In this document: one piece after another, positions 1 to 64,000 of the stretch
Numbering within the stretch: position 1 is the stretch's first letter
Layout of the letters: every line of letters begins with the position of its first letter
Assembly (NCBI GenBank): GCA_016841745.1
Contig: JAENYO010000002.1
Coordinates: 422,729 to 486,728, forward strand
From: Acetomicrobium hydrogeniformans
Lineage (GTDB): Bacteria > Synergistota > Synergistia > Synergistales > JAFGMB01
Reading direction: 5' to 3'
Length of the DNA: 64,000 nucleotides
Program-made: the position numbers and the translations under genes
Notes under the pieces: model-generated
Seen by the model: the letters and a program-made list of their open reading frames with translations, nothing else
What the model was told of the DNA's origin: nothing
Databases searched by the model: none

Positions 1-2
1 GC

Positions 3-233
3 CCCGGATTTATAAAGGCGATCCATGGGCCTGTCCCCCATGCCAACATAATGCCCACTGGGGGCGTCTCTCCCTCCAATGTGGAGGAATGGCTTAAGGC
101 AGGAGCCTTTGCTCTCGGGATGGGTGGAGCCCTCACCAAGCCGGAGGGAAAAGAAGGAGACTATGAGGCTGTCAGAAAAACATCAGAGCTTGTTGTCAGC
201 AAAATTGCCGCCTTCAGGGCAGACAACAGTTAA
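3..233 (+). CDS. eda: KDPG/KHG aldolase, C-terminal part (5' end outside window)
   Basis: Frame open from position 3: PGFIKAIHGPVPHANIMPTGGVSPSNVEEWLKAGAFALGMGGAL, matching the Eda PTGGV...EWL.AGA..GxG signature. Confidence 0.85.
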   Translation, partial: PGFIKAIHGPVPHANIMPTGGVSPSNVEEWLKAGAFALGMGGALTKPEGKEGDYEAVRKTSELVVSKIAAFRADNS

Positions 234-372
234 TGAAGGGAAAAGATATGCCGAAGCATGTAACCTCTGGGATCATAAAGATAAATGGTGAGGGAGAAAG
301 AGAGCTTTTTGACTCCCTTTTCTCCATACCGGAGGACGAAAGTCTCTGATTTGAAAATTGCCATGGTACTTT

Positions 373-404
373 AAAAGGGGCTCCCCGTGAAGGGAAGCCC
401 CTTT
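373..404. terminator. GC-rich hairpin between convergent genes
   Basis: aaaggggctccc...gggaagcccctttg, imperfect inverted repeat flanked by A/T runs. Confidence 0.5.
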
Positions 405-583
405 GCTTTGGTAATTATTCCGACTTTCCGTCCATAAATCACAACGACAAGTATGAAGTAGAGCAGTATAAGTGGAACCATCCCCTTGCTAAAGGGGGAG
501 GGGATAATACTATTCTTGATCGGGTCGCGAAGGGGACCGATGGGAATGATTTTTTCTGTCAATAAAAATGAACTCTAAGATTC

Positions 584-1858
584 TTAATGGTTCGAAAGAA
601 GTTCTCCTATAACCTGGCTCAGAAGTTTTACTCCTTTTAAAAGAGCGGTCTCGTCGAAATCAAAATATTCGTTATGATGACCAGCGGTAATATCAGCACC
701 CAGCATTATGTATGTAGCCTTGCCTCCTTTTTCCTGGACCCGCTTCATCATCCAGGCAGCGTCATCGCTGCCTCCGAGTTCGGCAGACTTTTCAACTTCA
801 TTGAAATCGTCCATCCTGGAAGCTGTTTCCACTACAATGTCTACCAGTTCTTCATCACTTGCGGTTGTGATGGATTCACCTTTTTTGTATATTCTAAATT
901 CGACTTCGTACATGGAAGCACTGGATTTCGCAATGGTTGATGCTCTTTTGAACATATAGGTAGCAATAGTTTCAGTTTCTCCCCTTGTTTCAGCTTTCAG
1001 CAGGGCATTGGGAGGGATTACGTTCCGACCTTCTCCGGCTTTGAGGATACCCACATTGATCCTGGAAACCCCGTCCCGGTGGGGAGCGATGGCATGCATG
1101 TTCAGAGCTGCATTTGCTGCGGCGAGAAGGGCGTTATGCCCTTCATTCGGAGCTGCCCCGGCATGGGCTGAACGGCCATGATATTCAACATCGAACTTGG
1201 TAGTGCAAAGAAAACCCGAGGAACCTCCCACAACCTTCCCAGTGGGGAATCCCATCCCAAGATGGATGGCCAGGAAGTAATCTGAATCATCAAGTATTCC
1301 CTTTTCAACTATGGCTTTTGCCCCGCGGACACCCTCTTCGGCAGGCTGGAATATCAGTTTTATGATACCCTTCAAGGTTTCTTTCTTGTTAACGAGAACT
1401 TCAGCTAGGCCCAGCCCCATGGCGGTATGTCCATCATGGCCGCATGAATGCATGGCCCCGGGATTAACGGATGAAAAGCCTTCTTTAAAGGGACGGTGTT
1501 TTTCATCCTTTACCTCATTGACTTCTACTGCGTCAATGTCAAACCTCAATGAAATTACTGGGCCCGGTTTTCCGGTATCGAGAATTCCAAGAACTCCCGG
1601 AAAACCATTCATTCTATCGATCCATTCCTTTCTAGCTCCCTGTTTTAATGCTCGGTCGGTCTGTTCGGGTATGGAGTTTTCATCCCGTCCCATAACGGCA
1701 GATTCCTCAATAATCTCTCTTCCTGTCATAACGGCATAGCCCAGTTCAGAGAGCCTTTCTGCGATCAGTGAACTGGTTCTGAACTCGAACCAGCCCGGTT
1801 CGGCATGTTTATGAAGATCCCGTCTTAAAGCTGTCATCCAGTTCTGTAATTTTTCCAT
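584..1858 (-). CDS. M20D-family amidohydrolase (AbgA-like)
   Basis: RRDLHKHAEPGWFEFRT, LRFDIDA, MHSCGHDGH, FQPAEEG, GGSDDA, GHH motifs. Confidence 0.9.
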   Translation of the reverse strand: MEKLQNWMTALRRDLHKHAEPGWFEFRTSSLIAERLSELGYAVMTGREIIEESAVMGRDENSIPEQTDRALKQGARKEWIDRMNGFPGVLGILDTGKPGPVISLRFDIDAVEVNEVKDEKHRPFKEGFSSVNPGAMHSCGHDGHTAMGLGLAEVLVNKKETLKGIIKLIFQPAEEGVRGAKAIVEKGILDDSDYFLAIHLGMGFPTGKVVGGSSGFLCTTKFDVEYHGRSAHAGAAPNEGHNALLAAANAALNMHAIAPHRDGVSRINVGILKAGEGRNVIPPNALLKAETRGETETIATYMFKRASTIAKSSASMYEVEFRIYKKGESITTASDEELVDIVVETASRMDDFNEVEKSAELGGSDDAAWMMKRVQEKGGKATYIMLGADITAGHHNEYFDFDETALLKGVKLLSQVIGELLSNH

Positions 1859-1860
1859 GT

Positions 1861-3066
1861 TTATTCTCCAACCTCCTCCAGAACATCCAGGGCTACCTGG
1901 CAGAGATATTTCACTCCAAAGGGAAGAGCTCTTTTATCCGGGAGAAACCTGTTGTTATGAAGTTTCGGGAATTCTTCCGCGGGTTTATCCTGAGGTCTGC
2001 AGCCTACCCATACGAAGGCAGAAGGGATCTTTTCGCTGAAGAATGCGAAATCCTCTCCTCCTGGATTGGGCATGTCGATTTCATATAACCCCTTTTCTCC
2101 AACTATCTTTTTGATCGTATTTCGAGCTATGGCAGTAATTTTCGGATTGTTCATTACCGAGGGGTATCCCCAGCGGTAATTGACTTCACATGTACCTCCC
2201 ATCGCTCTGACCGTGCCTTCAACTGTCTCTTCTATTCTCCGGGCAAGCAACTTTCTTGTTTCTGGAGCAAAAGTACGAACTGTACCATCCAGTTCAACCC
2301 TGTCTGCAACTATGTTATAGCGTGTTCCTCCTGTTATTTTTCCGATGGTGATCACTGCAGAATCCAGGGGACTTACATTTCTTGATATGAGGGTCTGTAG
2401 CGAAGATATAGCCTGTGCTGCTATTACCACAGCATCTATGCCGAATTCTGGAGTAGCTGCATGGGTGCTTTTCCCGGATATGGATATCTGTAGCCTGTCG
2501 GATGCAGCTGACATTATCCCTTCCCGGATACCCAGTTCGCCTGTTTTAAGGGTTGGCCAGATATGGACACCAAGAATGGCAGAGACTTTTGGGTTTTCAA
2601 GGACACCGTCTCTTATCATTCCCGGCGCACCTCCGGTGGGACTGCTTTCCTCAGCCGGCTGAAAAATGAATTTTATGGATCCCTTTATCTGGTCTTTAAT
2701 TTCAGAAAGGATATGAGCTGCCCCTAGAAGCATTGCAGTATGGGTGTCATGTCCGCAGGCGTGCATCACACCCTCATTTTCAGAGGCAAAACTGCAACCA
2801 GTTTCTTCCTGAATCTGCAAAGCATCCATGTCTGCTCTCAATGCTATGACAGGACCAGGATTATTTCCCTTGAGAACACCTACGATTCCTGTTCCTCCAA
2901 TACCTGTTTTGACTTCCAGGTCCAGGGATTTAAGAATATCTCTCACTTTTCCGGATGTCCTGACCTCTTCATAACTTGGTTCCGGGTGGCGATGGAGATC
3001 TTTCCAGTATTCCAGGTATGTGTTCCGGTACTTCTGTTCAAGGGTTTCTATCAGGTCTTGAAGCAC
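1861..3066 (-). CDS. M20D-family amidohydrolase (N-acyl-amino-acid hydrolase-like)
   Basis: LHRHPE, LRADMDAL, MHACGHD, FQPAEE, GGEDF, LHN motifs; GTG start after aaggagg RBS. Confidence 0.92.
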   Translation of the reverse strand: MLQDLIETLEQKYRNTYLEYWKDLHRHPEPSYEEVRTSGKVRDILKSLDLEVKTGIGGTGIVGVLKGNNPGPVIALRADMDALQIQEETGCSFASENEGVMHACGHDTHTAMLLGAAHILSEIKDQIKGSIKFIFQPAEESSPTGGAPGMIRDGVLENPKVSAILGVHIWPTLKTGELGIREGIMSAASDRLQISISGKSTHAATPEFGIDAVVIAAQAISSLQTLISRNVSPLDSAVITIGKITGGTRYNIVADRVELDGTVRTFAPETRKLLARRIEETVEGTVRAMGGTCEVNYRWGYPSVMNNPKITAIARNTIKKIVGEKGLYEIDMPNPGGEDFAFFSEKIPSAFVWVGCRPQDKPAEEFPKLHNNRFLPDKRALPFGVKYLCQVALDVLEEVGE

Positions 3067-3269
3067 GTTGAAACCTCCTTAATAAATGCCCTCTGAAAAA
3101 AATTCAATGCAGATATTGTGATAGACAGAACGCTCTATTAATCAATTCTAACGACTATCATCTGAAGGGCCAACCTTACAGGTTGTTCAAGGAGACATAC
3201 AGAAGATGTATAACAATTTTTAATGGGAAAACATGTTAAAGAGTTAAGATAAGATTCGTGCCCAGCAGG

Positions 3270-3989
3270 TCATTTTTTGACCTTCTTGATGATTTTTTCC
3301 AACCCGTACATAAGATGGGCTTTCATTGTTTCTGCAGCTTCCCTGGGTTTGTGTTTTTTGACCAGGTCCACTATCTGGCGGTGTTCTACCATCATCTTAT
3401 CCCAGTCCTCATCCTTGAGGTCCAGATATTCGTGTCTTTGAGCATCTATCTCGCTCCTTATGGAACGGAGAAGTCTCAATGCAAGCTTGTTGCCTCCTAT
3501 CCTTGCTATGGTTTCATGAAAATCGGAATGGTATTTGAGGTTTTCTTCATTCTTGGGATGGATTTTTTCTTCACTATCGGTACTTCGGAGAAGGACTTCT
3601 TCCAGCTCCATTATGTCATCGGGGGTAGCTCTCTCGGCAGCCCAGTAGACATTCTGGCTTTCCAGCATGATACGTATCTGCATGAGTTCCACCCACGAAG
3701 AGTTATCGAAAAGGTAGTTCATAAGTTCAGTGTTGGTGATCTTTCTCAGAGCATCTTCGGAGATAAATGTTCCCTGGCCGGGTCTGGAATCTACAATACC
3801 AAAAACAGCAAGAGATTTAGTTGCTTCTCTTATGCTGTTTCTTCCGACTTCGAACTGCTCGGCCAGTTCCATTTCACTGGGTATCTTTTCTCCAGGAGTC
3901 CATGTTCCGTCTTTAACGGCTTCAAGCATCTGTTTCAGAACTTCCTGGTAGAGGGTTGTTCTGCTAGCTGGTTTAATCATTGAGATCAC
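3270..3989 (-). CDS. FadR/GntR-family transcriptional regulator 1
   Basis: wHTH PGEKIPSEMELAEQFEVGRNSIREA plus FCD domain (FH...EH..I); divergent from TRAP operon 1. Confidence 0.92.
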   Translation of the reverse strand: MISMIKPASRTTLYQEVLKQMLEAVKDGTWTPGEKIPSEMELAEQFEVGRNSIREATKSLAVFGIVDSRPGQGTFISEDALRKITNTELMNYLFDNSSWVELMQIRIMLESQNVYWAAERATPDDIMELEEVLLRSTDSEEKIHPKNEENLKYHSDFHETIARIGGNKLALRLLRSIRSEIDAQRHEYLDLKDEDWDKMMVEHRQIVDLVKKHKPREAAETMKAHLMYGLEKIIKKVKK

Positions 3990-4105
3990 CTTTTCTGACT
4001 TTTAACTAAGATAATATATAAAAAGATTAAAAAAAGAAAGCAAAAAATCTAACAGGTCAATATCTGCCGCCTCAAGAGAGTATACAGTATCCATTGTTTA
4101 TGTTG

Positions 4106-4134
4106 TTGACACTCTCTTCTGACTTGGATATTAT
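4106..4134 (+). promoter_or_regulatory. sigma70-type promoter for TRAP operon 1
   Basis: TTGACA-17 bp-TATTAT. Confidence 0.6.
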
Positions 4135-4299
4135 AACAGATAATCCAAACATCCTACATTAGGATTATTTGAATACAGTATATTCTTATCTCGGGCACAA
4201 AGTCTATCCTCAGGGACTTTTTGATTTTGATAAGACCCTTTTCAGCTAACCAGATAGCGGAAGATTTAAAATCCATGTAATTTAAAGGAGGGAGTAGTT

Positions 4300-4845
4300 T
4301 TGCTGGGAGATAGCAATGGTTCAGGCTTACTGGACAAGGTAGAGACAATCCAGCATGTTCTTTTGTTTTTCCTGATGATGCTGGTAGCCATTCTTGTTTT
4401 TATCCAGGTTCTTCTGAGATATGTTTTTAAAGCCCCGTTGATGGGGATAGAGGAAGTTCTTCTATTTCCTACGGTATGGCTTTATTTCATTGGAGGAATG
4501 AACGCTTCATGCGAGAGAAGCCAGATCGTCGCTCGTGTACTTGAGGTTTTCGTAAAAAAAGAAAAAACCATATTTTTTATCCGCACCATAGCATCAATTC
4601 TTGCTTTCGGGGTAGTTTTCTGGCTCACTTACTGGGGTTGGGATTTCTTCAAATATTCCATGAAAATGCAGAAAGAAAGCGCGACCCTTTACATCCCCCT
4701 TATTTATTCGGAGTCATGTGTTTTCATAGGTCTTGTGGTGATGTCCTTCTATACCTTCCTGGAGATCTTCCATAACCTGAGAATCTTTAAGTATGGCGGA
4801 GGTCATGAAGTGCTCGAAAAAGAACTGGAAGGAGGAGAGATCTAA
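4300..4845 (+). CDS. dctQ: TRAP transporter small permease
   Basis: Four TM segments, QVLLRYVF...EE motif; TTG start after ggagggag; adjacent to dctM and dctP. Confidence 0.9.
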   Translation: MLGDSNGSGLLDKVETIQHVLLFFLMMLVAILVFIQVLLRYVFKAPLMGIEEVLLFPTVWLYFIGGMNASCERSQIVARVLEVFVKKEKTIFFIRTIASILAFGVVFWLTYWGWDFFKYSMKMQKESATLYIPLIYSESCVFIGLVVMSFYTFLEIFHNLRIFKYGGGHEVLEKELEGGEI

Positions 4846-4846
4846 A

Positions 4847-6151
4847 ATGATGGGTACAGTCGCACTTGCACTGCTTGTTCTTGTTGTCCTTCTGACCCTT
4901 GGTGTTCCCCTTCCTTTCTGTTTCGGAGGAGGCCTCATGTTCATGAGTATTGTCGGCGGGGCTACAATGAAGGGCATGATGCTCTGGGGCCTGGGTCAGA
5001 TAACCAACCCGGTGCTGCTCTGCGTTCCTCTTTTTATCTTTGCCGGGACCCTTATGAGTGAGAGCGGTATAGCGAAATACCTTCTGGATTTTGTCAATGT
5101 TTTTGTGGGAAGTAAAAGAGGAGGCCTTGGTGTCGTTGCCTCCATCAGTTGTGCCATAATAGGAGCCATTTCAGGAAGCGGTTTTACAGGGGTAGCAGCT
5201 ACAGGACCGATCCTCATTCCCAGGATGGAACAGGAAGGTTATCCTCGTGGCTATGCAACGGCTCTTGTAACAAATTCCTCAATTCTTGGTCTTCTCATCC
5301 CTCCCAGTGTTGTCATGATAGTCTATGGCTGGGTTACTGAGACATCCATCCTGGCCTGTTTTCTTGCAACCGTGGGGCCAGGTATCCTTGTGACTTTCCT
5401 CTTTGCTGTTATCAACCTTGTATGGTCCAGGAAGTTTGACCTGACCATAGAGCCCAAACTGCCGATGAAGGAGAAACTGGTCCAGATAAGGACACGTACC
5501 TGGATGGCTCTTCCTGCCCTTATGATGCCCTTCATTATCCTTGGCGGGATTTACGGCGGAATAATGACTCCTACTGAAGCTGCTGCTGTAGCTGTTATAT
5601 ACTCGATCCCCGTTGGATTCTTTGTATATAAGGGACTTAATGCCAGGAACTTTTTCAAGATCGCCTGGAGTTCTGCCACTTCTGTCGGAGCCATCATGGT
5701 GATGATCTTTTTCTGCCTGATGCTAAGTCAGACCTTTGTAATGATGAGGGCACCACAGGCAATAGTCCAGCTTCTCTTCGGAGTGACCCAGAACAAGATA
5801 ATTCTTCTTATACTCATAAATCTTCTTCTTTTCTTTGTGGGTATGATCGTCAATGATATAACTGGAATTATCCTCGTAGCGCCTTTACTGTTGCCCCTGG
5901 TTCAGGCTATAGGAATAAGTCCCATACATTTTGCTGCGATCATGGGTGTAAACCTTGCCATGGGTGGTGTTACCCCGCCCTATGCGAGCATTCTGTATCT
6001 TGGAATGAGAATCGGGAACGTGGAATTCATGGATATTATAAAACCTGCCATGGTTCTCCTACTGCTGGGCTATGTTCCGGTAGTATTCCTGACATCTTTC
6101 TGGCCTGGACTCTCAATGTTCCTTCCCACTCTTCTCGGATTTGTCCATTAG
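4847..6151 (+). CDS. dctM: TRAP transporter large permease
   Basis: PLFIFAG.LM, GAISGS, LIPPS, TPTEAA, TPP motifs; start moved to ATG 4847 behind ggaggag. Confidence 0.93.
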   Translation: MMGTVALALLVLVVLLTLGVPLPFCFGGGLMFMSIVGGATMKGMMLWGLGQITNPVLLCVPLFIFAGTLMSESGIAKYLLDFVNVFVGSKRGGLGVVASISCAIIGAISGSGFTGVAATGPILIPRMEQEGYPRGYATALVTNSSILGLLIPPSVVMIVYGWVTETSILACFLATVGPGILVTFLFAVINLVWSRKFDLTIEPKLPMKEKLVQIRTRTWMALPALMMPFIILGGIYGGIMTPTEAAAVAVIYSIPVGFFVYKGLNARNFFKIAWSSATSVGAIMVMIFFCLMLSQTFVMMRAPQAIVQLLFGVTQNKIILLILINLLLFFVGMIVNDITGIILVAPLLLPLVQAIGISPIHFAAIMGVNLAMGGVTPPYASILYLGMRIGNVEFMDIIKPAMVLLLLGYVPVVFLTSFWPGLSMFLPTLLGFVH

Positions 6152-6311
6152 TTCCCAGCTCAGAGCAAGCTGAAATACCTGAAAGTAATGTGTAGCATCG
6201 GAGTTTCTGTTTTTAAGAAAATACCTTTTTGTTTAGAAAAGTTCATACAGTTCTTCTTTCAGGAGAACTATGAAAAAAAGATAGTACCAAATCAAAAGGA
6301 GGCGACAAGAA

Positions 6312-7319
6312 GTGAAAAAGTTTGTTCTGTTTCTGACCATCATTGCCCTGGTCTTCACCATGGGAGCCGCAGGCACCGCTGATGCAAAACCGAAGTATGT
6401 CTGGAAACTTTCCCATGTCCGTCCCCAGGGGACAACCATTGACAACGACCTTACCTGGTTCGCTGACAAGGTTATGAAAGATTCTGAAGGCAAGATCAAG
6501 ATCGATATTTTCGCCGCCAGCCAGCTTGGAGACTATACAGTGGTCCATGAGAGGATCAGTGTAGGAGCAGTAGATATGGCCTGCCAGCCCCCAGGAGTTG
6601 CCGCTGACAAAAGGATTCAGATCCTGAACCTCCCCTCACTTGTGACAAACTGGGAAGAGGCCAAGACTGTCTATGCTACAGGCAGCGTGCTTATGGATAC
6701 AGCGGCTGAACTTTTTGCCAAACAGGATATCAAGTATCTTGCTGCTTATCCCGTGTATTTCGGCGGTATAGCCCTCAAAGCAGATCCTGTTTCTCCCGGA
6801 GATCCCGATGTCAAGAAGGGCATAAAAGTCCGTGTTCCTCCGATGAAGTCCTTCCAGCTTCTCGCTAACGCTCAGGGTTACCAGGCTACCCCCATACCCT
6901 TTTCAGAGGCCTTTACAGCCATTCAGACTGGTATTGTCGACGGAGTCATAGGTTCCGGAGCAGAAGGTTATTATGCTAACTTCAGAGATGTCATCAAATA
7001 TTACATTCCCGCCAATACCCACTTTGAGCAGTGGTATCTGTACATGAACATGGAAACATTCAATAAACTCCCGGATGATCTCAAGAAGGTAGTCCTTGAT
7101 GTTGCTGCTGAGTTTGAAGCCCGCAGAATGGTGCAGGCAGAAAAAGATCAGTCTGCAAATGAAAAACGCCTTGAGGATTATGGTGTGAAGGTTGTAACCC
7201 TCAGCAACGAAGAGCTTGCTGCCATAGGTAAAAAGGTCCGAGCAGAAGTATGGCCCGAAATGGAGAAGGATCTTGGTGAAGAATGGGCCAAATCCATTCT
7301 CGACAAAGTAGTTCAATAG
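6312..7319 (+). CDS. dctP: TRAP substrate-binding protein
   Basis: Signal peptide; KVRVPP with the carboxylate-binding Arg; A.QTG.VDG motif. Confidence 0.92.
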   Translation: MKKFVLFLTIIALVFTMGAAGTADAKPKYVWKLSHVRPQGTTIDNDLTWFADKVMKDSEGKIKIDIFAASQLGDYTVVHERISVGAVDMACQPPGVAADKRIQILNLPSLVTNWEEAKTVYATGSVLMDTAAELFAKQDIKYLAAYPVYFGGIALKADPVSPGDPDVKKGIKVRVPPMKSFQLLANAQGYQATPIPFSEAFTAIQTGIVDGVIGSGAEGYYANFRDVIKYYIPANTHFEQWYLYMNMETFNKLPDDLKKVVLDVAAEFEARRMVQAEKDQSANEKRLEDYGVKVVTLSNEELAAIGKKVRAEVWPEMEKDLGEEWAKSILDKVVQ

Positions 7320-7334
7320 AGTCCTGAAATCCGA

Positions 7335-7364
7335 GAAGGGGAGCAGATCTGACTGCTCCCCTTC
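7335..7364 (+). terminator. Stem-loop after dctP (terminator or mRNA stabiliser)
   Basis: gaaggggagcag-6 nt-ctgctccccttc perfect 12-bp stem; weak U tract. Confidence 0.6.
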
Positions 7365-7515
7365 ATATATGGAAGGTAATGGTATTTTCTCAAAAATTTT
7401 TTCTTCGAAACAAATCTAGGATCTTCGGAAATTAGGATAAGAAAACTTTTATAATTCCAGTATTTTAATGAGAAGTACAAAATCGGGCCTTATTTATCGG
7501 AAGGAGGAAGTCAAA

Positions 7516-8601
7516 TTGAAATTTGCAGTTCTCGGAAGTGGTAATGGAGCCAGAGCCTGGTGTGCCCAGATAGCAGCCAAGGGTCATCCTGTAATGATGT
7601 GGGAACCCCTTGAGTCTACGGAAGATTATCTGAAACTGAGGGAAGAAAAGGAAATGTACCTTGAAGGTGATATTCAGATAGGCGGTAAACTTGCCGGAGT
7701 TACCATGGATATCGAAGAGGCCATGGATGGAGCCGATTTTCTTCTGGTGATTGTTCCTTCCTTTGCCCATGAACCTATTTTCAGGAAAATGATCCCCCAT
7801 CTCAAGGACGGACAGAATATTGTTGTAGTACCAGGAAACTTTGCCGGGTTCCGTTTAAGGAAAATGATGAAAGATGCAGGAGTAGTAAAGGATATCACCA
7901 TATCTGAAACTGCTTCCATGCCCTATGCCTGCAGGATAGATACCTATAATACAGTCATGATCTTCAAGAGAAAATTTGAGATGAAGATGGGAACTTCTCC
8001 CCAGTCCAAAAATGCAGAGATGTGCGGAGTCCTTAATGATGTTTTTGAGGGTTACGTGAAATATCTTCCTGCTGAAAACCTTCTCGAAGTAGACCTTGAT
8101 AATGTCAACTATATACTTCATCCATTCCCGGTCCTTTTCAACTACGGCGAAATAGAGAAGAACGGAAAGACCTATATGCACTATATGGATGGAATTACTC
8201 CGGTTCTTTCTGAAAAGATGATGAAGATGGATGAGGAGCGCATGGCCATAGGAGCAAAGCTTGGGCTCAAACTGCAGGATTGCCTTTCCCAACTCAAGAT
8301 GTATTATGGACATAATGATACTGAAACCATCTATGATTTTGTAAACAGCGATGATTCACCCTATAAAGATCTTGTTGGTCAGAATATCAAAGGCCGTTAC
8401 ATTACGGAGGATGTTCCCGGTGTTGTTGTTCCTGCCCTTCAGCTTGCAAAGAAAGCTGGTATGGAAGTTCCAATAGCCGAACTTGCAGTGAAAGTAGCTT
8501 CTTTCCTCCATGATACGGATTATGTAGAAAAAGGGACTAACCTTGAAAGCCTTGATATAGCGAACCTCTCTATCGAAGAGATCGTAAAAATGGTTTCGTA
8601 G
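7516..8601 (+). CDS. NAD/NADP octopine/nopaline (opine) dehydrogenase family, copy 1
   Basis: Rossmann GSGNGA, VPSFAH, PYACR, N.ILHP, RYITEDVP motifs; TTG start after aaggagg. Confidence 0.9.
   Translation: MKFAVLGSGNGARAWCAQIAAKGHPVMMWEPLESTEDYLKLREEKEMYLEGDIQIGGKLAGVTMDIEEAMDGADFLLVIVPSFAHEPIFRKMIPHLKDGQNIVVVPGNFAGFRLRKMMKDAGVVKDITISETASMPYACRIDTYNTVMIFKRKFEMKMGTSPQSKNAEMCGVLNDVFEGYVKYLPAENLLEVDLDNVNYILHPFPVLFNYGEIEKNGKTYMHYMDGITPVLSEKMMKMDEERMAIGAKLGLKLQDCLSQLKMYYGHNDTETIYDFVNSDDSPYKDLVGQNIKGRYITEDVPGVVVPALQLAKKAGMEVPIAELAVKVASFLHDTDYVEKGTNLESLDIANLSIEEIVKMVS
7519..8601 (+). repeat. 1,083-bp direct repeat, copy A (partner 22626-23708)
   Basis: Same protein from KFAVLG to the stop; overlapping antisense ORFs translate identically; spot-checked nucleotides are identical. 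Confidence 0.93.
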
Positions 8602-8656
8602 GAGTTATTCCAAGGCTACGTATCCAGAAATACAATAATTTTCGGACTCAATGTGT

Positions 8657-8709
8657 AATAAGGTCTCGCCTGGATTTATCGCTCAGATAAATCCAGGCGA
8701 GACCTTATT
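8657..8709. terminator. Perfect 24-bp inverted repeat / terminator after opine dehydrogenase copy 1
   Basis: aataaggtctcgcctggatttatc-gctca-gataaatccaggcgagaccttatt, followed by tcttgtt. Confidence 0.75.
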
Positions 8710-8833
8710 TCTTGTTCGTACAATGCGGCTTTGAATGTCTTTCAAAAACTGATTTTATTAAGAGTATCCAGGGGTAAGTATTTATGGATAATTATCCAGA
8801 GTTCAGTTATATTTGTTCAAGGAGGGTGATGAA

Positions 8834-9712
8834 ATGAAAAAACATTTTTTGAATCATCTTAGAATTATTACGGTTGCAGAAGACTCGGTTACTTATGGCA
8901 GTGACCTATGGGGGCAGCATGGAATATCATTTTTTCTGGAAGCTACAAATGAATCCAGCACACAGAACATTATTTTTGATGTTGGGCAGAATTACCAGGC
9001 TCTTAAACACAATATGGATGTCCTCGGAATAAACGTCCAGAAAATAGATGCCGTTGTTTTAAGTCATTCTCATCGGGATCATACAACCGGACTTGTTCCT
9101 CTTTTGCAAGATGTTGGAAAAACTAATGTTCCTATTATCGCGCATCCGGATATTTTTCATAGTAGCTTTATAATAGAGCCCTCTTTAAAATATGCGGGAA
9201 TGAGAGAAAGGAAAGATCTTATTGGTTTGAATGAGGGGAGGTTCATCCTGACCTCAGATCCGCTTTCCATATTGCCAGGACTCTCTACCAGTGGTGAGAT
9301 TCCAAGGATAACTGATTTTGAGGACCCAGGTCTTGCTCTTTATATGATTCGAAATGGAAAACTTGTTCAAGATAAAGTCTTTGACGATATGTCTCTTGTC
9401 GCGAACGTAAGAGGAAAAGGGATAATTATTCTTACAGGTTGCAGCCATGCAGGAGTGGTAAATATCGTAAAACAGGCTTTAACCCTCTTTCCAGGAGCTC
9501 CTTTAGAGGGAATTGTAGGAGGTTTTCATTTGGTAGATGCTTCAAGAGATAAGATCAACAAAGTTATTGATGCCCTGACGGAATTTCATCCACAATGGAT
9601 TTCAGCCGGGCACTGCACGGGTTTTGAGGCGCAAATGGCTTTGGTTGAAAAGTTTGGTTCCCGGTTCACTCCTTTACATTCGGGAAGCATTTTTGATATT
9701 CAAAGTCAATGA
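8834..9712 (+). CDS. MBL-fold metallo-hydrolase (dihydropteroate-synthase-like MBL subgroup)
   Basis: QHGIS, FDVG, SHSHRDH, TGCSHAG, GGFHL, GHCTG motifs. Confidence 0.85.
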   Translation: MKKHFLNHLRIITVAEDSVTYGSDLWGQHGISFFLEATNESSTQNIIFDVGQNYQALKHNMDVLGINVQKIDAVVLSHSHRDHTTGLVPLLQDVGKTNVPIIAHPDIFHSSFIIEPSLKYAGMRERKDLIGLNEGRFILTSDPLSILPGLSTSGEIPRITDFEDPGLALYMIRNGKLVQDKVFDDMSLVANVRGKGIIILTGCSHAGVVNIVKQALTLFPGAPLEGIVGGFHLVDASRDKINKVIDALTEFHPQWISAGHCTGFEAQMALVEKFGSRFTPLHSGSIFDIQSQ

Positions 9713-9810
9713 CCAGACAAATATTTTAAGGTGGTAATGGAAAGGTCTATTCGAATTGTCCATAGAAATATGATCATGAAAAACAACTTGTCACTTCTCT
9801 CTTGAGAAAA

Positions 9811-9844
9811 AAGAAGGAAGGAAACAAACATTTCCCTCCTTCTT
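9811..9844. terminator. Probable bidirectional terminator between convergent genes
   Basis: aagaaggaaggaaa...tttccctccttctt with A-tract on the left. Confidence 0.55.
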
Positions 9845-9921
9845 GAATGTGCTTACCTTAATGTTCCCTTTGTGTTGGGTCGAAATTGGAAAACTATCAT
9901 TACAAACCGTGTTTGGCCTTT

Positions 9922-10980
9922 TTACATTCTAATAAATTCCTGGATATTTGGATGGTTAAATATCATTGTCTCCTGAAGCGGAAGTTTTTTTCCTGCACCA
10001 GCTGCTATTGCTCGAGTATACATATCGTAAGCTAACTTAACGTCTATGTAAGAAAGTCCTACCGCGTTAAAGTAAGTTCGTTCCGAGCTTGATTCACGGC
10101 CTGCTTTTTCCCCAGAGACTAGATCTGCAAGATTTCCATGGATGTCATCATCTGTCAGTTCTCCAGCCTGATACATGTCTGCCAGAGTCTGATCACGGTG
10201 TTTAACAGCTTCCCAGTCATCACATACGATCTTTTCGCATTGTTTTGCAACGGCATATTCATCTTCCCACCCGCCAATGTGGCTGTAAAATGCGCCAGGT
10301 TTCATCCACGAAGCTTTCAGCAGAGGTCCATAAGCGGTTGTTGCAGTTACAAGAATATCCGCTCCATCCATGGCTTTTTTTGAATCTGTATCAGCTGAAA
10401 GGAAGGTCATGTCCGGGAATATGGGACTCATCTCCTGGATAAAACGCTCCTCTTCTTTTGCATATTTAGCCGCAACCCTGCATTCTTTCAGTCCTGGAAA
10501 AACCGTTTTCATTCCAACAAGATGCATTTTAGATTGCTCTCCAGCTCCGATGAAACCAATACTCTCCGAATCCTTTCTGGCAAGATATTTGGCTGCAGTT
10601 GCTCCAACAGAGGCCACTCTCATATTGGATGCAAGTGTTCCATCCATTACCGCAATAGGAAAACCTTTTTCTATTTCAGACAGGACCAGGAGAGCGGAAA
10701 GATTCTGAACGCCATATTTTTGTGGATTTGGAGGAAACACGGAAACCCATTTCATGCCGCAGATCTTCTGAGGGAGCAGGGTAGCAGGTAGGCAGTTTAT
10801 CCTTTCCTGGGTTTGATCGTTGAATACCTGAACTATTTTGTCAGGGAATAGTATTTCATTATTTGTAAACGCCAGTAGCCCTTCTTCAGTTGATCGGATG
10901 GCCATCTTCATGTCGAAACATCCTGCATTAAGCAGGTCTTCCTGAGATAAAAAAGTAAGTTGAATTTCACTCGTTGTCAT
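9922..10980 (-). CDS. Ornithine cyclodeaminase/mu-crystallin family imine reductase/dehydrogenase
   Basis: GMKWVS.FP.N, MDGTLASNMR, GAGEQ, VGLSYID motifs; ATG 10980 behind aaggaagggg. Confidence 0.88.
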   Translation of the reverse strand: MTTSEIQLTFLSQEDLLNAGCFDMKMAIRSTEEGLLAFTNNEILFPDKIVQVFNDQTQERINCLPATLLPQKICGMKWVSVFPPNPQKYGVQNLSALLVLSEIEKGFPIAVMDGTLASNMRVASVGATAAKYLARKDSESIGFIGAGEQSKMHLVGMKTVFPGLKECRVAAKYAKEEERFIQEMSPIFPDMTFLSADTDSKKAMDGADILVTATTAYGPLLKASWMKPGAFYSHIGGWEDEYAVAKQCEKIVCDDWEAVKHRDQTLADMYQAGELTDDDIHGNLADLVSGEKAGRESSSERTYFNAVGLSYIDVKLAYDMYTRAIAAGAGKKLPLQETMIFNHPNIQEFIRM

Positions 10981-11073
10981 TTTTTCCCCTTCCTTTTTAA
11001 ACATTAAATTATTGCACTAATCAGATTTTAAGAGGGATATTTCCATGGGGGAATTAACGTGGTTTGATTGTTT

Positions 11074-11115
11074 GATGACCCAATGGAGAAGGTAAAACCT
11101 CTCCACTGGGTCATC
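11074..11115 (-). terminator. Stem-loop downstream of dctP2 (probably a stabiliser; no U tract)
   Basis: gatgacccaatggag...ctccactgggtcatc. Confidence 0.5.
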
Positions 11116-11154
11116 GGATGTAGAAAATCGGATCTTACGTTACGTTATTACTTA

Positions 11155-12159
11155 TTACTTGAGGTCTTTAGTAACTTCGTCGAAAACTTCTGGTCCGACA
11201 TCTTCTCTCAATGTAGGCCATACTTCTGCTCTTGCCTTATCGGACATTTTCTGCAGTTCTTCGTTGTTAAAGGTAATGACTTTAACGCCATAATCCTCAA
11301 GCTTCTTCATGTTCATCTTTTCATCTTCTTCAGCGTTCTTCCAACGGCGAGTTTCCATCTCATTGGCGGCATTCTGTATAATCGCCTTGTCTTCATCGGA
11401 TATCTTATCCCAGAGTTCAAGATTCATATAAAGATACCAGAATTCAAGGTGGTCATTTACAGCAAGGAAATATTTTGCAAGATCTCTGAAGTTCGCATAA
11501 TATCCTTCGGCTCCGGCACCTATAGCGCCGTCTACGATTCCTGTCTGCATTGATGTAAAGGCATCAGACCAAGCGATAGGAGTCGAAATGTATCCCAGGG
11601 CCTGACCAGACAATTCATAAGCTTTCATTGGGGGTACACGGATCTTGATCTTTTTGGGAACATAGGGATCTCCGGGTGCGGGTGGTTCTTTGAGGGTGAT
11701 AATACCACCGAAATATACTGGCCAACCGGAAATCATTTTGATATTCTGCTCGGACAGGAATTTGTCTACAGCGTTCTGGAGAGTGCTTCCTTTGGCGTAA
11801 ACGGTGCGGGCCTCTTCCCAATTCTTAACGAGATAGGGAGTAACATAAATTCCTACCCGTTTGTCAACAGTTGTTCCCAGACAAGCGAGATACATATCGA
11901 CATCACCCATACTGCATCTTTCCTGGACTACTGTGTAGTCTCCAAGCTGATTAGTCGGGTAAATGTCAAAAGTGATACGTCCACCTGAATCTTTAGTGAC
12001 CTTTTCTACGAACCATTTCACATCTTTATCAATGGCGGTTCCTTCCGGACGAATATGTCCTATCTTCCAATGGTATTTCTTTGGAGCTGCCGCACACACC
12101 CCTGCTCCCAACACTACTACAAATGCTACCAATATCGCGAGTGCCAATAACCTTTTCAT
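11155..12159 (-). CDS. dctP: TRAP substrate-binding protein (paralog 2)
   Basis: Signal peptide, KIRVPP, MQTGIVDG; clearly homologous to 6312-7319. Confidence 0.92.
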   Translation of the reverse strand: MKRLLALAILVAFVVVLGAGVCAAAPKKYHWKIGHIRPEGTAIDKDVKWFVEKVTKDSGGRITFDIYPTNQLGDYTVVQERCSMGDVDMYLACLGTTVDKRVGIYVTPYLVKNWEEARTVYAKGSTLQNAVDKFLSEQNIKMISGWPVYFGGIITLKEPPAPGDPYVPKKIKIRVPPMKAYELSGQALGYISTPIAWSDAFTSMQTGIVDGAIGAGAEGYYANFRDLAKYFLAVNDHLEFWYLYMNLELWDKISDEDKAIIQNAANEMETRRWKNAEEDEKMNMKKLEDYGVKVITFNNEELQKMSDKARAEVWPTLREDVGPEVFDEVTKDLK

Positions 12160-12219
12160 ATTATTTTGTTCCTCCTCTCGTATTGTGAATCTTTTTCTGC
12201 TGTATTTTGTACCAGTTCC

Positions 12220-13215
12220 CTATACAAAAGAGAACGTACTGCCAAGACCTTTTTCTTTTGCTCTCTCAAGAACTACTGTGGCTACAGCAACATCCATGGC
12301 TCCTGTGCCGATGGGGATGCAGAGGATCCTTTCCTTTGTAAGGTCGGGTGCTGGTTTCTTTCCTGCAGCCAGTTCACCTATAGTGCAATAGATGTTATCT
12401 TCCGTGATCTTACCCATTTCGTTGAGCTCTTTGAGGGCACCTCTATGGAGGCACTGACCTATATGGTCAACAATTATCTTATCTGCACCGAGGATAAATT
12501 CATTATCACATTCCTGGTATGACCCCATGGGGAAGAGGGCAGTTCCAGGCTTGATCCACTCATTTTTGACGAACCTATCTTTGGACTGGGTAACACAGAT
12601 AACAGCATCTGCATCAGAGGCCTCTTTTGGTTCAGATGCGATCTTTATTTCACCTTTGACGTAGTCCTTCATATCTTCCTTGAATTTTCTGGAGGCTTCA
12701 GGGTAAACATCATATACGGTCAGTTCTTCAATATCGAAAACTTCTGATATAGCCATTGTCTGGGTGTGGCCCTGCATGCCAGCACCATAGAGACCTATCT
12801 TGATCGTTTTCTTTTTATGCATGTATTTCAAAGCAACGGCAGTCTGTGCGCCTGTTCTCCAATTGGTTATAAGCGCACCGTCCATAACGGCCCTGAAATT
12901 ACCTATCTTGGGATCAATGAGCATTGTAAGAGATGTAATGTAGGGCAAACCCATCTTTTTGCGTTCTCCCAGAAAACCTCCGGCCCATTTAATACCGGCT
13001 GAATCGAGCCATCCCACATATGCGGGCATAGCGTTCATGAAACCTTCGTAGGGGGGATATGATGCAGTTTCTCCTAAATCCAGACCAACCTTGGTGGGAT
13101 TAATGGTTGTACCTTCACCAAAACCCTTGAAGGTTTTGTCTACTACCTCAACTACGTCTTTCATGGAAATGACACTTTCAATATCTTTCTGACTTAACAA
13201 CACTGTTTCAAACAT
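12220..13215 (-). CDS. Ornithine cyclodeaminase/mu-crystallin (alanine dehydrogenase-like) family protein
   Basis: AMPAY, GIKW, MDG..IT..RTGA, GAGMQG, GTGAMD motifs. Confidence 0.9.
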   Translation of the reverse strand: MFETVLLSQKDIESVISMKDVVEVVDKTFKGFGEGTTINPTKVGLDLGETASYPPYEGFMNAMPAYVGWLDSAGIKWAGGFLGERKKMGLPYITSLTMLIDPKIGNFRAVMDGALITNWRTGAQTAVALKYMHKKKTIKIGLYGAGMQGHTQTMAISEVFDIEELTVYDVYPEASRKFKEDMKDYVKGEIKIASEPKEASDADAVICVTQSKDRFVKNEWIKPGTALFPMGSYQECDNEFILGADKIIVDHIGQCLHRGALKELNEMGKITEDNIYCTIGELAAGKKPAPDLTKERILCIPIGTGAMDVAVATVVLERAKEKGLGSTFSFV

Positions 13216-13320
13216 ACTTCCTTCATCTCCCTCGAATGCTATATGAGTTTATTGCTTATAAAGCGGATATACTAATTGAAACCAGTTAGTCCAACAATAG
13301 AAATCACCATTTTCGCCTGG

Positions 13321-14910
13321 TCATTCAATCGGCTTATGAGAACATTTTTGCAACCATTCCTTTTTTAACCTGCATCCTGTTTTTGTGGCCCCTAACCCTC
13401 CAAAGGTAGAACCTCTAAATTCTACAGGCATCAGCTGTTGGACATTGATGAGTGCATCGATAACCTCATCAGGCGGGATAACACTTACAACGCCGGATAG
13501 TGCCATGTCGCATGCTGAAAGAGCGTTGGCTACACCAATTGCGTTTCTCTTGATACACGGAACCTCAACTGGACCGGCTACAGGGTCGCAAATCAGTCCA
13601 AGGACACTTTTCAAGGCAAGTGCGAAAGCCTCAGAAACTTCAACGGGTGAACCTCCAGCCATTTGGGCCAGACCTGCAGCGGCCATTGCGGAAGCAACCC
13701 CGATCTCAGACTGACAACCGCCAAGGGCTCCAGAGATGGGTGCTCTCATAGAAACGAGTACACCAAAAAGGGAAGCTACAAGAAGTCCATCCACTATTGT
13801 TTCAACATCAGCACATCTTTTTTCTGATACAGAGGAAAAAACACCTGGAATTACACCGCAAGCTCCTGCAGTAGGACAAGCTACTACACGGCCCATGGAA
13901 GCATTGGTTTCCATGGATGCAATAGCCCTTGCTATACCCAGAGATAAAACCTGCCCTGAAACCAGCTTATTTTTCTCATATGCTGTGAGGATCTTCTGAG
14001 CATCTTTCCCACCCATAAGACCTCCGACCATATTATTGGGACCCCTTAAGCCTTTTTCAATGGAATCTTCCATTACTGTCCATCTTGCTTTGAATTTTTC
14101 TCTTATTTCTTCAGGAGCCAGGCCGCTTCTTGATGTTTCATAGGAAATAGCTGCTTCAGATAAAGATAGCTTTTCAGCAGTACATTTTTTAAGTGTTTCC
14201 CTTATGGAAGTTAGTGATGGTTCAGGGTTGTTCAACTCATATTCATAAAGTGATCTGATCGACCTGAAATTAATCCCTGAAGCTTTGAGTTCTCCTTTAT
14301 TGGGGTGTAAACCCATGTCTTCTTGTTCAGGCGCCCTTACAGATATCATTACTTTTGAATCATCAACTTGTGAACTGTAATTCTGTACTATTTCCAATAA
14401 GGGATGATCTTTTATTAGTTTTTCAACTGATTTTCCGGGTCCCCATGCAATGAGCATATCTTTCTTTCCCCGGAAATCTGTTTTTATCCCATCAATTTCT
14501 TTGATAAGAACTTCTCCTCCTCCTACTGTAATCCCAATGATGCGTAGCTGGTAATCACTAGCAGTAAGGAGCATTTCGATTGTGTTTGGGTTTCTGTCGC
14601 TTGCTCTTTGGGCATGAATTATTACGGTTATCCCCATGCTTTTTGCCTGTTCAAGGGATGTTCTGACACCAGGGTCATCCACTGCCAATTCGATCAACCC
14701 GGCTACAACTCCCGAATCTGTGAGGTGCCCCTTATATGTTTCTGCGAGGGGACCATAGAAAAACAGGTGAATTTCTTCAGGTTTCTGACCAAATATCTGC
14801 CGTCCCATGATACCTATTCGTACTGCCCCTGCGGTATGGGAACTGGAGGGACCAGTCATGATCGGTCCTGTGACATCAAAGAGACTTATTGCAGGAGATG
14901 TATTACTCAT
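13321..14910 (-). CDS. sdaA: Fe-S L-serine dehydratase, beta and alpha subunits fused
   Basis: N-terminal GPIMTGPSSSHTAGA (beta); C-terminal PTAGACG, GGCQSE, GLICDPVAGPVEVPCIKRN (alpha, Fe-S cysteines). Confidence 0.88.
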   Translation of the reverse strand: MSNTSPAISLFDVTGPIMTGPSSSHTAGAVRIGIMGRQIFGQKPEEIHLFFYGPLAETYKGHLTDSGVVAGLIELAVDDPGVRTSLEQAKSMGITVIIHAQRASDRNPNTIEMLLTASDYQLRIIGITVGGGEVLIKEIDGIKTDFRGKKDMLIAWGPGKSVEKLIKDHPLLEIVQNYSSQVDDSKVMISVRAPEQEDMGLHPNKGELKASGINFRSIRSLYEYELNNPEPSLTSIRETLKKCTAEKLSLSEAAISYETSRSGLAPEEIREKFKARWTVMEDSIEKGLRGPNNMVGGLMGGKDAQKILTAYEKNKLVSGQVLSLGIARAIASMETNASMGRVVACPTAGACGVIPGVFSSVSEKRCADVETIVDGLLVASLFGVLVSMRAPISGALGGCQSEIGVASAMAAAGLAQMAGGSPVEVSEAFALALKSVLGLICDPVAGPVEVPCIKRNAIGVANALSACDMALSGVVSVIPPDEVIDALINVQQLMPVEFRGSTFGGLGATKTGCRLKKEWLQKCSHKPIE

Positions 14911-14994
14911 GATCCATCCAATCCTTTCTAATAGAAGAAAAATTTAAACATTCTCGAGAAAAATCGTTTCCTTCTACTGTTAAAAGTCCTAATA

Positions 14995-16293
14995 TCAGTA
15001 CCCAAGAAGGGTTGGCAAGAATGTTACAAGCGGAGGCCAATAGGTAGTTAAAAATACAATAGGAAGATAGCCTACCAGCAGGAATATCATAGTTGGTTTC
15101 AGGATCTCGGCGAATTCACATTTACCAATGCGCATTCCAAGATAGAGAATGCTTGCATAGGGCGGGGTTACGCCCCCCATGGCAAGGTTGACGCCCATGA
15201 TGGCTGCGAAATGGACGGGTGTTACTCCCAGATGGCTTACAAGTGGCAGAAGCAGGGGAGCGAGGAGGATCATTCCAGTAATATCGTTGACTATCATTCC
15301 AGATAGAAAAAGGACGATATTCACAAGGAAGAGAAGGATGAATCTGTTTTGTGTAAAGTTGAACACGATCTCAACAATAGCCTGAGGAACCTTCAGCATT
15401 ACATATGTCTGGCTGAGCATGAGACAGAAGATGATCATTACCATGATGGATCCCACTGTTGAAGCAGATTCCCTGATAATTTCGTAAAAATTTCCAAGCT
15501 TAAGGCCCTTATAAATGAGGAAGCCTACGGGAAGAGAATAAACCGCAGCTACGGCAGCAGCTTCTGTGGGAGTAAAGACACCACCATAGATCCCGCCAAG
15601 AATAATAACGGGCATCATGAGAGCTGGGAGTGCTTTCCAGGTTCTGGGTAAAATCTCACGGCGTTTCTGCTTTATAACTATTGAAGATTCAAGGGTGAGA
15701 TCAAACTTTTTTGCCCACACGAGGTTGATGATCGAAAAAAGTGCTGTAATTAGTAATCCAGGACCAACCGTAGAAAGGAAACATGCAAGGATCGAAGTTT
15801 CGGTGACCCATCCGTAGATTATCATTATTACGCTTGGCGGTATTAACAGACCAAGAATAGAAGATACCGTGACTAATGCTGTTGCATAACCCCTGGGATA
15901 TCCCTGTTCAACCATACGAGGGATCATTATTGGTCCTGTAGCCGCTACTCCGGTAAAACCACTTCCAGAAATGGCTCCTATTATCGCGCAGGTCACAGCG
16001 CAGACAACTCCTAGGCCTCCCTTAATTTTTCCGATGAAAATATCCACAAAGTCAAGAAGGCTTTTAGCTATGCCACTTCCGCTCATAAGTGTTCCAGCGA
16101 GGATAAAGAGAGGACTGGCAAGGAGGACGGAGCTGGTCATCTGGTTAAAACCCCAAAGCATCATGCTTTTCATGGAAAGGTCTCCAAAAATGGACATGAA
16201 CATCAGTGCTCCTCCAAAACAGAAGGGGAGGGGTACACTTAACATAAGAAGCGCCACGAGAAGGACAACATCAAAGAATACAATTGTAAGCAT
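14995..16293 (-). CDS. dctM: TRAP transporter large permease (paralog 2)
   Basis: Long runs identical to 4847-6151, e.g. GAISGSGFTGVAATGP and GVNLAMGGVTPPYASILYLGMRIG. Confidence 0.93.
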   Translation of the reverse strand: MLTIVFFDVVLLVALLMLSVPLPFCFGGALMFMSIFGDLSMKSMMLWGFNQMTSSVLLASPLFILAGTLMSGSGIAKSLLDFVDIFIGKIKGGLGVVCAVTCAIIGAISGSGFTGVAATGPIMIPRMVEQGYPRGYATALVTVSSILGLLIPPSVIMIIYGWVTETSILACFLSTVGPGLLITALFSIINLVWAKKFDLTLESSIVIKQKRREILPRTWKALPALMMPVIILGGIYGGVFTPTEAAAVAAVYSLPVGFLIYKGLKLGNFYEIIRESASTVGSIMVMIIFCLMLSQTYVMLKVPQAIVEIVFNFTQNRFILLFLVNIVLFLSGMIVNDITGMILLAPLLLPLVSHLGVTPVHFAAIMGVNLAMGGVTPPYASILYLGMRIGKCEFAEILKPTMIFLLVGYLPIVFLTTYWPPLVTFLPTLLGY

Positions 16294-16308
16294 GAAAAAA
16301 CTCCCTTC

Positions 16309-16827
16309 CTATTCTGAAGCCTTAAAGGCCTTTATCAGTTCTTTAAAATAATCCCGGACTTCCACAATCGTATAAATTGACATCAATATCAAACTTATAA
16401 AAAGAGCACTTTCTCCAAAAACAAGAGGGATGTAGAGAGTTGCACTCTGCTTCATAACTCGGAGAGAATATCGGAAATACCCGTAAGCCCAGTAAGTAAG
16501 CCAAAAACATACAGTCAAAGAAACCAGTCCTTTTACAGCATGGAACAAGGCTATTGACCGGGGGCGTTTAATATACAGAGTAAGGACTCCACAGGTTATA
16601 TGGGTACCTTCCCAGGATGCGCTTGCTCCTCCCAGCATATACAGCCATATTGCTGGAAATAGAAGGAGTTCTTCGATACCCATAAGGGGGGCATGTAATA
16701 CGTATCTTAGAATCACCTGGATAAAGACAAGAAAGGTTACAGATAACATGAGGAAGAAGAGAGCTACACTCTGGATAGAATACATTCCATTCCAGACGAT
16801 CCTCGATAGTGATGATTTTTCGTTCAT
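16309..16827 (-). CDS. dctQ: TRAP transporter small permease (paralog 2)
   Basis: QVILRYV...APLMGIEE, four TM segments; aggagg RBS. Confidence 0.9.
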   Translation of the reverse strand: MNEKSSLSRIVWNGMYSIQSVALFFLMLSVTFLVFIQVILRYVLHAPLMGIEELLLFPAIWLYMLGGASASWEGTHITCGVLTLYIKRPRSIALFHAVKGLVSLTVCFWLTYWAYGYFRYSLRVMKQSATLYIPLVFGESALFISLILMSIYTIVEVRDYFKELIKAFKASE

Positions 16828-17038
16828 GATTTTCCTCCTTATAAAAGTTTATCTTTCCATACTGACGTTTTAAAGTGTATAAATAATACATAATGTAGTA
16901 TTGTATGTTTGTCTGACATTTAGTGGTATAATTCAGATTAAAGTAGTTTGAAGATTATGTCAAGTTGGAAACATGTTGTTTTTTTGAGTGAACAAGTCTT
17001 GTTATAAATTTTGTGATGGAGCAATGGAGGTACGTACA

Positions 17039-17791
17039 ATGAAGCCTATTGCTAAAACTTCTGTAGTAGACCAGGTGATCAAACAGTTCATGTCAGCAAT
17101 AAAATCAGGAAAATGGGAACTTGGTGAAAAAATTCCTGGAGAACTTGAACTGGTAGCGTCATTAAAAGTCAGTCGTACTTCCATAAGGGAGGCATTGAGG
17201 GTTCTCTCGTATTTTGGAGTTATCATCTCAAAACCTGGATATGGTACGGTTCTGGCGCCTAATGCCATCAGACTTCTTTACAATACTGAACTTGCGCTGC
17301 TTCTCTCTCAGGATCGGGAGGTAGAGGAGATGTTTCAGGTACGTATTTTTATTGAGCCTCAAATTGCCTATTGGGCTGCTATTAAGGCCACTAAAACTGA
17401 TATTAAAAGGATTGAAAACACTCTCAAGGGCTCCACTACTAAGGCTGATCTGGAGAAAATGACGTTAGATAAGAAACTTGAAATAAGTTCTAATTTCCAC
17501 AGGGCTTTAGCTGAAACTACTCGCAACAGGTTGATTATCAGCATACTTGATTCCATACAGGGTGAGATCGACAGGCTGAGGGTAGAAGTGGAATCAGAAT
17601 GGATCCCTGATGATCTGGATACTTCGTTGTTGCAGCATAAGGAGTTGCTGGAATATATCAAGGAATGTCTTCCAGTGAAAGCCAGAGATTTTATGTTCCA
17701 GCACTTGATGTATGGAATACATCTTAAAGCAGGTGCAGAGAATGACCTCTTCGAAAAACAATTGTTGAATGGCCGGTTTTCTCGTGCATGA
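17039..17791 (+). CDS. FadR/GntR-family regulator 2
   Basis: GEKIPGELEL...VSRTSIREAL plus FCD; ATG 17039 behind ggaggt; divergent from TRAP operon 2. Confidence 0.9.
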   Translation: MKPIAKTSVVDQVIKQFMSAIKSGKWELGEKIPGELELVASLKVSRTSIREALRVLSYFGVIISKPGYGTVLAPNAIRLLYNTELALLLSQDREVEEMFQVRIFIEPQIAYWAAIKATKTDIKRIENTLKGSTTKADLEKMTLDKKLEISSNFHRALAETTRNRLIISILDSIQGEIDRLRVEVESEWIPDDLDTSLLQHKELLEYIKECLPVKARDFMFQHLMYGIHLKAGAENDLFEKQLLNGRFSRA

Positions 17792-17852
17792 GTATCTTTG
17801 AATTTTATTCAGGATTCAGTGAAGGCTATTACGGTTAAGGAAGGATATTCAA

Positions 17853-18554
17853 TTGTATAGATCAGATATGTTGAAAAAAAAACTGATTGCCAATGGGGCC
17901 TCACTTGTCGGATTTGCAGATCTGGGGAGTATGGATGATCGACCCTTTAATAATTACCCTTTTGCAATTTCCATTGCAGTGGCTCTTGATCCAGAAATAG
18001 TGCTTCAGATAGCCGAAGGACCTACAGTTCAATACTGTGGGGAATATGAAAGGGTTAATCTGGTTCTCAATAAAATTGCAGATTATACAGTTGAACTTAT
18101 TCATTCCCTGGGTTATACGGCAAGTACCCTGTCCGCAACAGATCGAAAGTATGTTGAAGGAGCATTCCTGACATCGATCTTTTCGCATAAAAAGGCCGCG
18201 ACGATTTCAGGCTTAGGCTGGATAGGGAAAAATGACCTTTTAATAACAAAGGAGTTTGGTTCTGCTGTAAGATTTAACACCGTTTTTACAAATATGCCTC
18301 TTTTTACGGGAAAGCCTATTCAGCGGTCCTTTTGTGGAAATTGCCATGCCTGTGCTAAGGCATGTCCTGCTAATGCACCTTTTGGTGTGTTGTGGAATAC
18401 AGGTATTTCCCGTGAGGAATTGCTTGATATTCACACCTGTTATTCACAGGCAAAAGAACTTTCAGAAGAAATTGGGGTAGAGCCGATAATATGCGGAATC
18501 TGTATAGCTGCCTGTCCCTGGACAAAAAAATATATAAAAACAGCCTGTAATTGA
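17853..18554 (+). CDS. QueG/epoxyqueuosine-reductase-like 4Fe-4S protein
   Basis: GA.LVGFA, SHKKAA..SGLGWIGKN, CGNCHACAKACP and CGICIAACP. Confidence 0.8.
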   Translation: MYRSDMLKKKLIANGASLVGFADLGSMDDRPFNNYPFAISIAVALDPEIVLQIAEGPTVQYCGEYERVNLVLNKIADYTVELIHSLGYTASTLSATDRKYVEGAFLTSIFSHKKAATISGLGWIGKNDLLITKEFGSAVRFNTVFTNMPLFTGKPIQRSFCGNCHACAKACPANAPFGVLWNTGISREELLDIHTCYSQAKELSEEIGVEPIICGICIAACPWTKKYIKTACN

Positions 18555-18694
18555 TACAACCATAATGTAAAGCGGAAGAACGAATCTACTAATGGCTAAG
18601 GGATGTCCGTCTCCTTTAATAATAATCATTAACATATTACCGTATTCTCCTTGCCAGTAAGAGAGTAACAGGTAGAGCATTGTTGATAGGGGGT

Positions 18695-19288
18695 TCATTT
18701 CGTAATAGTCATCATTAGTGCAGTACACGTTTTTTCACCCTTGGCTCGTCCTCCATGGGGGTATGAGCCATCAACAAAGAGGCAGTCTCCCGGTTTAAGT
18801 TCGTAGTGTTTTTCAAGAAAGTGAAATTCGAGAATACCTTCGAGGACGTATATGAATTCTTCAACATCTTCTGTGAAGCGTGGAGATGCTTTATACTTCG
18901 TTGGGTAGTAGGTCAGAATAAATGTATTTAAGTTTTTATTGGGCCATTTGCTGCTAAGAGAGTGAAAGTCATAACCATGGAGGCCAACTTTACTTTCTTT
19001 TTCATGATATTCGCTGTTCTTTACAAGTAGAAATCTTGGTTCATTTTCTTCTTTAAATAAACTTCCGATCTCTACATCCAGGTTTTTGGCTATTTTCGAA
19101 TATGTGGAAACTGGCGAACTAACTTTGCCATTCTCGATCTTGGACAAAAGGGCTTTTGACAACCCTGTTTTTTGGGCTAGATCTTCAAGGGTCAGGTCGT
19201 TTCTTTGTCTTATTTCACGAATTTTTCTGCCGATGGATGTTTCAATATCCAGGCCTTCGATGTTGATTTCTTTATCATTTTCAGGCAT
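18695..19288 (-). CDS. XRE-family HTH plus cupin regulator (PuuR/SutR-like)
   Basis: IG.KIREIR...LAQKTGLSKALLSKIENG; cupin EEFIYVLEG...PGD; divergent from the reductase operon. Confidence 0.9.
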   Translation of the reverse strand: MPENDKEINIEGLDIETSIGRKIREIRQRNDLTLEDLAQKTGLSKALLSKIENGKVSSPVSTYSKIAKNLDVEIGSLFKEENEPRFLLVKNSEYHEKESKVGLHGYDFHSLSSKWPNKNLNTFILTYYPTKYKASPRFTEDVEEFIYVLEGILEFHFLEKHYELKPGDCLFVDGSYPHGGRAKGEKTCTALMMTITK

Positions 19289-19494
19289 TTTAAATCCCTC
19301 CTGATTAACGAGTAGTTATTTGTTTTCAACGAACTATTGATAGAAATAAAATTCAATAAAAGGATTTCAAAGAGCAAGTCTAAACCATATGTAATGTCTA
19401 CGGCTCTTTGAATGAAAAACAGCTAATTATACTTGTTAAGCCACTTGTAATTATATTGACTTTTTCGAGTAATTGTTGTTTACTCTCATTATAC

Positions 19495-19515
19495 TTGTTT
19501 CGCGAGAGGAAATAA
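19495..19515. promoter_or_regulatory. Candidate XRE operator upstream of the grd-like operon
   Basis: Imperfect palindrome TTGTTTC-N7-GAAATAA downstream of a TTGACT -35-like hexamer at 19456. Confidence 0.35.
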
Positions 19516-19564
19516 AGGTCGAGATAAACTTTGCAAGTTCCCCAAAATATTGGAGGTGAAAGGG

Positions 19565-20857
19565 ATGGATATGTTTACTTTACGAAGGATTAAATTAAGT
19601 GATGTGGCATTTGGTAAGCAGACTTGCATCAAAAAAGGAGTTTTATTTATTAACAAAGACGAAATGATCCAAAATCTTTTGGATGACAACCATTTAAAGA
19701 ATGTTGATATACAACTTGCCAGACCTGGTGAAAGCAAAAGAATTATTCCCGTCAAAGATGTAATCGAACCAAGGGTAAAACTTGAAGAGGGAGTTGATAC
19801 TTTTCCTGGAATCTTTTCTGATGCGGATTATGTATCCGGTAAAGGAACGACCATTGTTCTTGAAGGCGTAGGAGTGGTTACTTCCGGAAAGATAATCAAT
19901 TTTCAGGAAGGGCTTATTGATATGTCCGGTCCTGGTTCAGAATATAGCGTTTTTTCCAGCAACCTTAATGTAGTCCTGGTTATTGACCCGGTAGATGGCC
20001 TTGGTAAACATGAACATGAGAGAGCAGTGAGGATCGCAGGTTTTAAGGCTGCGCATTACCTCGGGATGGCAGGTAAAACCGCCTCTTTTGATCAGGAGGT
20101 TAGGTATCCCGTGAACGAAATTCCGGAATTGGTGACCAGATATCCTGATCTGCCGAAGATAGTGTATGTCTGTCAGGTAATTGCACAGGGCTTGCTTCAT
20201 GATAATTATATTTATGGATTAAATGCTCAGGGATGTCTTCCCATGCTTGTTTATCCGACCGAACTTATGGATGGTGCTGTTTTAAGTGGTAACTGTGCTG
20301 CCCCCTGTCATAAACATACGACTTATCATCATCAGAATAATCCAATAATAGAGGATCTGTTAAGTGAACACGGGAAAACCCTTAATTTGATGGGAGTAAT
20401 TATTGCTCCTGTCAGGACTGCGTTGCACGAGAAGGAAAGAATAGGGAATCAGGTTCTCAAGCTAGCAGAAATGGTTGGAGCAGAGGGAGCCATAGTGTCC
20501 GAAGATGGAGGGGGAAACCCTGAGGCAGATCTTATGATACTAACCCGTCTTTTTGAAAAAAATGGAATAAAAACAGTTCTCGTGACAGACGAATATGCCG
20601 GGTCGGATGGTGCTTCACCAGGGCTTGCAGATGTTACTCCGGAAGCAGATGCAGTTGTAACTAACGGTAATGGTAATCATAAAGTGGTGTTGCCTCCAAT
20701 GAGCGAAACCATAGGGCATCTGGAGTGTGTTGATATCATAACCGGAGGGCACACGGGTAGCCTGAAGCCAGATGGTTCAATCGAAATGGAGATAGCTGGA
20801 GTAATGGGTTCGACCAATGAACTTGGGATGGAAAATCTGAAGACGGTAGCTATCTGA
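19565..20857 (+). CDS. grdE: Glycine/sarcosine/betaine reductase component B proprotein (GrdE/GrdG-like)
   Basis: ARPGES.RIIPVKDVIEPR, QEG.IDMSGPG, DGA.LSGNC, QNNP.I..L, GNP..D, DEYAG.DG motifs; ggaggtg RBS. Symbol marks the family; substrate is unproven. Confidence 0.88.
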   Translation: MDMFTLRRIKLSDVAFGKQTCIKKGVLFINKDEMIQNLLDDNHLKNVDIQLARPGESKRIIPVKDVIEPRVKLEEGVDTFPGIFSDADYVSGKGTTIVLEGVGVVTSGKIINFQEGLIDMSGPGSEYSVFSSNLNVVLVIDPVDGLGKHEHERAVRIAGFKAAHYLGMAGKTASFDQEVRYPVNEIPELVTRYPDLPKIVYVCQVIAQGLLHDNYIYGLNAQGCLPMLVYPTELMDGAVLSGNCAAPCHKHTTYHHQNNPIIEDLLSEHGKTLNLMGVIIAPVRTALHEKERIGNQVLKLAEMVGAEGAIVSEDGGGNPEADLMILTRLFEKNGIKTVLVTDEYAGSDGASPGLADVTPEADAVVTNGNGNHKVVLPPMSETIGHLECVDIITGGHTGSLKPDGSIEMEIAGVMGSTNELGMENLKTVAI

Positions 20858-20877
20858 TCGGCAAGGGGGAAATTAAA

Positions 20878-22182
20878 ATGAAAAAAATTACTGTTGTCCA
20901 TTACATAAATCAGTTCTTTGGCCAGTTGGGCGGAGAAGAAAAAGCGGATATCCAACCTCTTATCAAGGATGGTCCTGTCGGGATAGGAGCCCAGCTTGAA
21001 AAGGTTTCTGAAGGTCGTTATAGCATAGTGAAAACGATCATTTGTGGTGATAATTATGCTGCTGAAAACCTTGAGGAAGCGGGTCTGAAGGTATTAGACT
21101 GGGTTAAAGAAGTATCTCCTGATCTATTCATAGCTGGACCTGCTTTTGGTGCAGGCAGATATGGTACATCATGCGGAATGTTATGTAAGTTAATCCAGAA
21201 GGAGCTTGGAATTCCTGTTATTACAGCCATGCATCCTGTAAACCCTGGAGTTGATCTTGCCAAAAAAGATATCTACATAATCGAAGCTGGAGATTCTGCT
21301 CGGGATATGAGAAGTGTTATTCCCAAAATGGTTCATTTTGCGGACAAACTCCTGAATCATGAACCTATAGGGTTACCTGAAGAGGAAGGATATCTTCCGA
21401 GAGGAATCAGAATAAATGTTCGTGAGGAAAAAAGGGGTTCCCGGAGAGCTGTTGATATGCTTCTTAAAAAAGTCAGGGGAGAATCTTTCGTAACTGAACT
21501 ACCCATGCCTGTATTTGACCATGTTCCTCCGGCGCCACCAGTTAAGGATCTATCAACGGCTTTAATCGCAATTGGTACTGAAGGTGGGGTAGTCCCTGAG
21601 GGAAATCCTGATCATATTGAAGCTCACAATGCATCGAAATGGTGCAAATACTTTATTGGCGATCTTGATAATCTCCAGACTGTTAAGTATGAAGTTGCTC
21701 ATGGAGGTTATGATCCGGTAGCTGCCAACGACGATCCTAACAGGGTTTTGCCTCTTGATGCAGCCAGGGCCTGTGAAAAGGAAGGTGCTTTCCGGGAACT
21801 ATACGGATATTATCCTGTGACGGTAGGAAATGTTACAGCAGTCAATTCCGCTGAACGATATGGAAGGGAAATTGGAGAAATGCTTATTGAGGCAGGAGTT
21901 GAAGGCATTATCCTTACATCCACCTGAGGAACTGGAACCCGTTGCGGTGCAACGCTTGCAAGAGAAATTGAAAGGGTTGGGCTTCCCGCCGTTCTGATCA
22001 CGGCGGTTCCCCCCATAGCATTGACAGTTGGAGCTAATCGTATTGTTCGTGGAGTAGCTATTCCTCATCCAACAGGTGCTCCAGGAGAAGATCCGGGAGA
22101 GGAATTTAATATTCGAAAAAACCTGATTCTTAAGGCCTTGAGTGCTTTATCCAGTGATATAACAGAGCAGACAGTGTTTTAA
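20878..22182 (+). CDS. grdB: Glycine/sarcosine/betaine reductase selenoprotein B (434 aa; Sec at TGA 21925-21927)
   Basis: HYINQFFGQLGGEEKA, GPAF.AGRYG, HGGYD; frame reads ILTST-U-GTGTRCGATLAREIE...ALTVGANRIV...IPHP to TAA 22180-22182. Symbol marks the family; substrate is unproven. Confidence 0.93.
21925..21954 (+). promoter_or_regulatory. Bacterial SECIS-like hairpin
   Basis: UGA, then a CGTTGC-GGT-GCAACG stem-loop whose loop begins with G 18 nt after the UGA. Confidence 0.75.
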
Positions 22183-22212
22183 CCATATTTGAGGCTGGTG
22201 GAGGTAGGGGAT

Positions 22213-22560
22213 ATGTTGATAATTTCAAATAATCCCATGGTCTGGGAACAATACCCTGATACTCTCAGGGTTGAAGGTACTTCTCTTGAAGTCATCGAAG
22301 AAGCAAGAGATAGAGTTCAAAGGGGAATGAGACTAATTGCACATCCTTTATCTGGAAATGCAAGGCTTGTTAGAAATCCGTTTCGCTCGGTCGTTCTCCA
22401 TGATCTGGTTTCAGAGGTCAATTCAAGAGACCTGTTCTTTGTTGAAGATGCATATTACAGGCTGAAGCGGGTCGATTGGGGGACTGCTCCAGATTCAACC
22501 CTTGATGATTACCAGATCATTGATTTAGACCTTTTAATATCGACTCTTGAACCCTGCTAA
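22213..22560 (+). CDS. grdX: GrdX family protein
   Basis: IISNNP.V, RD.V..G..L..HPLSG...NP.RSV, D.QIID.DL. Confidence 0.88.
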   Translation: MLIISNNPMVWEQYPDTLRVEGTSLEVIEEARDRVQRGMRLIAHPLSGNARLVRNPFRSVVLHDLVSEVNSRDLFFVEDAYYRLKRVDWGTAPDSTLDDYQIIDLDLLISTLEPC

Positions 22561-22610
22561 GAGCCACAGCTTCAGTAAACTTAAATTTATATGAAGGGTA
22601 GGTTGGTAAT

Positions 22611-23708
22611 ATGTCTCAAGAACACAAATTTGCAGTTCTCGGAAGTGGTAATGGAGCCAGAGCCTGGTGTGCCCAGATAGCAGCCAAGGGTCATCCTGTA
22701 ATGATGTGGGAACCCCTTGAGTCTACGGAAGATTATCTGAAACTGAGGGAAGAAAAGGAAATGTACCTTGAAGGTGATATTCAGATAGGCGGTAAACTTG
22801 CCGGAGTTACCATGGATATCGAAGAGGCCATGGATGGAGCCGATTTTCTTCTGGTGATTGTTCCTTCCTTTGCCCATGAACCTATTTTCAGGAAAATGAT
22901 CCCCCATCTCAAGGACGGACAGAATATTGTTGTAGTACCAGGAAACTTTGCCGGGTTCCGTTTAAGGAAAATGATGAAAGATGCAGGAGTAGTAAAGGAT
23001 ATCACCATATCTGAAACTGCTTCCATGCCCTATGCCTGCAGGATAGATACCTATAATACAGTCATGATCTTCAAGAGAAAATTTGAGATGAAGATGGGAA
23101 CTTCTCCCCAGTCCAAAAATGCAGAGATGTGCGGAGTCCTTAATGATGTTTTTGAGGGTTACGTGAAATATCTTCCTGCTGAAAACCTTCTCGAAGTAGA
23201 CCTTGATAATGTCAACTATATACTTCATCCATTCCCGGTCCTTTTCAACTACGGCGAAATAGAGAAGAACGGAAAGACCTATATGCACTATATGGATGGA
23301 ATTACTCCGGTTCTTTCTGAAAAGATGATGAAGATGGATGAGGAGCGCATGGCCATAGGAGCAAAGCTTGGGCTCAAACTGCAGGATTGCCTTTCCCAAC
23401 TCAAGATGTATTATGGACATAATGATACTGAAACCATCTATGATTTTGTAAACAGCGATGATTCACCCTATAAAGATCTTGTTGGTCAGAATATCAAAGG
23501 CCGTTACATTACGGAGGATGTTCCCGGTGTTGTTGTTCCTGCCCTTCAGCTTGCAAAGAAAGCTGGTATGGAAGTTCCAATAGCCGAACTTGCAGTGAAA
23601 GTAGCTTCTTTCCTCCATGATACGGATTATGTAGAAAAAGGGACTAACCTTGAAAGCCTTGATATAGCGAACCTCTCTATCGAAGAGATCGTAAAAATGG
23701 TTTCGTAG
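22611..23708 (+). CDS. Opine dehydrogenase family, copy 2 (in the grd-like operon)
   Basis: Identical to copy 1 except for the N-terminal MSQEH; starts 50 bp after grdX. Confidence 0.9.
   Translation: MSQEHKFAVLGSGNGARAWCAQIAAKGHPVMMWEPLESTEDYLKLREEKEMYLEGDIQIGGKLAGVTMDIEEAMDGADFLLVIVPSFAHEPIFRKMIPHLKDGQNIVVVPGNFAGFRLRKMMKDAGVVKDITISETASMPYACRIDTYNTVMIFKRKFEMKMGTSPQSKNAEMCGVLNDVFEGYVKYLPAENLLEVDLDNVNYILHPFPVLFNYGEIEKNGKTYMHYMDGITPVLSEKMMKMDEERMAIGAKLGLKLQDCLSQLKMYYGHNDTETIYDFVNSDDSPYKDLVGQNIKGRYITEDVPGVVVPALQLAKKAGMEVPIAELAVKVASFLHDTDYVEKGTNLESLDIANLSIEEIVKMVS
22626..23708 (+). repeat. 1,083-bp direct repeat, copy B
   Basis: Offset 15,107 bp from copy A; identity ends exactly at the TAG. 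Confidence 0.93.
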
Positions 23709-23737
23709 ATATCTTTAGATTGTAGAACTTAAATTCT

Positions 23738-23789
23738 ATAAGGATACCTCCAAATACCTGGTCGAAAAGGTGCTTGGAGGTATCCTTAT
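23738..23789 (+). terminator. Rho-independent terminator ending the grd-odh operon
   Basis: ataaggatacctccaa...ttggaggtatccttat followed by tttgtt. Confidence 0.75.
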
Positions 23790-24025
23790 TTTGTTATCAC
23801 CAACGGGAGAATTGGAAAAATGAATCAGAATTCTGATTTTGCCGATCATAGAATTTCAGAGGAGATATTGTTATTGAATAAAATGTGACCTTAAATACCT
23901 TTCTGGTAATGGGCTGAAATTGGCGCAATTGAAGATGCATTTTAAGGAAATTAGAATTCAGTCAGGGCGTATACCAAGGAGAAGTTTAGATGTCCTACCC
24001 CCTGAAGGGAAATGGTGATGTTAAT

Positions 24026-24823
24026 TTACATGTGCAGCAGGGTGTCTTCCAGATGAATTGCAGATCTGGAAGAGCCCATGATATCTTCCATATCCTGAAG
24101 CAGATGTTTAACCATTGCTTCTCTTGCTTTTTTAACATTCCTGGACCTTATGTGCTTGAGAATAGCCCGATGCTCCTCCATCATTTTGTTCCAGTGCTGT
24201 TCCGGAAGTACAAGATAATTATGTCTGTGAGCCTCAAGTTCTGCACGAATTGAGCGAATAAGTCTTATCATTATCCCGTTACCGGCGATCTCTGCAAGCC
24301 TGTCATGGAATTTCGTGCGTGTCTGGAGAATTGTTTCTTGTAGTTTATCTATATTCTGAATATCATTATTGATGATATTCTCCAGGCTATCCAGATCTTC
24401 GAGGGTAGCATTTTCTGTCACCCATTCCACCATCTGGGTTTCCATAAGGACTCTGAGTTCCATCTTTTCTACAATAGAAACATCTTCAGTCAAAGAATGA
24501 ACCAGTTCATTATTCGCGATCCTTCGAATGGCATCTGGAGCGATTACGGTTCCATGACCCGGCCTGGATTCGATAATCTTATAAACAGATAAAGCTTTCA
24601 TTGCTTCCCTTATGCTGCTTCTGCTTATCTGGAACTGCTCGGCAAGGGCCAGTTCGCCGTCCATCTTGCTTCCCGGTTGCCATGATCCATTCTTTATAGC
24701 AGATATGATCTGGGTCATAACATTTTCATAAAGGGTGGAGCGGCTCGCGGGTTTGAACAAAGGGAATTCCTCCAGGAAAGTTTCATGTACTCTGTCTCTC
24801 TTTTGGTCTATTTCCTGAAGCAT
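24026..24823 (-). CDS. FadR/GntR-family regulator 3
   Basis: KPASRSTLY...ELALAEQFQISRSSIREA plus FCD; close paralog of 3270-3989; true start uncertain. Confidence 0.88.
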   Translation of the reverse strand: MLQEIDQKRDRVHETFLEEFPLFKPASRSTLYENVMTQIISAIKNGSWQPGSKMDGELALAEQFQISRSSIREAMKALSVYKIIESRPGHGTVIAPDAIRRIANNELVHSLTEDVSIVEKMELRVLMETQMVEWVTENATLEDLDSLENIINNDIQNIDKLQETILQTRTKFHDRLAEIAGNGIMIRLIRSIRAELEAHRHNYLVLPEQHWNKMMEEHRAILKHIRSRNVKKAREAMVKHLLQDMEDIMGSSRSAIHLEDTLLHM

Positions 24824-25020
24824 TATACCAAAATGTAAAGGTGTTTTATCCTCTATGGTATTATTTTCTGGTAGTGAAGATCAGAATCAGGCTTTTGGTA
24901 AGGACCAGCTGTATCGATTTCAGGAAACACGATGATTCTCTGATCGTTTAATGATCATATTCTTACTCCAGAGCCGGTAAACACTTCTGGATCCATCATA
25001 AAAAGAGGGAGGAGCATTTA

Positions 25021-25638
25021 TTGACGGATTATTTCGGAATGCGCAAAGGGCAGTTTCCCATACTGTTATTTAACATTACCGTTCTGGCTGTTTTTACAGT
25101 TGTTTTTGCTTCAAGGGCAAATTATGAATTTCTAACCTACATAGGTGTTACCCTTTTTTTTATGATCCTGATAATATTGACTAACAGGAGAGTCTTTTAT
25201 CCTGACTTCCTGCTATGGGTTCTTTCCTTATGGTCCCTGGCCCACATGTGTGGGGGTGGCCTGATCATAGGCGGAGAAAAACTCTATGAATTTATGATCT
25301 TTGATATTGTGGGTGAACCCTATCTTATATTCAAGTACGATCAGTTTGTTCACATTACAGGATTTGCAGGGGCCACCCTTGCGATGTATTACCTTATAAA
25401 GCCTCTATTAAGGAATCCGCACAGATGGATAGCCCTTTCAGTTGTTGTTATAATGGCCGGCCTTGGTGTTGGTGCGTTAAATGAGATAGTCGAATTTTTC
25501 GTATCCGTACTGGTGGGTGAAACTGGGGTAGGGGGTTATATCAACACTTCTCTTGACCTGATTTCTGACCTTCTTGGAGCCTTTTTGGCCATGGTTTTCA
25601 TATTCATAAAAGAAAAAATATTTTCATCTGTTGTATAA
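25021..25638 (+). CDS. DUF2238/YjdF-like membrane protein
   Basis: Multi-TM; H..GG, YD.FVH..GF, NEIVEF, NT..DL..D motifs. Confidence 0.7.
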   Translation: MTDYFGMRKGQFPILLFNITVLAVFTVVFASRANYEFLTYIGVTLFFMILIILTNRRVFYPDFLLWVLSLWSLAHMCGGGLIIGGEKLYEFMIFDIVGEPYLIFKYDQFVHITGFAGATLAMYYLIKPLLRNPHRWIALSVVVIMAGLGVGALNEIVEFFVSVLVGETGVGGYINTSLDLISDLLGAFLAMVFIFIKEKIFSSVV

Positions 25639-25673
25639 ACGTTATCATTACTTTCTGCAAAGGTTGGTCCTGA

Positions 25674-26465
25674 TTGGGTTATATTGAGAATATCCTTGCA
25701 TTTTATAGTCTTGACATGGTTGGAATGTCCCTGCTTGCCTTTTGTGCAGTCTTTGTCGGATTCTCAAAGAGCGCCCTCCCTGGTGCAATTATCTTCATTG
25801 TACCGGTAAGTGTTGGTGTCCTTCCGGCAAAAACCGCTGTAGGAGTCGTTCTCCCTTTACTTATGTTCGCCGACCTGTTAACTACGGGGTACTTTTTCAG
25901 GAAAATCAATCTTAACCATATGAAATTTATTCTTCCCTCTGCTTTTTGCGGTGTATTTGCAGGATATATGCTTATGGGAAGAATGAGCAGTGAGGACTTA
26001 AAACCCCTGATAGGGTTTATTGTTCTTGGCATGTTGATACTCAAACAGCTGATTCAGATATCCGGCAGCAGGTTTTCAGGGTATTCGAAGAAGTATGATC
26101 CTGGACATGTAGAAAAACCCCTGGTCTCAACCTTTTTCGGATTGATCATGGGTACCATCGCCACCATAGCACATGCAGCAGGTCCTCTAACTGCTCTTTA
26201 TCTGGTTCTGAACCGTTTTCCCAAAACTCAGTTTGTTGCTACGTCAGCGGGATTTTTCCTTTTCATTAACTGGATGAAAGTGCCCTTTTATCTTGATCTG
26301 GGTATTCTGAGCGGAGAAGTCCTTAAGCTTGATATTTTACTTTTCCCTTTCGTAATTTCAGGATTTATCCTTGGGATAAGGGTTCTCAGATATATCCCGC
26401 AGCGTAAATTTGATTTTCTGGTGCAGGTGCTTGCATTTTTTGCTTCACTAAAACTGATCTTTTGA
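25674..26465 (+). CDS. Sulfite exporter TauE/SafE (TSUP) family
   Basis: VGFSK..LPG, LPLL..AD, AHAAGP, INW.KVPFY; about eight TM segments. Confidence 0.85.
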   Translation: MGYIENILAFYSLDMVGMSLLAFCAVFVGFSKSALPGAIIFIVPVSVGVLPAKTAVGVVLPLLMFADLLTTGYFFRKINLNHMKFILPSAFCGVFAGYMLMGRMSSEDLKPLIGFIVLGMLILKQLIQISGSRFSGYSKKYDPGHVEKPLVSTFFGLIMGTIATIAHAAGPLTALYLVLNRFPKTQFVATSAGFFLFINWMKVPFYLDLGILSGEVLKLDILLFPFVISGFILGIRVLRYIPQRKFDFLVQVLAFFASLKLIF

Positions 26466-26466
26466 A

Positions 26467-26510
26467 ACACGCAAGGCAGGGCCGGATATTACCTGCCCTG
26501 CCTTGCGTGT
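26467..26510. terminator. Bidirectional terminator
   Basis: acacgcaaggcagggc...gccctgccttgcgtgt 16-bp stem between convergent genes. Confidence 0.7.
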
Positions 26511-26527
26511 CGAAATCCTGGTGACTG

Positions 26528-27472
26528 CTAGTCTACGGAAATCAGTGAGTCTTTTTTAGATTCATTTACAATAAGCTGAAGTACATCCGGTCTTGCATAA
26601 TGGCCCATTACATCAAAATCAAAGCGGCTCTGGGGAATAAGTGTCAGGTCAAGATCAGCTATCAGGATCTCTTCCCTGTTATAAACAGGTTCTACAACAT
26701 ATTTCCCAAGAGGGTCGATTATAGCACTTCCACCCGGGCACATATGGTCCGGCTGGGATTCAAGATCTGAGTAGAATTCCAGGTCCTTGGGATACATGTC
26801 TTTAGAAACATACTGGTTGCAGGAGAGGACAAAACACCTTCCTTCCAGAGCTATATGGCGTACGGTAGATTGCCATTCTTCCCTTGAATCTGCCGTTGGT
26901 GCCAGGTATATTACAGTACCTTTGCCGTATATTGCAGTTCTTGCCAGTGGCATGTAATTTTCCCAGCAGATAAGTCCCCCCATTTTCCCGTAGGGGGTGT
27001 CTATAACAGTCAGAGTGCTCCCATCTCCTTCTCCCCACACTATCCTTTCGCTTCCCGTTGGTTTGAGTTTTCGGTGTTTCCCCAGGAGCCGGCCGTCAGG
27101 TCCAAAATAGAGTATAGTGCAGTAAAGGGTGCCCCCTTCTCTTTCTATTATCCCCATCACAAGGTGAACCCCATATTGCCTTGCAGCCTTTCCAAGAATT
27201 TCAGTTGTGTCTCCCGGGACACTTACAGAATTATCGAAGTATCTGAAAAAATCCTTTCTCCCCCGAGGATCCCGGCTTCCAATAACGGTACCAAAGGAAA
27301 GTCCTCTGGGATAAGCAGGAATGAAGGCTTCTGGAAACAGTATTATCTTTGCCCCTTTTTCCGCTGCTTTCTTCATTAGATCAAGGGCTTTTGCGATGGT
27401 GGCTTTTTTGTCCATGATTACCGGAGCGGCCTGAATTACTGCAACCTTTACACTATTGTTGTTATTGTCCAT
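26528..27472 (-). CDS. Nitrilase (carbon-nitrogen hydrolase family)
   Basis: Catalytic triad contexts FPEAF, HRKLKPT, ICWEN; GHYARPD; ATG 27472 behind ggggagg. Confidence 0.92.
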   Translation of the reverse strand: MDNNNNSVKVAVIQAAPVIMDKKATIAKALDLMKKAAEKGAKIILFPEAFIPAYPRGLSFGTVIGSRDPRGRKDFFRYFDNSVSVPGDTTEILGKAARQYGVHLVMGIIEREGGTLYCTILYFGPDGRLLGKHRKLKPTGSERIVWGEGDGSTLTVIDTPYGKMGGLICWENYMPLARTAIYGKGTVIYLAPTADSREEWQSTVRHIALEGRCFVLSCNQYVSKDMYPKDLEFYSDLESQPDHMCPGGSAIIDPLGKYVVEPVYNREEILIADLDLTLIPQSRFDFDVMGHYARPDVLQLIVNESKKDSLISVD

Positions 27473-27584
27473 TAGAATTCCTCCCCTGGATTGATCCATT
27501 GTCCTATTATTGAATTATAACCACAAATATATTTTCTATGGTAAAATCAACACGAATTAATCCAAAATGTCAATTTCATACGGA

Positions 27585-27711
27585 CTAAAAGGGAGTAGTT
27601 AGTCAGGCAGGGTCAACATGCTGGTGAATTTCACCTGGTTCTGCCGTTGGTATTTATGCCAATTAACGAGACTTTTAGCGTGGTAAGTCCATGCTGAAGT
27701 CTCGTTTTTTT
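27585..27711 (+). ncRNA. yybP-ykoY (Mn2+) riboswitch with overlapping terminator
   Basis: aaaagggagtag...gtcaacatgct...gagactttt core; acgagact...agtctcgttttttt terminator; directly upstream of mntP. Confidence 0.85.
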
Positions 27712-27741
27712 ATCAGCTGAAATCATTAATGGAGGTTATAT

Positions 27742-28329
27742 ATGATAAATAGTCTTGCCTTTATCCTTGGTGTCAGCCTTTCTATGGATGCTCTTGCTGT
27801 TTCCTGTACCATACCAGTTTGTGTTCCCGGGGTTTCCATGATCAGATCATTAAGGGTGGCTCTCAGTTTCGGCCTTTTTCAGGCATTGATGCCCCTCATC
27901 GGATGGTTTGCTGCAGAGCGATTTCTCTTTCTTATTGAGCCTGTGGATCATTGGCTGGGTTTTATCCTTCTCTCAATCGTTGGTGGGAAGATGATCAAGG
28001 AAGGGCTCGCTGCAAAGAAAGGATGTTCTGTCCTGCCTGGGGATCCAACAAGGGGTAAATATTTACTGGCCCTTTCTATTGGTACAAGTATTGATGCCCT
28101 GGCTGTAGGTGTCAGTTTTATAGGTATGAAGATAGATGTCTTTACTACTGTAGCTGTTATAGGGCTGATAACCTTTTCTCTTTCATTTATCGGATTAAGG
28201 CTTTCCAGAAGATTATGCGGAGATAACAGAACAGGGAAGATGGAAGTCATTGGAGGTCTGGTCCTGATACTTATAGGGATAAATATAGTATTGGAACACC
28301 TTGGTATTTTGCAGATCTTTACACTTTAG
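27742..28329 (+). CDS. mntP: Manganese efflux pump
   Basis: LSMDALAVS, FGLFQA.MP.IG, DHW.GF, TSIDALAVG. Confidence 0.93.
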   Translation: MINSLAFILGVSLSMDALAVSCTIPVCVPGVSMIRSLRVALSFGLFQALMPLIGWFAAERFLFLIEPVDHWLGFILLSIVGGKMIKEGLAAKKGCSVLPGDPTRGKYLLALSIGTSIDALAVGVSFIGMKIDVFTTVAVIGLITFSLSFIGLRLSRRLCGDNRTGKMEVIGGLVLILIGINIVLEHLGILQIFTL

Positions 28330-28350
28330 ATCAAAGACTGGAGGTTTAGA

Positions 28351-28794
28351 ATGTCTGGAAGAGTTGTTGCTGTATGTGTTTCTGAAAAAAAGGGAACTTC
28401 GAAAAAAGATGTGGGTAAGGCTAGACTGGTCCCTGAATTGGGGCTGGAAGGGGATGCCCATGCCGGTTTTGCCCATCGTCAGGTCAGCCTGCTCAATGCG
28501 GAAGACATAAGAGAGGCTTCTGAAAAAATGCCCGGCTTGATACCCGGAAGCTTTGCTGAAAATATCACGGTTGAGGGTTTCGATGTATCCTCAGTTCCAG
28601 TGGGAGATCGCCTGAGAATAGGAGAATGTCTTCTTGAAGTTACCCAGATCGGGAAAGAATGTCATTCCAGATGTGAAATATATAAAACGATAGGAGACTG
28701 CATCATGCCAAGGAAGGGAGTCTTCTGCAGGGTACTGGAGGGAGGGCATATCTGCAGAGGAGACGAGGTCATACAATTGGTCGATGAGTCCTGA
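28351..28794 (+). CDS. MOSC domain protein
   Basis: GL.GDAHAG..HRQVSLL, FAENI, TQIGKECH, CIMP.KG. Confidence 0.9.
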   Translation: MSGRVVAVCVSEKKGTSKKDVGKARLVPELGLEGDAHAGFAHRQVSLLNAEDIREASEKMPGLIPGSFAENITVEGFDVSSVPVGDRLRIGECLLEVTQIGKECHSRCEIYKTIGDCIMPRKGVFCRVLEGGHICRGDEVIQLVDES

Positions 28795-28901
28795 AAAGGG
28801 CGTTATGATCAATCAGTGTTTTTTCCCAGGATAAAAGAATTTAACCACTCTTCAATTTGCCTCATCAGTGTGGTATATTATTGCCATGGAGGTGTGTGGC
28901 C

Positions 28902-30026
28902 ATGCTGTTCGAGTCGACTGAAATGCGGGGTCTGGTGCTAAAAAACCGTTTTGTAAGATCTGCCACGTGGGAGGGTCTTGCAAATGAGGATGGTTCTTGT
29001 ACCTCCAGGCTTATCGATCTCATGGCAGAGCTTGCCATGGGGGGAGTCGGTCTTATCATTTCAGGACATGCTTATGTCAGCAGGGAGGGGCAGGCCAGTC
29101 TCAGGCAGCTTGGGATTTACGACGATAAACTTCTTCCTGATCTTATCGAAATGGCCGATGCTGTTCACCGGGAAGGAGGGAAGATAGCTGTTCAGCTGGC
29201 CCATGGCGGATGTCATGGTGCTATCAAGATCACTGGTCTTGAAACCCTGGGGCCCTCTGTTCCGGATGAAACCAGGGGTTTTTCCTGCAGAGAAATGTCT
29301 GAAAATGATATTGCTGAAACTGTCTTATCCTTTGGCAAGGCTGCACTGAGAGCGAAAACCGCTGGTTTTGATGCTGTTCAGATTCATGCTGCCCACGGTT
29401 ATCTTTTAAGCCAGTTCCTGTCTCCATTCTATAACAGGCGAACAGATGCATATGGAGGATGCCTTGAGAACAGGGTAAGGATAGTTCTTGAAGTCCTGAA
29501 TGCCGTAAGGAGGGCTGTCGGGAAAGATTATCCGTTAATGATAAAGATCAATTCCCAGGATTACCTTGAAGGTGGACTTACGGTGGATGAAATGGTGAAG
29601 GTCTGTATGCTTCTCGAAGATGCCGGGATAGAAGCTATTGAAATGAGTGGCGGTACAGTCAATGAGGGCAGCCGATACAAGGCTAGCAGAACCCTGACCC
29701 TTGAACTTCAGGAAGATGAAGTCTATTACCGGGAAGCTGCGGTTCAATATAAAAAGAAAGTACATGTGCCTCTGATCCTTGTAGGAGGTATCAGATCTTT
29801 CTCTGTGGCTGATAATCTTGTAAGAAATGGTATGGTTGACTATATTGCCCTTTCCAGACCATTTATACGGGAGCCGTTTCTGGTCAATCGATGGAGATCA
29901 GGGGACCTGAGAACAGCAACATGCATTTCCTGTAATGCCTGTTTCAGACCGGCTCGCCAGGGTGAAGGCCTCCATTGTGTCGTTGAGGAATGTATGAATA
30001 ACAAGTTAATGAATAGAGAGTATTGA
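28902..30026 (+). CDS. NADH:flavin oxidoreductase (old yellow enzyme family)
   Basis: NRFVRSATWEG, QLAHGG, HAAHGYLLSQFLSP, RTD.YGG, C-terminal CISCNAC. Confidence 0.92.
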   Translation: MLFESTEMRGLVLKNRFVRSATWEGLANEDGSCTSRLIDLMAELAMGGVGLIISGHAYVSREGQASLRQLGIYDDKLLPDLIEMADAVHREGGKIAVQLAHGGCHGAIKITGLETLGPSVPDETRGFSCREMSENDIAETVLSFGKAALRAKTAGFDAVQIHAAHGYLLSQFLSPFYNRRTDAYGGCLENRVRIVLEVLNAVRRAVGKDYPLMIKINSQDYLEGGLTVDEMVKVCMLLEDAGIEAIEMSGGTVNEGSRYKASRTLTLELQEDEVYYREAAVQYKKKVHVPLILVGGIRSFSVADNLVRNGMVDYIALSRPFIREPFLVNRWRSGDLRTATCISCNACFRPARQGEGLHCVVEECMNNKLMNREY

Positions 30027-30242
30027 TTGAAAACTTTTGATTCCTCTGACACATCACACCTTTATTGTTTCCCTTCTGTGAATCTAGTCATCCACTCCTG
30101 GAGTTCCCTGCATACGTTTTCAAATAATAAAATCCCCTGTTAAATATCATAATTATCTTATGGTTAATTTGACATCTTCTTTTGCTAGATGTAATATTGC
30201 CACTGTGATACAGTGTCTATCTAAATAAGGAGGGAAACCTGA

Positions 30243-30761
30243 ATGAAAAGATCAGGAAAATTGATTATGTATATTCTTGTTATCGTCCTTCTTTTCTCCG
30301 TTATCTCAATTTCAGCTATGGCAGAGGAGAAAACCTGGGGTACAGTATCCAGATATGATATTGTAACCACAGCCCAGAGAGCTGGAGATTTCACAATTCT
30401 TGTAACTGCCATTAAAGCTGCAGGATTTGAAGGTCTTATGAGAGAGCAGAATTCCTATACCGTTTTTGCTCCAACTGACGAAGCTTTTTCTAAGTTACCT
30501 GAAGGAACGGTAGAAAATCTGCTCCTTCCGGAGAACGTTGATCAACTTAAAGCGATCCTTACATATCATGTGATCATAAACAGGAGAATTATCTCTCCGA
30601 TGTTCAGAGGGGTGCATGAACTCAAAACAGTGAATGAAAAGATGCTCAGTGTCAGTTATTCTCCCGCGAAGATCCGCATAAACAATGCCTTTGTTATTCA
30701 ACCTGATATTACTACCAAAAACGGAATGATCCATGTTATCGATACAGTTCTGATACCATAA
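30243..30761 (+). CDS. Secreted fasciclin (FAS1) domain protein
   Basis: Signal peptide; TVFAPTDEAF, ILTYHV, NG.IHVID.VL. Confidence 0.92.
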   Translation: MKRSGKLIMYILVIVLLFSVISISAMAEEKTWGTVSRYDIVTTAQRAGDFTILVTAIKAAGFEGLMREQNSYTVFAPTDEAFSKLPEGTVENLLLPENVDQLKAILTYHVIINRRIISPMFRGVHELKTVNEKMLSVSYSPAKIRINNAFVIQPDITTKNGMIHVIDTVLIP

Positions 30762-30782
30762 CAGGGAGAAACCAGGTTCCAG

Positions 30783-30821
30783 AACAGATGGGGGAAGCCT
30801 GCCAGGCTTTCCCCATCTGTT
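30783..30821. terminator. Bidirectional terminator
   Basis: aacagatgggggaagcctg/caggctttccccatctgtt between convergent genes. Confidence 0.7.
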
Positions 30822-32341
30822 TATCTGCGTAACCACAGCCAGCACTTTAGAAGTTTTGTGACCCAGGGAGTAAGCCTTCTAGCATTATAAATATCTCCAG
30901 CTCTTTTGAATATCTCTGTCTGTGTAGGGTAGGGATGGATGATCTCTGAAAGTTTTCCAATAGTCAAGCCAGCCTTTATGGCTGTTCCGATTTCACTGAT
31001 CATATCTCCAGCATGATTGGCTACAAGAGTTGCCCCAAGGATCTTCCCATTTTTTTCCCCAAAGATAATCTTTAAAAAACCCCTTTCATCTCCTTCAAGG
31101 AGGGCTCTGTCAATTTCAGTCAGAGAAACTTTTATGGAATCAAAATCAAGGCCCCTTTCCGTTGCATCCCTTTCATACATACCTACATGGGCTATCTCAG
31201 GGTCAACATATGTGCACCAGGGGATACAGAGAGAACTGACCTTCCTCTTTCCTGCAAAAAGTGCGTTCTGAAGGGCTATCCTGGCACTGGCATCGGCGGT
31301 ATGGGTAAATTTATACTTCATACAGGAATCTCCTGCAGCATAGATCCTGGGGTTTGTTGTTTGAAGATCATCTTTTACCTTTATCCCATTTCTTTTGTCA
31401 TATTCAACTCCTGCTACCTCCAGGTCCAGATCTTCAAGGTCCGGGGTCCTTCCTGTAGCAATAAGAAATTCGCTTACTCTACAGGTTTTTTCTCCTTCTC
31501 CCTCTGTTTGTATCAGGGCCTCTTTGAAGCCATCCCTGACCCTTATTGTTTTTAATTGGGAGTTAAACATTACGTCGATCCCTTCCTCGATGAATATCTC
31601 AGCTACTATAGACGCTGCATCGGGGTCTTCCTTTGGAAGGAACTGGTGTCCTCGCTGGATGATGGTAACCTTGCTTCCCAGTCTGGAGAAAGCAAGGGCC
31701 AGTTCGCATCCCAGGGGGCCTCCTCCCAGTATCATGAGTGTTTCGGGGATTTCCGGGATATTGAAAATACTTTCGTTCGTTACATATCCGCAGATGTCAA
31801 TTCCTTCTACAGGAGGAATGAAGGTTGTGGCCCCACTGGTGATAATTGCTCTCTTAAATTTAAGAACCCTGTCTTCAACGGAAAGACTATTCCCGGAAGT
31901 GAAGTGCCCCTTACCGAAAAAAAGGTGAATCCCTTCTTTTACAATTCTTTCAGCCGAATCATGTTCACTGATCTTAGATCTTACCTGGCGAAGTCTGGCC
32001 ATGACATCCTGAAAATCAACCTGGAAATCAGAAACCCTGATCCCGAATCGATCCGAATTCCGTATCTCCCTTAACAGTCTGGAACTCCGAATAAGCAGTT
32101 TTGAGGGCACACATCCATAATTCAGGCAGTCTCCTCCCAGAAATGTTTTTTCAACCAGAGCCGTTTTTGCTCCAAGTCTGGCTCCACCTATTGCAGCAAC
32201 CAGTCCAGCTGATCCTGCTCCGATAACAACAAGATCATATGTCCCGGCAGGTACAGGATTTTGCCAGTTCTCCGGATGTACATTTTTCAAGAGGTTCTTA
32301 TTGTAAGTATCCATGGGCATGGGATGACAAAGATCTTCCAT
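30821..32341 (-). CDS. FAD-dependent pyridine nucleotide-disulfide oxidoreductase (Lpd/mercuric-reductase-like)
   Basis: GAGSAG, GGDCLNYGCVPSK, GGGPLG.E, HPYPT; no C-terminal Cys-Cys pair. Confidence 0.88.
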   Translation of the reverse strand: MEDLCHPMPMDTYNKNLLKNVHPENWQNPVPAGTYDLVVIGAGSAGLVAAIGGARLGAKTALVEKTFLGGDCLNYGCVPSKLLIRSSRLLREIRNSDRFGIRVSDFQVDFQDVMARLRQVRSKISEHDSAERIVKEGIHLFFGKGHFTSGNSLSVEDRVLKFKRAIITSGATTFIPPVEGIDICGYVTNESIFNIPEIPETLMILGGGPLGCELALAFSRLGSKVTIIQRGHQFLPKEDPDAASIVAEIFIEEGIDVMFNSQLKTIRVRDGFKEALIQTEGEGEKTCRVSEFLIATGRTPDLEDLDLEVAGVEYDKRNGIKVKDDLQTTNPRIYAAGDSCMKYKFTHTADASARIALQNALFAGKRKVSSLCIPWCTYVDPEIAHVGMYERDATERGLDFDSIKVSLTEIDRALLEGDERGFLKIIFGEKNGKILGATLVANHAGDMISEIGTAIKAGLTIGKLSEIIHPYPTQTEIFKRAGDIYNARRLTPWVTKLLKCWLWLRR

Positions 32342-32560
32342 TTTCTACTCCTTTCCCTTTCTGTTACCTTTTGGGAGATACAGAAGAATTCTTCGGACAA
32401 TAATAATCCCGGATTAGCATCATCGGACCTGTCAGTTGATGAAAAAACGATTGAATACGTCAGAGTGTTCTTTATCTACTATTTAGAATTATATCTTTTT
32501 TTACAGATTTGACCAGAAAAGCAGAAGATAAGAAAAATTTTAAGGTTCCCCTGGTGGATA

Positions 32561-33148
32561 TCAGCCCTTCAAAAGACAGTAAGCTTCGGCCATTCTCTGT
32601 ATTCCTGTGATAATGACCAGAAAAGCAAAAAACAGGGTTAATAATGAGAGATATCTTGAAAAAATTATCATGAGGGAGAATAAAATAAAGCCCTCTGTTC
32701 TCTCTGCCAGGCCAGCCTGATAATAAAAGGATTTTTCTGATCTTTTTGGTGAAAGGGCCCCGACTGTCAGAAAAACCGTCATAGAAAAAAGTATCGTAGA
32801 AATAAGGATCAGAAGGGCCATTCTGGAATCAGGAAACCGTATGGCCAGGGCCAGGATAATGGCTGTCTCGACCAGGCGGTCACCTGTTATATCCAGAACT
32901 GTTCCCCATTGAGATGAGGATCTCCGGGTCCTTGCGATCGTCCCATCCACCGCGTCAAGAAATCCTGATATCCAGAGAAGAGTTACACCTGTAAAGGGAA
33001 AATTTAAAACGACAAGAAGAGATGACAGAATGCCGAGAAGAAAGGCTCCCAGTGTTACCTGATCTGCTTTCAGGTTAATTGTTATACAAAGATCTGCCAC
33101 TCTTTGTACCTGCGGTTGAATCACTTTTCTGGCATAAGTGTCGAGCAT
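32561..33148 (-). CDS. CDP-alcohol phosphatidyltransferase (YnjF-like)
   Basis: D..DG.IAR...WG..LD...D motif; KSFYY..GL.ERTE. Confidence 0.88.
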   Translation of the reverse strand: MLDTYARKVIQPQVQRVADLCITINLKADQVTLGAFLLGILSSLLVVLNFPFTGVTLLWISGFLDAVDGTIARTRRSSSQWGTVLDITGDRLVETAIILALAIRFPDSRMALLILISTILFSMTVFLTVGALSPKRSEKSFYYQAGLAERTEGFILFSLMIIFSRYLSLLTLFFAFLVIITGIQRMAEAYCLLKG

Positions 33149-34215
33149 TCTCTAACCTCCCTTTCATTTTCGAGGAAAACCAGGTCTGTGGGAGAATAAC
33201 TTACGTAAACTTCTTTTCCTGTCAGGCCCTCCAGCTCACCATTGTTTTTCTCTAGGGTTTCCAGGATGAGTCCACGGTGTGTCGTGATTTTACAATGGAC
33301 CATTCCCTGTCTGAATCGGGTTTTCTCAAGAATTGCTCTGAAAGCAAATCTGTCTTCAGGGTGGAATTGTGTTATTTCGAGTGACTCGGGACGAATAATC
33401 AGTTCTCCTTCTCTTTCTCCCTCATGTTTTTCCATGGAAAGCTCCAATCCTTCCAGTGTGAGAAAGAGCCCCTTTTCTGTTCTTCCGGATAGTATATTCG
33501 GTATTCCTAAAAACCGGGCTGTGTAAAGTCTGGATGGTTTTTCATAAAGACTTCGAGGTGTTCCTGTTTCCACTACATTGCCATTTCTCATTATGGACAT
33601 GCGATCGAACATCATAAAGGCTTCTTCCCTGTCATGGGTTACAAAAATGATGGTCATACTGTACTTTTTGTGAATGTCCAGTACGAGTTCACGCATCTCT
33701 TTGCGAAGATTTGGATCAAGAGCGCTGAAGGGCTCATCCATGAGCAGTATCGGGGGATTGGTTACCATTGCTCTTGCAATAGCAACTCGTTGACGTTGAC
33801 CGCCGCTTAATTCCAAGGGGAAACGTTCTCCAAGATCCTTAAGGCCCACTGATGAAAGCATATCGCGAGCCCGGGTGATCCTCTTCGATCTTGGGACCCC
33901 CTTCATTTTCAACCCGAAGGCTACATTCTTCTCTATATTCATGTAGGGGAAAAGCCTGTCCTGTTGAAAAACCATACCGAGCGATCTTTTTTCCGCCGGT
34001 ATTCCGGTGATGTCCCTCCCATTCTGTAGAAGGGAACCTTCATTCACCGGTAGAAGTCCAGCAAGGATCTTCAGCAGAGTAGTCTTGCCACACCCGGATT
34101 CTCCGATGAGTCCAAAAAATTCCCCATGTTTTACCTGGAGATTTTGAATATAAAGGTGAAAGTCCATGAAAGGAGCATATGATTTCTTTAAATTGAATAT
34201 TCCTATATCAGCTAT
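33121..34215 (-). CDS. ABC transporter ATP-binding protein (YnjD/PotA-like)
   Basis: GESGCGKTT, LSGGQRQRVA, MDEPF, VTHD; start possibly ATA 34215 (first ATG is 34167). Confidence 0.9.
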   Translation of the reverse strand: MADIGIFNLKKSYAPFMDFHLYIQNLQVKHGEFFGLIGESGCGKTTLLKILAGLLPVNEGSLLQNGRDITGIPAEKRSLGMVFQQDRLFPYMNIEKNVAFGLKMKGVPRSKRITRARDMLSSVGLKDLGERFPLELSGGQRQRVAIARAMVTNPPILLMDEPFSALDPNLRKEMRELVLDIHKKYSMTIIFVTHDREEAFMMFDRMSIMRNGNVVETGTPRSLYEKPSRLYTARFLGIPNILSGRTEKGLFLTLEGLELSMEKHEGEREGELIIRPESLEITQFHPEDRFAFRAILEKTRFRQGMVHCKITTHRGLILETLEKNNGELEGLTGKEVYVSYSPTDLVFLENEREVRECSTLMPEK

Positions 34216-34217
34216 GA

Positions 34218-35018
34218 TTACATCCTCTTTTCTCTGTATAGTCGGTTCAGAAATACATCAAGGAGAACCATTAACCCCATGGCTACGAGGGCAAAAAGTA
34301 TTGAATAGGCTGCTCCTGTGCCCTGATCTCCTCCGTTAATATAAGGGAACATTCTCATAGTAAGGGTGATTACCTGACCTCCTCCTATCAACAGGGTGAT
34401 AACGTACTGGCTCATAGAGATCAGAATGGTCAAAGCAGAACCAACAATAATACCGGGAAGCAGGAAAGGGAATACGACATGGGCAAACCTTCTGATCCTT
34501 CCTGCCCCAAGTGTTTTTGCCTGTTCTTCCCATTCAAAACCCAACCTGGAAAAACTTATTGTTGTTGCCCTGATCATATAGGGTAGAGTTGGCAGCATAT
34601 GGGCCAGGACAACTCCAGAAAGTTTTTCTGTCAGTCCCAGGGTGATAAATGTTCTGTGGAGCCCCATCAAAATAACAATAGGGGGGACCAGTATGGGAAG
34701 CATTAATATAATTTCCAGGACACCTTTAAAGGGGAACTTGTACCTGCCGAGGGCATCTCCAGCAGGGATAGCAATTACAGCATTGATTATAGTAACTACA
34801 ACAGCTATATGAAGACTAACTCCTATGGAGTGCCAGGTTCCTGAAGCTGTACCCAGAACATATTTCCATGCTCTAAGTGAAAATTCTGAAGGCAGGATGT
34901 CAGGCCAGGACCATCCCCCTGAAAAACTCAGCATAAAAAGATAGAGTATGGGAAAGATTCCTGCGATCAGAAAAAGACCGAATACGATAAAAAGCATGAG
35001 CATGAATACCCTTTTCAT
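34218..35018 (-). CDS. ABC transporter permease (YnjC C-half-like)
   Basis: W.WP..LP, EEQAKTLGA EAA loop. Confidence 0.88.
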   Translation of the reverse strand: MKRVFMLMLFIVFGLFLIAGIFPILYLFMLSFSGGWSWPDILPSEFSLRAWKYVLGTASGTWHSIGVSLHIAVVVTIINAVIAIPAGDALGRYKFPFKGVLEIILMLPILVPPIVILMGLHRTFITLGLTEKLSGVVLAHMLPTLPYMIRATTISFSRLGFEWEEQAKTLGAGRIRRFAHVVFPFLLPGIIVGSALTILISMSQYVITLLIGGGQVITLTMRMFPYINGGDQGTGAAYSILFALVAMGLMVLLDVFLNRLYREKRM

Positions 35019-35902
35019 TACTTGACGATCCTCTTCAAGGGATGTGTTTTTCTGATGAAGGAGTATAAGAAGCCTGTCATAAGTATTGTAAGAAGGATAA
35101 GTATGTTTACCGCCATTGCTGTCGGCTGACCGGAAAGGTCTCCTCTGCTGTATATTTCGTATGAGGATACGGAAAGCACTTTGGGATAGGTGACTCCAAG
35201 AATAAATGGGACTTCATAGGCTCCAAAGGTGTAGGCAAATATGATAAAACAGCCAGTTTCAAGGGGTGTTATCATTATGGGAAAGACTATTTCCCTGAAG
35301 GTCCTGAAGCTGTTCGCACCAAGGACTCTGGCTGTCTCTACCCAGCTATATTCGATTCTCAGTATTACCGGATAAAGGAGCAGGACAAGGAATGGACTTG
35401 TTTTCCATACATAAGCAATAATGATCCCCCAACCGAAGGATTCGTTGGTCATGACAGGGAAACTGGACATTTCTGTTATTAATCCCGTTCTGAAGAGTAT
35501 CCGTGCTATCCATCCGCTCTGGATAAATATAAGAAATATCATGTAGGCAGCAACGATATACGGGAAAACCATAGGTATCTGAAACAATCTCTGGAAATAG
35601 ACACTTCTGTCTCTTTTGCTGTTTATTCGTATCAGGAAAAGACAGTATAGGACGAAAATCGCCAGTAACCCTGATAAAACAGTAGAGATAAAGGCTATTC
35701 TCAGGGTTAGTGAAAAGGATCTCCAAAAATCAAAGGATCCAAGAAGGTCCAGGTAATAGGCAAAAGTAAAATCCGGATCTCCTGCCAGGGGAGCTAATCC
35801 CAGACTCTGGATGACACCGTAGATTATTCCCCCGAAAAAAAGAAAGCCCAGAGATGTAAGAGCCGGTACCAGGAGAAAAAGTGGTTTATTTTTTCCCAAC
35901 AT
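35018..35902 (-). CDS. ABC transporter permease (YnjC N-half-like)
   Basis: SGW.AR, WK..PF, ETARVLGA EAA loop. Confidence 0.88.
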   Translation of the reverse strand: MLGKNKPLFLLVPALTSLGFLFFGGIIYGVIQSLGLAPLAGDPDFTFAYYLDLLGSFDFWRSFSLTLRIAFISTVLSGLLAIFVLYCLFLIRINSKRDRSVYFQRLFQIPMVFPYIVAAYMIFLIFIQSGWIARILFRTGLITEMSSFPVMTNESFGWGIIIAYVWKTSPFLVLLLYPVILRIEYSWVETARVLGANSFRTFREIVFPIMITPLETGCFIIFAYTFGAYEVPFILGVTYPKVLSVSSYEIYSRGDLSGQPTAMAVNILILLTILMTGFLYSFIRKTHPLKRIVK

Positions 35903-37121
35903 TTTCTAACCATTCTTTTTCCAAAGAATCAATATAATCTGATGAAAATTCGGGGACGCCGTAATTTTGCAGTATTTGAGGGGCGATTACAGACTGTCCC
36001 AGGTCTATGGTTTCCAGAAGTTCCTTCTGCTTTATCGTAATTCTGGAAGTGTCTACTACCATACCGTCTCCCCAGACACCAGGTTTGAATTTTTCTATCT
36101 GGGCTTCCGGGGAAAGGAACAGATCTATCGCTACCATTGCTCCCTCTCTTTTTGTTGAATTGAAGGGTATGGCCAGGTAATGGGTATTTGAAAAGGTTCC
36201 TCCTTCCAGAACAAAGGTTCTGGAAGAGTCTGGAAAGAGGCCATTATTTATCTGGTTGAGGGCATGCAGAGGATTGTAATTCATGGTGATCCATACCTCT
36301 CCATTAGCGTATAGCTGGTCCAGGACTCCTATCCCATCCGGGTAGGTCGTGCCCTTCCGCCATAAATATGGCTTTATATCATTAAGGAAGTTCCATGCCT
36401 TTTCGTTGCTATTATCCAGGATACCCTGTTGTTTCTTTTCCTGGTATCTTTTATACCCTCCATACTCTTCCAGGAGAACGTGTCGTACAAAGGAACTGCC
36501 GGTAAAGTCCGGAGGGGCGGGGTAGGTGAATCGTCCAGGATGTTCCCTGATCCATCGTCCCAGTTCCCCAATCGATTTCGGGGGGATCTGGATATTGTTA
36601 CTGTCATAAACAAAAATAAACTGGGCTTTTCCCCAGGGAGCTTCATACCCGTCAGTAGGATAATTGAAATCAAAGTTCAGATCTTCTGCTGCCATGTCGA
36701 CATATTTGAGGTAATTGGGCAGTTTTCCAGTGAAGGGTCCAAAAAGAAGATCATTTTCCCTTGCAAGTTTGAAATTTTCACCATTGATCCAGATTATGTC
36801 AGCGCTTCCTTCGAGTTTTTTCATCGCTTTCTCAGTAAGAAGCTTGTTGATTATCTGCCTGATATCCGTTACCGGTATCCTGCGAATGGTTATGCCATAT
36901 TCTTTCTTCATACGGGGTGCTATCCATTCATCTATATAAAGATTGGTGCCGTTATTTCCGCCCCACATATACATGTTAATGGTCTGGCCATTGCTTTTTT
37001 GCAGGATGGAATCCCAATTCGCTTCCAGGAGCCCCCCTTTTTCACTGGAAATGGCACTTTGGAGAGGGAATATGCAAATGGCGATCAAAAGCATCAGCAT
37101 TGTGAGTGTTAATTTTCTCAT
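35886..37121 (-). CDS. ABC transporter substrate-binding protein (YnjB-like)
   Basis: Signal peptide; MWGG, D.IWINGENF, PWG.AQF, GRFTYP.PPDFTG, NTHYLAIP.N. Confidence 0.88.
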   Translation of the reverse strand: MRKLTLTMLMLLIAICIFPLQSAISSEKGGLLEANWDSILQKSNGQTINMYMWGGNNGTNLYIDEWIAPRMKKEYGITIRRIPVTDIRQIINKLLTEKAMKKLEGSADIIWINGENFKLARENDLLFGPFTGKLPNYLKYVDMAAEDLNFDFNYPTDGYEAPWGKAQFIFVYDSNNIQIPPKSIGELGRWIREHPGRFTYPAPPDFTGSSFVRHVLLEEYGGYKRYQEKKQQGILDNSNEKAWNFLNDIKPYLWRKGTTYPDGIGVLDQLYANGEVWITMNYNPLHALNQINNGLFPDSSRTFVLEGGTFSNTHYLAIPFNSTKREGAMVAIDLFLSPEAQIEKFKPGVWGDGMVVDTSRITIKQKELLETIDLGQSVIAPQILQNYGVPEFSSDYIDSLEKEWLENVGKK

Positions 37122-37331
37122 TTACTATCACCTCCTTTTGTAATTAATGAACAATTTATTTTAATCAGGGTAACGTTGTATTTTATAAGGATTCTACGTT
37201 CTGTTATATAATAAACTAAGAAGTCTTTCAATTACCTGATTAAATAAAAAGGAAGATATGCCCTTGCAGACAAGGGAGATGATGTTATTACACAGGAAAA
37301 AGCGCGGGTAAGTTATGTCCTTCCACTTCTT

Positions 37332-37955
37332 ATGGTGGCGGTTTTAGTGACAGTAATAATTCTTCTTCGAGTTACTGGAGGAATCGAGAAATTCCAGGAT
37401 ATATGTGCAGATCTCGAATGTCTTGGGCGATGGGCTCCCCTTGGATTTATCGGTCTTTATATACTTGCTGTAGTATTAGCTATCCCGGGAAGTGCTCTGA
37501 CTGCCCTTGCTGGTGTTCTTTTCGGTTCTATCCGGGGAGTCGTATACGTTTCCATTGCATCTACTCTGGGAGCCACCCTTGCTTTTCTTATCGCCCGCTA
37601 TCTGGCCAGGGATTTTATTTCAGCAAAACTGTCCAGGAGTGAAGCTTTCAGGAAACTGGATGATATGTCCGATAAATATGGAGTCTGGATCGTCGCCATA
37701 GTAAGACTGGTACCTATCTTCCCCTTCAATCTGATCAATTACGGTCTTGGCCTTACCCGGGTGAGTCTTTTCAATTATGTGTTCTTTTCCTGGCTTTTCA
37801 TGCTTCCTGGAACTTTTCTTTATGTTGCCGGTGGAGACGCTCTGAAAAGGGCTGTTTCTGAAGGGACCATTCCCTGGAAACTTGTCCTGCTGGTAGTCCT
37901 GATAGGTCTTATCCTTTATTTTCTTGCAAGAAAGTTTAAAAAAAGGCTTAAATGA
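37332..37955 (+). CDS. TVP38/TMEM64 (VTT/DedA) family membrane protein
   Basis: PG..LT...G..FG, RL.P.FPF...NY..GLT; frame is open upstream to a possible ATT start at 37287. Confidence 0.88.
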   Translation: MVAVLVTVIILLRVTGGIEKFQDICADLECLGRWAPLGFIGLYILAVVLAIPGSALTALAGVLFGSIRGVVYVSIASTLGATLAFLIARYLARDFISAKLSRSEAFRKLDDMSDKYGVWIVAIVRLVPIFPFNLINYGLGLTRVSLFNYVFFSWLFMLPGTFLYVAGGDALKRAVSEGTIPWKLVLLVVLIGLILYFLARKFKKRLK

Positions 37956-38756
37956 TCATTTTCTTATGAAAGGCAGTTTTAGAAGCATCAGAAGAGGAAG
38001 GTTCCCTGGCTGTTTTGAATCGGGCAGCCCCAGAGTCATTTTAAGCTGTCCCGCTGAAGAAACAGGAGTGTAATTACCAAAAAGCCTGTCCCACCAGGAA
38101 AAAGAAAAACCGTAATTACTGTTCATCTCCCTGTTTATAACCGAATGGTGGATTCGATGCATATCCGGTGTAACTATGATGAGTCTTAAAAACCTGTCAA
38201 TATCCGAAGGGATATAGACGTTGGAATGGTTAAATAGTGAAGCTCCGTTCAATATCACCTCGAAAGTCAGAACTGCCACAGGAGGACATCCCAGAAGAAG
38301 TATAACAACGCCCTTCAGTAGGAGAGAAAAGAGTATTTCCATGGGGTGGAAACGGATACCTGATGTGATGTCGAGATCCATATCGGTATGATGAACCCCG
38401 TGGATCTTTCTAAGAAAATGATGCTTGTGAAAAAGCACATGCTGAAAATAGACAGTCAGATCCAGAACCAGAACCGAGACCAGAAAGGCTACTACAGGAG
38501 TATTTCTGGTCATATTGAAAAGACCGGTTTTCCATGATACAGCTAAAAGAGCGAACCCGGTTGCCCCTAAAGGAGATATAAGTCTTTCCACGATAATATT
38601 GCTCCCCGCAAGGGTCAAGTTGATCTTCCAGCGGAGAGGTTTCGAGATTGACAGTTTTCGCTTGGGAAATTTTACTTCCCAGGCGGACATGGAAAGAAAA
38701 ATTACCAGTGAAAATATTATTCTCGTGTTCCTTGCCAGATCTGACAATAAGGTCAC
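37956..38756 (-). CDS. Sterol desaturase / fatty acid hydroxylase family
   Basis: His boxes Y.QH..FH, H.VHH, FNHSN, HRIHHS; NYG...WWDRLF. Confidence 0.85.
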   Translation of the reverse strand: MTLLSDLARNTRIIFSLVIFLSMSAWEVKFPKRKLSISKPLRWKINLTLAGSNIIVERLISPLGATGFALLAVSWKTGLFNMTRNTPVVAFLVSVLVLDLTVYFQHVLFHKHHFLRKIHGVHHTDMDLDITSGIRFHPMEILFSLLLKGVVILLLGCPPVAVLTFEVILNGASLFNHSNVYIPSDIDRFLRLIIVTPDMHRIHHSVINREMNSNYGFSFSWWDRLFGNYTPVSSAGQLKMTLGLPDSKQPGNLPLLMLLKLPFIRK

Positions 38757-38797
38757 TCCTTTTCGGGGTCCATTATGAAAATATCGGACAGGTCTGG

Positions 38798-39592
38798 TCA
38801 GTTGGAGTTTGTTAGATTTTCTCTGATCATCTTTTCAGCAAGGGGAAGGGCGAATTCCCGTAAAAACCTGACTATTGCATCTTCCGAATAGAGAACGATC
38901 CCATCCCTGCCGACATAATTTTTGCTCAGAACACATTCCAGCTGTTCAGATCCTTCTTCCCATATGTTTCCCAGTATTTTTATCACTTGATCTCCGGAAT
39001 CCACATTACGAAGGGGAAGAAGCAGTTCCACATCAAACTTTTCAGCAACTTCAATATATGCATCAAGGGCAATGCCGAGTTGATTGATCTTGATCCTTCC
39101 ATCGTGGCTCTCTCTTTCTCCTGCTATTATGGTACTGCAATTCAGGATTTTTGCCAGAGGTATCCTGATGCCATGGAAATAAAGATGACATCCGATACAG
39201 GGTGTGTAGAAACCGAAGTCCTTGACAAGGGAGTAATTATGTCGTCCGCATAGCTGCCACCAGATATTGGGTGATCCCAGAAAGACCGGGTCAAAGATAC
39301 GAATATTCTTCATGGCTGGTGCTTCACGAAGAAGTTCTATGGCTCTAAAGGGGGTATCCCAGCTGCCATATTCGGTTCCAGTGTAGGCTATGGTGGGAAG
39401 AATATCCTCAAAGTCCAGAGCCCCTGCAGCTTCAAGTACTGCCGCTACGCTGTCCCTGCCAGCTATTTCTGCAATAGCTATACGGTTACTTTTAAGGCAT
39501 TGTTCAATGGTTTCTGGAGGTAACATCCATTCCGGAAAAGAATTTATCATTTCAGGTTTGCCAGCAAGAATATTCAGGAGTTCTGTCCTCAT
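38798..39592 (-). CDS. Hypothetical protein, adenine-nucleotide alpha-hydrolase (PP-loop)-like
   Basis: AIAEIAGRDS (PP-loop-like), PCIGCH, IIAGER; starts 1 bp after the apgM-like stop. Confidence 0.55.
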   Translation of the reverse strand: MRTELLNILAGKPEMINSFPEWMLPPETIEQCLKSNRIAIAEIAGRDSVAAVLEAAGALDFEDILPTIAYTGTEYGSWDTPFRAIELLREAPAMKNIRIFDPVFLGSPNIWWQLCGRHNYSLVKDFGFYTPCIGCHLYFHGIRIPLAKILNCSTIIAGERESHDGRIKINQLGIALDAYIEVAEKFDVELLLPLRNVDSGDQVIKILGNIWEEGSEQLECVLSKNYVGRDGIVLYSEDAIVRFLREFALPLAEKMIRENLTNSN

Positions 39593-39593
39593 A

Positions 39594-40895
39594 TTAATGC
39601 CTCCTCAGCGGAGTATATCTTCCTGGAGAGTAGGGCTGGTCTGAAGAACTGTCCATAAGACCTGCGAGTTTACCTCGGTCCATGAGATTAAGGATCATAT
39701 ACATTATTTCCTTTCCTCTGAGTTGTCCGAGGCAGCCTCTGGAACAGGAAACTTCGTCAAAGGCTGATACACTGTCTTTTCGAGTATATTTTCCTTTCAT
39801 TACTATGGGAACTGTTTCCCCTGAATGGATCATGGTCCCGACACTTGCTGTTGAATGGTCTGAAGTGACAATAAAAAGAATTTTCTCATCGGGGATTATT
39901 TCTTCTAAAACAAACTTAAATGCTTTATCAAGATCCGCTATTGTTCTCTGTTTCAATAAGGGGTCTCTTTTATGAGCGGCTTCATCCGGAGCCTTGGAAT
40001 GCACATAGATAAAATCATGATCTTCAGATCTTTTAGCCAGCTTGAGCCTTTCAAGGAGATCCTCACAAGCGTTTCCAGTATCCTTTGCTTTTATTATCTT
40101 CATTCCAAGTATGGAACATAAGCCATGATAAATAGCGCCTGAAGCTATACAAAGAGGCCTGAGACCCCATTTTTCTTCAAAGGGAACGATCTGTCCCAGC
40201 TTTCCAGGTCTTTGCAGACCCACTATATTAACAGCAGAGAGACCTTTTTCCTGTCTTGAAATATTAACAGGGTGTCTGGAAAGGGTATCAAAACTCCACA
40301 AGGTATAAGAATTAACTGCGTCAGCTGTTTTTTGTGCAAGTTCCTTGTTGGCAGCATCTTCCCGGGGAAGTACTTTCATAATAGGTCTTTCCTCGAAGAT
40401 GGGATTGGAATCGGTTATCTCATGGGAAGCTCTACCCTTAAGCAGGAGTATTCCTCCTATCCCGACTGTGGGATGAAAAGAAAAGTCTATGCCATTTAAA
40501 GAATAGCGGGAGATACTTTCCTGGAGGAGAAGACATTCTTCCCGGTCAAGTTCCATTTTCTCCTTATGAAGAATGAAGGAATCATTCTCTTCTCTGACTG
40601 AAAAGGTTCGTGCAAGTATGGCGACGTCGCCCTTATCCAGAGGAAGGCCTTCTCCTACAGCTTCAATTACCCCTCTCCCCGGGAATTGGTTCATATCATA
40701 ACCGAAGATGCTGAAGTGAGCCATTTCACTGGGCATGGCTATTCCCTGCAAGGTGCTGTGATACATGCCATTAGCACCAGAGGCGCTAATGGCATCCAGA
40801 TGGGGGGTATGGGCCGCCTGGAGAGGGGTAAGTCCATTCAGTTCTTCTATTCCTTTGTCGCCGAGTCCGTCCAGTACAAGTAATATACATCTCAT
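39594..40895 (-). CDS. Cofactor-independent phosphoglycerate mutase-like (ApgM family; alkaline phosphatase superfamily)
   Basis: LDGLGD, TPLQAA.TP, SE.AH...FGY, GRG..EA.G, K.PDEA.H, TSDHST, HSGE.VP. Confidence 0.85.
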   Translation of the reverse strand: MRCILLVLDGLGDKGIEELNGLTPLQAAHTPHLDAISASGANGMYHSTLQGIAMPSEMAHFSIFGYDMNQFPGRGVIEAVGEGLPLDKGDVAILARTFSVREENDSFILHKEKMELDREECLLLQESISRYSLNGIDFSFHPTVGIGGILLLKGRASHEITDSNPIFEERPIMKVLPREDAANKELAQKTADAVNSYTLWSFDTLSRHPVNISRQEKGLSAVNIVGLQRPGKLGQIVPFEEKWGLRPLCIASGAIYHGLCSILGMKIIKAKDTGNACEDLLERLKLAKRSEDHDFIYVHSKAPDEAAHKRDPLLKQRTIADLDKAFKFVLEEIIPDEKILFIVTSDHSTASVGTMIHSGETVPIVMKGKYTRKDSVSAFDEVSCSRGCLGQLRGKEIMYMILNLMDRGKLAGLMDSSSDQPYSPGRYTPLRRH

Positions 40896-40987
40896 AACAG
40901 GATTGTATGATAATATTTCCCCTTTTTAAAGGGGGTTAGTTTGATATGGAAAACTGGAGGAGAATTACAGTTGGAGGTTCAGTCTAT

Positions 40988-41671
40988 TTAAACCTGTGGC
41001 TGGAGATCCATAGTCCAGCATGGAGTTGCTGATCGAAGATAAACAGGGTTGACAGGTACATGTGTAAATCCGGTTCCGTGACGGGCAACAGGAGATGTCT
41101 TGCCTGCTTTTATAGATCGGATGAAATCATTAACGGAAGTTATTTCATCCATGAAGAAAGTGGCATATCGACCGACTTCTTCAATAGTGTGAGCGTCACT
41201 GCCGCCAAGAGAGGGGAGGTCCAGTTCTGCAGCAAGAGAACATGCCATACTGTTATGGATCGATCTGGTTCTGCCGTTCATTACCTCAACGGCAGATAAT
41301 CCTGGAGTATTGATTATGTTGTTTCCCATTCCACGGCCGTTATCCCTGAAGGGATGAGCGCTTACTGTAACTCCTCCCTGTTCTGAAGCTATACGGATGA
41401 GTTCCTTTGCTTTCACGTTACGAAAGGGGATATCACTGGCACCGAAAACAATAATGTCACCAAGGTCTGTTAAAATCTCCACGCCGGGAATAACCAGTAG
41501 TCCATATTGGCGGGTAAGATCATCAGCCATACCGAGTATTCCCATAGACTCATGGTCTGTTATGCATATTCCGCCAAGACCTGTCTCTTTGGCCTTTAAA
41601 GCTGCTATTTCGGCAGGTAGGGAACTGTCCCTGGAGAATTCGGATGTATGAATATGAGTATCTATTATCAT
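40988..41671 (-). CDS. PHP domain phosphoesterase
   Basis: DTHIHT, ITDHE, PG.E, AHPFR, GGSDAH. Confidence 0.88.
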   Translation of the reverse strand: MIIDTHIHTSEFSRDSSLPAEIAALKAKETGLGGICITDHESMGILGMADDLTRQYGLLVIPGVEILTDLGDIIVFGASDIPFRNVKAKELIRIASEQGGVTVSAHPFRDNGRGMGNNIINTPGLSAVEVMNGRTRSIHNSMACSLAAELDLPSLGGSDAHTIEEVGRYATFFMDEITSVNDFIRSIKAGKTSPVARHGTGFTHVPVNPVYLRSATPCWTMDLQPQV

Positions 41672-41830
41672 TAAGTAATTTCTCCGTATAGTTATAAATC
41701 GTATAACTGTACGGAATTATACTTTAGCTTAAGGGAAAGTGCAAATAACCCCTTAGGCGGAGATCAGTACCATGAAATCTTTTATGTTACTGATAATGTA
41801 ATTACAGGTATTTTCATTGACTGTAAATTG

Positions 41831-41859
41831 TTGACTTGGTTTGTTGAAAGGATTATTAT
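41831..41859 (+). promoter_or_regulatory. sigma70-type promoter of the yerC-like gene
   Basis: TTGACT-17 bp-TATTAT. Confidence 0.5.
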
Positions 41860-41921
41860 CTATAACAATACAATAGAGAAGATACGCTATTGTAGCACGA
41901 TAAACAAGGGGGAGACTGTAT

Positions 41922-42209
41922 ATGGCACTGAAATGGAAGGACGATCTCACTGAGCAACTTGTTAAGGCGATTCTAAAACTTGAAAATGTGGATGAAGTTT
42001 ATTCTTTTCTTGAAGATGTAGCTACAATAGGGGAAATCAGGGCACTTGCCCAGAGACTGGAAGTAGCCCGTCTTCTTGATGAAGGATATACCTATCCTCA
42101 GATAGCTCAGCAGACTGGTGCCAGCACTGCCACCATAAGCAGAGTTAAGAAGTTCCTTGAATACGGGGCAGACGGTTACAGGATTGTTCTCGAAAGACTC
42201 AAGAAATAA
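41922..42209 (+). CDS. YerC/YecD TrpR-related DNA-binding protein
   Basis: FLED..T..E...LAQRLEVA, TGASTATISRV...L.YG.DGY. Confidence 0.92.
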   Translation: MALKWKDDLTEQLVKAILKLENVDEVYSFLEDVATIGEIRALAQRLEVARLLDEGYTYPQIAQQTGASTATISRVKKFLEYGADGYRIVLERLKK

Positions 42210-42246
42210 TTACCTTTGTTTAGAAAATCTGCGATATGTGAACTAC

Positions 42247-42280
42247 AAAGCGCCATCACGTTTTTAGTGATGGCGCTTTT
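42247..42280 (+). terminator. Rho-independent terminator
   Basis: aaagcgccatcac-7 nt-gtgatggcgctttt. Confidence 0.8.
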
Positions 42281-42798
42281 CAGTTCACGAGAAGATTATT
42301 ACGAACGAGCGGAAGGTAATCTATTCCAGGACCTGTTACGAAATAGAGCGGATAATTCAGGCACACTCAACGGGGTAATACTGGAATGAATGTATCCTTA
42401 CCATAGGAGCCCAGGTTTAAGGGAAAACAACCCTCGTGAGGTATCTGGAGAAGAGGTTGAAAAGTGTCAACAGGATATGTCCGAATGAGGTAAGAATGGA
42501 ACTTTAGTGCAGGGTCCATCCTGAACAGTGTTGCGACTATAAAAGCCTGAATGGATTTATGACAGCAAATGTTGGAAAACGTGTCAGAAAGATGGTCCTT
42601 GAAAGATTTAAGTCTACTGAGTGCCGATTCATCTATGTAGATCAGATGAATATTACTCCCTCTTCAAGAAAGTCCTATCTTTCAGGGCGTAATATCAACA
42701 TCGCTATAGTTTTAGAGCTTGAAGGAGATGAACTTCAGCAGAGACACATGGAGTGGCCAGATAAGGCAGAGGCTATACCGGAGGAGGGGAGTCCGAAA

Positions 42799-43650
42799 TT
42801 GTCATACTTTTCCGGGAATAATATCAGGATGATAAAGGCCATATTGCACACACTGATCGCGATCTGTTCGATCTACGTTGGGATAGTGCTCCTGGCATCT
42901 CTGTTCCAGGGGTGGTTAATTTTTCAACCCCGGAAAAGATTGCACGGGGATCCGGCAGTTATTGGGCTGCCATACATGGATATATGGCTCAGATCTTCAG
43001 ATGATGTAAGGATCCATGGTTGGTATATTCCCTCCGGCAGGCAGGGAAAGACTCTCCTTTTTTTCCATGGAAATGCAGGGAATATTTCCCACAGGCTGGA
43101 TTCTCTCGCCATATTTCATGACTTTGGCCTGAATATCCTTATTGTCGATTATCAAGGTTATGGCAACAGTGAAGGGAAACCTTCCGAAAAAGCTCTTTAT
43201 CTAGATGGAAATGCAGCATGGAACTATTTAACTGGAGATCTGAATATCCCATCCGGGGATATAATAGTGTTTGGAAGATCCCTTGGTGGAGCTGTTGCAA
43301 TGGAGTTGGCATACCGGTATTCGCCCGGAGGTATTATCCTGGAATCCAGCTTTTCTGACATGGCTGAAGTGGCTGCGGAACATTTTCCTTTTCTGCCCGT
43401 AAGATGGCTTTTGAGGCACCGATTTGATCTTTCAGAAAAAATAAAATGGATAGGGTGCCCTTCCCTTGTCATCCACAGCCCTAATGACGAGATCATTCCT
43501 TTCAGATTTGGGGAGAGGCTTTTTACTGATTTGCCGGAGCCGAAGATCTTTATTGAAATTGAAGGAGACCATAATACGGGTTTCCTGCTTTCAATTGGAA
43601 AGTACAGGCAAGGTCTATGGGAATTTATCAGGCATCTTGAACAGAACTGA
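42799..43650 (+). CDS. Alpha/beta hydrolase (ABHD13/Bem46-like), membrane-anchored
   Basis: N-terminal TM, FHGNAGN, GRSLGG, HSP.DE, G.HN; TTG 42799 behind gaggagggg. Confidence 0.88.
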   Translation: MSYFSGNNIRMIKAILHTLIAICSIYVGIVLLASLFQGWLIFQPRKRLHGDPAVIGLPYMDIWLRSSDDVRIHGWYIPSGRQGKTLLFFHGNAGNISHRLDSLAIFHDFGLNILIVDYQGYGNSEGKPSEKALYLDGNAAWNYLTGDLNIPSGDIIVFGRSLGGAVAMELAYRYSPGGIILESSFSDMAEVAAEHFPFLPVRWLLRHRFDLSEKIKWIGCPSLVIHSPNDEIIPFRFGERLFTDLPEPKIFIEIEGDHNTGFLLSIGKYRQGLWEFIRHLEQN

Positions 43651-43695
43651 AGTGTAAGTGGAATTGGAAGGTTTTTTATCTCTGGAGGTGGTGTA

Positions 43696-44406
43696 ATGAA
43701 ATCTCTTACAAGGGAAATTAGTCTTGTTATTGCTATTGTCATTCTTGGAGGTACCTTCATGGGTATAGCCTCTTCATCAGGACTTTCTGTACCCCCGGAT
43801 CCTCTAGTGAAAATTATAGAACTGCCAGAGCCGATATATAAGGGTGGGGTTTCGGTCGAGGAAGCTTTGAGCAAAAGGAGATCGGTAAGAACCTACAGCA
43901 GTACCCCCCTTTCTCTTGAAGAGATAACACAGCTTTTATGGTCGGCCCAGGGAATATCCCATAGTAATGGAAGGAAGAGAACTGCACCTTCTGCCGGTGC
44001 CAGCTATCCTCTGGAAGTTTATCTTGCGGTATCAAGGGTTGATGGTATAGGAAGAGGAATCTACCGCTATATTCCCCAGGTTCATTCTCTTGTCCCATGG
44101 GGAGGTGCCGTTACGGCGAGGTTCCTGAAGGAAGAGGTTTCGCCCCAGGGGGCAGTCAAAAGTGCTCCGGCAGTACTTATCCTTTCTGCCCACTATGACA
44201 GGGTCACTGAAAAATATGGTCAGCGAGGCGAAAGATACGCCCATATGGAGGCAGGACATGCTGCTCAGAATGTTTATCTACAGGCTTATTCTCTTGGTAT
44301 TGGTACAGTAGCTATAGGAGCTTTCAATGATGAAAAACTGAGGGAAATTCTCAATCTCGAAGAGGAGGAAGTTCCACTGTACCTTATGCCGGTTGGTAGA
44401 AGATAG
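43696..44406 (+). CDS. SagB/ThcOx-type nitroreductase
   Basis: RRSVR.Y, QLLW.AQG, RTAPSAGA.YPLE, EAGH.AQN. Confidence 0.9.
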   Translation: MKSLTREISLVIAIVILGGTFMGIASSSGLSVPPDPLVKIIELPEPIYKGGVSVEEALSKRRSVRTYSSTPLSLEEITQLLWSAQGISHSNGRKRTAPSAGASYPLEVYLAVSRVDGIGRGIYRYIPQVHSLVPWGGAVTARFLKEEVSPQGAVKSAPAVLILSAHYDRVTEKYGQRGERYAHMEAGHAAQNVYLQAYSLGIGTVAIGAFNDEKLREILNLEEEEVPLYLMPVGRR

Positions 44407-44534
44407 AGTGAAAAATACCCATCTGTTGGAAACTGGTCTCTTATTATTTCAAGAAGAGGTAATATAAAAGATATTGTCTATTCCCGTCCTTGTTTCTACA
44501 GGAAACCGATGTTAATATTCTGTTGGACTATCAT

Positions 44535-44635
44535 AAGGCATCCGAGCCCGAAGGCCTAAGGGTTTACCTATGGCTAAGGGACGCCGGGTACTGGCGGAAA
44601 CGGCAGTGCCTCCCGTGATTGGAAAGGATTCCCTT
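44535..44635 (+). ncRNA. Moco RNA motif riboswitch, short (Wco/Tuco-like) form
   Basis: tccgag...cctaag...tatgg...ggaaac...gcctcccg...tggaaagga conserved blocks upstream of tupA. Confidence 0.75.
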
Positions 44636-44726
44636 GTTCCACCTCCCAGAATCAGGAATATTTCCATGAACTAAAGGTTCGCATTATGACTTCCAAAACT
44701 ATTTATTCCTATTGGAGGTTTGAAGT

Positions 44727-45560
44727 ATGCGCAAATCCTTTGTAAGGTCTTTGTTCCTTCTTGTTATTGTTTTCTTTCTGGCTGTATCGTTTTCTGCCTT
44801 TGCCTCCCATCCGGTTTTGAGGATGGCAACAACTACCAGTACCGATAATACGGGTCTTCTTGACGTTCTTGCACCTCGGTTCATGAACGATACCGGGATC
44901 GAGATTCAGTGGATCGCAGTGGGAACAGGGAAAGCTCTTGAACTTGGAAAAAACTGCGATGTTGATGTTCTTATGGTCCATGCTCCAGATTCCGAGAAGA
45001 AATATGTTTCTGACGGTTACGGTGTTAATAGAAGAGAGATTATGTTCAATGATTTCGTAATAATAGGTCCTGCCTCAGATCCTGGAGCAGTAAAGGGACT
45101 GGATATTAAGTCAGGATTCAGCAAGATGGCGAATAAAAAGGCTCTTTTTGCCAGCCGTGGGGATAACTCGGGAACCCATAAAAAAGAATTATCCCTCTGG
45201 GAAGGTGCAGATATGGAAGTACCAGACAGGGAAGAATGGTATATTCAGACAGGACAGGGAATGCTTAACACCATAAACATAGCTGCAGAGAGGGGAGCCT
45301 ACACTATGACCGACAGGGGTACTTTCATCAAGTATGAGGCTAATCACAAAGGTAATCCTCCCCTTGTTATCCTCATGGAAGGTGATCCGAATCTTAGAAA
45401 CCAGTATAGTGTAATGGCTGTTAATCCAACGAGGAGTGATAGTCTGAAATATGACCTTGCTCTGAAATTTATCCATTGGATCACTTCGCCCCAGGTCCAG
45501 CAACAGATAGCTGATTTCAGACTCATGGACAAACAACTTTTTGTACCAAATGCAAAATGA
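44727..45560 (+). CDS. tupA: Tungstate ABC transporter substrate-binding protein
   Basis: ATTTST.NTGLL signature, GTGKAL, VHAP, SRGDNSGTH. Confidence 0.93.
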   Translation: MRKSFVRSLFLLVIVFFLAVSFSAFASHPVLRMATTTSTDNTGLLDVLAPRFMNDTGIEIQWIAVGTGKALELGKNCDVDVLMVHAPDSEKKYVSDGYGVNRREIMFNDFVIIGPASDPGAVKGLDIKSGFSKMANKKALFASRGDNSGTHKKELSLWEGADMEVPDREEWYIQTGQGMLNTINIAAERGAYTMTDRGTFIKYEANHKGNPPLVILMEGDPNLRNQYSVMAVNPTRSDSLKYDLALKFIHWITSPQVQQQIADFRLMDKQLFVPNAK

Positions 45561-45649
45561 TCCGGCGAACCTGATGACGTAAAGTATTCTTAAAGGAGCA
45601 CAGTCTGGAAATGACGGGTGCTCCTTTCTTTCTTTTTTTGAGGTGTAAT

Positions 45650-46345
45650 ATGGATTATATGTCTCATGCTTTCTCTACTGCCTTCAAGCTTCTTGTAATG
45701 GGCAATGAGGAAACCTATTCAGCCATTTTTGTTACGTTGAAGGTTTCGTCCCTGTCCATGTTTTTTACACTTCTGTCGGGTGTGCCCCTTGGTTTTGTCC
45801 TTGGAAGCAAAGATTTTCCCGGAAAACGGATAATCAGAACAATTGTGGATACCTTTCTCGCAATTCCTACAGTAGTGGTAGGCCTTATGGTATATGCTTT
45901 CATTTCCAGAAAAGGGCCCTTGGGCAGCATGGGATTGCTTTTTTCCCTTAAAGGAATAGCCATAGGTCAGTTCATTCTTGCCATGCCTATTGTTATATCC
46001 CTTACAGCGACAGCTGTGGAGAGCCTGGAGGAAAAATTGACCCAGACCCTTATGACCCTTGGTGCACGTCGAAAAGATCTGGTGGCAGGGATCATATGGG
46101 AGGCCCGTTTTGCCGTAATATCTGCTGCCATTACGGCATATGGGAGAGTGATATCCGAAGTTGGGGTATCAATGATGCTTGGTGGCAATATCAAATGGCA
46201 TACCCGTACGATCACTACCGCCATTGCCCTTGAAACAGGAAAAGGAGAATTTGCACTTGGACTGGCCCTTGGAATAGTGCTTCTAGCTATTTCCTTTGCT
46301 GTAAATATTATTGCATCCATTATGAGAAGGAGATCCCTTTTATGA
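45650..46345 (+). CDS. tupB: Tungstate ABC transporter permease
   Basis: P.VVVGL, GPLG, YGR.ISEVG...GGNI...TRTITTAI; ATG behind gaggtg. Confidence 0.92.
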   Translation: MDYMSHAFSTAFKLLVMGNEETYSAIFVTLKVSSLSMFFTLLSGVPLGFVLGSKDFPGKRIIRTIVDTFLAIPTVVVGLMVYAFISRKGPLGSMGLLFSLKGIAIGQFILAMPIVISLTATAVESLEEKLTQTLMTLGARRKDLVAGIIWEARFAVISAAITAYGRVISEVGVSMMLGGNIKWHTRTITTAIALETGKGEFALGLALGIVLLAISFAVNIIASIMRRRSLL

Positions 46346-47004
46346 AAAAGATTCTGTATTCCCTCAAGGGTATCCGGCACTATTATTCTGGTAGAGAGGT
46401 GCTCCGCATAGGCCATGCTTTCCTTTACAAGGATGAGATAGTAGGTCTGACGGGACCTAACGGATGTGGCAAAAGCACTTTTTTGAGGATCCTGGCCTTC
46501 CTGGAAAATCCGACCTTCGGAGATATTAAATTCCTTGGAGATGCTGTTACTGATATGGAGATCCTGAGAAGAAGGGTGACTTTACTCCTTCAGAATGGAT
46601 GTTTACTGAAAAGATCGGTAATGGAAAATGTTACATATGGTCTGAAGATCCGTGGTGTTTCTGGTGAAGAAAGAGAGCGCAAGGGTAGAAAAGCTCTGGA
46701 AATGGTGGGCCTTCAACCTGAACAATTCCTTAAAAGAAGATGGTTTGAGCTTTCCGGGGGAGAGGCTCAGCGGGTATCTCTTGCAAGCAGGTTTGCATTA
46801 AGACCCGAAGTTCTTCTGCTGGATGAACCTACTTCAAGTGTAGATTCAGATAGTGCAGAGCTTATTAAACTGGCACTGGAAAGGGCAAGACATAATTGGG
46901 GTACTTCAATGGTAATAGTGAGCCATGATGATCGATGGCTGGAGAAAGTCTCAGACAGGATATTCAGTCTGGAAAAAGGAGGGCTTGTAGTTCGGATCCG
47001 GTAA
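46342..47004 (+). CDS. tupC: Tungstate ABC transporter ATPase
   Basis: GPNGCGKST, LSGGEAQRV, LDEPT; overlaps the tupB stop. Confidence 0.88.
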   Translation: MKKILYSLKGIRHYYSGREVLRIGHAFLYKDEIVGLTGPNGCGKSTFLRILAFLENPTFGDIKFLGDAVTDMEILRRRVTLLLQNGCLLKRSVMENVTYGLKIRGVSGEERERKGRKALEMVGLQPEQFLKRRWFELSGGEAQRVSLASRFALRPEVLLLDEPTSSVDSDSAELIKLALERARHNWGTSMVIVSHDDRWLEKVSDRIFSLEKGGLVVRIR

Positions 47005-47033
47005 AGTCTACTGCCCTCTCATGTAAAAAAGAG

Positions 47034-47058
47034 AGGGGACAGCAAAAGACTGTCCCCT
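47034..47058. terminator. Terminator between convergent genes
   Basis: aggggacag...ctgtcccct. Confidence 0.6.
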
Positions 47059-47095
47059 GGTGTATTGATCTCGATCTTCTATGGGATTGAATCAT

Positions 47096-47539
47096 TTATT
47101 CACAGATTCTGGGCTTGTGAACAAGGACATCACATGGAGCATACCTTACGACCTTTGCAGCCACACTGCCTATAAAAAACCTTTCAAGGTTGGTCATGCC
47201 TCTATGTCCTATGAGTATGATCTCGCATTGATCTTCCTCTGCTTTTTTCACTATTTCTCCAGGAGGACTTCCGGTCTTTATTGTCAGAAGATGGGGGAGA
47301 TGGGAGTCTGGAAATTTCTGCGTAGCTTCCTTGATCATCTTTAAAAGTCCCTCTTTGATCTTTTCAAAATCCGGAACTATCGAATATTCAACAGAACCTG
47401 GGATCGATTGATCCCTATACTCGATAACGTGTATAAAATCAAGTTTATTTAGGCCCATCCTTTGAGCATAACCGAAAGCAAAGGATATAAGGCAGCGACT
47501 GATCTGACTGTTGTCAATTGCGACAAGAGCCTTTCTCAT
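47096..47539 (-). CDS. Universal stress protein
   Basis: LVAID.S, G.P...I, GHRG....RFFIGSVA.KVVR.APC.VLV. Confidence 0.92.
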   Translation of the reverse strand: MRKALVAIDNSQISRCLISFAFGYAQRMGLNKLDFIHVIEYRDQSIPGSVEYSIVPDFEKIKEGLLKMIKEATQKFPDSHLPHLLTIKTGSPPGEIVKKAEEDQCEIILIGHRGMTNLERFFIGSVAAKVVRYAPCDVLVHKPRICE

Positions 47540-47606
47540 TAATATCTCTCCTCTCTCCTCTTCCAGGACCCGGAAAGCAGGGTTTAGAGCACAACTGGAA
47601 TAATGA

Positions 47607-48053
47607 TCACTTTTCTATTTCTTTGGGTCTGTGTACAAGCACATCGCAGGGTGCATGTCTTACGACCTTTGCAGCAACGCTTCCTATGAAAAATCGTTCA
47701 ATATTGCTTAATCCCCTGTGTCCGATCATGATAAGTTCGTACTTGTTCTTCTCGGCCATTTCAACTATCTCAGCGTAAGGAGTACCTCCTGCCAATACAA
47801 GTTCGTATGGAATTGAGGATATCCCCGAAGATGCCTGACCCTCTTTGATCATCTCTGATATTTCATTTTTCGTTTTATCTTCGTCAAGATGGGCCGAGTA
47901 ATCAACATAGCCAGGTACGGTCATGTCCTTATAGGTCATAACGTGAATGAAATCAAGATGATCCAGCCCTGTAGATTTAGCGTATTGAAAAGCGAAAGCA
48001 ATCAGAGCCTGACTGATGTCGCTCTGATCTATGGCTACCAAAGCTTTCCTCAT
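47607..48053 (-). CDS. Universal stress protein (tandem paralog)
   Basis: Same motifs as 47096-47539. Confidence 0.92.
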   Translation of the reverse strand: MRKALVAIDQSDISQALIAFAFQYAKSTGLDHLDFIHVMTYKDMTVPGYVDYSAHLDEDKTKNEISEMIKEGQASSGISSIPYELVLAGGTPYAEIVEMAEKNKYELIMIGHRGLSNIERFFIGSVAAKVVRHAPCDVLVHRPKEIEK

Positions 48054-48144
48054 ATTTCATCACTCCTTCTCCTATGTGATATGCTAATTATACACTGCAA
48101 AATAGACTATGGGAAATATGGAATACAAAATATTTCATCTTATC

Positions 48145-48178
48145 TTGACATGTTGAGGTATTCAGGTATCATAATACC
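48145..48178 (+). promoter_or_regulatory. Promoter and candidate Rrf2 operator
   Basis: TTGACA-16 bp-TATCAT, overlapped by palindrome GGTAT-cata-ATACC. Confidence 0.5.
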
Positions 48179-48194
48179 GAAAAGAGGTGGAGCT

Positions 48195-48608
48195 ATGAGT
48201 AGAGTTATTCATATATCTGACGCAGTTTCCATTGCATTGCACGGTATGGGACTTCTGGCTTCTTCGGGCAAAAGAATGAATGTCAGGGAAATAGCGAAAA
48301 GAATCAACGTTTCCGAGGCACATCTGGCCAAGGTATTCCAGAGAATAGTTAAATCCGGCCTGGTCTATTCTACCAGGGGGCCATCTGGAGGCTTTGAACT
48401 TACCAGGTCGCCCTCTGATATCAGCCTTTATGAGATATATGAAATTATTGAGGGAGCGCCGGATTCCAGATACTGTCTTTTAAAGGGTAATGAATGCCCC
48501 TTCAATTCATGCATATTCGGAGGAATGATAGAAAGTATGACCAGGGAGTTTATCGATTATCTCAAGAACAGAAATCTTGAAGAACTGATCAGGAGTGAAC
48601 CAGTATGA
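48195..48608 (+). CDS. Rrf2-family regulator with three Cys (NsrR/IscR-like Fe-S sensor)
   Basis: HLAKV.Q, S.RG..GGF.L, C..C...C cluster; ATG 48195 behind gaggtgg. Confidence 0.9.
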   Translation: MSRVIHISDAVSIALHGMGLLASSGKRMNVREIAKRINVSEAHLAKVFQRIVKSGLVYSTRGPSGGFELTRSPSDISLYEIYEIIEGAPDSRYCLLKGNECPFNSCIFGGMIESMTREFIDYLKNRNLEELIRSEPV

Positions 48609-49372
48609 GTGTAAAAGTGACTAGGCAGATTATCAGGATAGATGAATCAAAGTGTAACGGATGCGGACAGTGTGTTGAAGCATGTCATGAAGGTGCCATC
48701 CAGATGGTACATGGAAAGGCAAAACTTGTAAGCGATGTTTACTGTGACGGACTTGGGGACTGCATAGGGGAGTGCCCTCAGGGGGCCATAACTTTCGAGA
48801 CCAGGGAGGCTGAACCCTACGATGAAGAGGCAGTTCAGGCTCATATGGAGACAGTAAAGAGAAATAGCTGTCAATCCGGAGGGTGTCCCGGGGCTATGGC
48901 AAGGGTTTTGAACAAAGGTAATGAAATGGTAAATCCCTCACCTGTTGTTCGTGAGAGTGGGCCAATGGTTTCAGAACTTGGGAACTGGCCGGTACAACTT
49001 AAGCTGGTACCTGTAAATGCTGCGTACCTCCAGAATGCAGATATAGTTTTAGCAGCTGACTGTACAGCCTTTTCTCACGGGAACTTCAATCAGACCTTCC
49101 TCAAAGGCGAAAATATAGTTTGTCTTATCGGTTGCCCCAAGCTTGATGATAAAGAATATTACAGAGACAAGATCGCAGAGATAATAAAACTTAATGAGCC
49201 CCGTTCCATAACTGTCGTTTACATGGAAGTTCCATGCTGTGGAGGAATGGTCAGACTTGTGGAAGCGGCCATAGAAGAGGCCAGACTGGACATGGATCTT
49301 AAACTTGTCAAAATTGGTACAAAAGGCGATAATCTTGGAGAAGAGATAACACGCTATTGTTATAAACAATAA
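48605..49372 (+). CDS. 4Fe-4S ferredoxin-domain protein typical of hcp operons
   Basis: CNGCGQC..AC, CDGLG.C...CP, WPVQL, AADC, GCPKLD, MEVPCC. Confidence 0.88.
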   Translation: MSVKVTRQIIRIDESKCNGCGQCVEACHEGAIQMVHGKAKLVSDVYCDGLGDCIGECPQGAITFETREAEPYDEEAVQAHMETVKRNSCQSGGCPGAMARVLNKGNEMVNPSPVVRESGPMVSELGNWPVQLKLVPVNAAYLQNADIVLAADCTAFSHGNFNQTFLKGENIVCLIGCPKLDDKEYYRDKIAEIIKLNEPRSITVVYMEVPCCGGMVRLVEAAIEEARLDMDLKLVKIGTKGDNLGEEITRYCYKQ

Positions 49373-49427
49373 ACTTGGCACCCTGGCACTGTTTGATATT
49401 TAGTTAGCTTAAGGGGGAATGGGAAAT

Positions 49428-51074
49428 ATGTTCTGTTACCAGTGTGAACAGACTGCAAAGGGCTCTGGGTGTACATCCTGGGGCGTTTGTGGAAAAAGTC
49501 CGGAAGTTGCAGATCTTCAGGATCTTCTTATCTATATTACAAAGGGAATATCCATGTATGCCCACAGGGCAAGGCAGCTTGGTGTAAAAGACAGTGAAAT
49601 CGATGTTTTTGTAGTTGAGGCACTTTTCACTACCATAACCAATGTCAACTTTGACGAAGTAAGAATGGAGAAAGCAATTCGCCGGGCTGGTGAAATTAAG
49701 TCTAAAGCGAGAGATCTTTACGAAAATGCAGCTCAGAAGGCCGGTCAGAAACCAGAGAAGCTTGCAGGTCCGGCTGAATATATCCCTCCTGGGTCCAGAG
49801 ATGATCTGATAAGGGATGGAGAAAAGGTGAATCCTGAAAGCTTTGCTGAAAAACGGGGTGAAGTGATACAGGGTCTACACGACCTGGTCCTCTTTAGCCT
49901 CAAAGGAAGTGCTGCTTATTTAGACCATGCCGTAGTCCTTGGAGTGGAAGATGATGATGTCTATGGTTTCTTCCATGAATTCCTGGATTTTCTCAGTAGA
50001 GAGAATTTTACAGTTGATGAACTTTTTGGGAGAGTCCTTGATGCAGGAAAGTGGAATATCAGGGTTATGGAGCTTCTCGATGAGGCAAACACCGGTACTT
50101 ATGGTCATCCAGAACCCACAAAGGTAAAAGTTACTCCGGTTAAAGGAAAAGCTATCCTTGTTTCTGGACATGATCTTAAGGATCTGGAGATCCTTCTTAA
50201 GCAGTCTGAAGGAAAGGGTATTAATATATATACCCATGGAGAAATGCTTCCATGTCTTGCCTATCCAGAACTGAAAAAGTATCCCCATCTGGCTGGCAAC
50301 TATGGAAGCGCCTGGCAGAACCAGAGGGAGGAATTCGATGAATTTCCGGGCTCCATTCTTATGACAACCAATTGTATCCAGAAGCCCAAGGATTCCTATA
50401 TCAACAGGATCTTTACTACTGGGCTGGTCGCATGGCCTGGAGTGAACCATATTGGTAAAGATAAAGATTTCTCTCCTGTTATTGATTCTGCCCTTTCCCA
50501 GGCAGGGTTTACTGAAGATGGGCCTGAAAAATATATAACAGTGGGTTTTGGCCGCAATGCAGTTCTTTCTGCTGCTGAAACCGTTATAGAGCTCGTGAAA
50601 TCAGGCAAGATCAGGCACTTCTTCCTTATAGGGGGATGTGATGGTGCCAAACCTGGTAGAAGTTACTACACGGATCTGGCTAAAATGGTACCTGAAGATT
50701 GCATAATACTTACCCTGGCCTGTGGTAAGTACAGGTTTAATAAACTTGATTTCGGGGACATTGAAGGGCTTCCAAGGCTGCTGGATGTCGGACAGTGTAA
50801 TGATGCATATTCCGCAGTCAAGATCGCCATGGCCCTGGCAGATGCCTTCGAAACAGATGTTAACAGCCTGCCTTTATCGATGGTACTTTCATGGTATGAA
50901 CAGAAGGCCATATGTATCCTGCTTTCCCTCCTCTACCTTGGTATAAGGAATATCCGTATAGGTCCCACTCTCCCCGCTTTTGTCAAGCCGGAGGTGTTGA
51001 ATGTGCTTCAGGAAAAATTTAACCTGATGCCGGTAACCACCCCAGGGGAGGACCTTAAGGCTATCCTTGGATAG
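49428..51074 (+). CDS. hcp: Hybrid cluster protein (hydroxylamine reductase)
   Basis: MFCYQCEQT...GC...GVCGK, SGHDL, THGEMLP, GGCDG, GQCND, SWYEQKA. Confidence 0.96.
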   Translation: MFCYQCEQTAKGSGCTSWGVCGKSPEVADLQDLLIYITKGISMYAHRARQLGVKDSEIDVFVVEALFTTITNVNFDEVRMEKAIRRAGEIKSKARDLYENAAQKAGQKPEKLAGPAEYIPPGSRDDLIRDGEKVNPESFAEKRGEVIQGLHDLVLFSLKGSAAYLDHAVVLGVEDDDVYGFFHEFLDFLSRENFTVDELFGRVLDAGKWNIRVMELLDEANTGTYGHPEPTKVKVTPVKGKAILVSGHDLKDLEILLKQSEGKGINIYTHGEMLPCLAYPELKKYPHLAGNYGSAWQNQREEFDEFPGSILMTTNCIQKPKDSYINRIFTTGLVAWPGVNHIGKDKDFSPVIDSALSQAGFTEDGPEKYITVGFGRNAVLSAAETVIELVKSGKIRHFFLIGGCDGAKPGRSYYTDLAKMVPEDCIILTLACGKYRFNKLDFGDIEGLPRLLDVGQCNDAYSAVKIAMALADAFETDVNSLPLSMVLSWYEQKAICILLSLLYLGIRNIRIGPTLPAFVKPEVLNVLQEKFNLMPVTTPGEDLKAILG

Positions 51075-51122
51075 CAAACCTTAACAAGCTTTAGAGCATA
51101 GCCTTTGTATGGAGGTATTAAC

Positions 51123-51461
51123 ATGGAAAAATATGTTTCTGACGATTCAATTAGCGGAAAAGTACTCAAGCTGGAAGATCTCGTCCAGTACCAGCAGGAT
51201 TCAGTTGTAAGCAGGGCCATAATCCAGGGAGAAAAGGGAACGGTTACCCTGTTTGCTTTCGACGAGGGGCAGTCTTTAAGTGAGCATAGTGCTCCCTTTG
51301 ATGTGCTTGTCCAGGTTTTGGAGGGAGCAATGGAGATAAGGATTGGAGGAGATCCTAACAAAGTGTCTTCTGGAGAAGTCTTGATAATGCCTGCTAATAT
51401 CCCTCATTCTCTTAAAGCTACAACAAAGGTTAAAATGAACCTCGTAATGATAAGGTCTTGA
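51123..51461 (+). CDS. Cupin domain protein
   Basis: TLFAFD.GQ.LSEHSAP, MPAN.PH.L. Confidence 0.88.
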   Translation: MEKYVSDDSISGKVLKLEDLVQYQQDSVVSRAIIQGEKGTVTLFAFDEGQSLSEHSAPFDVLVQVLEGAMEIRIGGDPNKVSSGEVLIMPANIPHSLKATTKVKMNLVMIRS

Positions 51462-51467
51462 GATAGA

Positions 51468-51497
51468 GAAAAGCCCGGGGTTCTCTCCGGGCTTTTC
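51468..51497. terminator. Bidirectional terminator
   Basis: gaaaagcccgg...ccgggcttttc. Confidence 0.8.
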
Positions 51498-51500
51498 AAT

Positions 51501-51638
51501 TTATTTCTCCCTACGGGAGAAAAGAGTATCGATAATGAATCAGCCAGTACAGGCTTTTTCTTTCTTTTCTTCTTTAACGGTGTTTTCAGAGTTCTTCTTC
51601 AGTTTTTCGGCCGGATCTTCTTTTTTCTTCCAGAACAT
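51501..51638 (-). CDS. Small unannotated protein, candidate CxxU selenoprotein (45 aa; 32 aa if UGA is a stop)
   Basis: AGGAGGTG RBS 8 nt before ATG; MFWKKKEDPAEKLKKNSENTVKEEKKEKACTG-UGA-FIIDTLFSRREK-TAA; SECIS-like hairpin. Confidence 0.55.
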
Positions 51639-51774
51639 GCAGCATACACCTCCTATACCTATATAGGGTATAATAAAAATGGATAAAAATCAACCTCTCC
51701 AGATCTGGAAGATAATGAGAGACAGGGGTATCCTGTACAGGCGGTTAAATTTTTTTTATAAGGAGCAGGTAAGG

Positions 51775-52557
51775 ATGGGATCCTTTAAGCTCAATGTACT
51801 TGTAGAAATCGTGAGTAAGGCTTCTTTGATCATTACTAACCAGGGTGACAGGTCCATCGCTCGAAGCAGGTCCAGTTCGGACTATACCACTTTTACCGAT
51901 TTAAAGGTCGAAAACTTTATTAAGGATAAACTGATCAAGCTTTCCCCGAAAAGCCTCATAATTGCTGAAGAATCATTTGACCCCGAAAGTGTTCAGGATT
52001 GGAAGGATTCTGCCTTTGTCCTGGATCCGGTGGACGGGACGATAAACTTTCATCATAACTATAATGCATCGGCTATCTCCCTTGCTTTTATTGAAGACGG
52101 TTTTCCTCTTTATTCGGTTATTCTGGATCCCTTCAGGAATGAACTGTTTGCGGCGGAGAGAGGCTGTGGTGCCTCAATGAACGGAAGGAAGATCATGGTG
52201 TAAGGAGTTTCTTCCTTGAGAGACGCCCTGGTCGGTTTTGGTACAACTCCCTATGACAAGGCCAGAGGTCTGCAAATGATTAAGGTTGCAGGGATGATCT
52301 ACCCCCGATGCCAGGACATAAGAAGATTGGGTGCGGCGGCCCTTGATCTTGCCTATGTTGCATGCGGAAGACTTGATGCCTTTTTCGAAATGGATCTTAA
52401 ACCCTGGGATTTCTATGGAGGTATGCTTCTTATAACAGAAGCAGGAGGTACAGTTTCTGACTGGAAGGGGAGAAATGTTGAGGGACTCGGGAAAAGAGAT
52501 ATTCTTGCAACCAACGGTTTGCTTCATCAGGAAATGCTGGATAGGATAAAGATATGA
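51775..52557 (+). pseudogene. suhB: Inositol monophosphatase family gene interrupted by an in-frame TAA (52201-52203)
   Basis: AEES, LDPVDGT.NF before the stop; GAAALDLAYVA.G, KPWD..GG after it in the same frame (KIMV*GVSSLRDAL). Confidence 0.8.
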
Positions 52558-52633
52558 ATAATCCTGTCCTACTGTACTTGAAAGGAGATTTCAAGCTATA
52601 ATACCCTCTATCCAGATCAAGGAGGAAGATAAG

Positions 52634-53113
52634 ATGGCAGAAAATAAAACAAATCCGGTAGCAACCTTTAATACAAATATGGGTAGTTTCAAAATAGAGC
52701 TTTTTGAGGACAAGGCTCCGGTCACTGTAGCAAATTTTGTTGAGCTTGTAGAGAAAGGTTTTTACAACGGGCTCATCTTTCATAGGGTGATTGACGGTTT
52801 CATGATCCAGGGTGGATGTCCCCTGGGTAAAGGAACTGGCGGCCCGGGATACAAGATCAAGGATGAATTCCATCCCGACTTGAAACATGATTCGGAGGGT
52901 ATCCTTTCCATGGCTAATGCAGGTCCTGATACGGGAGGGTCCCAGTATTTCATTACTCTTGCTGAAACAGCCTGGCTTGACAATCACCATGCTGTTTTTG
53001 GCAAGGTCAGTAGCGGGATCGAAGTTGTACGGACCATCGGCGGTGTAAAGACCGGTTTTGCTGACAAACCTGTTGAAGATGTTGTGATAAGAGAGATCGT
53101 GTTGTCAAAATAA
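52634..53113 (+). CDS. Cyclophilin-type peptidyl-prolyl isomerase
   Basis: [32 protein letters not shown]. Confidence 0.95.
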
Positions 53114-53149
53114 GCATTAACTGGTTTGTTTTATAATCTCTAACTGATT

Positions 53150-53201
53150 ATAAAGACCCGCTTTCCGGGAAATTTATTTTTACCGGAAGGCGGGTCTTTA
53201 T
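53150..53201 (+). terminator. Rho-independent terminator
   Basis: ataaagacccgctttccgg...ccggaaggcgggtctttat. Confidence 0.75.
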
Positions 53202-53324
53202 CTTTATGAGCCAAGTTCGTTATTTCAATGCTATAATAAAATCACGCTTATTGTAGATTAAATTTAATTTAGTTCCTGAACAAATGCAGAAATGTATTGA
53301 GTAAAGTTTTTTTCCATCACAGGG

Positions 53325-55274
53325 GTGTTGGTTTTATTGGAGAGAGAGAACAAGGATATTACGGGTATTCAGATCGAAAATCTGAAATTAACGGACCTGA
53401 TAGATCTTGAAGAGCTTCAGAAGCTTCAGGATTGTTTTGCGTTGAGCAACAATATTGCATCCATAATCCTTGATCCTGAGGGCAAACCAGTAACCAGGAG
53501 CAGTAATTTTTCCGAATTCTGCCGAATTGTCAGATCCTCATCCAGAGGAAGCGGGAATTGCAAAAAAGTGGAACAAGCCCTTTCCCGTACTCAGGAGAAT
53601 ACTGTTCCCTTTGTCATTAACTGTGATACCTTTCCTGCCATTATGGAAGGTGTCGTTCCCGTAATTGTCAAGGGTCATCATCTGGCCAGCTGGAATATTG
53701 GTCAGGTTGTTGATTCTGCTGATATGAATGGTGCTGAAATATCGGATAAGGCAGATTTCCTGTGTCTTGATGAGGAAGAACTTGTTTCAGCTTTTGGCAA
53801 ATTAAGGAGAATGTCCCGGTCCGAGTTTGAAAGAACACTGAAGTTCCTGGAACTTCTCACCCTTCAGGTTTCCCTTCTCGCCGTCCAGAACATTGAACAG
53901 AAGCAGCTTATCATTGAAAGGGATAGAGCTGAAGATGCTCTGAAAAAGATAAGACAGAGACTGGAGCTTGCCTTGAATAGTGCAGATCTGGCCATGTGGG
54001 ACTGGAATATAAAGTCTGGTGAATTGCTGTTTAGTGACCGTTGGGCTGAAATGATCGAATACAGGCCTGAGGAGATACAACCTCATTTTGATTCCTGGCA
54101 GAAACTGGTACATCCTGAAGATATGACCAGGGTAATGAGTTATCTTCATTCTCATCTGAACCGGGATATACCCTTTTTCCGGAGTGAGTACAGAATGAAG
54201 ACCCGCCTTGGAAAATGGAAGTGGATCCTGGATTCCGGAAAAGTTGTAGAATGGGATGAAAAAGGAGAACCTCTTCGTGCCGTTGGTACCCATATGGATA
54301 TTACCCAACAGAAGAAAGCAGAAGGGAAATTGAACCAGAACTCTGAAGAACAGAATATCCTCCTTGATAATATTGACATACAGATCTGGTATATGAAAGA
54401 TGCAGAACATTATGGCAGGGTCAATCAGGCACATGCAGATTTCCTTGGTATGGATAAAATGGAGATACAGGGTCGAAGTCTTTCCGAGATAGAAGGAAGA
54501 GACCGTTCCATCAGTGAAACTGAATCCAATAACAGGGTTATCAAGAAAAAGAGAACTGCAAAACTTGAAGAATGGAGAAAGAACAGTTCCGGAGAGGACA
54601 GGCTTCTTTCAATTACAAGAACCCCTAAACTGGACGAAGATGGAAACGTAGAGTATATAATCTGTACTGCCACGGATATTACGGAAAGAAGAGAATATGA
54701 GCGTAAACTGGCCTACATGGCAGTTCACGATCCTTTGACCGGCTGCTATAACAGACATTCCCTCGATCAACTTCTCAAGAAGGAAGCTGGCAGATCCAAA
54801 CGGTATAAACATCCAATAGAACTACTGATGATAGATATAAACCGGTTTAAGGAAATAAATGACCGTTTCGGGCATCAGACAGGAGACAAAGTACTTCAGG
54901 AAGTGGCGACCATACTTCAGAAGCAGGTCAGGGATTGTGATCTTGTCGTAAGGTATGGAGGAGATGAATTCCTTATCCTCCTCCCAGAAACAAGCGGCCA
55001 GACTCAGACACTGAAAGAACGGATTATAAAAGCGGTGCATGATTGGAACAATAAGAATAATATATTGACATTCCCTCTCAGCCTGTCCATAGGCTGTGCA
55101 CACTGGGATCCTGAAAGTCCCCAGTCTATTGAGGATGTTCTTGCAGAAGCTGACAGAATGATGTATGAGGAAAAGCGAAGGGAAAAACAGGGAGAAAGTC
55201 CATTCATCAGGCTTGTTGACGATTCTGAGAAGACGGGAACCTACCGAAGAATAATACATCCATCCTCAAACTGA
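53325..55274 (+). CDS. Diguanylate cyclase, PocR-PAS-PAS-GGDEF
   Basis: PocR (LQ.LQD.F, FC..VR, GQV); PAS W...VHPED; RYGGDEF with RxxD I-site. Confidence 0.9.
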   Translation: MLVLLERENKDITGIQIENLKLTDLIDLEELQKLQDCFALSNNIASIILDPEGKPVTRSSNFSEFCRIVRSSSRGSGNCKKVEQALSRTQENTVPFVINCDTFPAIMEGVVPVIVKGHHLASWNIGQVVDSADMNGAEISDKADFLCLDEEELVSAFGKLRRMSRSEFERTLKFLELLTLQVSLLAVQNIEQKQLIIERDRAEDALKKIRQRLELALNSADLAMWDWNIKSGELLFSDRWAEMIEYRPEEIQPHFDSWQKLVHPEDMTRVMSYLHSHLNRDIPFFRSEYRMKTRLGKWKWILDSGKVVEWDEKGEPLRAVGTHMDITQQKKAEGKLNQNSEEQNILLDNIDIQIWYMKDAEHYGRVNQAHADFLGMDKMEIQGRSLSEIEGRDRSISETESNNRVIKKKRTAKLEEWRKNSSGEDRLLSITRTPKLDEDGNVEYIICTATDITERREYERKLAYMAVHDPLTGCYNRHSLDQLLKKEAGRSKRYKHPIELLMIDINRFKEINDRFGHQTGDKVLQEVATILQKQVRDCDLVVRYGGDEFLILLPETSGQTQTLKERIIKAVHDWNNKNNILTFPLSLSIGCAHWDPESPQSIEDVLAEADRMMYEEKRREKQGESPFIRLVDDSEKTGTYRRIIHPSSN

Positions 55275-55283
55275 AGAAAAAGC

Positions 55284-55308
55284 AAGGTGGACCTTGGTCC
55301 ACCTTTTT
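55284..55308. terminator. Bidirectional terminator
   Basis: aaggtggacc-tt-ggtccacctttt. Confidence 0.65.
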
Positions 55309-55321
55309 AAATGATCTATCT

Positions 55322-56902
55322 CTAGATAGAAGTTTCTTCTATCTTACCTATCATTTCCTCGAATCCGAAGATGGTTCCATCAATATTATCGATGGTCATA
55401 TCAAGGGCCCGTAATCCTTTGAATTCATATCCCTCAGGAAGCCTGTTCGCATATCTTTTTACCTTGAGCAGGGCCTGAAGATAATTTCTTTCCTGGTAAG
55501 AAATTATGTCTGTTGCGAAAAGGGCATCAGGGTGTTCTTCCAGAAAGAAAAGGTTGGCCATTTCAAGATTTTCTTCAACATCCATTTCCTCATACCATAT
55601 ATCTGCAAGGATGGTTCTGAAACGAGCCCTGTCTTCTGCGGACACTAGCTGTCTTACAGCTCTATCGATCGTTTTCAGGTTTTCTCTCAGTTCACCGCTT
55701 ATTAAATGCGGATTGAGCATTGGTAGTGAAAAGAGGGAAATATAATGAGCCTCTTCTTCTATGGAAACCTCTCTTCGAAGAAGTTTCCCGTAGGCCGGTC
55801 TAAGGGTAACCGAGGCATCTTCAGGTTCTGATCTTACAAGCTCTCTGAACACCCATCCTGTATTGGATCGCCTGTGTTCAAAAGGTGAATCTATGAGCCA
55901 GGTTACGTAGCCTGTATCAAAAAGCCCCTTTCGTCCTGCTCTGCCGGCCATCTGGAGAAATTCGTTCTTTGATATCGGTTTTTCGTCATGATACATTACA
56001 AGCTGGGCAAAAATAGCATACTCAGCTGGCAGGTTTACCCCAAGGGCCAATGCATTTGTCCCTACCACTACATCAAGTATCCTTTCCCTGAAGGCAGATT
56101 CAACAAGGAGTTTCTCCTTGGGAAGCATTCCGCCATGATATATTCCAACCCCCCGGAGAAGGGGGGGCATAACTTTGGGGACGTCAAGAATTCTGGCTAT
56201 TTCATAAAGTCGTTTCTTTTTTTCAATTTTGACCCTTTTCCTGGATTTTGAGAGTCTTGCTGCGAGCTTTGATGCCCCTTTCTGGGAAAATAAAAAAACA
56301 AGAGCATCATGGATCCTGTCCAGTCTGAAACCTTTTTTAGTCTGAAAGACGAGTTCAGTTGCTCTTTCCCGGTTTTCATATACAGTGAATTCTTCTCCGG
56401 TTATTCTTGAAAGATAGTTTCCGACGGAATGAGTCCCACCAAAGGTGGCGGACATAACCAGGATCCTGGTTGCAGGGTGGGTTTCCTTGATACCATCAAT
56501 ATATGCCCTTGCCCTGTGAGGGTCTGTAAATATATAGTGAAATTCATCAACAATAAGTTTCTGGCCAGGGACAGATGCATATTTAAGGGTATATATTTCC
56601 TGGGTACAGCAGAGAAGGGAAGCGCCCGTATTCCTCTTGAAATCTCCTGTTTCTATTCCCACGTCAAAGCCCATTCTCCTGAGATCAAGGTATCGTTCAT
56701 TACTCAGAGCCTTGATGGGGGCAGTAAAGATAGTCCGTTCAGCGGGTGGTTCGAGTATCTCCCCTCTGGTATTAAGGAGTCCCGCCCAAAGGTAGGCAAC
56801 CAGAGTCTTTCCTGAACCTGTGGGGGAAGAAAGGACGGCATTTTTCCCCTTTACGTATGAAAATGCTTTAAGCTGCCAGTCATAAAAATCGAATATTTTC
56901 AT
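55322..56902 (-). CDS. Ski2-like SF2 DExH helicase
   Basis: PTGSGKT, PIKALSN, DEFH, MSAT, HGG.LP, LA.GVN.PA, QMAGRAGR.G. Confidence 0.92.
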   Translation of the reverse strand: MKIFDFYDWQLKAFSYVKGKNAVLSSPTGSGKTLVAYLWAGLLNTRGEILEPPAERTIFTAPIKALSNERYLDLRRMGFDVGIETGDFKRNTGASLLCCTQEIYTLKYASVPGQKLIVDEFHYIFTDPHRARAYIDGIKETHPATRILVMSATFGGTHSVGNYLSRITGEEFTVYENRERATELVFQTKKGFRLDRIHDALVFLFSQKGASKLAARLSKSRKRVKIEKKKRLYEIARILDVPKVMPPLLRGVGIYHGGMLPKEKLLVESAFRERILDVVVGTNALALGVNLPAEYAIFAQLVMYHDEKPISKNEFLQMAGRAGRKGLFDTGYVTWLIDSPFEHRRSNTGWVFRELVRSEPEDASVTLRPAYGKLLRREVSIEEEAHYISLFSLPMLNPHLISGELRENLKTIDRAVRQLVSAEDRARFRTILADIWYEEMDVEENLEMANLFFLEEHPDALFATDIISYQERNYLQALLKVKRYANRLPEGYEFKGLRALDMTIDNIDGTIFGFEEMIGKIEETSI

Positions 56903-57049
56903 TTACGCTGTTTCCCCTCTGATCGAGGGTCATGTAAATACCCTCGGCATGGACTGATTTTATCAAGTGATACTGAACTGAATAATTATTTTGATCCTGA
57001 AAGTCAGAAGGTAACTATATTCCATAAAAGCAAATTATTCCAGACCTTC

Positions 57050-57829
57050 TTAATTGATGGAGCAGGCCGTCATCTCGAGTGCAGTATCCTCCATAGCCGA
57101 ATAGAGATGGCCTGCGTATTCCATGGGGATTCCGGACCACATCCGGGTAGATATCCGCTGTTGTTCCCGATCTTCAAAATGGGCAACAAGGGGGTTATCC
57201 CAAAGTCCCTTTTGGAGTATATTGTCAGCAAAAGAATCTCCATACACTATCCTGCCGATATTGATAGCAGCGTTTATGTCCCTGTCGATGATCTGGCCGG
57301 AGCTGCTAAGGTAGGATTTTCCCCTTAGATGTCCCGTACGGGATTTTCTTCTCCATCTCTTGGTGCCGGAGTATTCTATCTCTTCCAGAGCAAGGGAATC
57401 TATCTGACTGGTAAAAGCCTCGTCCACAAGATGTACTTCTATCCTTGCAAGGGAACATTCAAAGCGAAGGGTATTGACAAGGTGAAGGGTAATATTAAGG
57501 TATGGGTTATCTCTGAGGGATTTATACCTTATCTTGTAAGGGTTCTTGACAGAGCGATTTCCGAGGGCTATAGACCGGATCCCCAGGCGTAGACATTCAC
57601 CTATAACATAGTGACATCTTTTTAGAAGATATGTATTTATTTCCAGGAGTTCTCCATGAATTAAATAAGGGTTTTTTTTAGCCATGGCCCGTAATCTTTT
57701 CATTTTGCCTTTTTCCAGGGTATTGGGTATCAGTATAGGTTGTTGTCCTGAAAGATTTGACACTATTGCCAGAAGATATCTTTCGCCCATATCAATGGCC
57801 ATTGCATTACACTGGTTTGTTCTCTGCAT
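57050..57829 (-). CDS. Truncated TnpB-like (IS200/IS605) RuvC-domain protein
   Basis: AIDMG (RuvC-I), IALG, VDEAFTSQ, DRDINAAINI (RuvC-III), terminal NP; strong aagggaggg RBS; lacks the N-terminal lobes. Confidence 0.75.
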   Translation of the reverse strand: MQRTNQCNAMAIDMGERYLLAIVSNLSGQQPILIPNTLEKGKMKRLRAMAKKNPYLIHGELLEINTYLLKRCHYVIGECLRLGIRSIALGNRSVKNPYKIRYKSLRDNPYLNITLHLVNTLRFECSLARIEVHLVDEAFTSQIDSLALEEIEYSGTKRWRRKSRTGHLRGKSYLSSSGQIIDRDINAAINIGRIVYGDSFADNILQKGLWDNPLVAHFEDREQQRISTRMWSGIPMEYAGHLYSAMEDTALEMTACSIN

Positions 57830-57883
57830 TGATAATCCCTCCCTTGGTCCTGGATAAAGGGTTTCTGATTATGGATCCCCATT

Positions 57884-57923
57884 AAAAAAGGACGGCAATC
57901 CTTGAACAGACTGCCATCCTTTT
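57884..57923 (-). terminator. Terminator upstream of the tnpB-like gene
   Basis: Minus strand aaaaggatggcagtc...gattgccgtcctttttt. Confidence 0.65.
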
Positions 57924-58053
57924 AAAAATCCTGGTTATTATGTGCGAAGTGTTCCTTTCCAGATGTTATTCCATTCTTCATGATCATTTACAGTATCCAC
58001 TCCTTTCTGGTTGTGAAGTGGAATGATACAAGCTCATATTTCAACTTACTCTA

Positions 58054-58082
58054 AATATAGTGTCAAAATGATAAAGAGTCAA
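58054..58082 (-). promoter_or_regulatory. sigma70-type promoter pointing toward the tnpB-like gene
   Basis: Minus strand TTGACT-17 bp-TATATT. Confidence 0.55.
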
Positions 58083-58259
58083 GAATAAAACACTATTTAC
58101 AGATGGCACTTTACATCTATTAAAGAATAATAATGATTCTTGATTTATACTTTAGATAGATAAGAATTTATGTTATCTCTTTAAATAGACAAATAGTCAG
58201 CCTAAGTGTAAAACTTTTAAGTAAAGTTGCCTGCATATGGGTCAAGGAAGTGATGAATT

Positions 58260-59996
58260 ATGGAAAAAGTGTACTCTAACAGAGAAGTATCCATCATCTT
58301 TGAAAAGATCGCTACCCTTCTTGAGATAAAGGGAGAGAACAGGTTCAAGATCATTGCCTATCGAAGGGCAGCGGAGAACATATCTTCACTTGGTAAGGAT
58401 CTTAAATCTATTACTGAAGATGGAACTCTCAGGGACATTCCGGGAATTGGTAAAGCTATAGGGGATAAGATCTATGAATTGATCAGTACAGGAAAACTCG
58501 AATTTTATGAAAAACTGATATCCGAGGTTCCCGAGTCTCTTCTGGTACTCGCTGAGATCCCGGAACTAGGTCCCCAAAGAGTAAGGATGTTATGGAAAAA
58601 ACTTGGTATATCGGATCTGGATGTACTTGAAGAAGCGGCCAGAAATAAAAATCTCCAGAAACTTGATGGTTTTGGCCCAAAGATCGAGTCAAATATTCTT
58701 TCAGGTATTCAGAAAGTCAGGAAACATCCCTTTCAGGGGAGAATTTCTCTTGGCAGGGCATGGAATACCGCTTCAGTCATAATCGAAAAAATGAAAGATA
58801 AACCCTGGTTGGATAAGATATCACCTGCAGGTTCCATTAGAAGAATGAAGGATACCATAGGAGATATTGATATCCTTGTGGCATCCAGAGATGCTGAAAG
58901 GGTGATGGAATTTTTTGTCGGCATGGAAGAAGTTCATGAGGTTATCCTGAGAGGAAAAACAAAAACGAGCATAAGGATCGGGTCTCATCTTCAGGTAGAT
59001 CTGAGAGTCATAGCCCCCGAATCGTGGGGAACGGCGTTACAGTATTTTACAGGAAACCAGGAACATAATGTCCAGATTAGAGAATTTGCCCTGGACAGAG
59101 GTTACAGCCTCAGTGAATATTGTCTGAGGGCCACTTCTGAAGATAAGGAAATCTTTTTCGAAAATGAAAGGAGTCTGTATGAATTTCTTGGATTGTCCTA
59201 TATTCCGCCTGAACTCAGACAGGGCAAAGGGGAGATAAATCTAGCCCGAAATGGAGAGCTTCCTGAACTTCTTGAGCTCAATGACATCAGGGGAGATCTT
59301 CAGTTTCATACTAACTGGAGTGATGGCAAGGCTTCTCTGGAAGAGATGGCCAAAGCGGCCATGCAGAGAGGTCTTGAGTATATTCTAGTCACAGATCATT
59401 CCCATGGATTGGGAATAACTGGAGGAGTTACACCTGATGATCTAGTGGAACAGGGCAGGGAAATAGACCTTTTGAATGAGAAATATGAGGGTAAAATGAG
59501 GGTTCTCAAGGGAGTAGAGGTTGAAGTAAAGGCCGATGGAAGTCTTGATCTGAAAGATCAGGTCCTTGGATCCCTTGATCTGGTTGTGGCTGCGGTCCAT
59601 TCCTCCCTTCGTCAGGAAAGGGAGAGGATAACAGAAAGATATATAAGAGCAATCGAAAATCCTTATGTCCACATTCTTGCTCATCCCACTGGAAGACTTA
59701 TCGGAGAGCGGGACGGCGCAGATGCTGATTGGGACAGGATCTTTAAGGCGGCAGCTTCGACAGGTACCCTTCTTGAGATAAATGCTACTCCCCAAAGACT
59801 TGATCTTCCTGATAATCTTGTCAGAAGAGCCAGAGAACTGGAATGCAGATTTGTTGTAAGTACGGATGCTCATGTTATGGAACATTTCGATTTTCTGTTC
59901 TTTGGAGTTGGTGTTGCAAGGAGAGCGGGGCTCACTGCTGCAGACATACTTAACACATGGCCCTGGGAAAAATTGATTAACTGGAAGAAAGGCTAA
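58260..59996 (+). CDS. polX: DNA polymerase X / PHP exonuclease
   Basis: HhH IPGIGK, AGSIRR, GDIDIL, VDLR, YFTG; PHP H..WSDG, TDHS, AHP.GR, STDAH. Confidence 0.95.
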   Translation: MEKVYSNREVSIIFEKIATLLEIKGENRFKIIAYRRAAENISSLGKDLKSITEDGTLRDIPGIGKAIGDKIYELISTGKLEFYEKLISEVPESLLVLAEIPELGPQRVRMLWKKLGISDLDVLEEAARNKNLQKLDGFGPKIESNILSGIQKVRKHPFQGRISLGRAWNTASVIIEKMKDKPWLDKISPAGSIRRMKDTIGDIDILVASRDAERVMEFFVGMEEVHEVILRGKTKTSIRIGSHLQVDLRVIAPESWGTALQYFTGNQEHNVQIREFALDRGYSLSEYCLRATSEDKEIFFENERSLYEFLGLSYIPPELRQGKGEINLARNGELPELLELNDIRGDLQFHTNWSDGKASLEEMAKAAMQRGLEYILVTDHSHGLGITGGVTPDDLVEQGREIDLLNEKYEGKMRVLKGVEVEVKADGSLDLKDQVLGSLDLVVAAVHSSLRQERERITERYIRAIENPYVHILAHPTGRLIGERDGADADWDRIFKAAASTGTLLEINATPQRLDLPDNLVRRARELECRFVVSTDAHVMEHFDFLFFGVGVARRAGLTAADILNTWPWEKLINWKKG

Positions 59997-60127
59997 TCAA
60001 TTTTAGATATACCCCTAATAGGTATTTATACTTAATCATAATATAGTGTTTTTTACGATGTCATTTCCTCCTTTTCTTCGTAAACTATCGTTGCAAGATA
60101 AAGATATAACCCCAGGAGGAATAAGAA

Positions 60128-60715
60128 ATGAACTTTAAAAAAATTACAATTTTTGCGCTTACAGGTATTCTTATGGCTTCAGTTCCGGCTTTTGCCCACC
60201 AGGAATATGAAACAGGCAATTCCCGAAGATCCGGGTCAGTACAGCAGGGAACTGTTTGTGCATCTCAGAGTAAAGCAGAAGCATCAGGTTACAGTAATAT
60301 GAACAAAAACAGGTTGGACCATGAAAATGATGGAAAAAGGAACGGGAAAGAAAATGAAAGAGGTACGGATTTTCAGAATTACGGGAAAGCTGAAAGGCTC
60401 AGAAAAAATATGAAATCCACCGGACAAAATCTTTACGAAAACAAAGAATCTTATGGTTTAAGGGAAAATTTTAAAAATCAGGCTAACGTTGGAAGAGGAA
60501 AGAACAGGATGGAGAGCGAAAATGGGAATTCGAGTCATGATATCGCTGAAAAGAGCCATGTCGGACATTACGGGCAGAAGGGTGAAAATTCCAATAAGGG
60601 AATGAACTCTAAAAACGGAGAAGGTCGGAGAATGAAGGATGGTAATAGAGAAGCCCTAAGAGATGGTTCCGGTACGGGTGAAGGTAATAAGGATGGATTC
60701 CATCGCAACAGATAG
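60128..60715 (+). CDS. Secreted low-complexity (G/N/K/E/R-rich) hypothetical protein
   Basis: aggagg RBS, signal peptide ending AFA, hydrophilic body ending RDGSGTGEG, own terminator. Confidence 0.75.
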   Translation: MNFKKITIFALTGILMASVPAFAHQEYETGNSRRSGSVQQGTVCASQSKAEASGYSNMNKNRLDHENDGKRNGKENERGTDFQNYGKAERLRKNMKSTGQNLYENKESYGLRENFKNQANVGRGKNRMESENGNSSHDIAEKSHVGHYGQKGENSNKGMNSKNGEGRRMKDGNREALRDGSGTGEGNKDGFHRNR

Positions 60716-60758
60716 TAGAAAATCTTCTGAAAAAAAGATTAATGCTAAGAGATAGGTC

Positions 60759-60792
60759 AAGGGTTCCAGTCAAAAGGCTGGAACCCTTTTTT
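60759..60792 (+). terminator. Rho-independent terminator
   Basis: aagggttccagtc...ggctggaacccttttttt. Confidence 0.8.
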
Positions 60793-61035
60793 ATGGTCAG
60801 GTAAAAGGGTTTTTTGAAGCTTGAATGGTTTCATTTTCTGTCTTGCTGGTAACCAGGTTCCTGGTTCTTATAGTGGAGAGCTTTAATTCAGATATAGATA
60901 CCATTGCAGACCTGGTTACGGGAGAAAAATCGAGCTGACAAAATATGCAAAGTATAAAGGCAGTGCAGCCGTATTTCTGAGCCTTGTAGTGGTCGTAATA
61001 ACATGGGCCATGGTTGGCTTCGAAACTCTTTTTGA

Positions 61036-61236
61036 TCACTCTTCAAGGGATATCAGGGTTTTCTTTTTACCTTCCTTAAATTTCAGTTTCCCCTCTTGAG
61101 CCAGCATATTCCTGCATAAATCAGTTTGTTAGGTCGGTCAGGTTTTCTACTTATCCTGTTTACAGTGATCCCTTCTTTTAGATTTGAGAATATTATATTT
61201 GAATCTTATCGCTGAATTGATGACCTGATGTAACAA
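61036..61236 (-). pseudogene. Frameshifted DUF2582-like winged-helix remnant
   Basis: Pieces across frames: ...ILKSK / EGITVNRISRK..NKLIYAGICWL / EGKLKFKEGKKKTLISLEE*, resembling the GWLAREGKL motif. Confidence 0.45.
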
Positions 61237-61423
61237 TTATTAAAACTGTGTCAGAAAACATAACCTAAAACATTTATCTCCTTGGTGGCAGTCATTTTTC
61301 GGGGTATTTCAGATAATTGAAAAGAAAAACTTTGTCTTATTAGTGATTCAAAGTTAAAATATAGCTATGCGGTATCGTGGTGTAAATTGACATATCAAAT
61401 ATCATGTTTATGTATTTAGCAGG

Positions 61424-62824
61424 GTGAGAAGAATGGAACTCATAGAAGTCCTTTACCGTATATCATTATCCATAGGAAACGGCACCAGCTTGGAGGAAAT
61501 GCTTCAGGAAGCACTCTGTTCATACTATGAAAATCTGGCACTTGAGGCAGTGATTGTATTTTCTCTGGATGATCCCGAAAATAAGGATCATTTTCGACCC
61601 ACGGGGAGCTTCCCGGCTGGCTCAGCTCTTCCTTCGGCCATGACTGAAGTTATTCGCATTCTGGGTTTTTCAGATAGTACTCCTTGCCCGGAGGAGTACA
61701 TGAAGAATCTTCCCATAAAAGGTACGGTGGAAGGTACAATTCATTATGCAGTGCAGGAATTAAAGGATTATGGCTTGATCATTATGACCAGGTCCGGATC
61801 ACCTTTCCCCCTCTCTCTGCTGGCTGGCCTTACCCCCTTGAATTCCAGACTTGCCTCTGCCTGTCTATCCTGTCTGGGCAATGAGATTCTGGAGAGGGAG
61901 ATAAAATTCAGAAAGGCTGCAGAGGAGGCCCTTCTCAGAAGTGAGAAAAGGCTGGACCTTGCCCTTCAGGTTACAGATGATGGTTTATGGGACTGGAACC
62001 TGGAAGAAGATGTCGTATATTTCAGTCCTACATATTACACGATGTTGGGATACGAACCTTATGAATTCCTTCCAAGTTTTGAGAAGTGGAAAGAACTTGT
62101 CCATCCGGAAGATGTCGATTATGCCTTGAAAAAAGTGATGAGTTGCATGGAAAACAGAGGAGAAGGATTCGAAATGGAATTCCGCCTCGCTTCGAGGAGT
62201 GGGGAATGGATATGGATCCTTGGACGGGGAAAGGTTGTCGAAAGGGATAAAGAAGGAAATCCCAGAAGAATGGTAGGAACCCACGTAAATATCACAAGCA
62301 GAAAGGAAACGGAAGAGAAAATGGAAAGGCTGAACAGGGAGCTGTACATATCCGCCTCTACAGACAGAATAACAGGACTCTTGAACAGACAGCGATTCGA
62401 TGACATTCTGGCTCAGGAAATGGAAAGGGCTTCGAGGTATGAAAACCCACTGTCCATTCTCATGTTCGATCTGGACAATTTTAAACTTATCAATGACACA
62501 TTCGGTCACCAGAAGGGTGATTCAATACTTCAGGATATTGCCGGTATCATCCGGGAAAATATCCGCAGTACCGATTTTGCAGCAAGATGGGGTGGAGATG
62601 AGTTTGTTGTTCTGGCGCTTGCAGACCTGAATAATGCCTTTCAATTGGGAGAAAAACTGAGAAAGGGAATATCCCTGGTGAACCTTCCCGGTCTGGGAGA
62701 TCTTACCATAAGCATGGGAATTGCAGAATTTATCCAGACGGACACTCTCCATTCCCTTGTAAAACGGGTTGATGATGCCCTCTACAGGGCCAAACAGAAT
62801 GGCAAAAACAGGGTAGAAACCTGA
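61424..62824 (+). CDS. Diguanylate cyclase, sensor-PAS-GGDEF
   Basis: GLWDWN, VHPED, RWGGDEF, RSTD I-site. Confidence 0.9.
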   Translation: MRRMELIEVLYRISLSIGNGTSLEEMLQEALCSYYENLALEAVIVFSLDDPENKDHFRPTGSFPAGSALPSAMTEVIRILGFSDSTPCPEEYMKNLPIKGTVEGTIHYAVQELKDYGLIIMTRSGSPFPLSLLAGLTPLNSRLASACLSCLGNEILEREIKFRKAAEEALLRSEKRLDLALQVTDDGLWDWNLEEDVVYFSPTYYTMLGYEPYEFLPSFEKWKELVHPEDVDYALKKVMSCMENRGEGFEMEFRLASRSGEWIWILGRGKVVERDKEGNPRRMVGTHVNITSRKETEEKMERLNRELYISASTDRITGLLNRQRFDDILAQEMERASRYENPLSILMFDLDNFKLINDTFGHQKGDSILQDIAGIIRENIRSTDFAARWGGDEFVVLALADLNNAFQLGEKLRKGISLVNLPGLGDLTISMGIAEFIQTDTLHSLVKRVDDALYRAKQNGKNRVET

Positions 62825-62862
62825 GAATATCCCTGCTGATTTATATGGTATATCTTTAATTG

Positions 62863-63615
62863 TTATCTAATTATGCTGTATTCTACAGTAACCACCGCTT
62901 TAATGCTTTTATCGATAGTGCTTGTGTCATACATTCCATAGTCCTGCACTTCTGTGGAGAAGAGTGGCGTTATCTGAAATACTCCCTGACTCGCAGAAGC
63001 AAGTTCACCAACGCGACTCCCACTGTTTTCAGCAAGTTGTTTTGCTCTCGCGAAAGCATCGCGGGTTGCATCACCCAGGAGTTCTATTTTCATTTCATCT
63101 ATCCCTGTAAAATAATATTGAGGAGGAAATGATATGAATTCTATCCCATCCTGAATAAGGGATGTGGATTTCCTGGATATCCTGGAGATCAGATCTACAT
63201 CGGAGGATCTGATCTCTACTCTTTGTTCAAGATCGTATCTTTCAATTACGTTAGTGAATATTCCCTGGTCATTTCTCTTGTAACGTACCATTGTATTTAT
63301 TGAAGAAATGTCGATCCTGTTTCCCTCAACCCCTAATTCAGCCAGGTAGCTCCTTATTTTCTCCAGATCTGCCTGCAGTTTTATATATGCCGATTCAAGG
63401 TTAGTGCTCCTCGATACAAAACTTCCATTCCAGACGGCCATGTCAGATCTGATCGTTTTTTCTGCGTATCCCTTTACTCTTACTGTCTGATGGGACATTT
63501 TTATTCTTTCCACAGTTCTGGACATAATAAAAGTGGAAAGAATAATGGCAAATGCAAGGAAGAGGCCGAGGAAAAATAATCCACCTGTCAGATCTGAAGT
63601 ATTTCTCTTTATCAT
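62863..63615 (-). CDS. SIMPL (DUF541) domain protein
   Basis: N-terminal TM, V.VKG.AE...SD...W, AT.DA..RA, ASQGVFQI. Confidence 0.85.
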   Translation of the reverse strand: MIKRNTSDLTGGLFFLGLFLAFAIILSTFIMSRTVERIKMSHQTVRVKGYAEKTIRSDMAVWNGSFVSRSTNLESAYIKLQADLEKIRSYLAELGVEGNRIDISSINTMVRYKRNDQGIFTNVIERYDLEQRVEIRSSDVDLISRISRKSTSLIQDGIEFISFPPQYYFTGIDEMKIELLGDATRDAFARAKQLAENSGSRVGELASASQGVFQITPLFSTEVQDYGMYDTSTIDKSIKAVVTVEYSIIR

Positions 63616-63799
63616 TTATCAGTCATCCCCCGGGGAAAAAATATTTTTTTCAAATATGCTCATATTATTTTACTCCTTCTTCCTCGAAGAGGAAAACTTG
63701 CCAGAATTTTACATTATTTGAATAGTCAGGATATCCCTGTTATCATGAAAGCTGATATATTAGCTTTATATCAAGAGTATATCTAAGGGGATATGGGCA

Positions 63800-64000
63800 A
63801 TGGAACCGCATCTGGACGAAATCTACCTAGCCATAAGAAAGCGTATAGTCGATCTGGTTTATAAACCGGGAGAGGTGCTGAGTGAAAAGTCCCTTATCGG
63901 AGAATTCAGTACGAGCAGGACCCCTGTCAGGGAAGCCCTTCTAAGATTGGAACAGGACAGGCTTGTCAATATCATTCCCAGGGTAGGAACATACGTAAGC
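63800..64000 (+). CDS. GntR-family regulator, N-terminal part (runs off window)
   Basis: MEPHLDEIYLAIRKRIVDLVYKPGEVLSEKSL...SRTPVREAL.RL...PRVGTYVS. Confidence 0.88.
   Translation, partial: MEPHLDEIYLAIRKRIVDLVYKPGEVLSEKSLIGEFSTSRTPVREALLRLEQDRLVNIIPRVGTYVS

Follow-up and report, generated by a model that had tools for sequence, protein, structure and literature searches.

A candidate substrate-specific protein B module with carboxylate importers and opine-type dehydrogenases in Acetomicrobium hydrogeniformans

In the genome of Acetomicrobium hydrogeniformans, an unusual selenocysteine-containing protein B was found together with carboxylate importers and imino-acid-splitting enzymes, a combination that points to a still undescribed electron-accepting substrate. 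On the evidence of gene content and sequence, this 15.1-kb island may encode a third, GrdA-less, substrate-specific protein B (GrdE, GrdB, and GrdX) acting on an imino acid of the N-carboxymethyl or opine type that is taken up from outside, a reading that is preferred here but tentative. The host genome is that of a gut/sediment-type amino-acid fermenter.

Gene content and boundaries of the island

The window (the whole stretch of 64,000 nucleotides that was analysed) contains the features listed in Table 1. As described in an earlier note on this DNA, a grdE-grdB(Sec)-grdX series running into an octopine/nopaline-family dehydrogenase was recovered at positions 19550-23708 using Pfam and NCBIfam models, and the two OCD enzymes, two TRAP importers, serine dehydratase, and four regulators (three GntR/FCD and one XRE-cupin) that it had named were all found. 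Both TRAP sets are complete (DctQMP), with the genes of set 2 split into two blocks.

Table 1. Positions of genes and repeats in the window
Feature	Position	Strand	Basis and remarks
GntR/FCD regulator 1	3270-3989	-	Pfam GntR and FCD; divergent from TRAP set 1; collinear in G126
TRAP importer 1	4300-7319	+	DctQ1 4300-4845, DctM1 4793-6151, DctP1 6312-7319; Pfam DctQ/DctM/DctP
Opine dehydrogenase copy a (ODHa)	7468-8601	+	PF02317, 131.6 bits
Direct repeat copy 1	7519-8601		1083 nt, 100% identical to 22626-23708
MBL-fold hydrolase	8813-9712	+	Pfam Lactamase_B_2
OCD/mu-crystallin enzyme 1	9922-11004	-	PF02423, 177 bits
DctP2, binding protein of TRAP importer 2	11155-12159	-	PF03480
OCD/mu-crystallin enzyme 2	12220-13215	-	PF02423, 178 bits
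Fused beta/alpha iron-sulfur serine-dehydratase-like enzyme	13321-14910	-	SDH_alpha and SDH_beta
DctM2 and DctQ2, TRAP importer 2	14995-16827	-	DctM2 14995-16293, DctQ2 16309-16827; Pfam
GntR/FCD regulator 2	16988-17791	+	Pfam
4Fe-4S protein, 233 aa	17853-18554	+	Fer4_16; distantly like QueG and reductive dehalogenases
XRE-HTH/cupin regulator	18695-19288	-	Pfam HTH_3 and Cupin_2; divergent from grdE
GrdE proprotein	19550-20857	+	PF09338, 576 bits; likely start 19565 (430 aa)
GrdB selenoprotein	20878-22182	+	TIGR01918, 570 bits; TAA stop at 22180
GrdX	22189-22560	+	NF038093, 86 bits (cut-off 40)
Opine dehydrogenase copy b (ODHb), Octopine_DH family	22611-23708	+	PF02317; 50 nt after grdX
Direct repeat copy 2	22626-23708		Inside ODHb
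GntR/FCD regulator 3	24026-24823	-	Pfam; outside island, collinear with G126

The island spans positions 8602-23708 (one repeat copy plus unique DNA) and is absent from a complete genome of the same genus (G126). Using blastn, window positions 400-8609 were aligned to G126 at 94% and positions 24026-42280 at 91%, while between 8609 and 24026 the sole G126 match was its single ODH gene. Copy 1 of the repeat extends from codon 2 of ODHa (likely start TTG 7516, directly behind GGAGG) to its stop codon, the two proteins are identical at 360 of 360 residues, and the sequences flanking the two repeat copies are unalike. The grd-odh junction in this genome is one end of the repeat-flanked indel. All reading frames in the island are intact.

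The best solved relative of the island ODH was 1bg6, the enzyme CENDH (3.2e-46 over residues 4-357), with matching HP and RYxxED stretches; judged by this alignment, the island ODH is a genuine opine-type (CENDH-like) enzyme. OCD enzyme 1 fell under every NCBIfam equivalog cut-off (archaeal AlaDH 194 vs 409, SbnB 186 vs 327), and the best solved relatives of OCD enzyme 2 were the archaeal alanine dehydrogenase 1omo (2.7e-46) and the Pyr2C reductase 6t3e (1.6e-43). The earlier statement that both families include opine-type enzymes held, through 1bg6 for the first and, in the available text of PMC4141209, through sponge strombine and tauropine dehydrogenases for the OCD family. The dehydratase scored 262.9 on TIGR00718 (above the cut-off of 243.2) and 135.1 on TIGR00719 (below 161.2). 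Paralogues are numerous in A. hydrogeniformans (approximately 29 DctM, 11 OCD, and 8 ODH), and such neighbours are therefore common in this genome, where ODH-OCD pairs also recur at other places.

The 100% identity of the ODH genes over 1083 nt, the MBL-fold gene, and the small 4Fe-4S protein were absent from the earlier note. The MBL-fold gene is poorly conserved as a neighbour (a 37% relative in 2 of 26 loci of the GrdB clade described below). The 4Fe-4S protein scored 66 on TIGR00276 (cut-off 200) and 67 on TIGR02486 (cut-off 160), and had a relative (53%) in only one of the 26 loci (L014).

A distinct GrdB clade and its neighbourhood

GrdB carries one in-frame TGA (21925-21927), corresponding to selenocysteine U350 within the motif STUGTGTRCGA; the hairpin 3' of this TGA did not exceed shuffled sequence in stability (z 0.43). 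The GrdE processing site Asn243-Cys244 is retained, and both residues are invariant in the GrdE alignment (A3). The available text of PMC10838667 describes GrdI and FarE as being without processing cysteines and unable to form the pyruvoyl group, whereas the Asn-Cys pair is invariant in A3, which suggests an amine substrate. GrdB remained below the NCBIfam cut-offs for glycine (541 vs 602), sarcosine (558 vs 800), and betaine (496 vs 775), and GrdE scored 478 on the sarcosine GrdG model (cut-off 780). Scores on the proline reductase models fell far short (GrdB 78 vs the PrdB cut-off of 300; GrdE 66 vs the PrdA cut-off of 700), with no PrdB-type signature found in the window protein and no PrdB found in the A. 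hydrogeniformans genome. On the fluoroacetate reductase model, GrdE scored 148 bits vs the FarE cut-off of 675.

In the GrdB tree, the window sequence and 26 other loci formed a clade of 27 rows (SH-aLRT 100). All 27 share STUGTGTRCGA, in which UxxGxxC replaces UxxCxxC; the residue three after selenocysteine was Cys in 24 and Asp in 24 of the other 48 rows. Clade-specific residues were also found at otherwise conserved sites: GrdE has D314 where 96% of the others have Glu, and GrdB has A381 where 98% have Ser. The clade remained unbroken after two copies of sarcosine GrdF from Peptoclostridium (Eubacterium) acidaminophilum and one GrdB from A. noterae (grdE-grdA-grdB locus) were added, all of which grouped with the A. 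hydrogeniformans paralogues on contigs C7 and C3. Across 151 Synergistota genomes, GrdE identity showed a gap, with 17 genomes at 63-72% and no further match above 52%. By sequence, this is a well-supported, mainly Synergistota clade apart from characterised sarcosine reductase and from the host's own glycine reductase, with the betaine and glycine protein B of P. acidaminophilum set apart via NCBIfam cut-offs and stand-ins in place of their sequences in the tree. In the comparison with known reductases that the earlier note had proposed, this protein B grouped with neither canonical glycine reductase nor characterised sarcosine reductase. Many clade members come from rumen, oral, or digester habitats according to record titles.

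Among the 26 other clade loci, GrdX was present in all, a TRAP-type component in 24 (counting the TAXI and fused DctQM forms of Desulfobacterota-type MAGs), an Octopine_DH-family gene in 17, an OCD gene in 14, a relative of the XRE-cupin regulator (45-56%) upstream of grdE in 11, and a dehydratase in 9. The 47 loci of other GrdE/GrdB clades held DctM in 7, ODH-family genes in 9, OCD in 2, and SDH in 1. Given this difference in neighbour counts, the association of the clade with TRAP, ODH, OCD, and dehydratase genes exceeds chance.

The linkage of grdB to odh proposed in the earlier note held in part. The TRAP/imino-acid dehydrogenase neighbourhood is conserved, but an orthologous ODH lay directly after grdX in only 6 of the 17 clade-bearing Synergistota genomes and was missing from 7. 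Two clade-bearing genomes had no Octopine_DH (PF02317) gene, so the reductase can do without the dehydrogenase. Contigs from RNA libraries (metatranscriptomes) of two studies cover the island, and single contigs bridge grdB-grdX-odh (20557-23726 and 20849-23750), although DNA may be present among such contigs, and one that crosses several genes is not equivalent to a single transcript; against the linkage, ten genomes hold the ODH orthologue without the reductase clade. The search for terminator-like sites gave no hit on the + strand beyond 21646, and hence none in the grdB-grdX-odh stretch.

DctP1 is 99% identical to its G126 counterpart and falls in a clade of 12 rows (SH-aLRT 95); DctP2, approximately 55% identical to DctP1, was placed in the sister group. 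In 150 other genomes, 27 DctP genes were tabulated at ≥ 45% identity. The ODH orthologue alone adjoined 9 of these, both ODH and the clade GrdE 5, and the clade GrdE alone 7; the clade GrdE lay 7-11 kb away in 3, and neither gene was near the remaining 3. Since the same DctP family adjoins either gene or both, one ligand class accepted by ODH and Grd would be the simplest account.

As the earlier note had stated, no grdA, grdC, grdD, trx, or sel gene lies within the window, and all are present on other contigs. A. hydrogeniformans has three GrdB but only two GrdA, both at the other grd loci: a canonical operon on C7, with GrdC and GrdD equivalogs and a GrdB above the glycine cut-off, and a second GrdE/GrdB/GrdA set, each adjoining a Na+ symporter. 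The 16 other carrier genomes likewise all had GrdA and GrdC-beta above cut-offs at places outside the clade locus. These counts and locations support the view of the island as a GrdA-less plug-in protein B module.

Proposed pathway and alternative explanations

In the preferred reading, a TRAP importer of one DctP family would take up an anionic imino acid bearing N-CH2-COO-, of the N-carboxymethyl amino acid, strombine, or iminodiacetate type. The secondary amine would be bound by the pyruvoyl group of processed GrdE, and the carboxymethyl group would be transferred to Sec350 of GrdB, setting the amino acid free. Passage through GrdA, GrdC, and GrdD of the canonical operon on the other contig would then yield acetyl-phosphate, with electrons from thioredoxin. 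The putatively co-transcribed CENDH-like ODH could form an oxidative branch on the same or related opines, giving amino acid, keto acid, and NADH. If true, a single class of substrate could serve as electron donor and acceptor alike, forming a Stickland pair within one molecule. Released small amino acids (Ala- or Ser-like) might be converted to pyruvate by the two OCD enzymes and the serine-dehydratase-like enzyme, and this role of the dehydratase and OCD enzymes is the weakest link in the pathway. Inference enters at three points, namely which substrate is used, in which direction each dehydrogenase runs, and whether GrdA, GrdC, and GrdD take part; the naming of strombine, iminodiacetate, or carboxymethyl amino acids is purely conjectural. 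Rumen, oral, and digester habitats are not known to be rich in N-carboxymethyl amino acids, which counts against the proposal.

Two other readings carry similar, lower weight. The imported opines could instead be split by ODH and OCD enzymes to a keto acid and glycine (or sarcosine-like amines), with the clade GrdE/GrdB acting as a glycine-type protein B on the freed glycine. The position of ODH directly after grdX and on the same RNA-library contigs would fit, as would the retained pyruvoyl site, a TRAP-linked Lachnospiraceae GrdB (L044) above the glycine equivalog cut-off (622.9 vs 602.2), and the membership of strombine dehydrogenases in the OCD family (available text of PMC4141209). This is nonetheless considered unlikely: the genome already has the two other symporter-linked reductase sets, the clade scores worst among the three on the glycine model and is marked by an active-site signature of its own, ODH is absent from carriers as counted above, and minimal loci (L020, L024, L025, L031, and L035) hold GntR, TRAP, and GrdEBX only. 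The substrate could also be a TRAP-imported non-opine amino-carboxylate (N6-carboxymethyl-lysine, guanidinoacetate, another N-alkyl glycine, or a cyclic imino acid), with ODH, OCD, and dehydratase forming a separate, often co-travelling amino- or imino-acid module. A Synergistota isolate reportedly degrades carboxymethyl-lysine, the invariable clade partners are limited to TRAP, GrdX, and a regulator, in 9 clade-free loci the same DctP family accompanies the ODH orthologue, ODH-OCD pairs occur elsewhere in the genome, and 0 of 10 GrdB clade representatives reached the sarcosine or betaine cut-off. The sharing of one DctP family by ODH and Grd, the low PrdB score, and the lack of any recognised lysine-fermentation gene in the island weigh against it, and it too is regarded as doubtful.

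Opine dehydrogenases are reversible and TRAP systems carry 2-oxo acids, so that ODH, co-located with grdEBX, might reductively condense imported glyoxylate with an amino acid, and the reductase might remove the carboxymethyl group as acetyl-phosphate and regenerate the amino acid, for a net glyoxylate reduction with ATP gain. Such a cycle is judged improbable, as an opine would be made to no use where ODH and TRAP stand by themselves (9 of the 27 DctP genes, and all of G126), and the same end could be reached by way of transamination to glycine and the canonical glycine reductase. Least probable of all is that the island is a recent recombination product whose genes act independently or not at all. 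The perfect 1083-nt flanking repeats, the absence of the island from G126, and the abundance of TRAP, OCD, and ODH paralogues speak for this, but these gene combinations are found again, with their orientation kept, across many genera and three phyla, the frames are intact, and RNA-library contigs come from two studies.

Comparison with known systems

Sarcosine reductase GrdG/GrdF of P. acidaminophilum (on a megaplasmid) resembles the island in its two-gene form with GrdX upstream, in placing selenocysteine within an STUG motif, and in an alpha proprotein that has the Asn-Cys site. It acts on a secondary amine, an N-substituted glycine, which is the same chemistry as that proposed for the island. 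However, island GrdE is only 47% identical to GrdG, GrdF has UxxCxxC where island GrdB has UxxGxxC, their tree positions are separate, and sarcosine clusters have a BCCT transporter and sigma-54 regulators instead of TRAP and GntR. The canonical glycine reductase on C7 (grdX-trx-grdE-grdA-grdB-grdC-grdD) belongs to the same family, with the same selenocysteine position and GrdE processing site, and is the presumed source of shared GrdA, GrdC, GrdD, and thioredoxin. Its GrdB scored 669 on the glycine model (island 541, cut-off 602), its GrdE is 49% identical to that of the island, and it has a Na+ symporter, whereas the island locus has TRAP and is without grdA, grdC, grdD, and trx.

CENDH of Arthrobacter (N-(1-D-carboxyethyl)-L-norvaline dehydrogenase) is a catabolic bacterial opine dehydrogenase acting on secondary-amine dicarboxylates and shares the N-terminal GxGxxG Rossmann fold with the island ODH; its host is an aerobic actinobacterium without a reductase link, whereas the island ODH adjoins grdEBX. 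The octopine and nopaline (occ/noc) regions of Agrobacterium similarly bring together opine import, enzymatic opine cleavage, and an OCD-family enzyme, but with ABC importers, flavin-dependent opine oxidases, no selenoprotein, and an aerobic host. D-proline reductase PrdA/PrdB also performs reductive C-N cleavage using pyruvoyl and selenocysteine, and is supplied by an OCD-family enzyme (ornithine cyclodeaminase) in Stickland fermenters; the island differs in having GrdX and in scoring far under the PrdA/PrdB cut-offs. Fluoroacetate reductase FarB/FarE (farACEB) of Cloacibacillus and Pyramidobacter, as described in the available text of PMC10838667 and PMC12366334, differs in that FarE lacks the processing cysteines that island GrdE retains (PMC10838667). 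An antiporter and a radical-SAM enzyme take the place of TRAP and ODH in the far operon. Fluoroacetate reductase nevertheless provides a precedent from the same phylum, on the same available texts, for an additional protein B pair that acts on a new substrate and feeds a common reductase.

Gene content of the window and the repeat-flanked island

Genes in the window, which lies on contig C8 of a 3.04-Mb genome in 15 contigs, were called from an ORF listing together with Pfam and NCBIfam scans. The inventory in the earlier note proved correct, as every gene named there was recovered. Two complete TRAP transporter sets (DctPQM) are present.

Predicted genes in and around the island (8602-23708), called from ORFs with Pfam and NCBIfam scans (window coordinates)
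Feature	Position	Strand
Two M20 peptidases	584-3066	minus
GntR1	3270-3989	minus
DctQ1, DctM1, DctP1	4300-7319	plus
ODHa, Octopine_DH family	7468-8601	plus
MBL-fold gene	8813-9712	
OCD1	9922-11004	minus
DctP2	11155-12159	minus
OCD2	12220-13215	minus
Fused serine-dehydratase-like gene	13321-14910	minus
DctM2	14995-16293	minus
DctQ2	16309-16827	minus
GntR2	16988-17791	
4Fe-4S protein, 233 aa	17853-18554	plus
XRE-cupin regulator	18695-19288	minus
GrdE	19550/19565-20857	
GrdB	20878-22182	
GrdX	22189-22560	
ODHb	22611-23708	
GntR3	24026-24823	minus

The two opine dehydrogenase (ODH) genes were identical over 1083 nt (7519-8601 and 22626-23708), a feature absent from the earlier account. Identity started at codon 2 of ODHa, whose start is likely a TTG at 7516 behind GGAGG, and stopped exactly at the stop codon, and the sequences flanking the two copies were unrelated. 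Such confinement to the coding part would be in keeping with gene conversion between the paralogous copies. A complete genome of the same genus (G126) was collinear with the window over 400-8609 (94%) and then directly over 24026-42280 (91%), in the order single ODH gene, 306-aa ORF and GntR3; it had no GrdE of the clade described below, its best GrdE match being 49% identical. Because that genome runs straight from the 8609 side to the 24026 side, the 15.1 kb at 8602-23708 is an indel with a perfect direct repeat on each side. G126 may have lost it through recombination between two ODH copies, or the window's lineage may have gained it; the repeats illustrate gain or loss of such a module within one genus. 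The grdX-ODH junction was contained in RNA-library contigs of close relatives (~98% identical) and is thus not an assembly chimera.

The ODH product scored 131.7 on PF02317 (cut-off 30) and 42.3 on PF01210 (cut-off 23.1), the Octopine_DH helical and N-terminal Rossmann domains. Its best solved relative was the Arthrobacter CENDH (1bg6, 3.2e-46 over the full length), and the alignment retained HPxP and RYxxEDV stretches, which we take to be the conserved catalytic His and Arg/Asp of opine dehydrogenases. OCD1 and OCD2 scored 177 and 178 bits on PF02423 and were each below cut-off for all 13 NCBIfam models listed; the solved structures nearest to OCD2 were an archaeal alanine dehydrogenase (1omo) and a Pyr2C reductase (6t3e). 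According to passages of PMC4141209, the OCD family spans alanine and N-methylalanine dehydrogenases, Pyr2C reductases, SbnB (diaminopropionate synthase) and sponge tauropine and strombine dehydrogenases, and dehydratase genes are frequent beside such genes. The serine-dehydratase-like gene scored 262.9 vs a cut-off of 243.2 for the alpha model, 135.1 vs 161.2 for beta and 216.2 vs 345.1 for the single-chain model. From the ODH and OCD family assignments, the island is predicted to encode four imine/secondary-amine enzymes together with a predicted C-N-cleaving selenoenzyme.

The 4Fe-4S protein, located inside the island between GntR2 and the XRE regulator, had a distant likeness to QueG and reductive dehalogenases and was conserved in one surveyed locus only (L014, 53%). 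A Mo/W cofactor riboswitch (RF01055, 61.8 bits) was found at 44528-44645 on the plus strand, directly upstream of a PBP_like_2 gene (44727-45560) that is probably part of a molybdate- or tungstate-type ABC importer.

A distinct GrdE/GrdB clade

GrdE scored 576 bits on PF09338 (cut-off 22) and GrdB 570 bits on TIGR01918 (cut-off 65). The grdB frame contains a TGA at 21925, corresponding to residue 350 in an S-T-U-G motif, followed by 84 further in-frame codons and a TAA at 22180. A hairpin 15 nt after this TGA was no more stable than shuffled sequence (z 0.43), so the selenocysteine reading rests on conservation of the frame (the TGA was kept in all 75 aligned GrdB rows) and on sel genes, not on a fold. 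Outside the window, the genome encodes tRNA-Sec (C15), selA, selB and selD (C7) and TrxB (C13), and a Trx-like gene lies within the canonical grd operon on C7. Given in-frame TGA codons in selD itself (C7:161485-162414) and in a Trx-like ORF (C10:72651-72923), the genome may encode additional selenoproteins.

The 75 GrdB sequences were extracted from 73 loci collected around GrdE relatives in species-representative genomes. The window protein and 26 other rows read S-T-U-G-T-G-T-R-C; the third residue after selenocysteine in the other 48 was Cys in 24, including both paralogues from the genome under study, and Asp in 24. UGTGTRC was thus present, and UxxCxxC absent, in the window GrdB and all 26 of these relatives, whereas the C7 and C3 copies, sarcosine GrdF and Acetoanaerobium noterae GrdB have UGTCTRC. 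In trees built on a quick setting, with SH-aLRT support only, the 27 UxxGxxC rows formed one clade (SH-aLRT 100), made up of 24 Synergistota rows and three MAGs of Desulfobacterota or Thermodesulfobacteriota type. Two grdG/grdF sarcosine reductase pairs from the P. acidaminophilum megaplasmid and grdE-grdA-grdB from A. noterae were then added; all three GrdB were UxxCxxC and clustered with the C7 and C3 copies, and the 27-row clade stayed intact, the references in this tree being sarcosine GrdF and stand-ins only. The clade is further marked by five positions in GrdE and seven in GrdB, among them GrdE D314, where 96% of other sequences have Glu, and GrdB E235, G353, A376 and A381 (Ser in 98% of others), all at sites that are conserved elsewhere.

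NCBIfam scores for the window GrdB were below the glycine (541 vs 602.2), sarcosine (557.6 vs 800) and betaine (496.2 vs 775) cut-offs, and GrdE scored 477.8 vs a GrdG cut-off of 780. By tree and by score, the window GrdB therefore stands apart from sarcosine GrdF and from the C7 and C3 copies, in agreement with the earlier proposal of a protein B other than a canonical glycine or sarcosine reductase, and its assignment with GrdE to a separate clade is very probable. Fluoroacetate reductase (GrdE 148 bits vs a FarE cut-off of 675) and a proline-type reductase (78 bits vs a PrdB cut-off of 300; PrdB was not found in the genome) were rejected as identities. The best named GrdE relatives were from Aminobacterium (70-72% identity), and a solved-structure search returned none for GrdE.

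Among ten GrdB representatives from other clades, none reached the sarcosine or betaine cut-off and one passed glycine, which indicates that many GrdB clades are without substrate assignment. Anaerovorax odorimutans and Hominibacterium faecale (Bacillota; L061-L071) carried at least three GrdE/GrdB pairs within ~60 kb of one contig, with Cys or Asp three residues after selenocysteine; those scored were all below the substrate-specific cut-offs, which leaves several more protein B clades unassigned. The Desulfobacterota-type loci of the UxxGxxC clade (L023, 13068-18253; L018, 11479-13479) were more self-contained: after GrdE and GrdB came a DUF5940 protein resembling GrdC, then GrdA, and then a TAXI binding protein with a fused DctQM. 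L023 also had an IS element (DDE_3) directly upstream.

The genome holds three GrdB genes, of which the window copy is the most divergent, and two GrdA genes. The canonical locus on C7 reads grdX-trx-grdE-grdA-grdB-grdC-grdD, its GrdB scoring 669 bits vs the glycine cut-off of 602 and its GrdC and GrdD reaching equivalog level. The C3 locus (C3:123278-129952; L091) reads grdE-grdB-grdA, and its GrdB scored 584 bits. Next comes a 532-aa protein whose match to prolyl-tRNA synthetase is confined to the C-terminal half (148 bits vs a cut-off of 558), an odd ProRS-like paralogue to find next to a reductase. Both loci adjoin a Na+ symporter, which on C3 follows the 532-aa protein. GrdA (with TGA) and GrdC-beta were above cut-off elsewhere in the genome in all 16 other clade carriers. 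This agrees with the earlier claim of a plug-in module but is a weak test of it, since some GrdE occurred in 113 of the 151 sampled Synergistota genomes, which are mutually related. Clade protein B probably does use GrdA, GrdC and GrdD from elsewhere as a plug-in.

Conserved neighbours, importers and RNA-library contigs

Paralogues were unusually many for a 3-Mb genome (~29 DctM, 24 DctP, 17 M20, 11 OCD and 8 Octopine_DH), and ODH-OCD pairs recurred at C8:220823-224000, with an OCD 76% identical to OCD1, and at C14:274797-277900. Adjacency in a single genome consequently says little. Neighbours were scored within at most 10 kb on each side of 26 other clade loci and 47 loci of other clades.

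Neighbouring genes at loci of the UxxGxxC clade and of other GrdB clades
Neighbour	Clade loci	Other-clade loci
DctM (at least 40% identity)	19/26	7/47
DctP	18/26	6/47
ODH orthologue (at least 50% identity)	9/26	0/47
ODH paralogue (~30% identity)	11/26	9/47
OCD	14/26	2/47
Dehydratase	9/26	1/47
GrdX	26/26	3/47
GrdA	2/26	9/47

Any ODH-family gene was present at 17 of the 26 clade loci. Counting TAXI or fused DctQM systems (L018, L023), more distant DctM genes (L016, L074) and a locus cut at DctP by a contig end (L027), a TRAP-type component was found at 24 of 26, and was lacking in L019 and in L077 (a 4.8-kb contig). Inspection of L025 and L074, where no TRAP system was obvious, yielded nothing informative. 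Two arrangements recurred: GntR, DctQ1, DctM1, DctP1, XRE (opposite strand), GrdE, GrdB and GrdX, with or without ODH; and DctQ2, DctM2, a second ODH (ODH'), dehydratase, OCD, OCD, DctP2, GrdE, GrdB and GrdX, where every gene except the regulator points the same way. The window holds both, the latter inverted and without ODH'. Between OCD2 and the dehydratase the window has 184 letters (13215-13400); here a ~98% identical relative (RNA-library contig, X1 record 2) had 1123 extra letters, which may represent an extra gene missing from the window's strain.

Because the 26 and 47 loci had been picked via GrdE, the survey was repeated with three separate queries in 151 Synergistota genomes, which are related, so that counts are not independent. 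GrdE at 63-72% identity was found in 17 genomes, including the one under study (next best at most 52%), and ODH orthologues (at least 52% identity) in 20. The linkage of grdB to odh put forward in the earlier note was borne out in part: ODH directly followed grdEBX in six carriers (G000, the genome under study, and G062, G043, G109, G131 and G143), but it lay elsewhere or on another contig in four, seven gave no ODH match at E 1e-60 or better, two of them (G150 and G136) having no PF02317 gene at all, and ten genomes had an ODH orthologue without the clade.

The closest solved relatives of the two DctP proteins (best 2.7e-22 and 2e-21) were too remote to suggest a ligand. In the 150 other Synergistota genomes, 27 genes were at least 45% identical to DctP1: nine adjoined an ODH orthologue only, five both ODH and clade GrdE, and seven clade GrdE only, while three had clade GrdE 7-11 kb off and three had neither. 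The Grd-linked DctPs formed one group (SH-aLRT 99; DctP1 subclade 95) apart from other DctP paralogues of the genome, in a tree drawn from GrdE-centred loci, the genome survey alone being unbiased. The occurrence of one DctP family beside ODH, the reductase or both suggests that the two enzymes share a class of ligand.

Nine RNA runs were listed and four examined as contigs; three of these, from two studies, are recorded as marine sediment metatranscriptomes, with contigs 95-99% like the island. Contigs of 3170 nt (20557-23726) and 2902 nt (20849-23750) together reached from the end of grdE, across grdB and grdX, to the far end of the ODH gene, and one contig from the second study crossed the grdB/grdX boundary, with the proviso that RNA libraries can contain DNA and that a contig is not a transcript. 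A simple scan for terminator-like sites found none on the plus strand after 21646, and so none between grdB, grdX and ODH, and co-transcription of these three genes is likely. Contig depth, which cannot rank genes, was near zero directly past odh (bins 23848-24900). In run X7, a contig matched exactly from the repeat start at 22626 after 1244 letters that did not fit grdX; this may be a DctP1-ODH junction.

Candidate substrate and rival readings

Asn243 and Cys244 of GrdE, a predicted Asn-Cys self-cleavage site, were invariant in a 20-sequence alignment (A3), as was Cys248. Passages of the Far paper (PMC10838667) describe GrdI and FarE as being without these cysteines, which the pyruvoyl group requires. 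Their retention points to a clade substrate carrying a primary or secondary amine. ODH needs an N-(carboxyalkyl) amino acid, and pyruvoyl protein B needs such an amine on -CH2-COO-, so that N-carboxymethyl amino acids, such as strombine or iminodiacetate, would suit both and are candidate substrates. It is likely that the substrate enters by TRAP and is none of glycine, sarcosine and betaine. The most economical reading, to which we give slightly less than an even chance, is that an imported N-carboxymethyl amino acid is reduced by clade protein B and oxidised by ODH. The reductase would free the amino acid, and its carboxymethyl group would go on to GrdA, GrdC and GrdD and end as acetyl-phosphate; the opine dehydrogenase would form the oxidative branch; and the OCD enzymes and dehydratase would convert freed Ala- or Ser-like products into pyruvate.

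Other readings have to be set beside this one. The dehydrogenases might release glycine for reduction by a glycine-type isoenzyme; the genome does encode a canonical glycine reductase on C7, the window GrdB falls below the glycine cut-off, and we consider this unlikely. That the substrate is not an opine and the dehydrogenases are a fellow-travelling module is improbable to a similar degree; in its favour, nine of the 27 DctP genes adjoin an ODH orthologue only, and against it, one DctP family occurs beside either enzyme or both. A glyoxylate carrier cycle is very unlikely. That the island genes have no joint function is less probable still.

The N-carboxymethyl amino acid reading can be extended into a joint and tentative claim, in which the UxxGxxC clade is an 'opine (N-carboxymethyl amino acid) reductase' that cleaves imported strombine-type imino acids to amino acid and acetyl-phosphate, ODH oxidises the same molecule class, one compound is Stickland donor and acceptor at once, and the module is a repeat-flanked cassette moving among Synergistota, Desulfobacterota-type and Bacillota genomes; we doubt rather than expect that all of this holds together.

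Literature searches found no paper treating glycine reductase and opine dehydrogenase jointly, although the GrdB tree figure of PMC10838667 may show the clade unnamed; nothing relevant by title or abstract on Stickland fermentation with opines; no anaerobic pathway for opine-type compounds; and, on glycine reductase with TRAP transporters, only the two papers on fluoroacetate reductase. The cluster maps in these papers show SLC6, PutP, OpuD and MFS transporters (PMC10838667, PMC12366334), and fluoroacetate has recently joined the reductase substrates (PMC10838667).

What is new is a protein B clade with clear sequence marks, a context both conserved and unusual, and no substrate yet assigned, nearly always tied to a carboxylate importer and often to imino-acid dehydrogenases. 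Such a clade would bring a further electron acceptor into the anaerobic fermentation of amino acids. Its genes are presently annotated as glycine or sarcosine reductase, and UxxGxxC with the marker positions in GrdE and GrdB offers a simple annotation marker. If the opine reductase reading is true, it would provide the first anaerobic route for opine-type compounds, including end products of invertebrate anaerobiosis in sediments, and possibly also a route for carboxymethylated amino acids from glycation. Within this family, selenoprotein reductases are known for glycine, sarcosine, betaine and D-proline, and an opine reductase would represent a fifth substrate class of the glycine-reductase system.

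Follow-up and report, generated by a model that had tools for sequence, protein, structure and literature searches.

The minus strand of the window, that is, of the 64,000-nucleotide stretch of Acetomicrobium hydrogeniformans DNA analysed here, carries a short reading frame interrupted by a TGA, raising the question of whether this codon ends a 32-residue peptide or is read as selenocysteine (Sec) within a longer protein. The list of open reading frames gives only the 32-residue version (51540..51638); the first-pass annotation had proposed a 45-residue selenoprotein with a ribosome-binding site, a C-T-G-UGA motif and a terminal UAA, an anatomy that we confirmed by direct reading of the strand. 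The frame (51501..51638, minus strand) starts with an ATG at 51638-51636, its first canonical start, no ATG, GTG or TTG being present upstream of it in the same frame. A Shine-Dalgarno sequence, AGGAGGTG, lies at 51647..51654 on the minus strand, with ten bases separating its GGAGG from the ATG; in the other copies of the family described below, the Shine-Dalgarno sequence stands 6-8 nt ahead of the start. The 32 codons that follow, MFWKKKEDPAEKLKKNSENTVKEEKKEKACTG, lead to the in-frame UGA at 51540..51542 (minus strand), the proposed Sec33, with the TGT codon of Cys30 of the C-T-G-U motif at 51549..51551 (minus strand). The segment after the UGA, FIIDTLFSRREK, comprises 12 codons and is closed by a TAA at 51503-51501, for a total of 45 codons plus the stop.

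The frame is kept in all five genomes of one Synergistales family, which span three genera: the window genome (G000) and G001 from one genus, G002 and G004 from a second, and G003 from a third. The searches below found it in no other lineage. A six-frame search of 268 Synergistota genomes with a profile of four peptides gave strong matches (E <= 9.3e-10) in all five family genomes, including the G003 copy at 40.3 bits, and every strong match contains exactly one TGA. When 41 related genomes were searched with DNA, the locus was found in G001 (93% identity), G004 and G002, and the remaining matches did not rise above chance (E >= 0.016). Outside the family, the profile produced nine weak matches in the 268 genomes of the phylum (15.6-21.6 bits), none of them convincing; the three that were inspected (L053-L055) showed no similarity, the best two lying inside open frames of 356 and 303 residues. 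The strict motif TGYACNGGNTGHTTYATHATHGAY matched four of 261 genomes of the order, all within the family, and the same pattern retrieved 14 loci from the genome_contigs collection, three of which, in Synergistales, carry the family gene. The remaining 11 were rejected, as they lie in unrelated contexts and their number is about that expected by chance. A looser pattern run over metagenome contigs gave 10 loci, two of them real, with peptides identical to those of G002 and G004.

The TGA is conserved throughout this family. The four other genomes all keep it, with no TAA, TAG or Cys codon at that position, no copy has a sense codon there, and it is unchanged in four related-strain runs. The homologues with a conserved UGA that the proposal called for thus exist. 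The Cys, Thr and Gly residues before it are likewise invariant in the five copies, even though their codons vary synonymously (TGT/TGC and ACT/ACC). Protein searches, in turn, returned only truncated forms of 31 or 32 residues (one match, and two at E <= 0.001 among 1.84 billion representatives), and a homologue with Cys in place of Sec was found neither in the 14 genome_contigs loci and the 10 metagenome loci, nor in the 268 genomes of the phylum and the 1.84 billion representative proteins. Almost all selenoproteins are described as having a Cys-containing homologue (PMC12013277). That gene callers and protein databases give only the 31-/32-residue forms, and that these searches found no Cys homologue, speaks for an ordinary stop at the UGA; the product would then be a Lys/Glu-rich peptide of 32 residues ending in C-T-G, and the conserved 3' part would be an untranslated region with a stabilising or processing hairpin ahead of the terminator.

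The substitutions that follow the UGA argue against such a stop. From the TGA to the stop, the five copies align without gaps over exactly 12 codons, followed by TAA in four copies and TAG in one. C, T, G, the TGA, F34, I36, D37, S41 and R42 are invariant in the five copies, and several of these positions are encoded by different synonymous codons: Phe by TTC or TTT, Asp by GAT or GAC, Ile at the third post-UGA codon by ATC, ATT or ATA, and Arg at the ninth by CGT or AGG. At the tenth codon, two genera have Leu, written CTG or TTG. Elsewhere in the segment the alternatives are Thr/Ser, Leu/Ile, Phe/Ile/Leu and Lys/Arg, with one invariant Ser. The coding frame is the only one that is open after the UGA in all five copies, the other two being closed in some. 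The post-UGA frame is therefore conserved as the first-pass annotation had anticipated, through synonymous and conservative substitutions.

Comparison within genera sharpens this pattern. Between G000 and G001, the part before the UGA differs by seven non-synonymous and one synonymous change, against none and one after it; between G002 and G004, the part after the UGA shows no non-synonymous and three synonymous changes. All four post-UGA codon differences within genera are thus synonymous, and in four related-strain data sets the sole post-UGA codon difference is GAT to GAC, the TGA and the hairpin being unchanged. Because the N-terminal part changes freely and the tail only synonymously, the part that spans and follows the UGA is the most constrained protein-like region of the gene. 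An untranslated region would have to place this constraint outside a peptide that itself evolves fast (seven of eight differences non-synonymous between G000 and G001), keep exactly 12 open codons in five of five copies, and vary synonymously within genera, and mostly synonymously or conservatively between them, over 18 bases that are unstructured. A hairpin in such a region would also leave the CGT/AGG switch at the Arg codon unexplained. Constraint that spans and follows the UGA is hard to account for by an ordinary stop, which we regard as unlikely.

A hairpin with features of a bacterial SECIS element lies at the end of the frame. Folding reproduced the 8-bp stem noticed earlier, UUUCUCCC/GGGAGAAA, at 51504..51522 on the minus strand, closed by the loop GUA (51514-51512), with an energy of -9.5 to -10.2 kcal/mol. 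The hairpin lies within the last six codons (39-45, codon 39 being touched with its last base), and the TAA directly follows the stem. Between the UGA and the hairpin lie 18 unstructured bases. The first loop base, the G at 51514, is the 26th base after the UGA, with 25 bases between, in agreement with the distance given in the first-pass annotation. This spacing of 25 nt recurs in all five copies. Stem columns 21-28 pair with columns 32-39 in every copy, with 87.5% of cells paired over the five, and sliding the 3' partner by one to three columns lowers this share to 40-62.5%. The stem has 8 bp in the G000/G001 genus and 6 bp in the G002/G004 genus, and in G003 seven of eight positions are paired, with a C.A mismatch. 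Loops are GUA, GUA, GGC, GGC and GGU, the first base being an invariant G. Changes on both sides of the stem occur at three of eight pairs (U-A to C-G twice, and C-G to A-U), and only two of 500 shuffles reach the covariation score. The conservation of the hairpin thus holds in register as well as in pairing, but with five sequences in three lineages, and relatives that are not independent, these covariation statistics are thin and supportive rather than conclusive.

We compared the hairpin with the published rules for bacterial SECIS elements, which give a loop of 3-9 nt, a stem of 4-16 bp and 16-37 nt from UGA to loop (Fig. 2 legend of PMC13188914), together with a G among the first two bases of the loop, usually as GG or GU, and a minimum free energy of at most -7.5 kcal/mol (PMC13188914). 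Loop size, stem size, loop G and spacing agree with these rules in five of five copies. Energy does so in two: computed for the hairpin only, it is -9.5 kcal/mol in these and -5.8, -5.8 and -4.9 in the other three, where the model cut-off is -7.5. By the same measure, the hairpin of the window's grdB gene has -6.3 kcal/mol. Scoring by rule, suggested as a check by the first-pass annotation, was therefore favourable for geometry in every copy and for energy in a minority. Among random TGA triplets of the genome, 75 of 4000 (1.9%) pass simplified bSECIS rules; the hairpin alone, a 1-in-50 event, is thus suggestive and not decisive, and the weight therefore rests on its conservation.

The host has the means to decode such a UGA. 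In G000, we found tRNA-Sec (77.9 bits), selB (361.8 bits), selA next to selB, and a selD that carries its own in-frame TGA, that is, selA, selB, selC and selD together. tRNA-Sec was found in all five family genomes; selB exceeded the cut-off in three of the five, a fourth has a fragment of it where a contig ends, and G003, an assembly that is 86% complete, yielded none. Two grdA genes with a TGA and three grdB genes that run into a TGA at codon 347 are present in G000; one of these grdB genes is located in the window itself, at 20878-21927, with its TGA at 21925-21927. The earlier claim that this genome decodes Sec, made from the grdB-like gene, is thereby corroborated. The selD SECIS hairpin has the loop GGC and the three grdB hairpins the loop GGU, all with 3-nt loops, stems of 6-7 bp and energies of -6.3 to -8.7 kcal/mol. 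Their loops start 19 (grdB) and 18 nt (selD) after the UGA, with an 11-nt spacer before the stem, and that of the mini-gene starts 26 nt past the UGA, 7-8 nt further out. This unlike spacing, as well as the weak hairpin of three of the five copies, counts in favour of an ordinary stop.

Evidence for translation past the UGA does not identify the residue inserted, and a near-cognate tRNA, for Trp or Cys, could in principle read the codon in place of Sec-tRNA, with the hairpin merely slowing termination. Under this reading, the identity of the GGC and GGU loops with the genome's own SECIS loops, the invariant loop G and the presence of tRNA-Sec in all five hosts would be fortuitous, and were any residue adequate, a sense codon would be expected at this position in at least one lineage. 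Moreover, C-x-x-U recurs among the selenoprotein motifs listed in Table 1 of PMC13188914. We consider near-cognate reading highly improbable. Insertion of Sec at UGA33 is probable by comparison, as judged from the conserved codon, frame and hairpin, and the locus is best read, with a probability of about 0.7, as a genuine selenoprotein gene, monocistronic and encoding 45 residues, whose family would be new to the catalogues. The proposal of a new mini-selenoprotein thus gains support from the conservation of UGA, frame and hairpin.

The 3' end of the gene bears on another possibility. A bidirectional intrinsic terminator with an 11-bp hairpin, called on the plus strand, folds at 51468..51497, just beyond the UAA, as had been noted before, and is common to the convergent cupin gene. 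It forms a hairpin separate from the SECIS-like one, with six bases between them; the 106-nt 3' stretch folds with a z-score of -5.2, and none of 200 shuffles folds as well. The terminator hairpin that follows the stop differs from one orthologue to the next. A search of the whole window at Rfam gathering thresholds returned a Moco riboswitch elsewhere only, and an E-value search of 51380-51780 gave nine sub-threshold matches, the best at 28.3 bits against 90, all on the terminator region: an RNA family known to Rfam is absent at the locus. The shortness of the frame, the low complexity of its N-terminal part and the distance of just six bases from SECIS hairpin to terminator would suit a regulatory device, a selenium-sensing leader or a decoy, in which ribosomes would pause or terminate at the UGA depending on how much selenium is available and so alter the fate of the RNA. 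Such a device would have nothing downstream to regulate, as the next gene converges and no gene follows on the same strand, and it would need neither the C-T-G nor a conserved tail of 12 residues, which makes it a most improbable explanation of a locus that we read as a selenoprotein gene.

The surroundings of the gene are conserved in part. In the window, hcp (49419-51074) and the cupin gene (51105-51461) converge on the mini-ORF. The first-pass annotation had described the gene as convergent with an hcp stress operon; this holds for G000 and G001, and G002 has a similar cluster, but the arrangement is absent or unknown in G004 and G003. An IMPase/SuhB-like gene is divergent from the mini-gene in all five copies; together with the cupin gene, in three genomes, it is the only conserved neighbour. 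The IMPase-like gene occurs in six of 61 genomes searched, and the one outside the family (G061) has neither mini-ORF nor operator upstream of it. Two metatranscriptome runs of one study contain contigs 95-99% alike that cover the ORF (X3, 51300-51673; X4, 51360-51643), and X4 gives no cover over 51660-51755. Neither cover nor gap was counted as evidence of a transcript, because the contigs are strandless and the libraries may contain DNA.

Directly upstream of the Shine-Dalgarno sequence, and abutting it, lies the palindrome ATACCCTATATAGGTAT (51655..51671; contig positions 474383-474399), a predicted operator of the CsoR/CstR type with the pattern TAC-N9-GTA. All five copies have a related palindrome with C/G tracts, ATACC-N7-GGTAT/A, directly before the Shine-Dalgarno sequence. 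CsoR operators are described by a TAC-X9-GTA rule with the consensus ATATACCCCTNAGGGGTATAT (PMC3902906), and the cst operator of S. mitis is ATATACCCTTATGGGGTATAT (PMC8643695); the G003 operator, ATATACCCTTAAGGGGTATAG, differs at two of 21 positions from this published cst core (PMC8643695). A putative promoter, recognised by eye, has its -35 TTGATT at 51688..51693 (minus strand), a 17-nt spacer and a weak -10 TACCCT (51670-51665), a layout (TTGnnn-17-TACCCT) shared by the G002 and G004 copies; a consensus promoter scan called none at the locus. The CsoR/CstR-type operator in front of every copy suggests a link with reactive-sulfur or thiol stress, and not with the neighbouring hcp operon.

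Other genes preceded by the motif are in part redox genes. In G000, it lies between the -35 and the Shine-Dalgarno sequence of a glutaredoxin gene; genes for Fer4_5 membrane proteins follow it in G000, G002, G004 and, behind two tandem sites, G001, and a desulfoferrodoxin gene does so in G003. In G004, it stands before an operon of two TGA-containing ORFs, the second of which encodes a selenoprotein of the CC/Se-motif family NF041239 (44.1 bits, cut-off 40). Per-strand counts of the bare pattern ATACC-N7-GGTAT in the five genomes scarcely exceed those of its reversed control (9 vs 7, 9 vs 7, 5 vs 3, 3 vs 4 and 5 vs 0).

G000, G001, G002 and G004 each have a single CsoR-family gene (PF02583); none was found in G003 (86% complete). 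Autoregulation of this gene was considered and rejected, its upstream region being conserved but without a TAC-N9-GTA site. The G000 protein keeps both cysteines, C44 and C73, which align with the ligand Cys; its Ser69 occupies, in the alignment, the position of the Cu-ligand His in S. lividans CsoR (4adz) and of Asn55 in S. pneumoniae CstR (7mq1), and Ala43 replaces the neighbouring Tyr. The missing His is reported to make CstR insensitive to Cu(I) (PMC8643695). A His-less, CstR-like dithiol repressor would thus be the one that acts at the operator. This bears on the main functional rival to a redox role, metal binding, in which the selenoprotein would be a binder of soft metals (Cu(I), Hg(II) or similar) or a chaperone under a copper-sensing CsoR. 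In favour of this role stand the CsoR type of the operator, the use of C-x-x-C/U as a motif in metal sites of the CopZ/MerP type as well, and metal binding by several of the selenoproteins in Table 1 of PMC13188914. A copper-sensing regulator would nevertheless have to act without the Cu-ligand His and the neighbouring Tyr, both replaced in the sole CsoR-family protein (Ser69, Ala43), and neither a copper ATPase nor CopZ is among the operator-bearing genes found. We judge a metal-binding function to be unlikely, though somewhat less so than an ordinary stop.

The predicted product consists of a fast-evolving, Lys/Glu-rich N-terminal segment, the invariant Cys30-Thr-Gly-Sec33 and a conserved hydrophobic/polar tail of 12 residues, with the consensus FI(I/F)D(S/T)xxSRxx(K/R) in the five copies. 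AlphaFold2, run on the five-row alignment, gave one long helix (mean pLDDT 61.5, pTM 0.22), a low-confidence model that is too weak to be used. A low-complexity head rich in Lys and Glu, joined to a short and constrained tail of C-x-x-U and helix, gives the gene a recently born look. At 40-46 residues, the family is shorter than any natural selenoprotein known to us. Pfam contains no match to the mini-protein, and the only NCBIfam match at E <= 10 is NF050125, a RiPP leader model, at 12.8 bits; NCBIfam holds models for most of the families in Table 1 of PMC13188914. A RiPP precursor of the MNIO class (NF050125) was rejected, given 12.8 bits against a cut-off of 40 and no neighbouring maturase. 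No such protein is listed in the main parts of the published selenoprotein catalogues (PMC13188914, Table 1; PMC12013277; PMC13326102). One step of BSepDB sets a minimum ORF of 200 nt (PMC13326102), and the final filter of deep-Sep requires Cys homologues (PMC12013277); a 138-nt gene without Cys relatives is therefore invisible to both. The locus thus exposes a blind spot for very small, Sec-only proteins in catalogues built largely from Cys/Sec pairs and size-limited ORFs.

Taken together, these data suggest the following course of events. Transcription would start from a weak promoter, the -10/+1 region of which lies under the TAC-N9-GTA operator, and the peptide would be made once reactive-sulfur stress, or another stress that oxidises thiols, releases the repressor from the operator. 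The ribosome would initiate at the AUG at 51638 and translate 32 codons; SelB carrying Sec-tRNA(Sec), anchored to the hairpin 25 nt downstream by the loop G-U/G-N, would then insert selenocysteine at UGA33. Twelve further codons would lead to the UAA, and the separate terminator would end the RNA. The product may be a stress-induced mini redox selenopeptide, a free-standing selenol/thiol unit that acts through a Cys30-Sec33 selenylsulfide alongside the co-regulated glutaredoxin and other redox proteins. We put forward more tentatively, as a possibility that we would not yet favour, that it is a recently born, lineage-restricted and Sec-only cargo of a CstR-type reactive-sulfur sensor, whose free selenol would serve as a 'warhead' for trapping or relaying persulfide or peroxide, with the co-regulated glutaredoxin to recycle it; if true, this would link selenium use directly to sulfur-stress signalling. 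If the peptide is real, a minimal Cys-x-x-Sec redox unit of natural origin becomes available for study, and the peptide would be the first selenopeptide tied to a stress regulon of the CsoR/CstR type, the same predicted Synergistales regulon also including the catalogued selenoprotein family NF041239.

How does this candidate compare with known systems? Its operator resembles those of the CstR/CsoR regulons (S. mitis cst, Streptomyces CsoR), where a TAC-N9-GTA palindrome with C/G tracts overlaps the promoter, as it does here, and CstR has a Cys pair without His, as does the G000 CsoR-family protein. The cargo differs: sulfurtransferases, persulfide dioxygenase and similar proteins are the known cargo of CstR, and a selenopeptide was not found described as such in the available parts of the CstR/CsoR literature. 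GrdA and SelW/Rdx-like proteins have 80-160 residues and a defined fold. Like the mini-protein, GrdA (PF04723) and the SelW/Rdx-like proteins are small and have a Cys-x-x-Sec pair, presumably forming a selenylsulfide; the mini-protein, in contrast, matches no Pfam or NCBIfam model and is predicted, with low confidence, as a single helix. The CxxU motif of GrdA is given in Table 1 of PMC13188914. The CC/Se motif family (seleno)protein NF041239 is also small and of unknown function, and its G004 member lies behind the same type of operator, but this family has about 90 residues, shows no detectable similarity to the mini-protein and is absent from its matches at E <= 10. In the UXX-star and KCU-star families, Sec stands near the C-terminus of a short or poorly structured region, whereas the mini-protein has 12 conserved residues after Sec and no HMM match. 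Both families are named in Table 1 of PMC13188914. Parallels also come from the genome itself. Compared with its own grdB and selD, the mini-gene has its loop 26 nt past the UGA, not 18-19 nt, and a hairpin that ends at the stop codon; compared with grdB, grdA and selD, its whole protein has only 40-46 residues, and relatives in Cys form were not found. The 3-nt loops GGU and GGC of grdB and selD, in turn, also occur in the mini-gene family, with stems of 6-8 bp, and the mini-gene has in common with grdB, grdA and selD, whose SECIS elements lie within the ORF and are read by SelB, an in-frame UGA, a short G-loop hairpin inside the coding region and the same host machinery.

The putative operator that precedes the candidate mini-selenoprotein gene, a TAC-N9-GTA palindrome of the CsoR/CstR form, has a second copy of its type in the window (60009-60025, ATACCCCTAATAGGTAT), identical in sequence to the site found before a glutaredoxin gene elsewhere in the same genome (C7:261615) and also kept in the congeneric genome. 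A gene for a 195-residue secreted protein without a Pfam match (60128-60715) starts 102 nt downstream of this site. In four genomes, the operator lies upstream of a gene encoding a 150-residue membrane protein with a Fer4_5 motif (WCSSYCPRGSFLD), at C9:3440 in the window's own genome and at about 1501-1535 of locus L071 in the congeneric one, which has a tandem pair of operators with a single base between them. At a locus of a second genus (G002, C9:13265), an operator-type palindrome separates a 120-residue ORF, which belongs to no known family, from a divergently oriented 2-thiouracil desulfurase-like gene (PF04463).

In another genome of that genus (G004, locus L064), the same operator type is found upstream of two neighbouring small ORFs (1540-1851 and 1889-2167), both with an in-frame TGA, reading …GSG-U-TS… and …SAG-U-RG…, respectively. 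The second scored 44.1 bits against NF041239, the model for CC/Se motif selenoproteins. The first, of 104 residues, returned no match in the NCBIfam search and may be a divergent paralogue.

Divergent from the mini-ORF, the IMPase/SuhB-like gene of the window (51775-52557, plus strand) is interrupted by an in-frame TAA (52201-52203; V-TAA-G-V-S-S). Its congeneric orthologue is uninterrupted over 260 residues and reads V-S-A-V-S-S at this position. The TAA reflects either recent pseudogenization or a mistake in the assembly. A TnpB-like ORF with a Cas12f1-like TNB domain (57050-57829, minus strand; 30.4 bits) probably derives from a decayed insertion sequence of the IS200/IS605 type. An ABC transporter operon (44727-47004) lies downstream of a Moco/tungsten riboswitch (44528-44645, plus strand; RF01055, 61.8 bits). 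Finally, the grdB-family selenoprotein gene (20878-22185, plus strand; TGA at 21925-21927), adjoined by grdE-like (19550-20857) and octopine-dehydrogenase-like genes, carries a SECIS hairpin whose GGU loop starts 19 nt 3' of the TGA.
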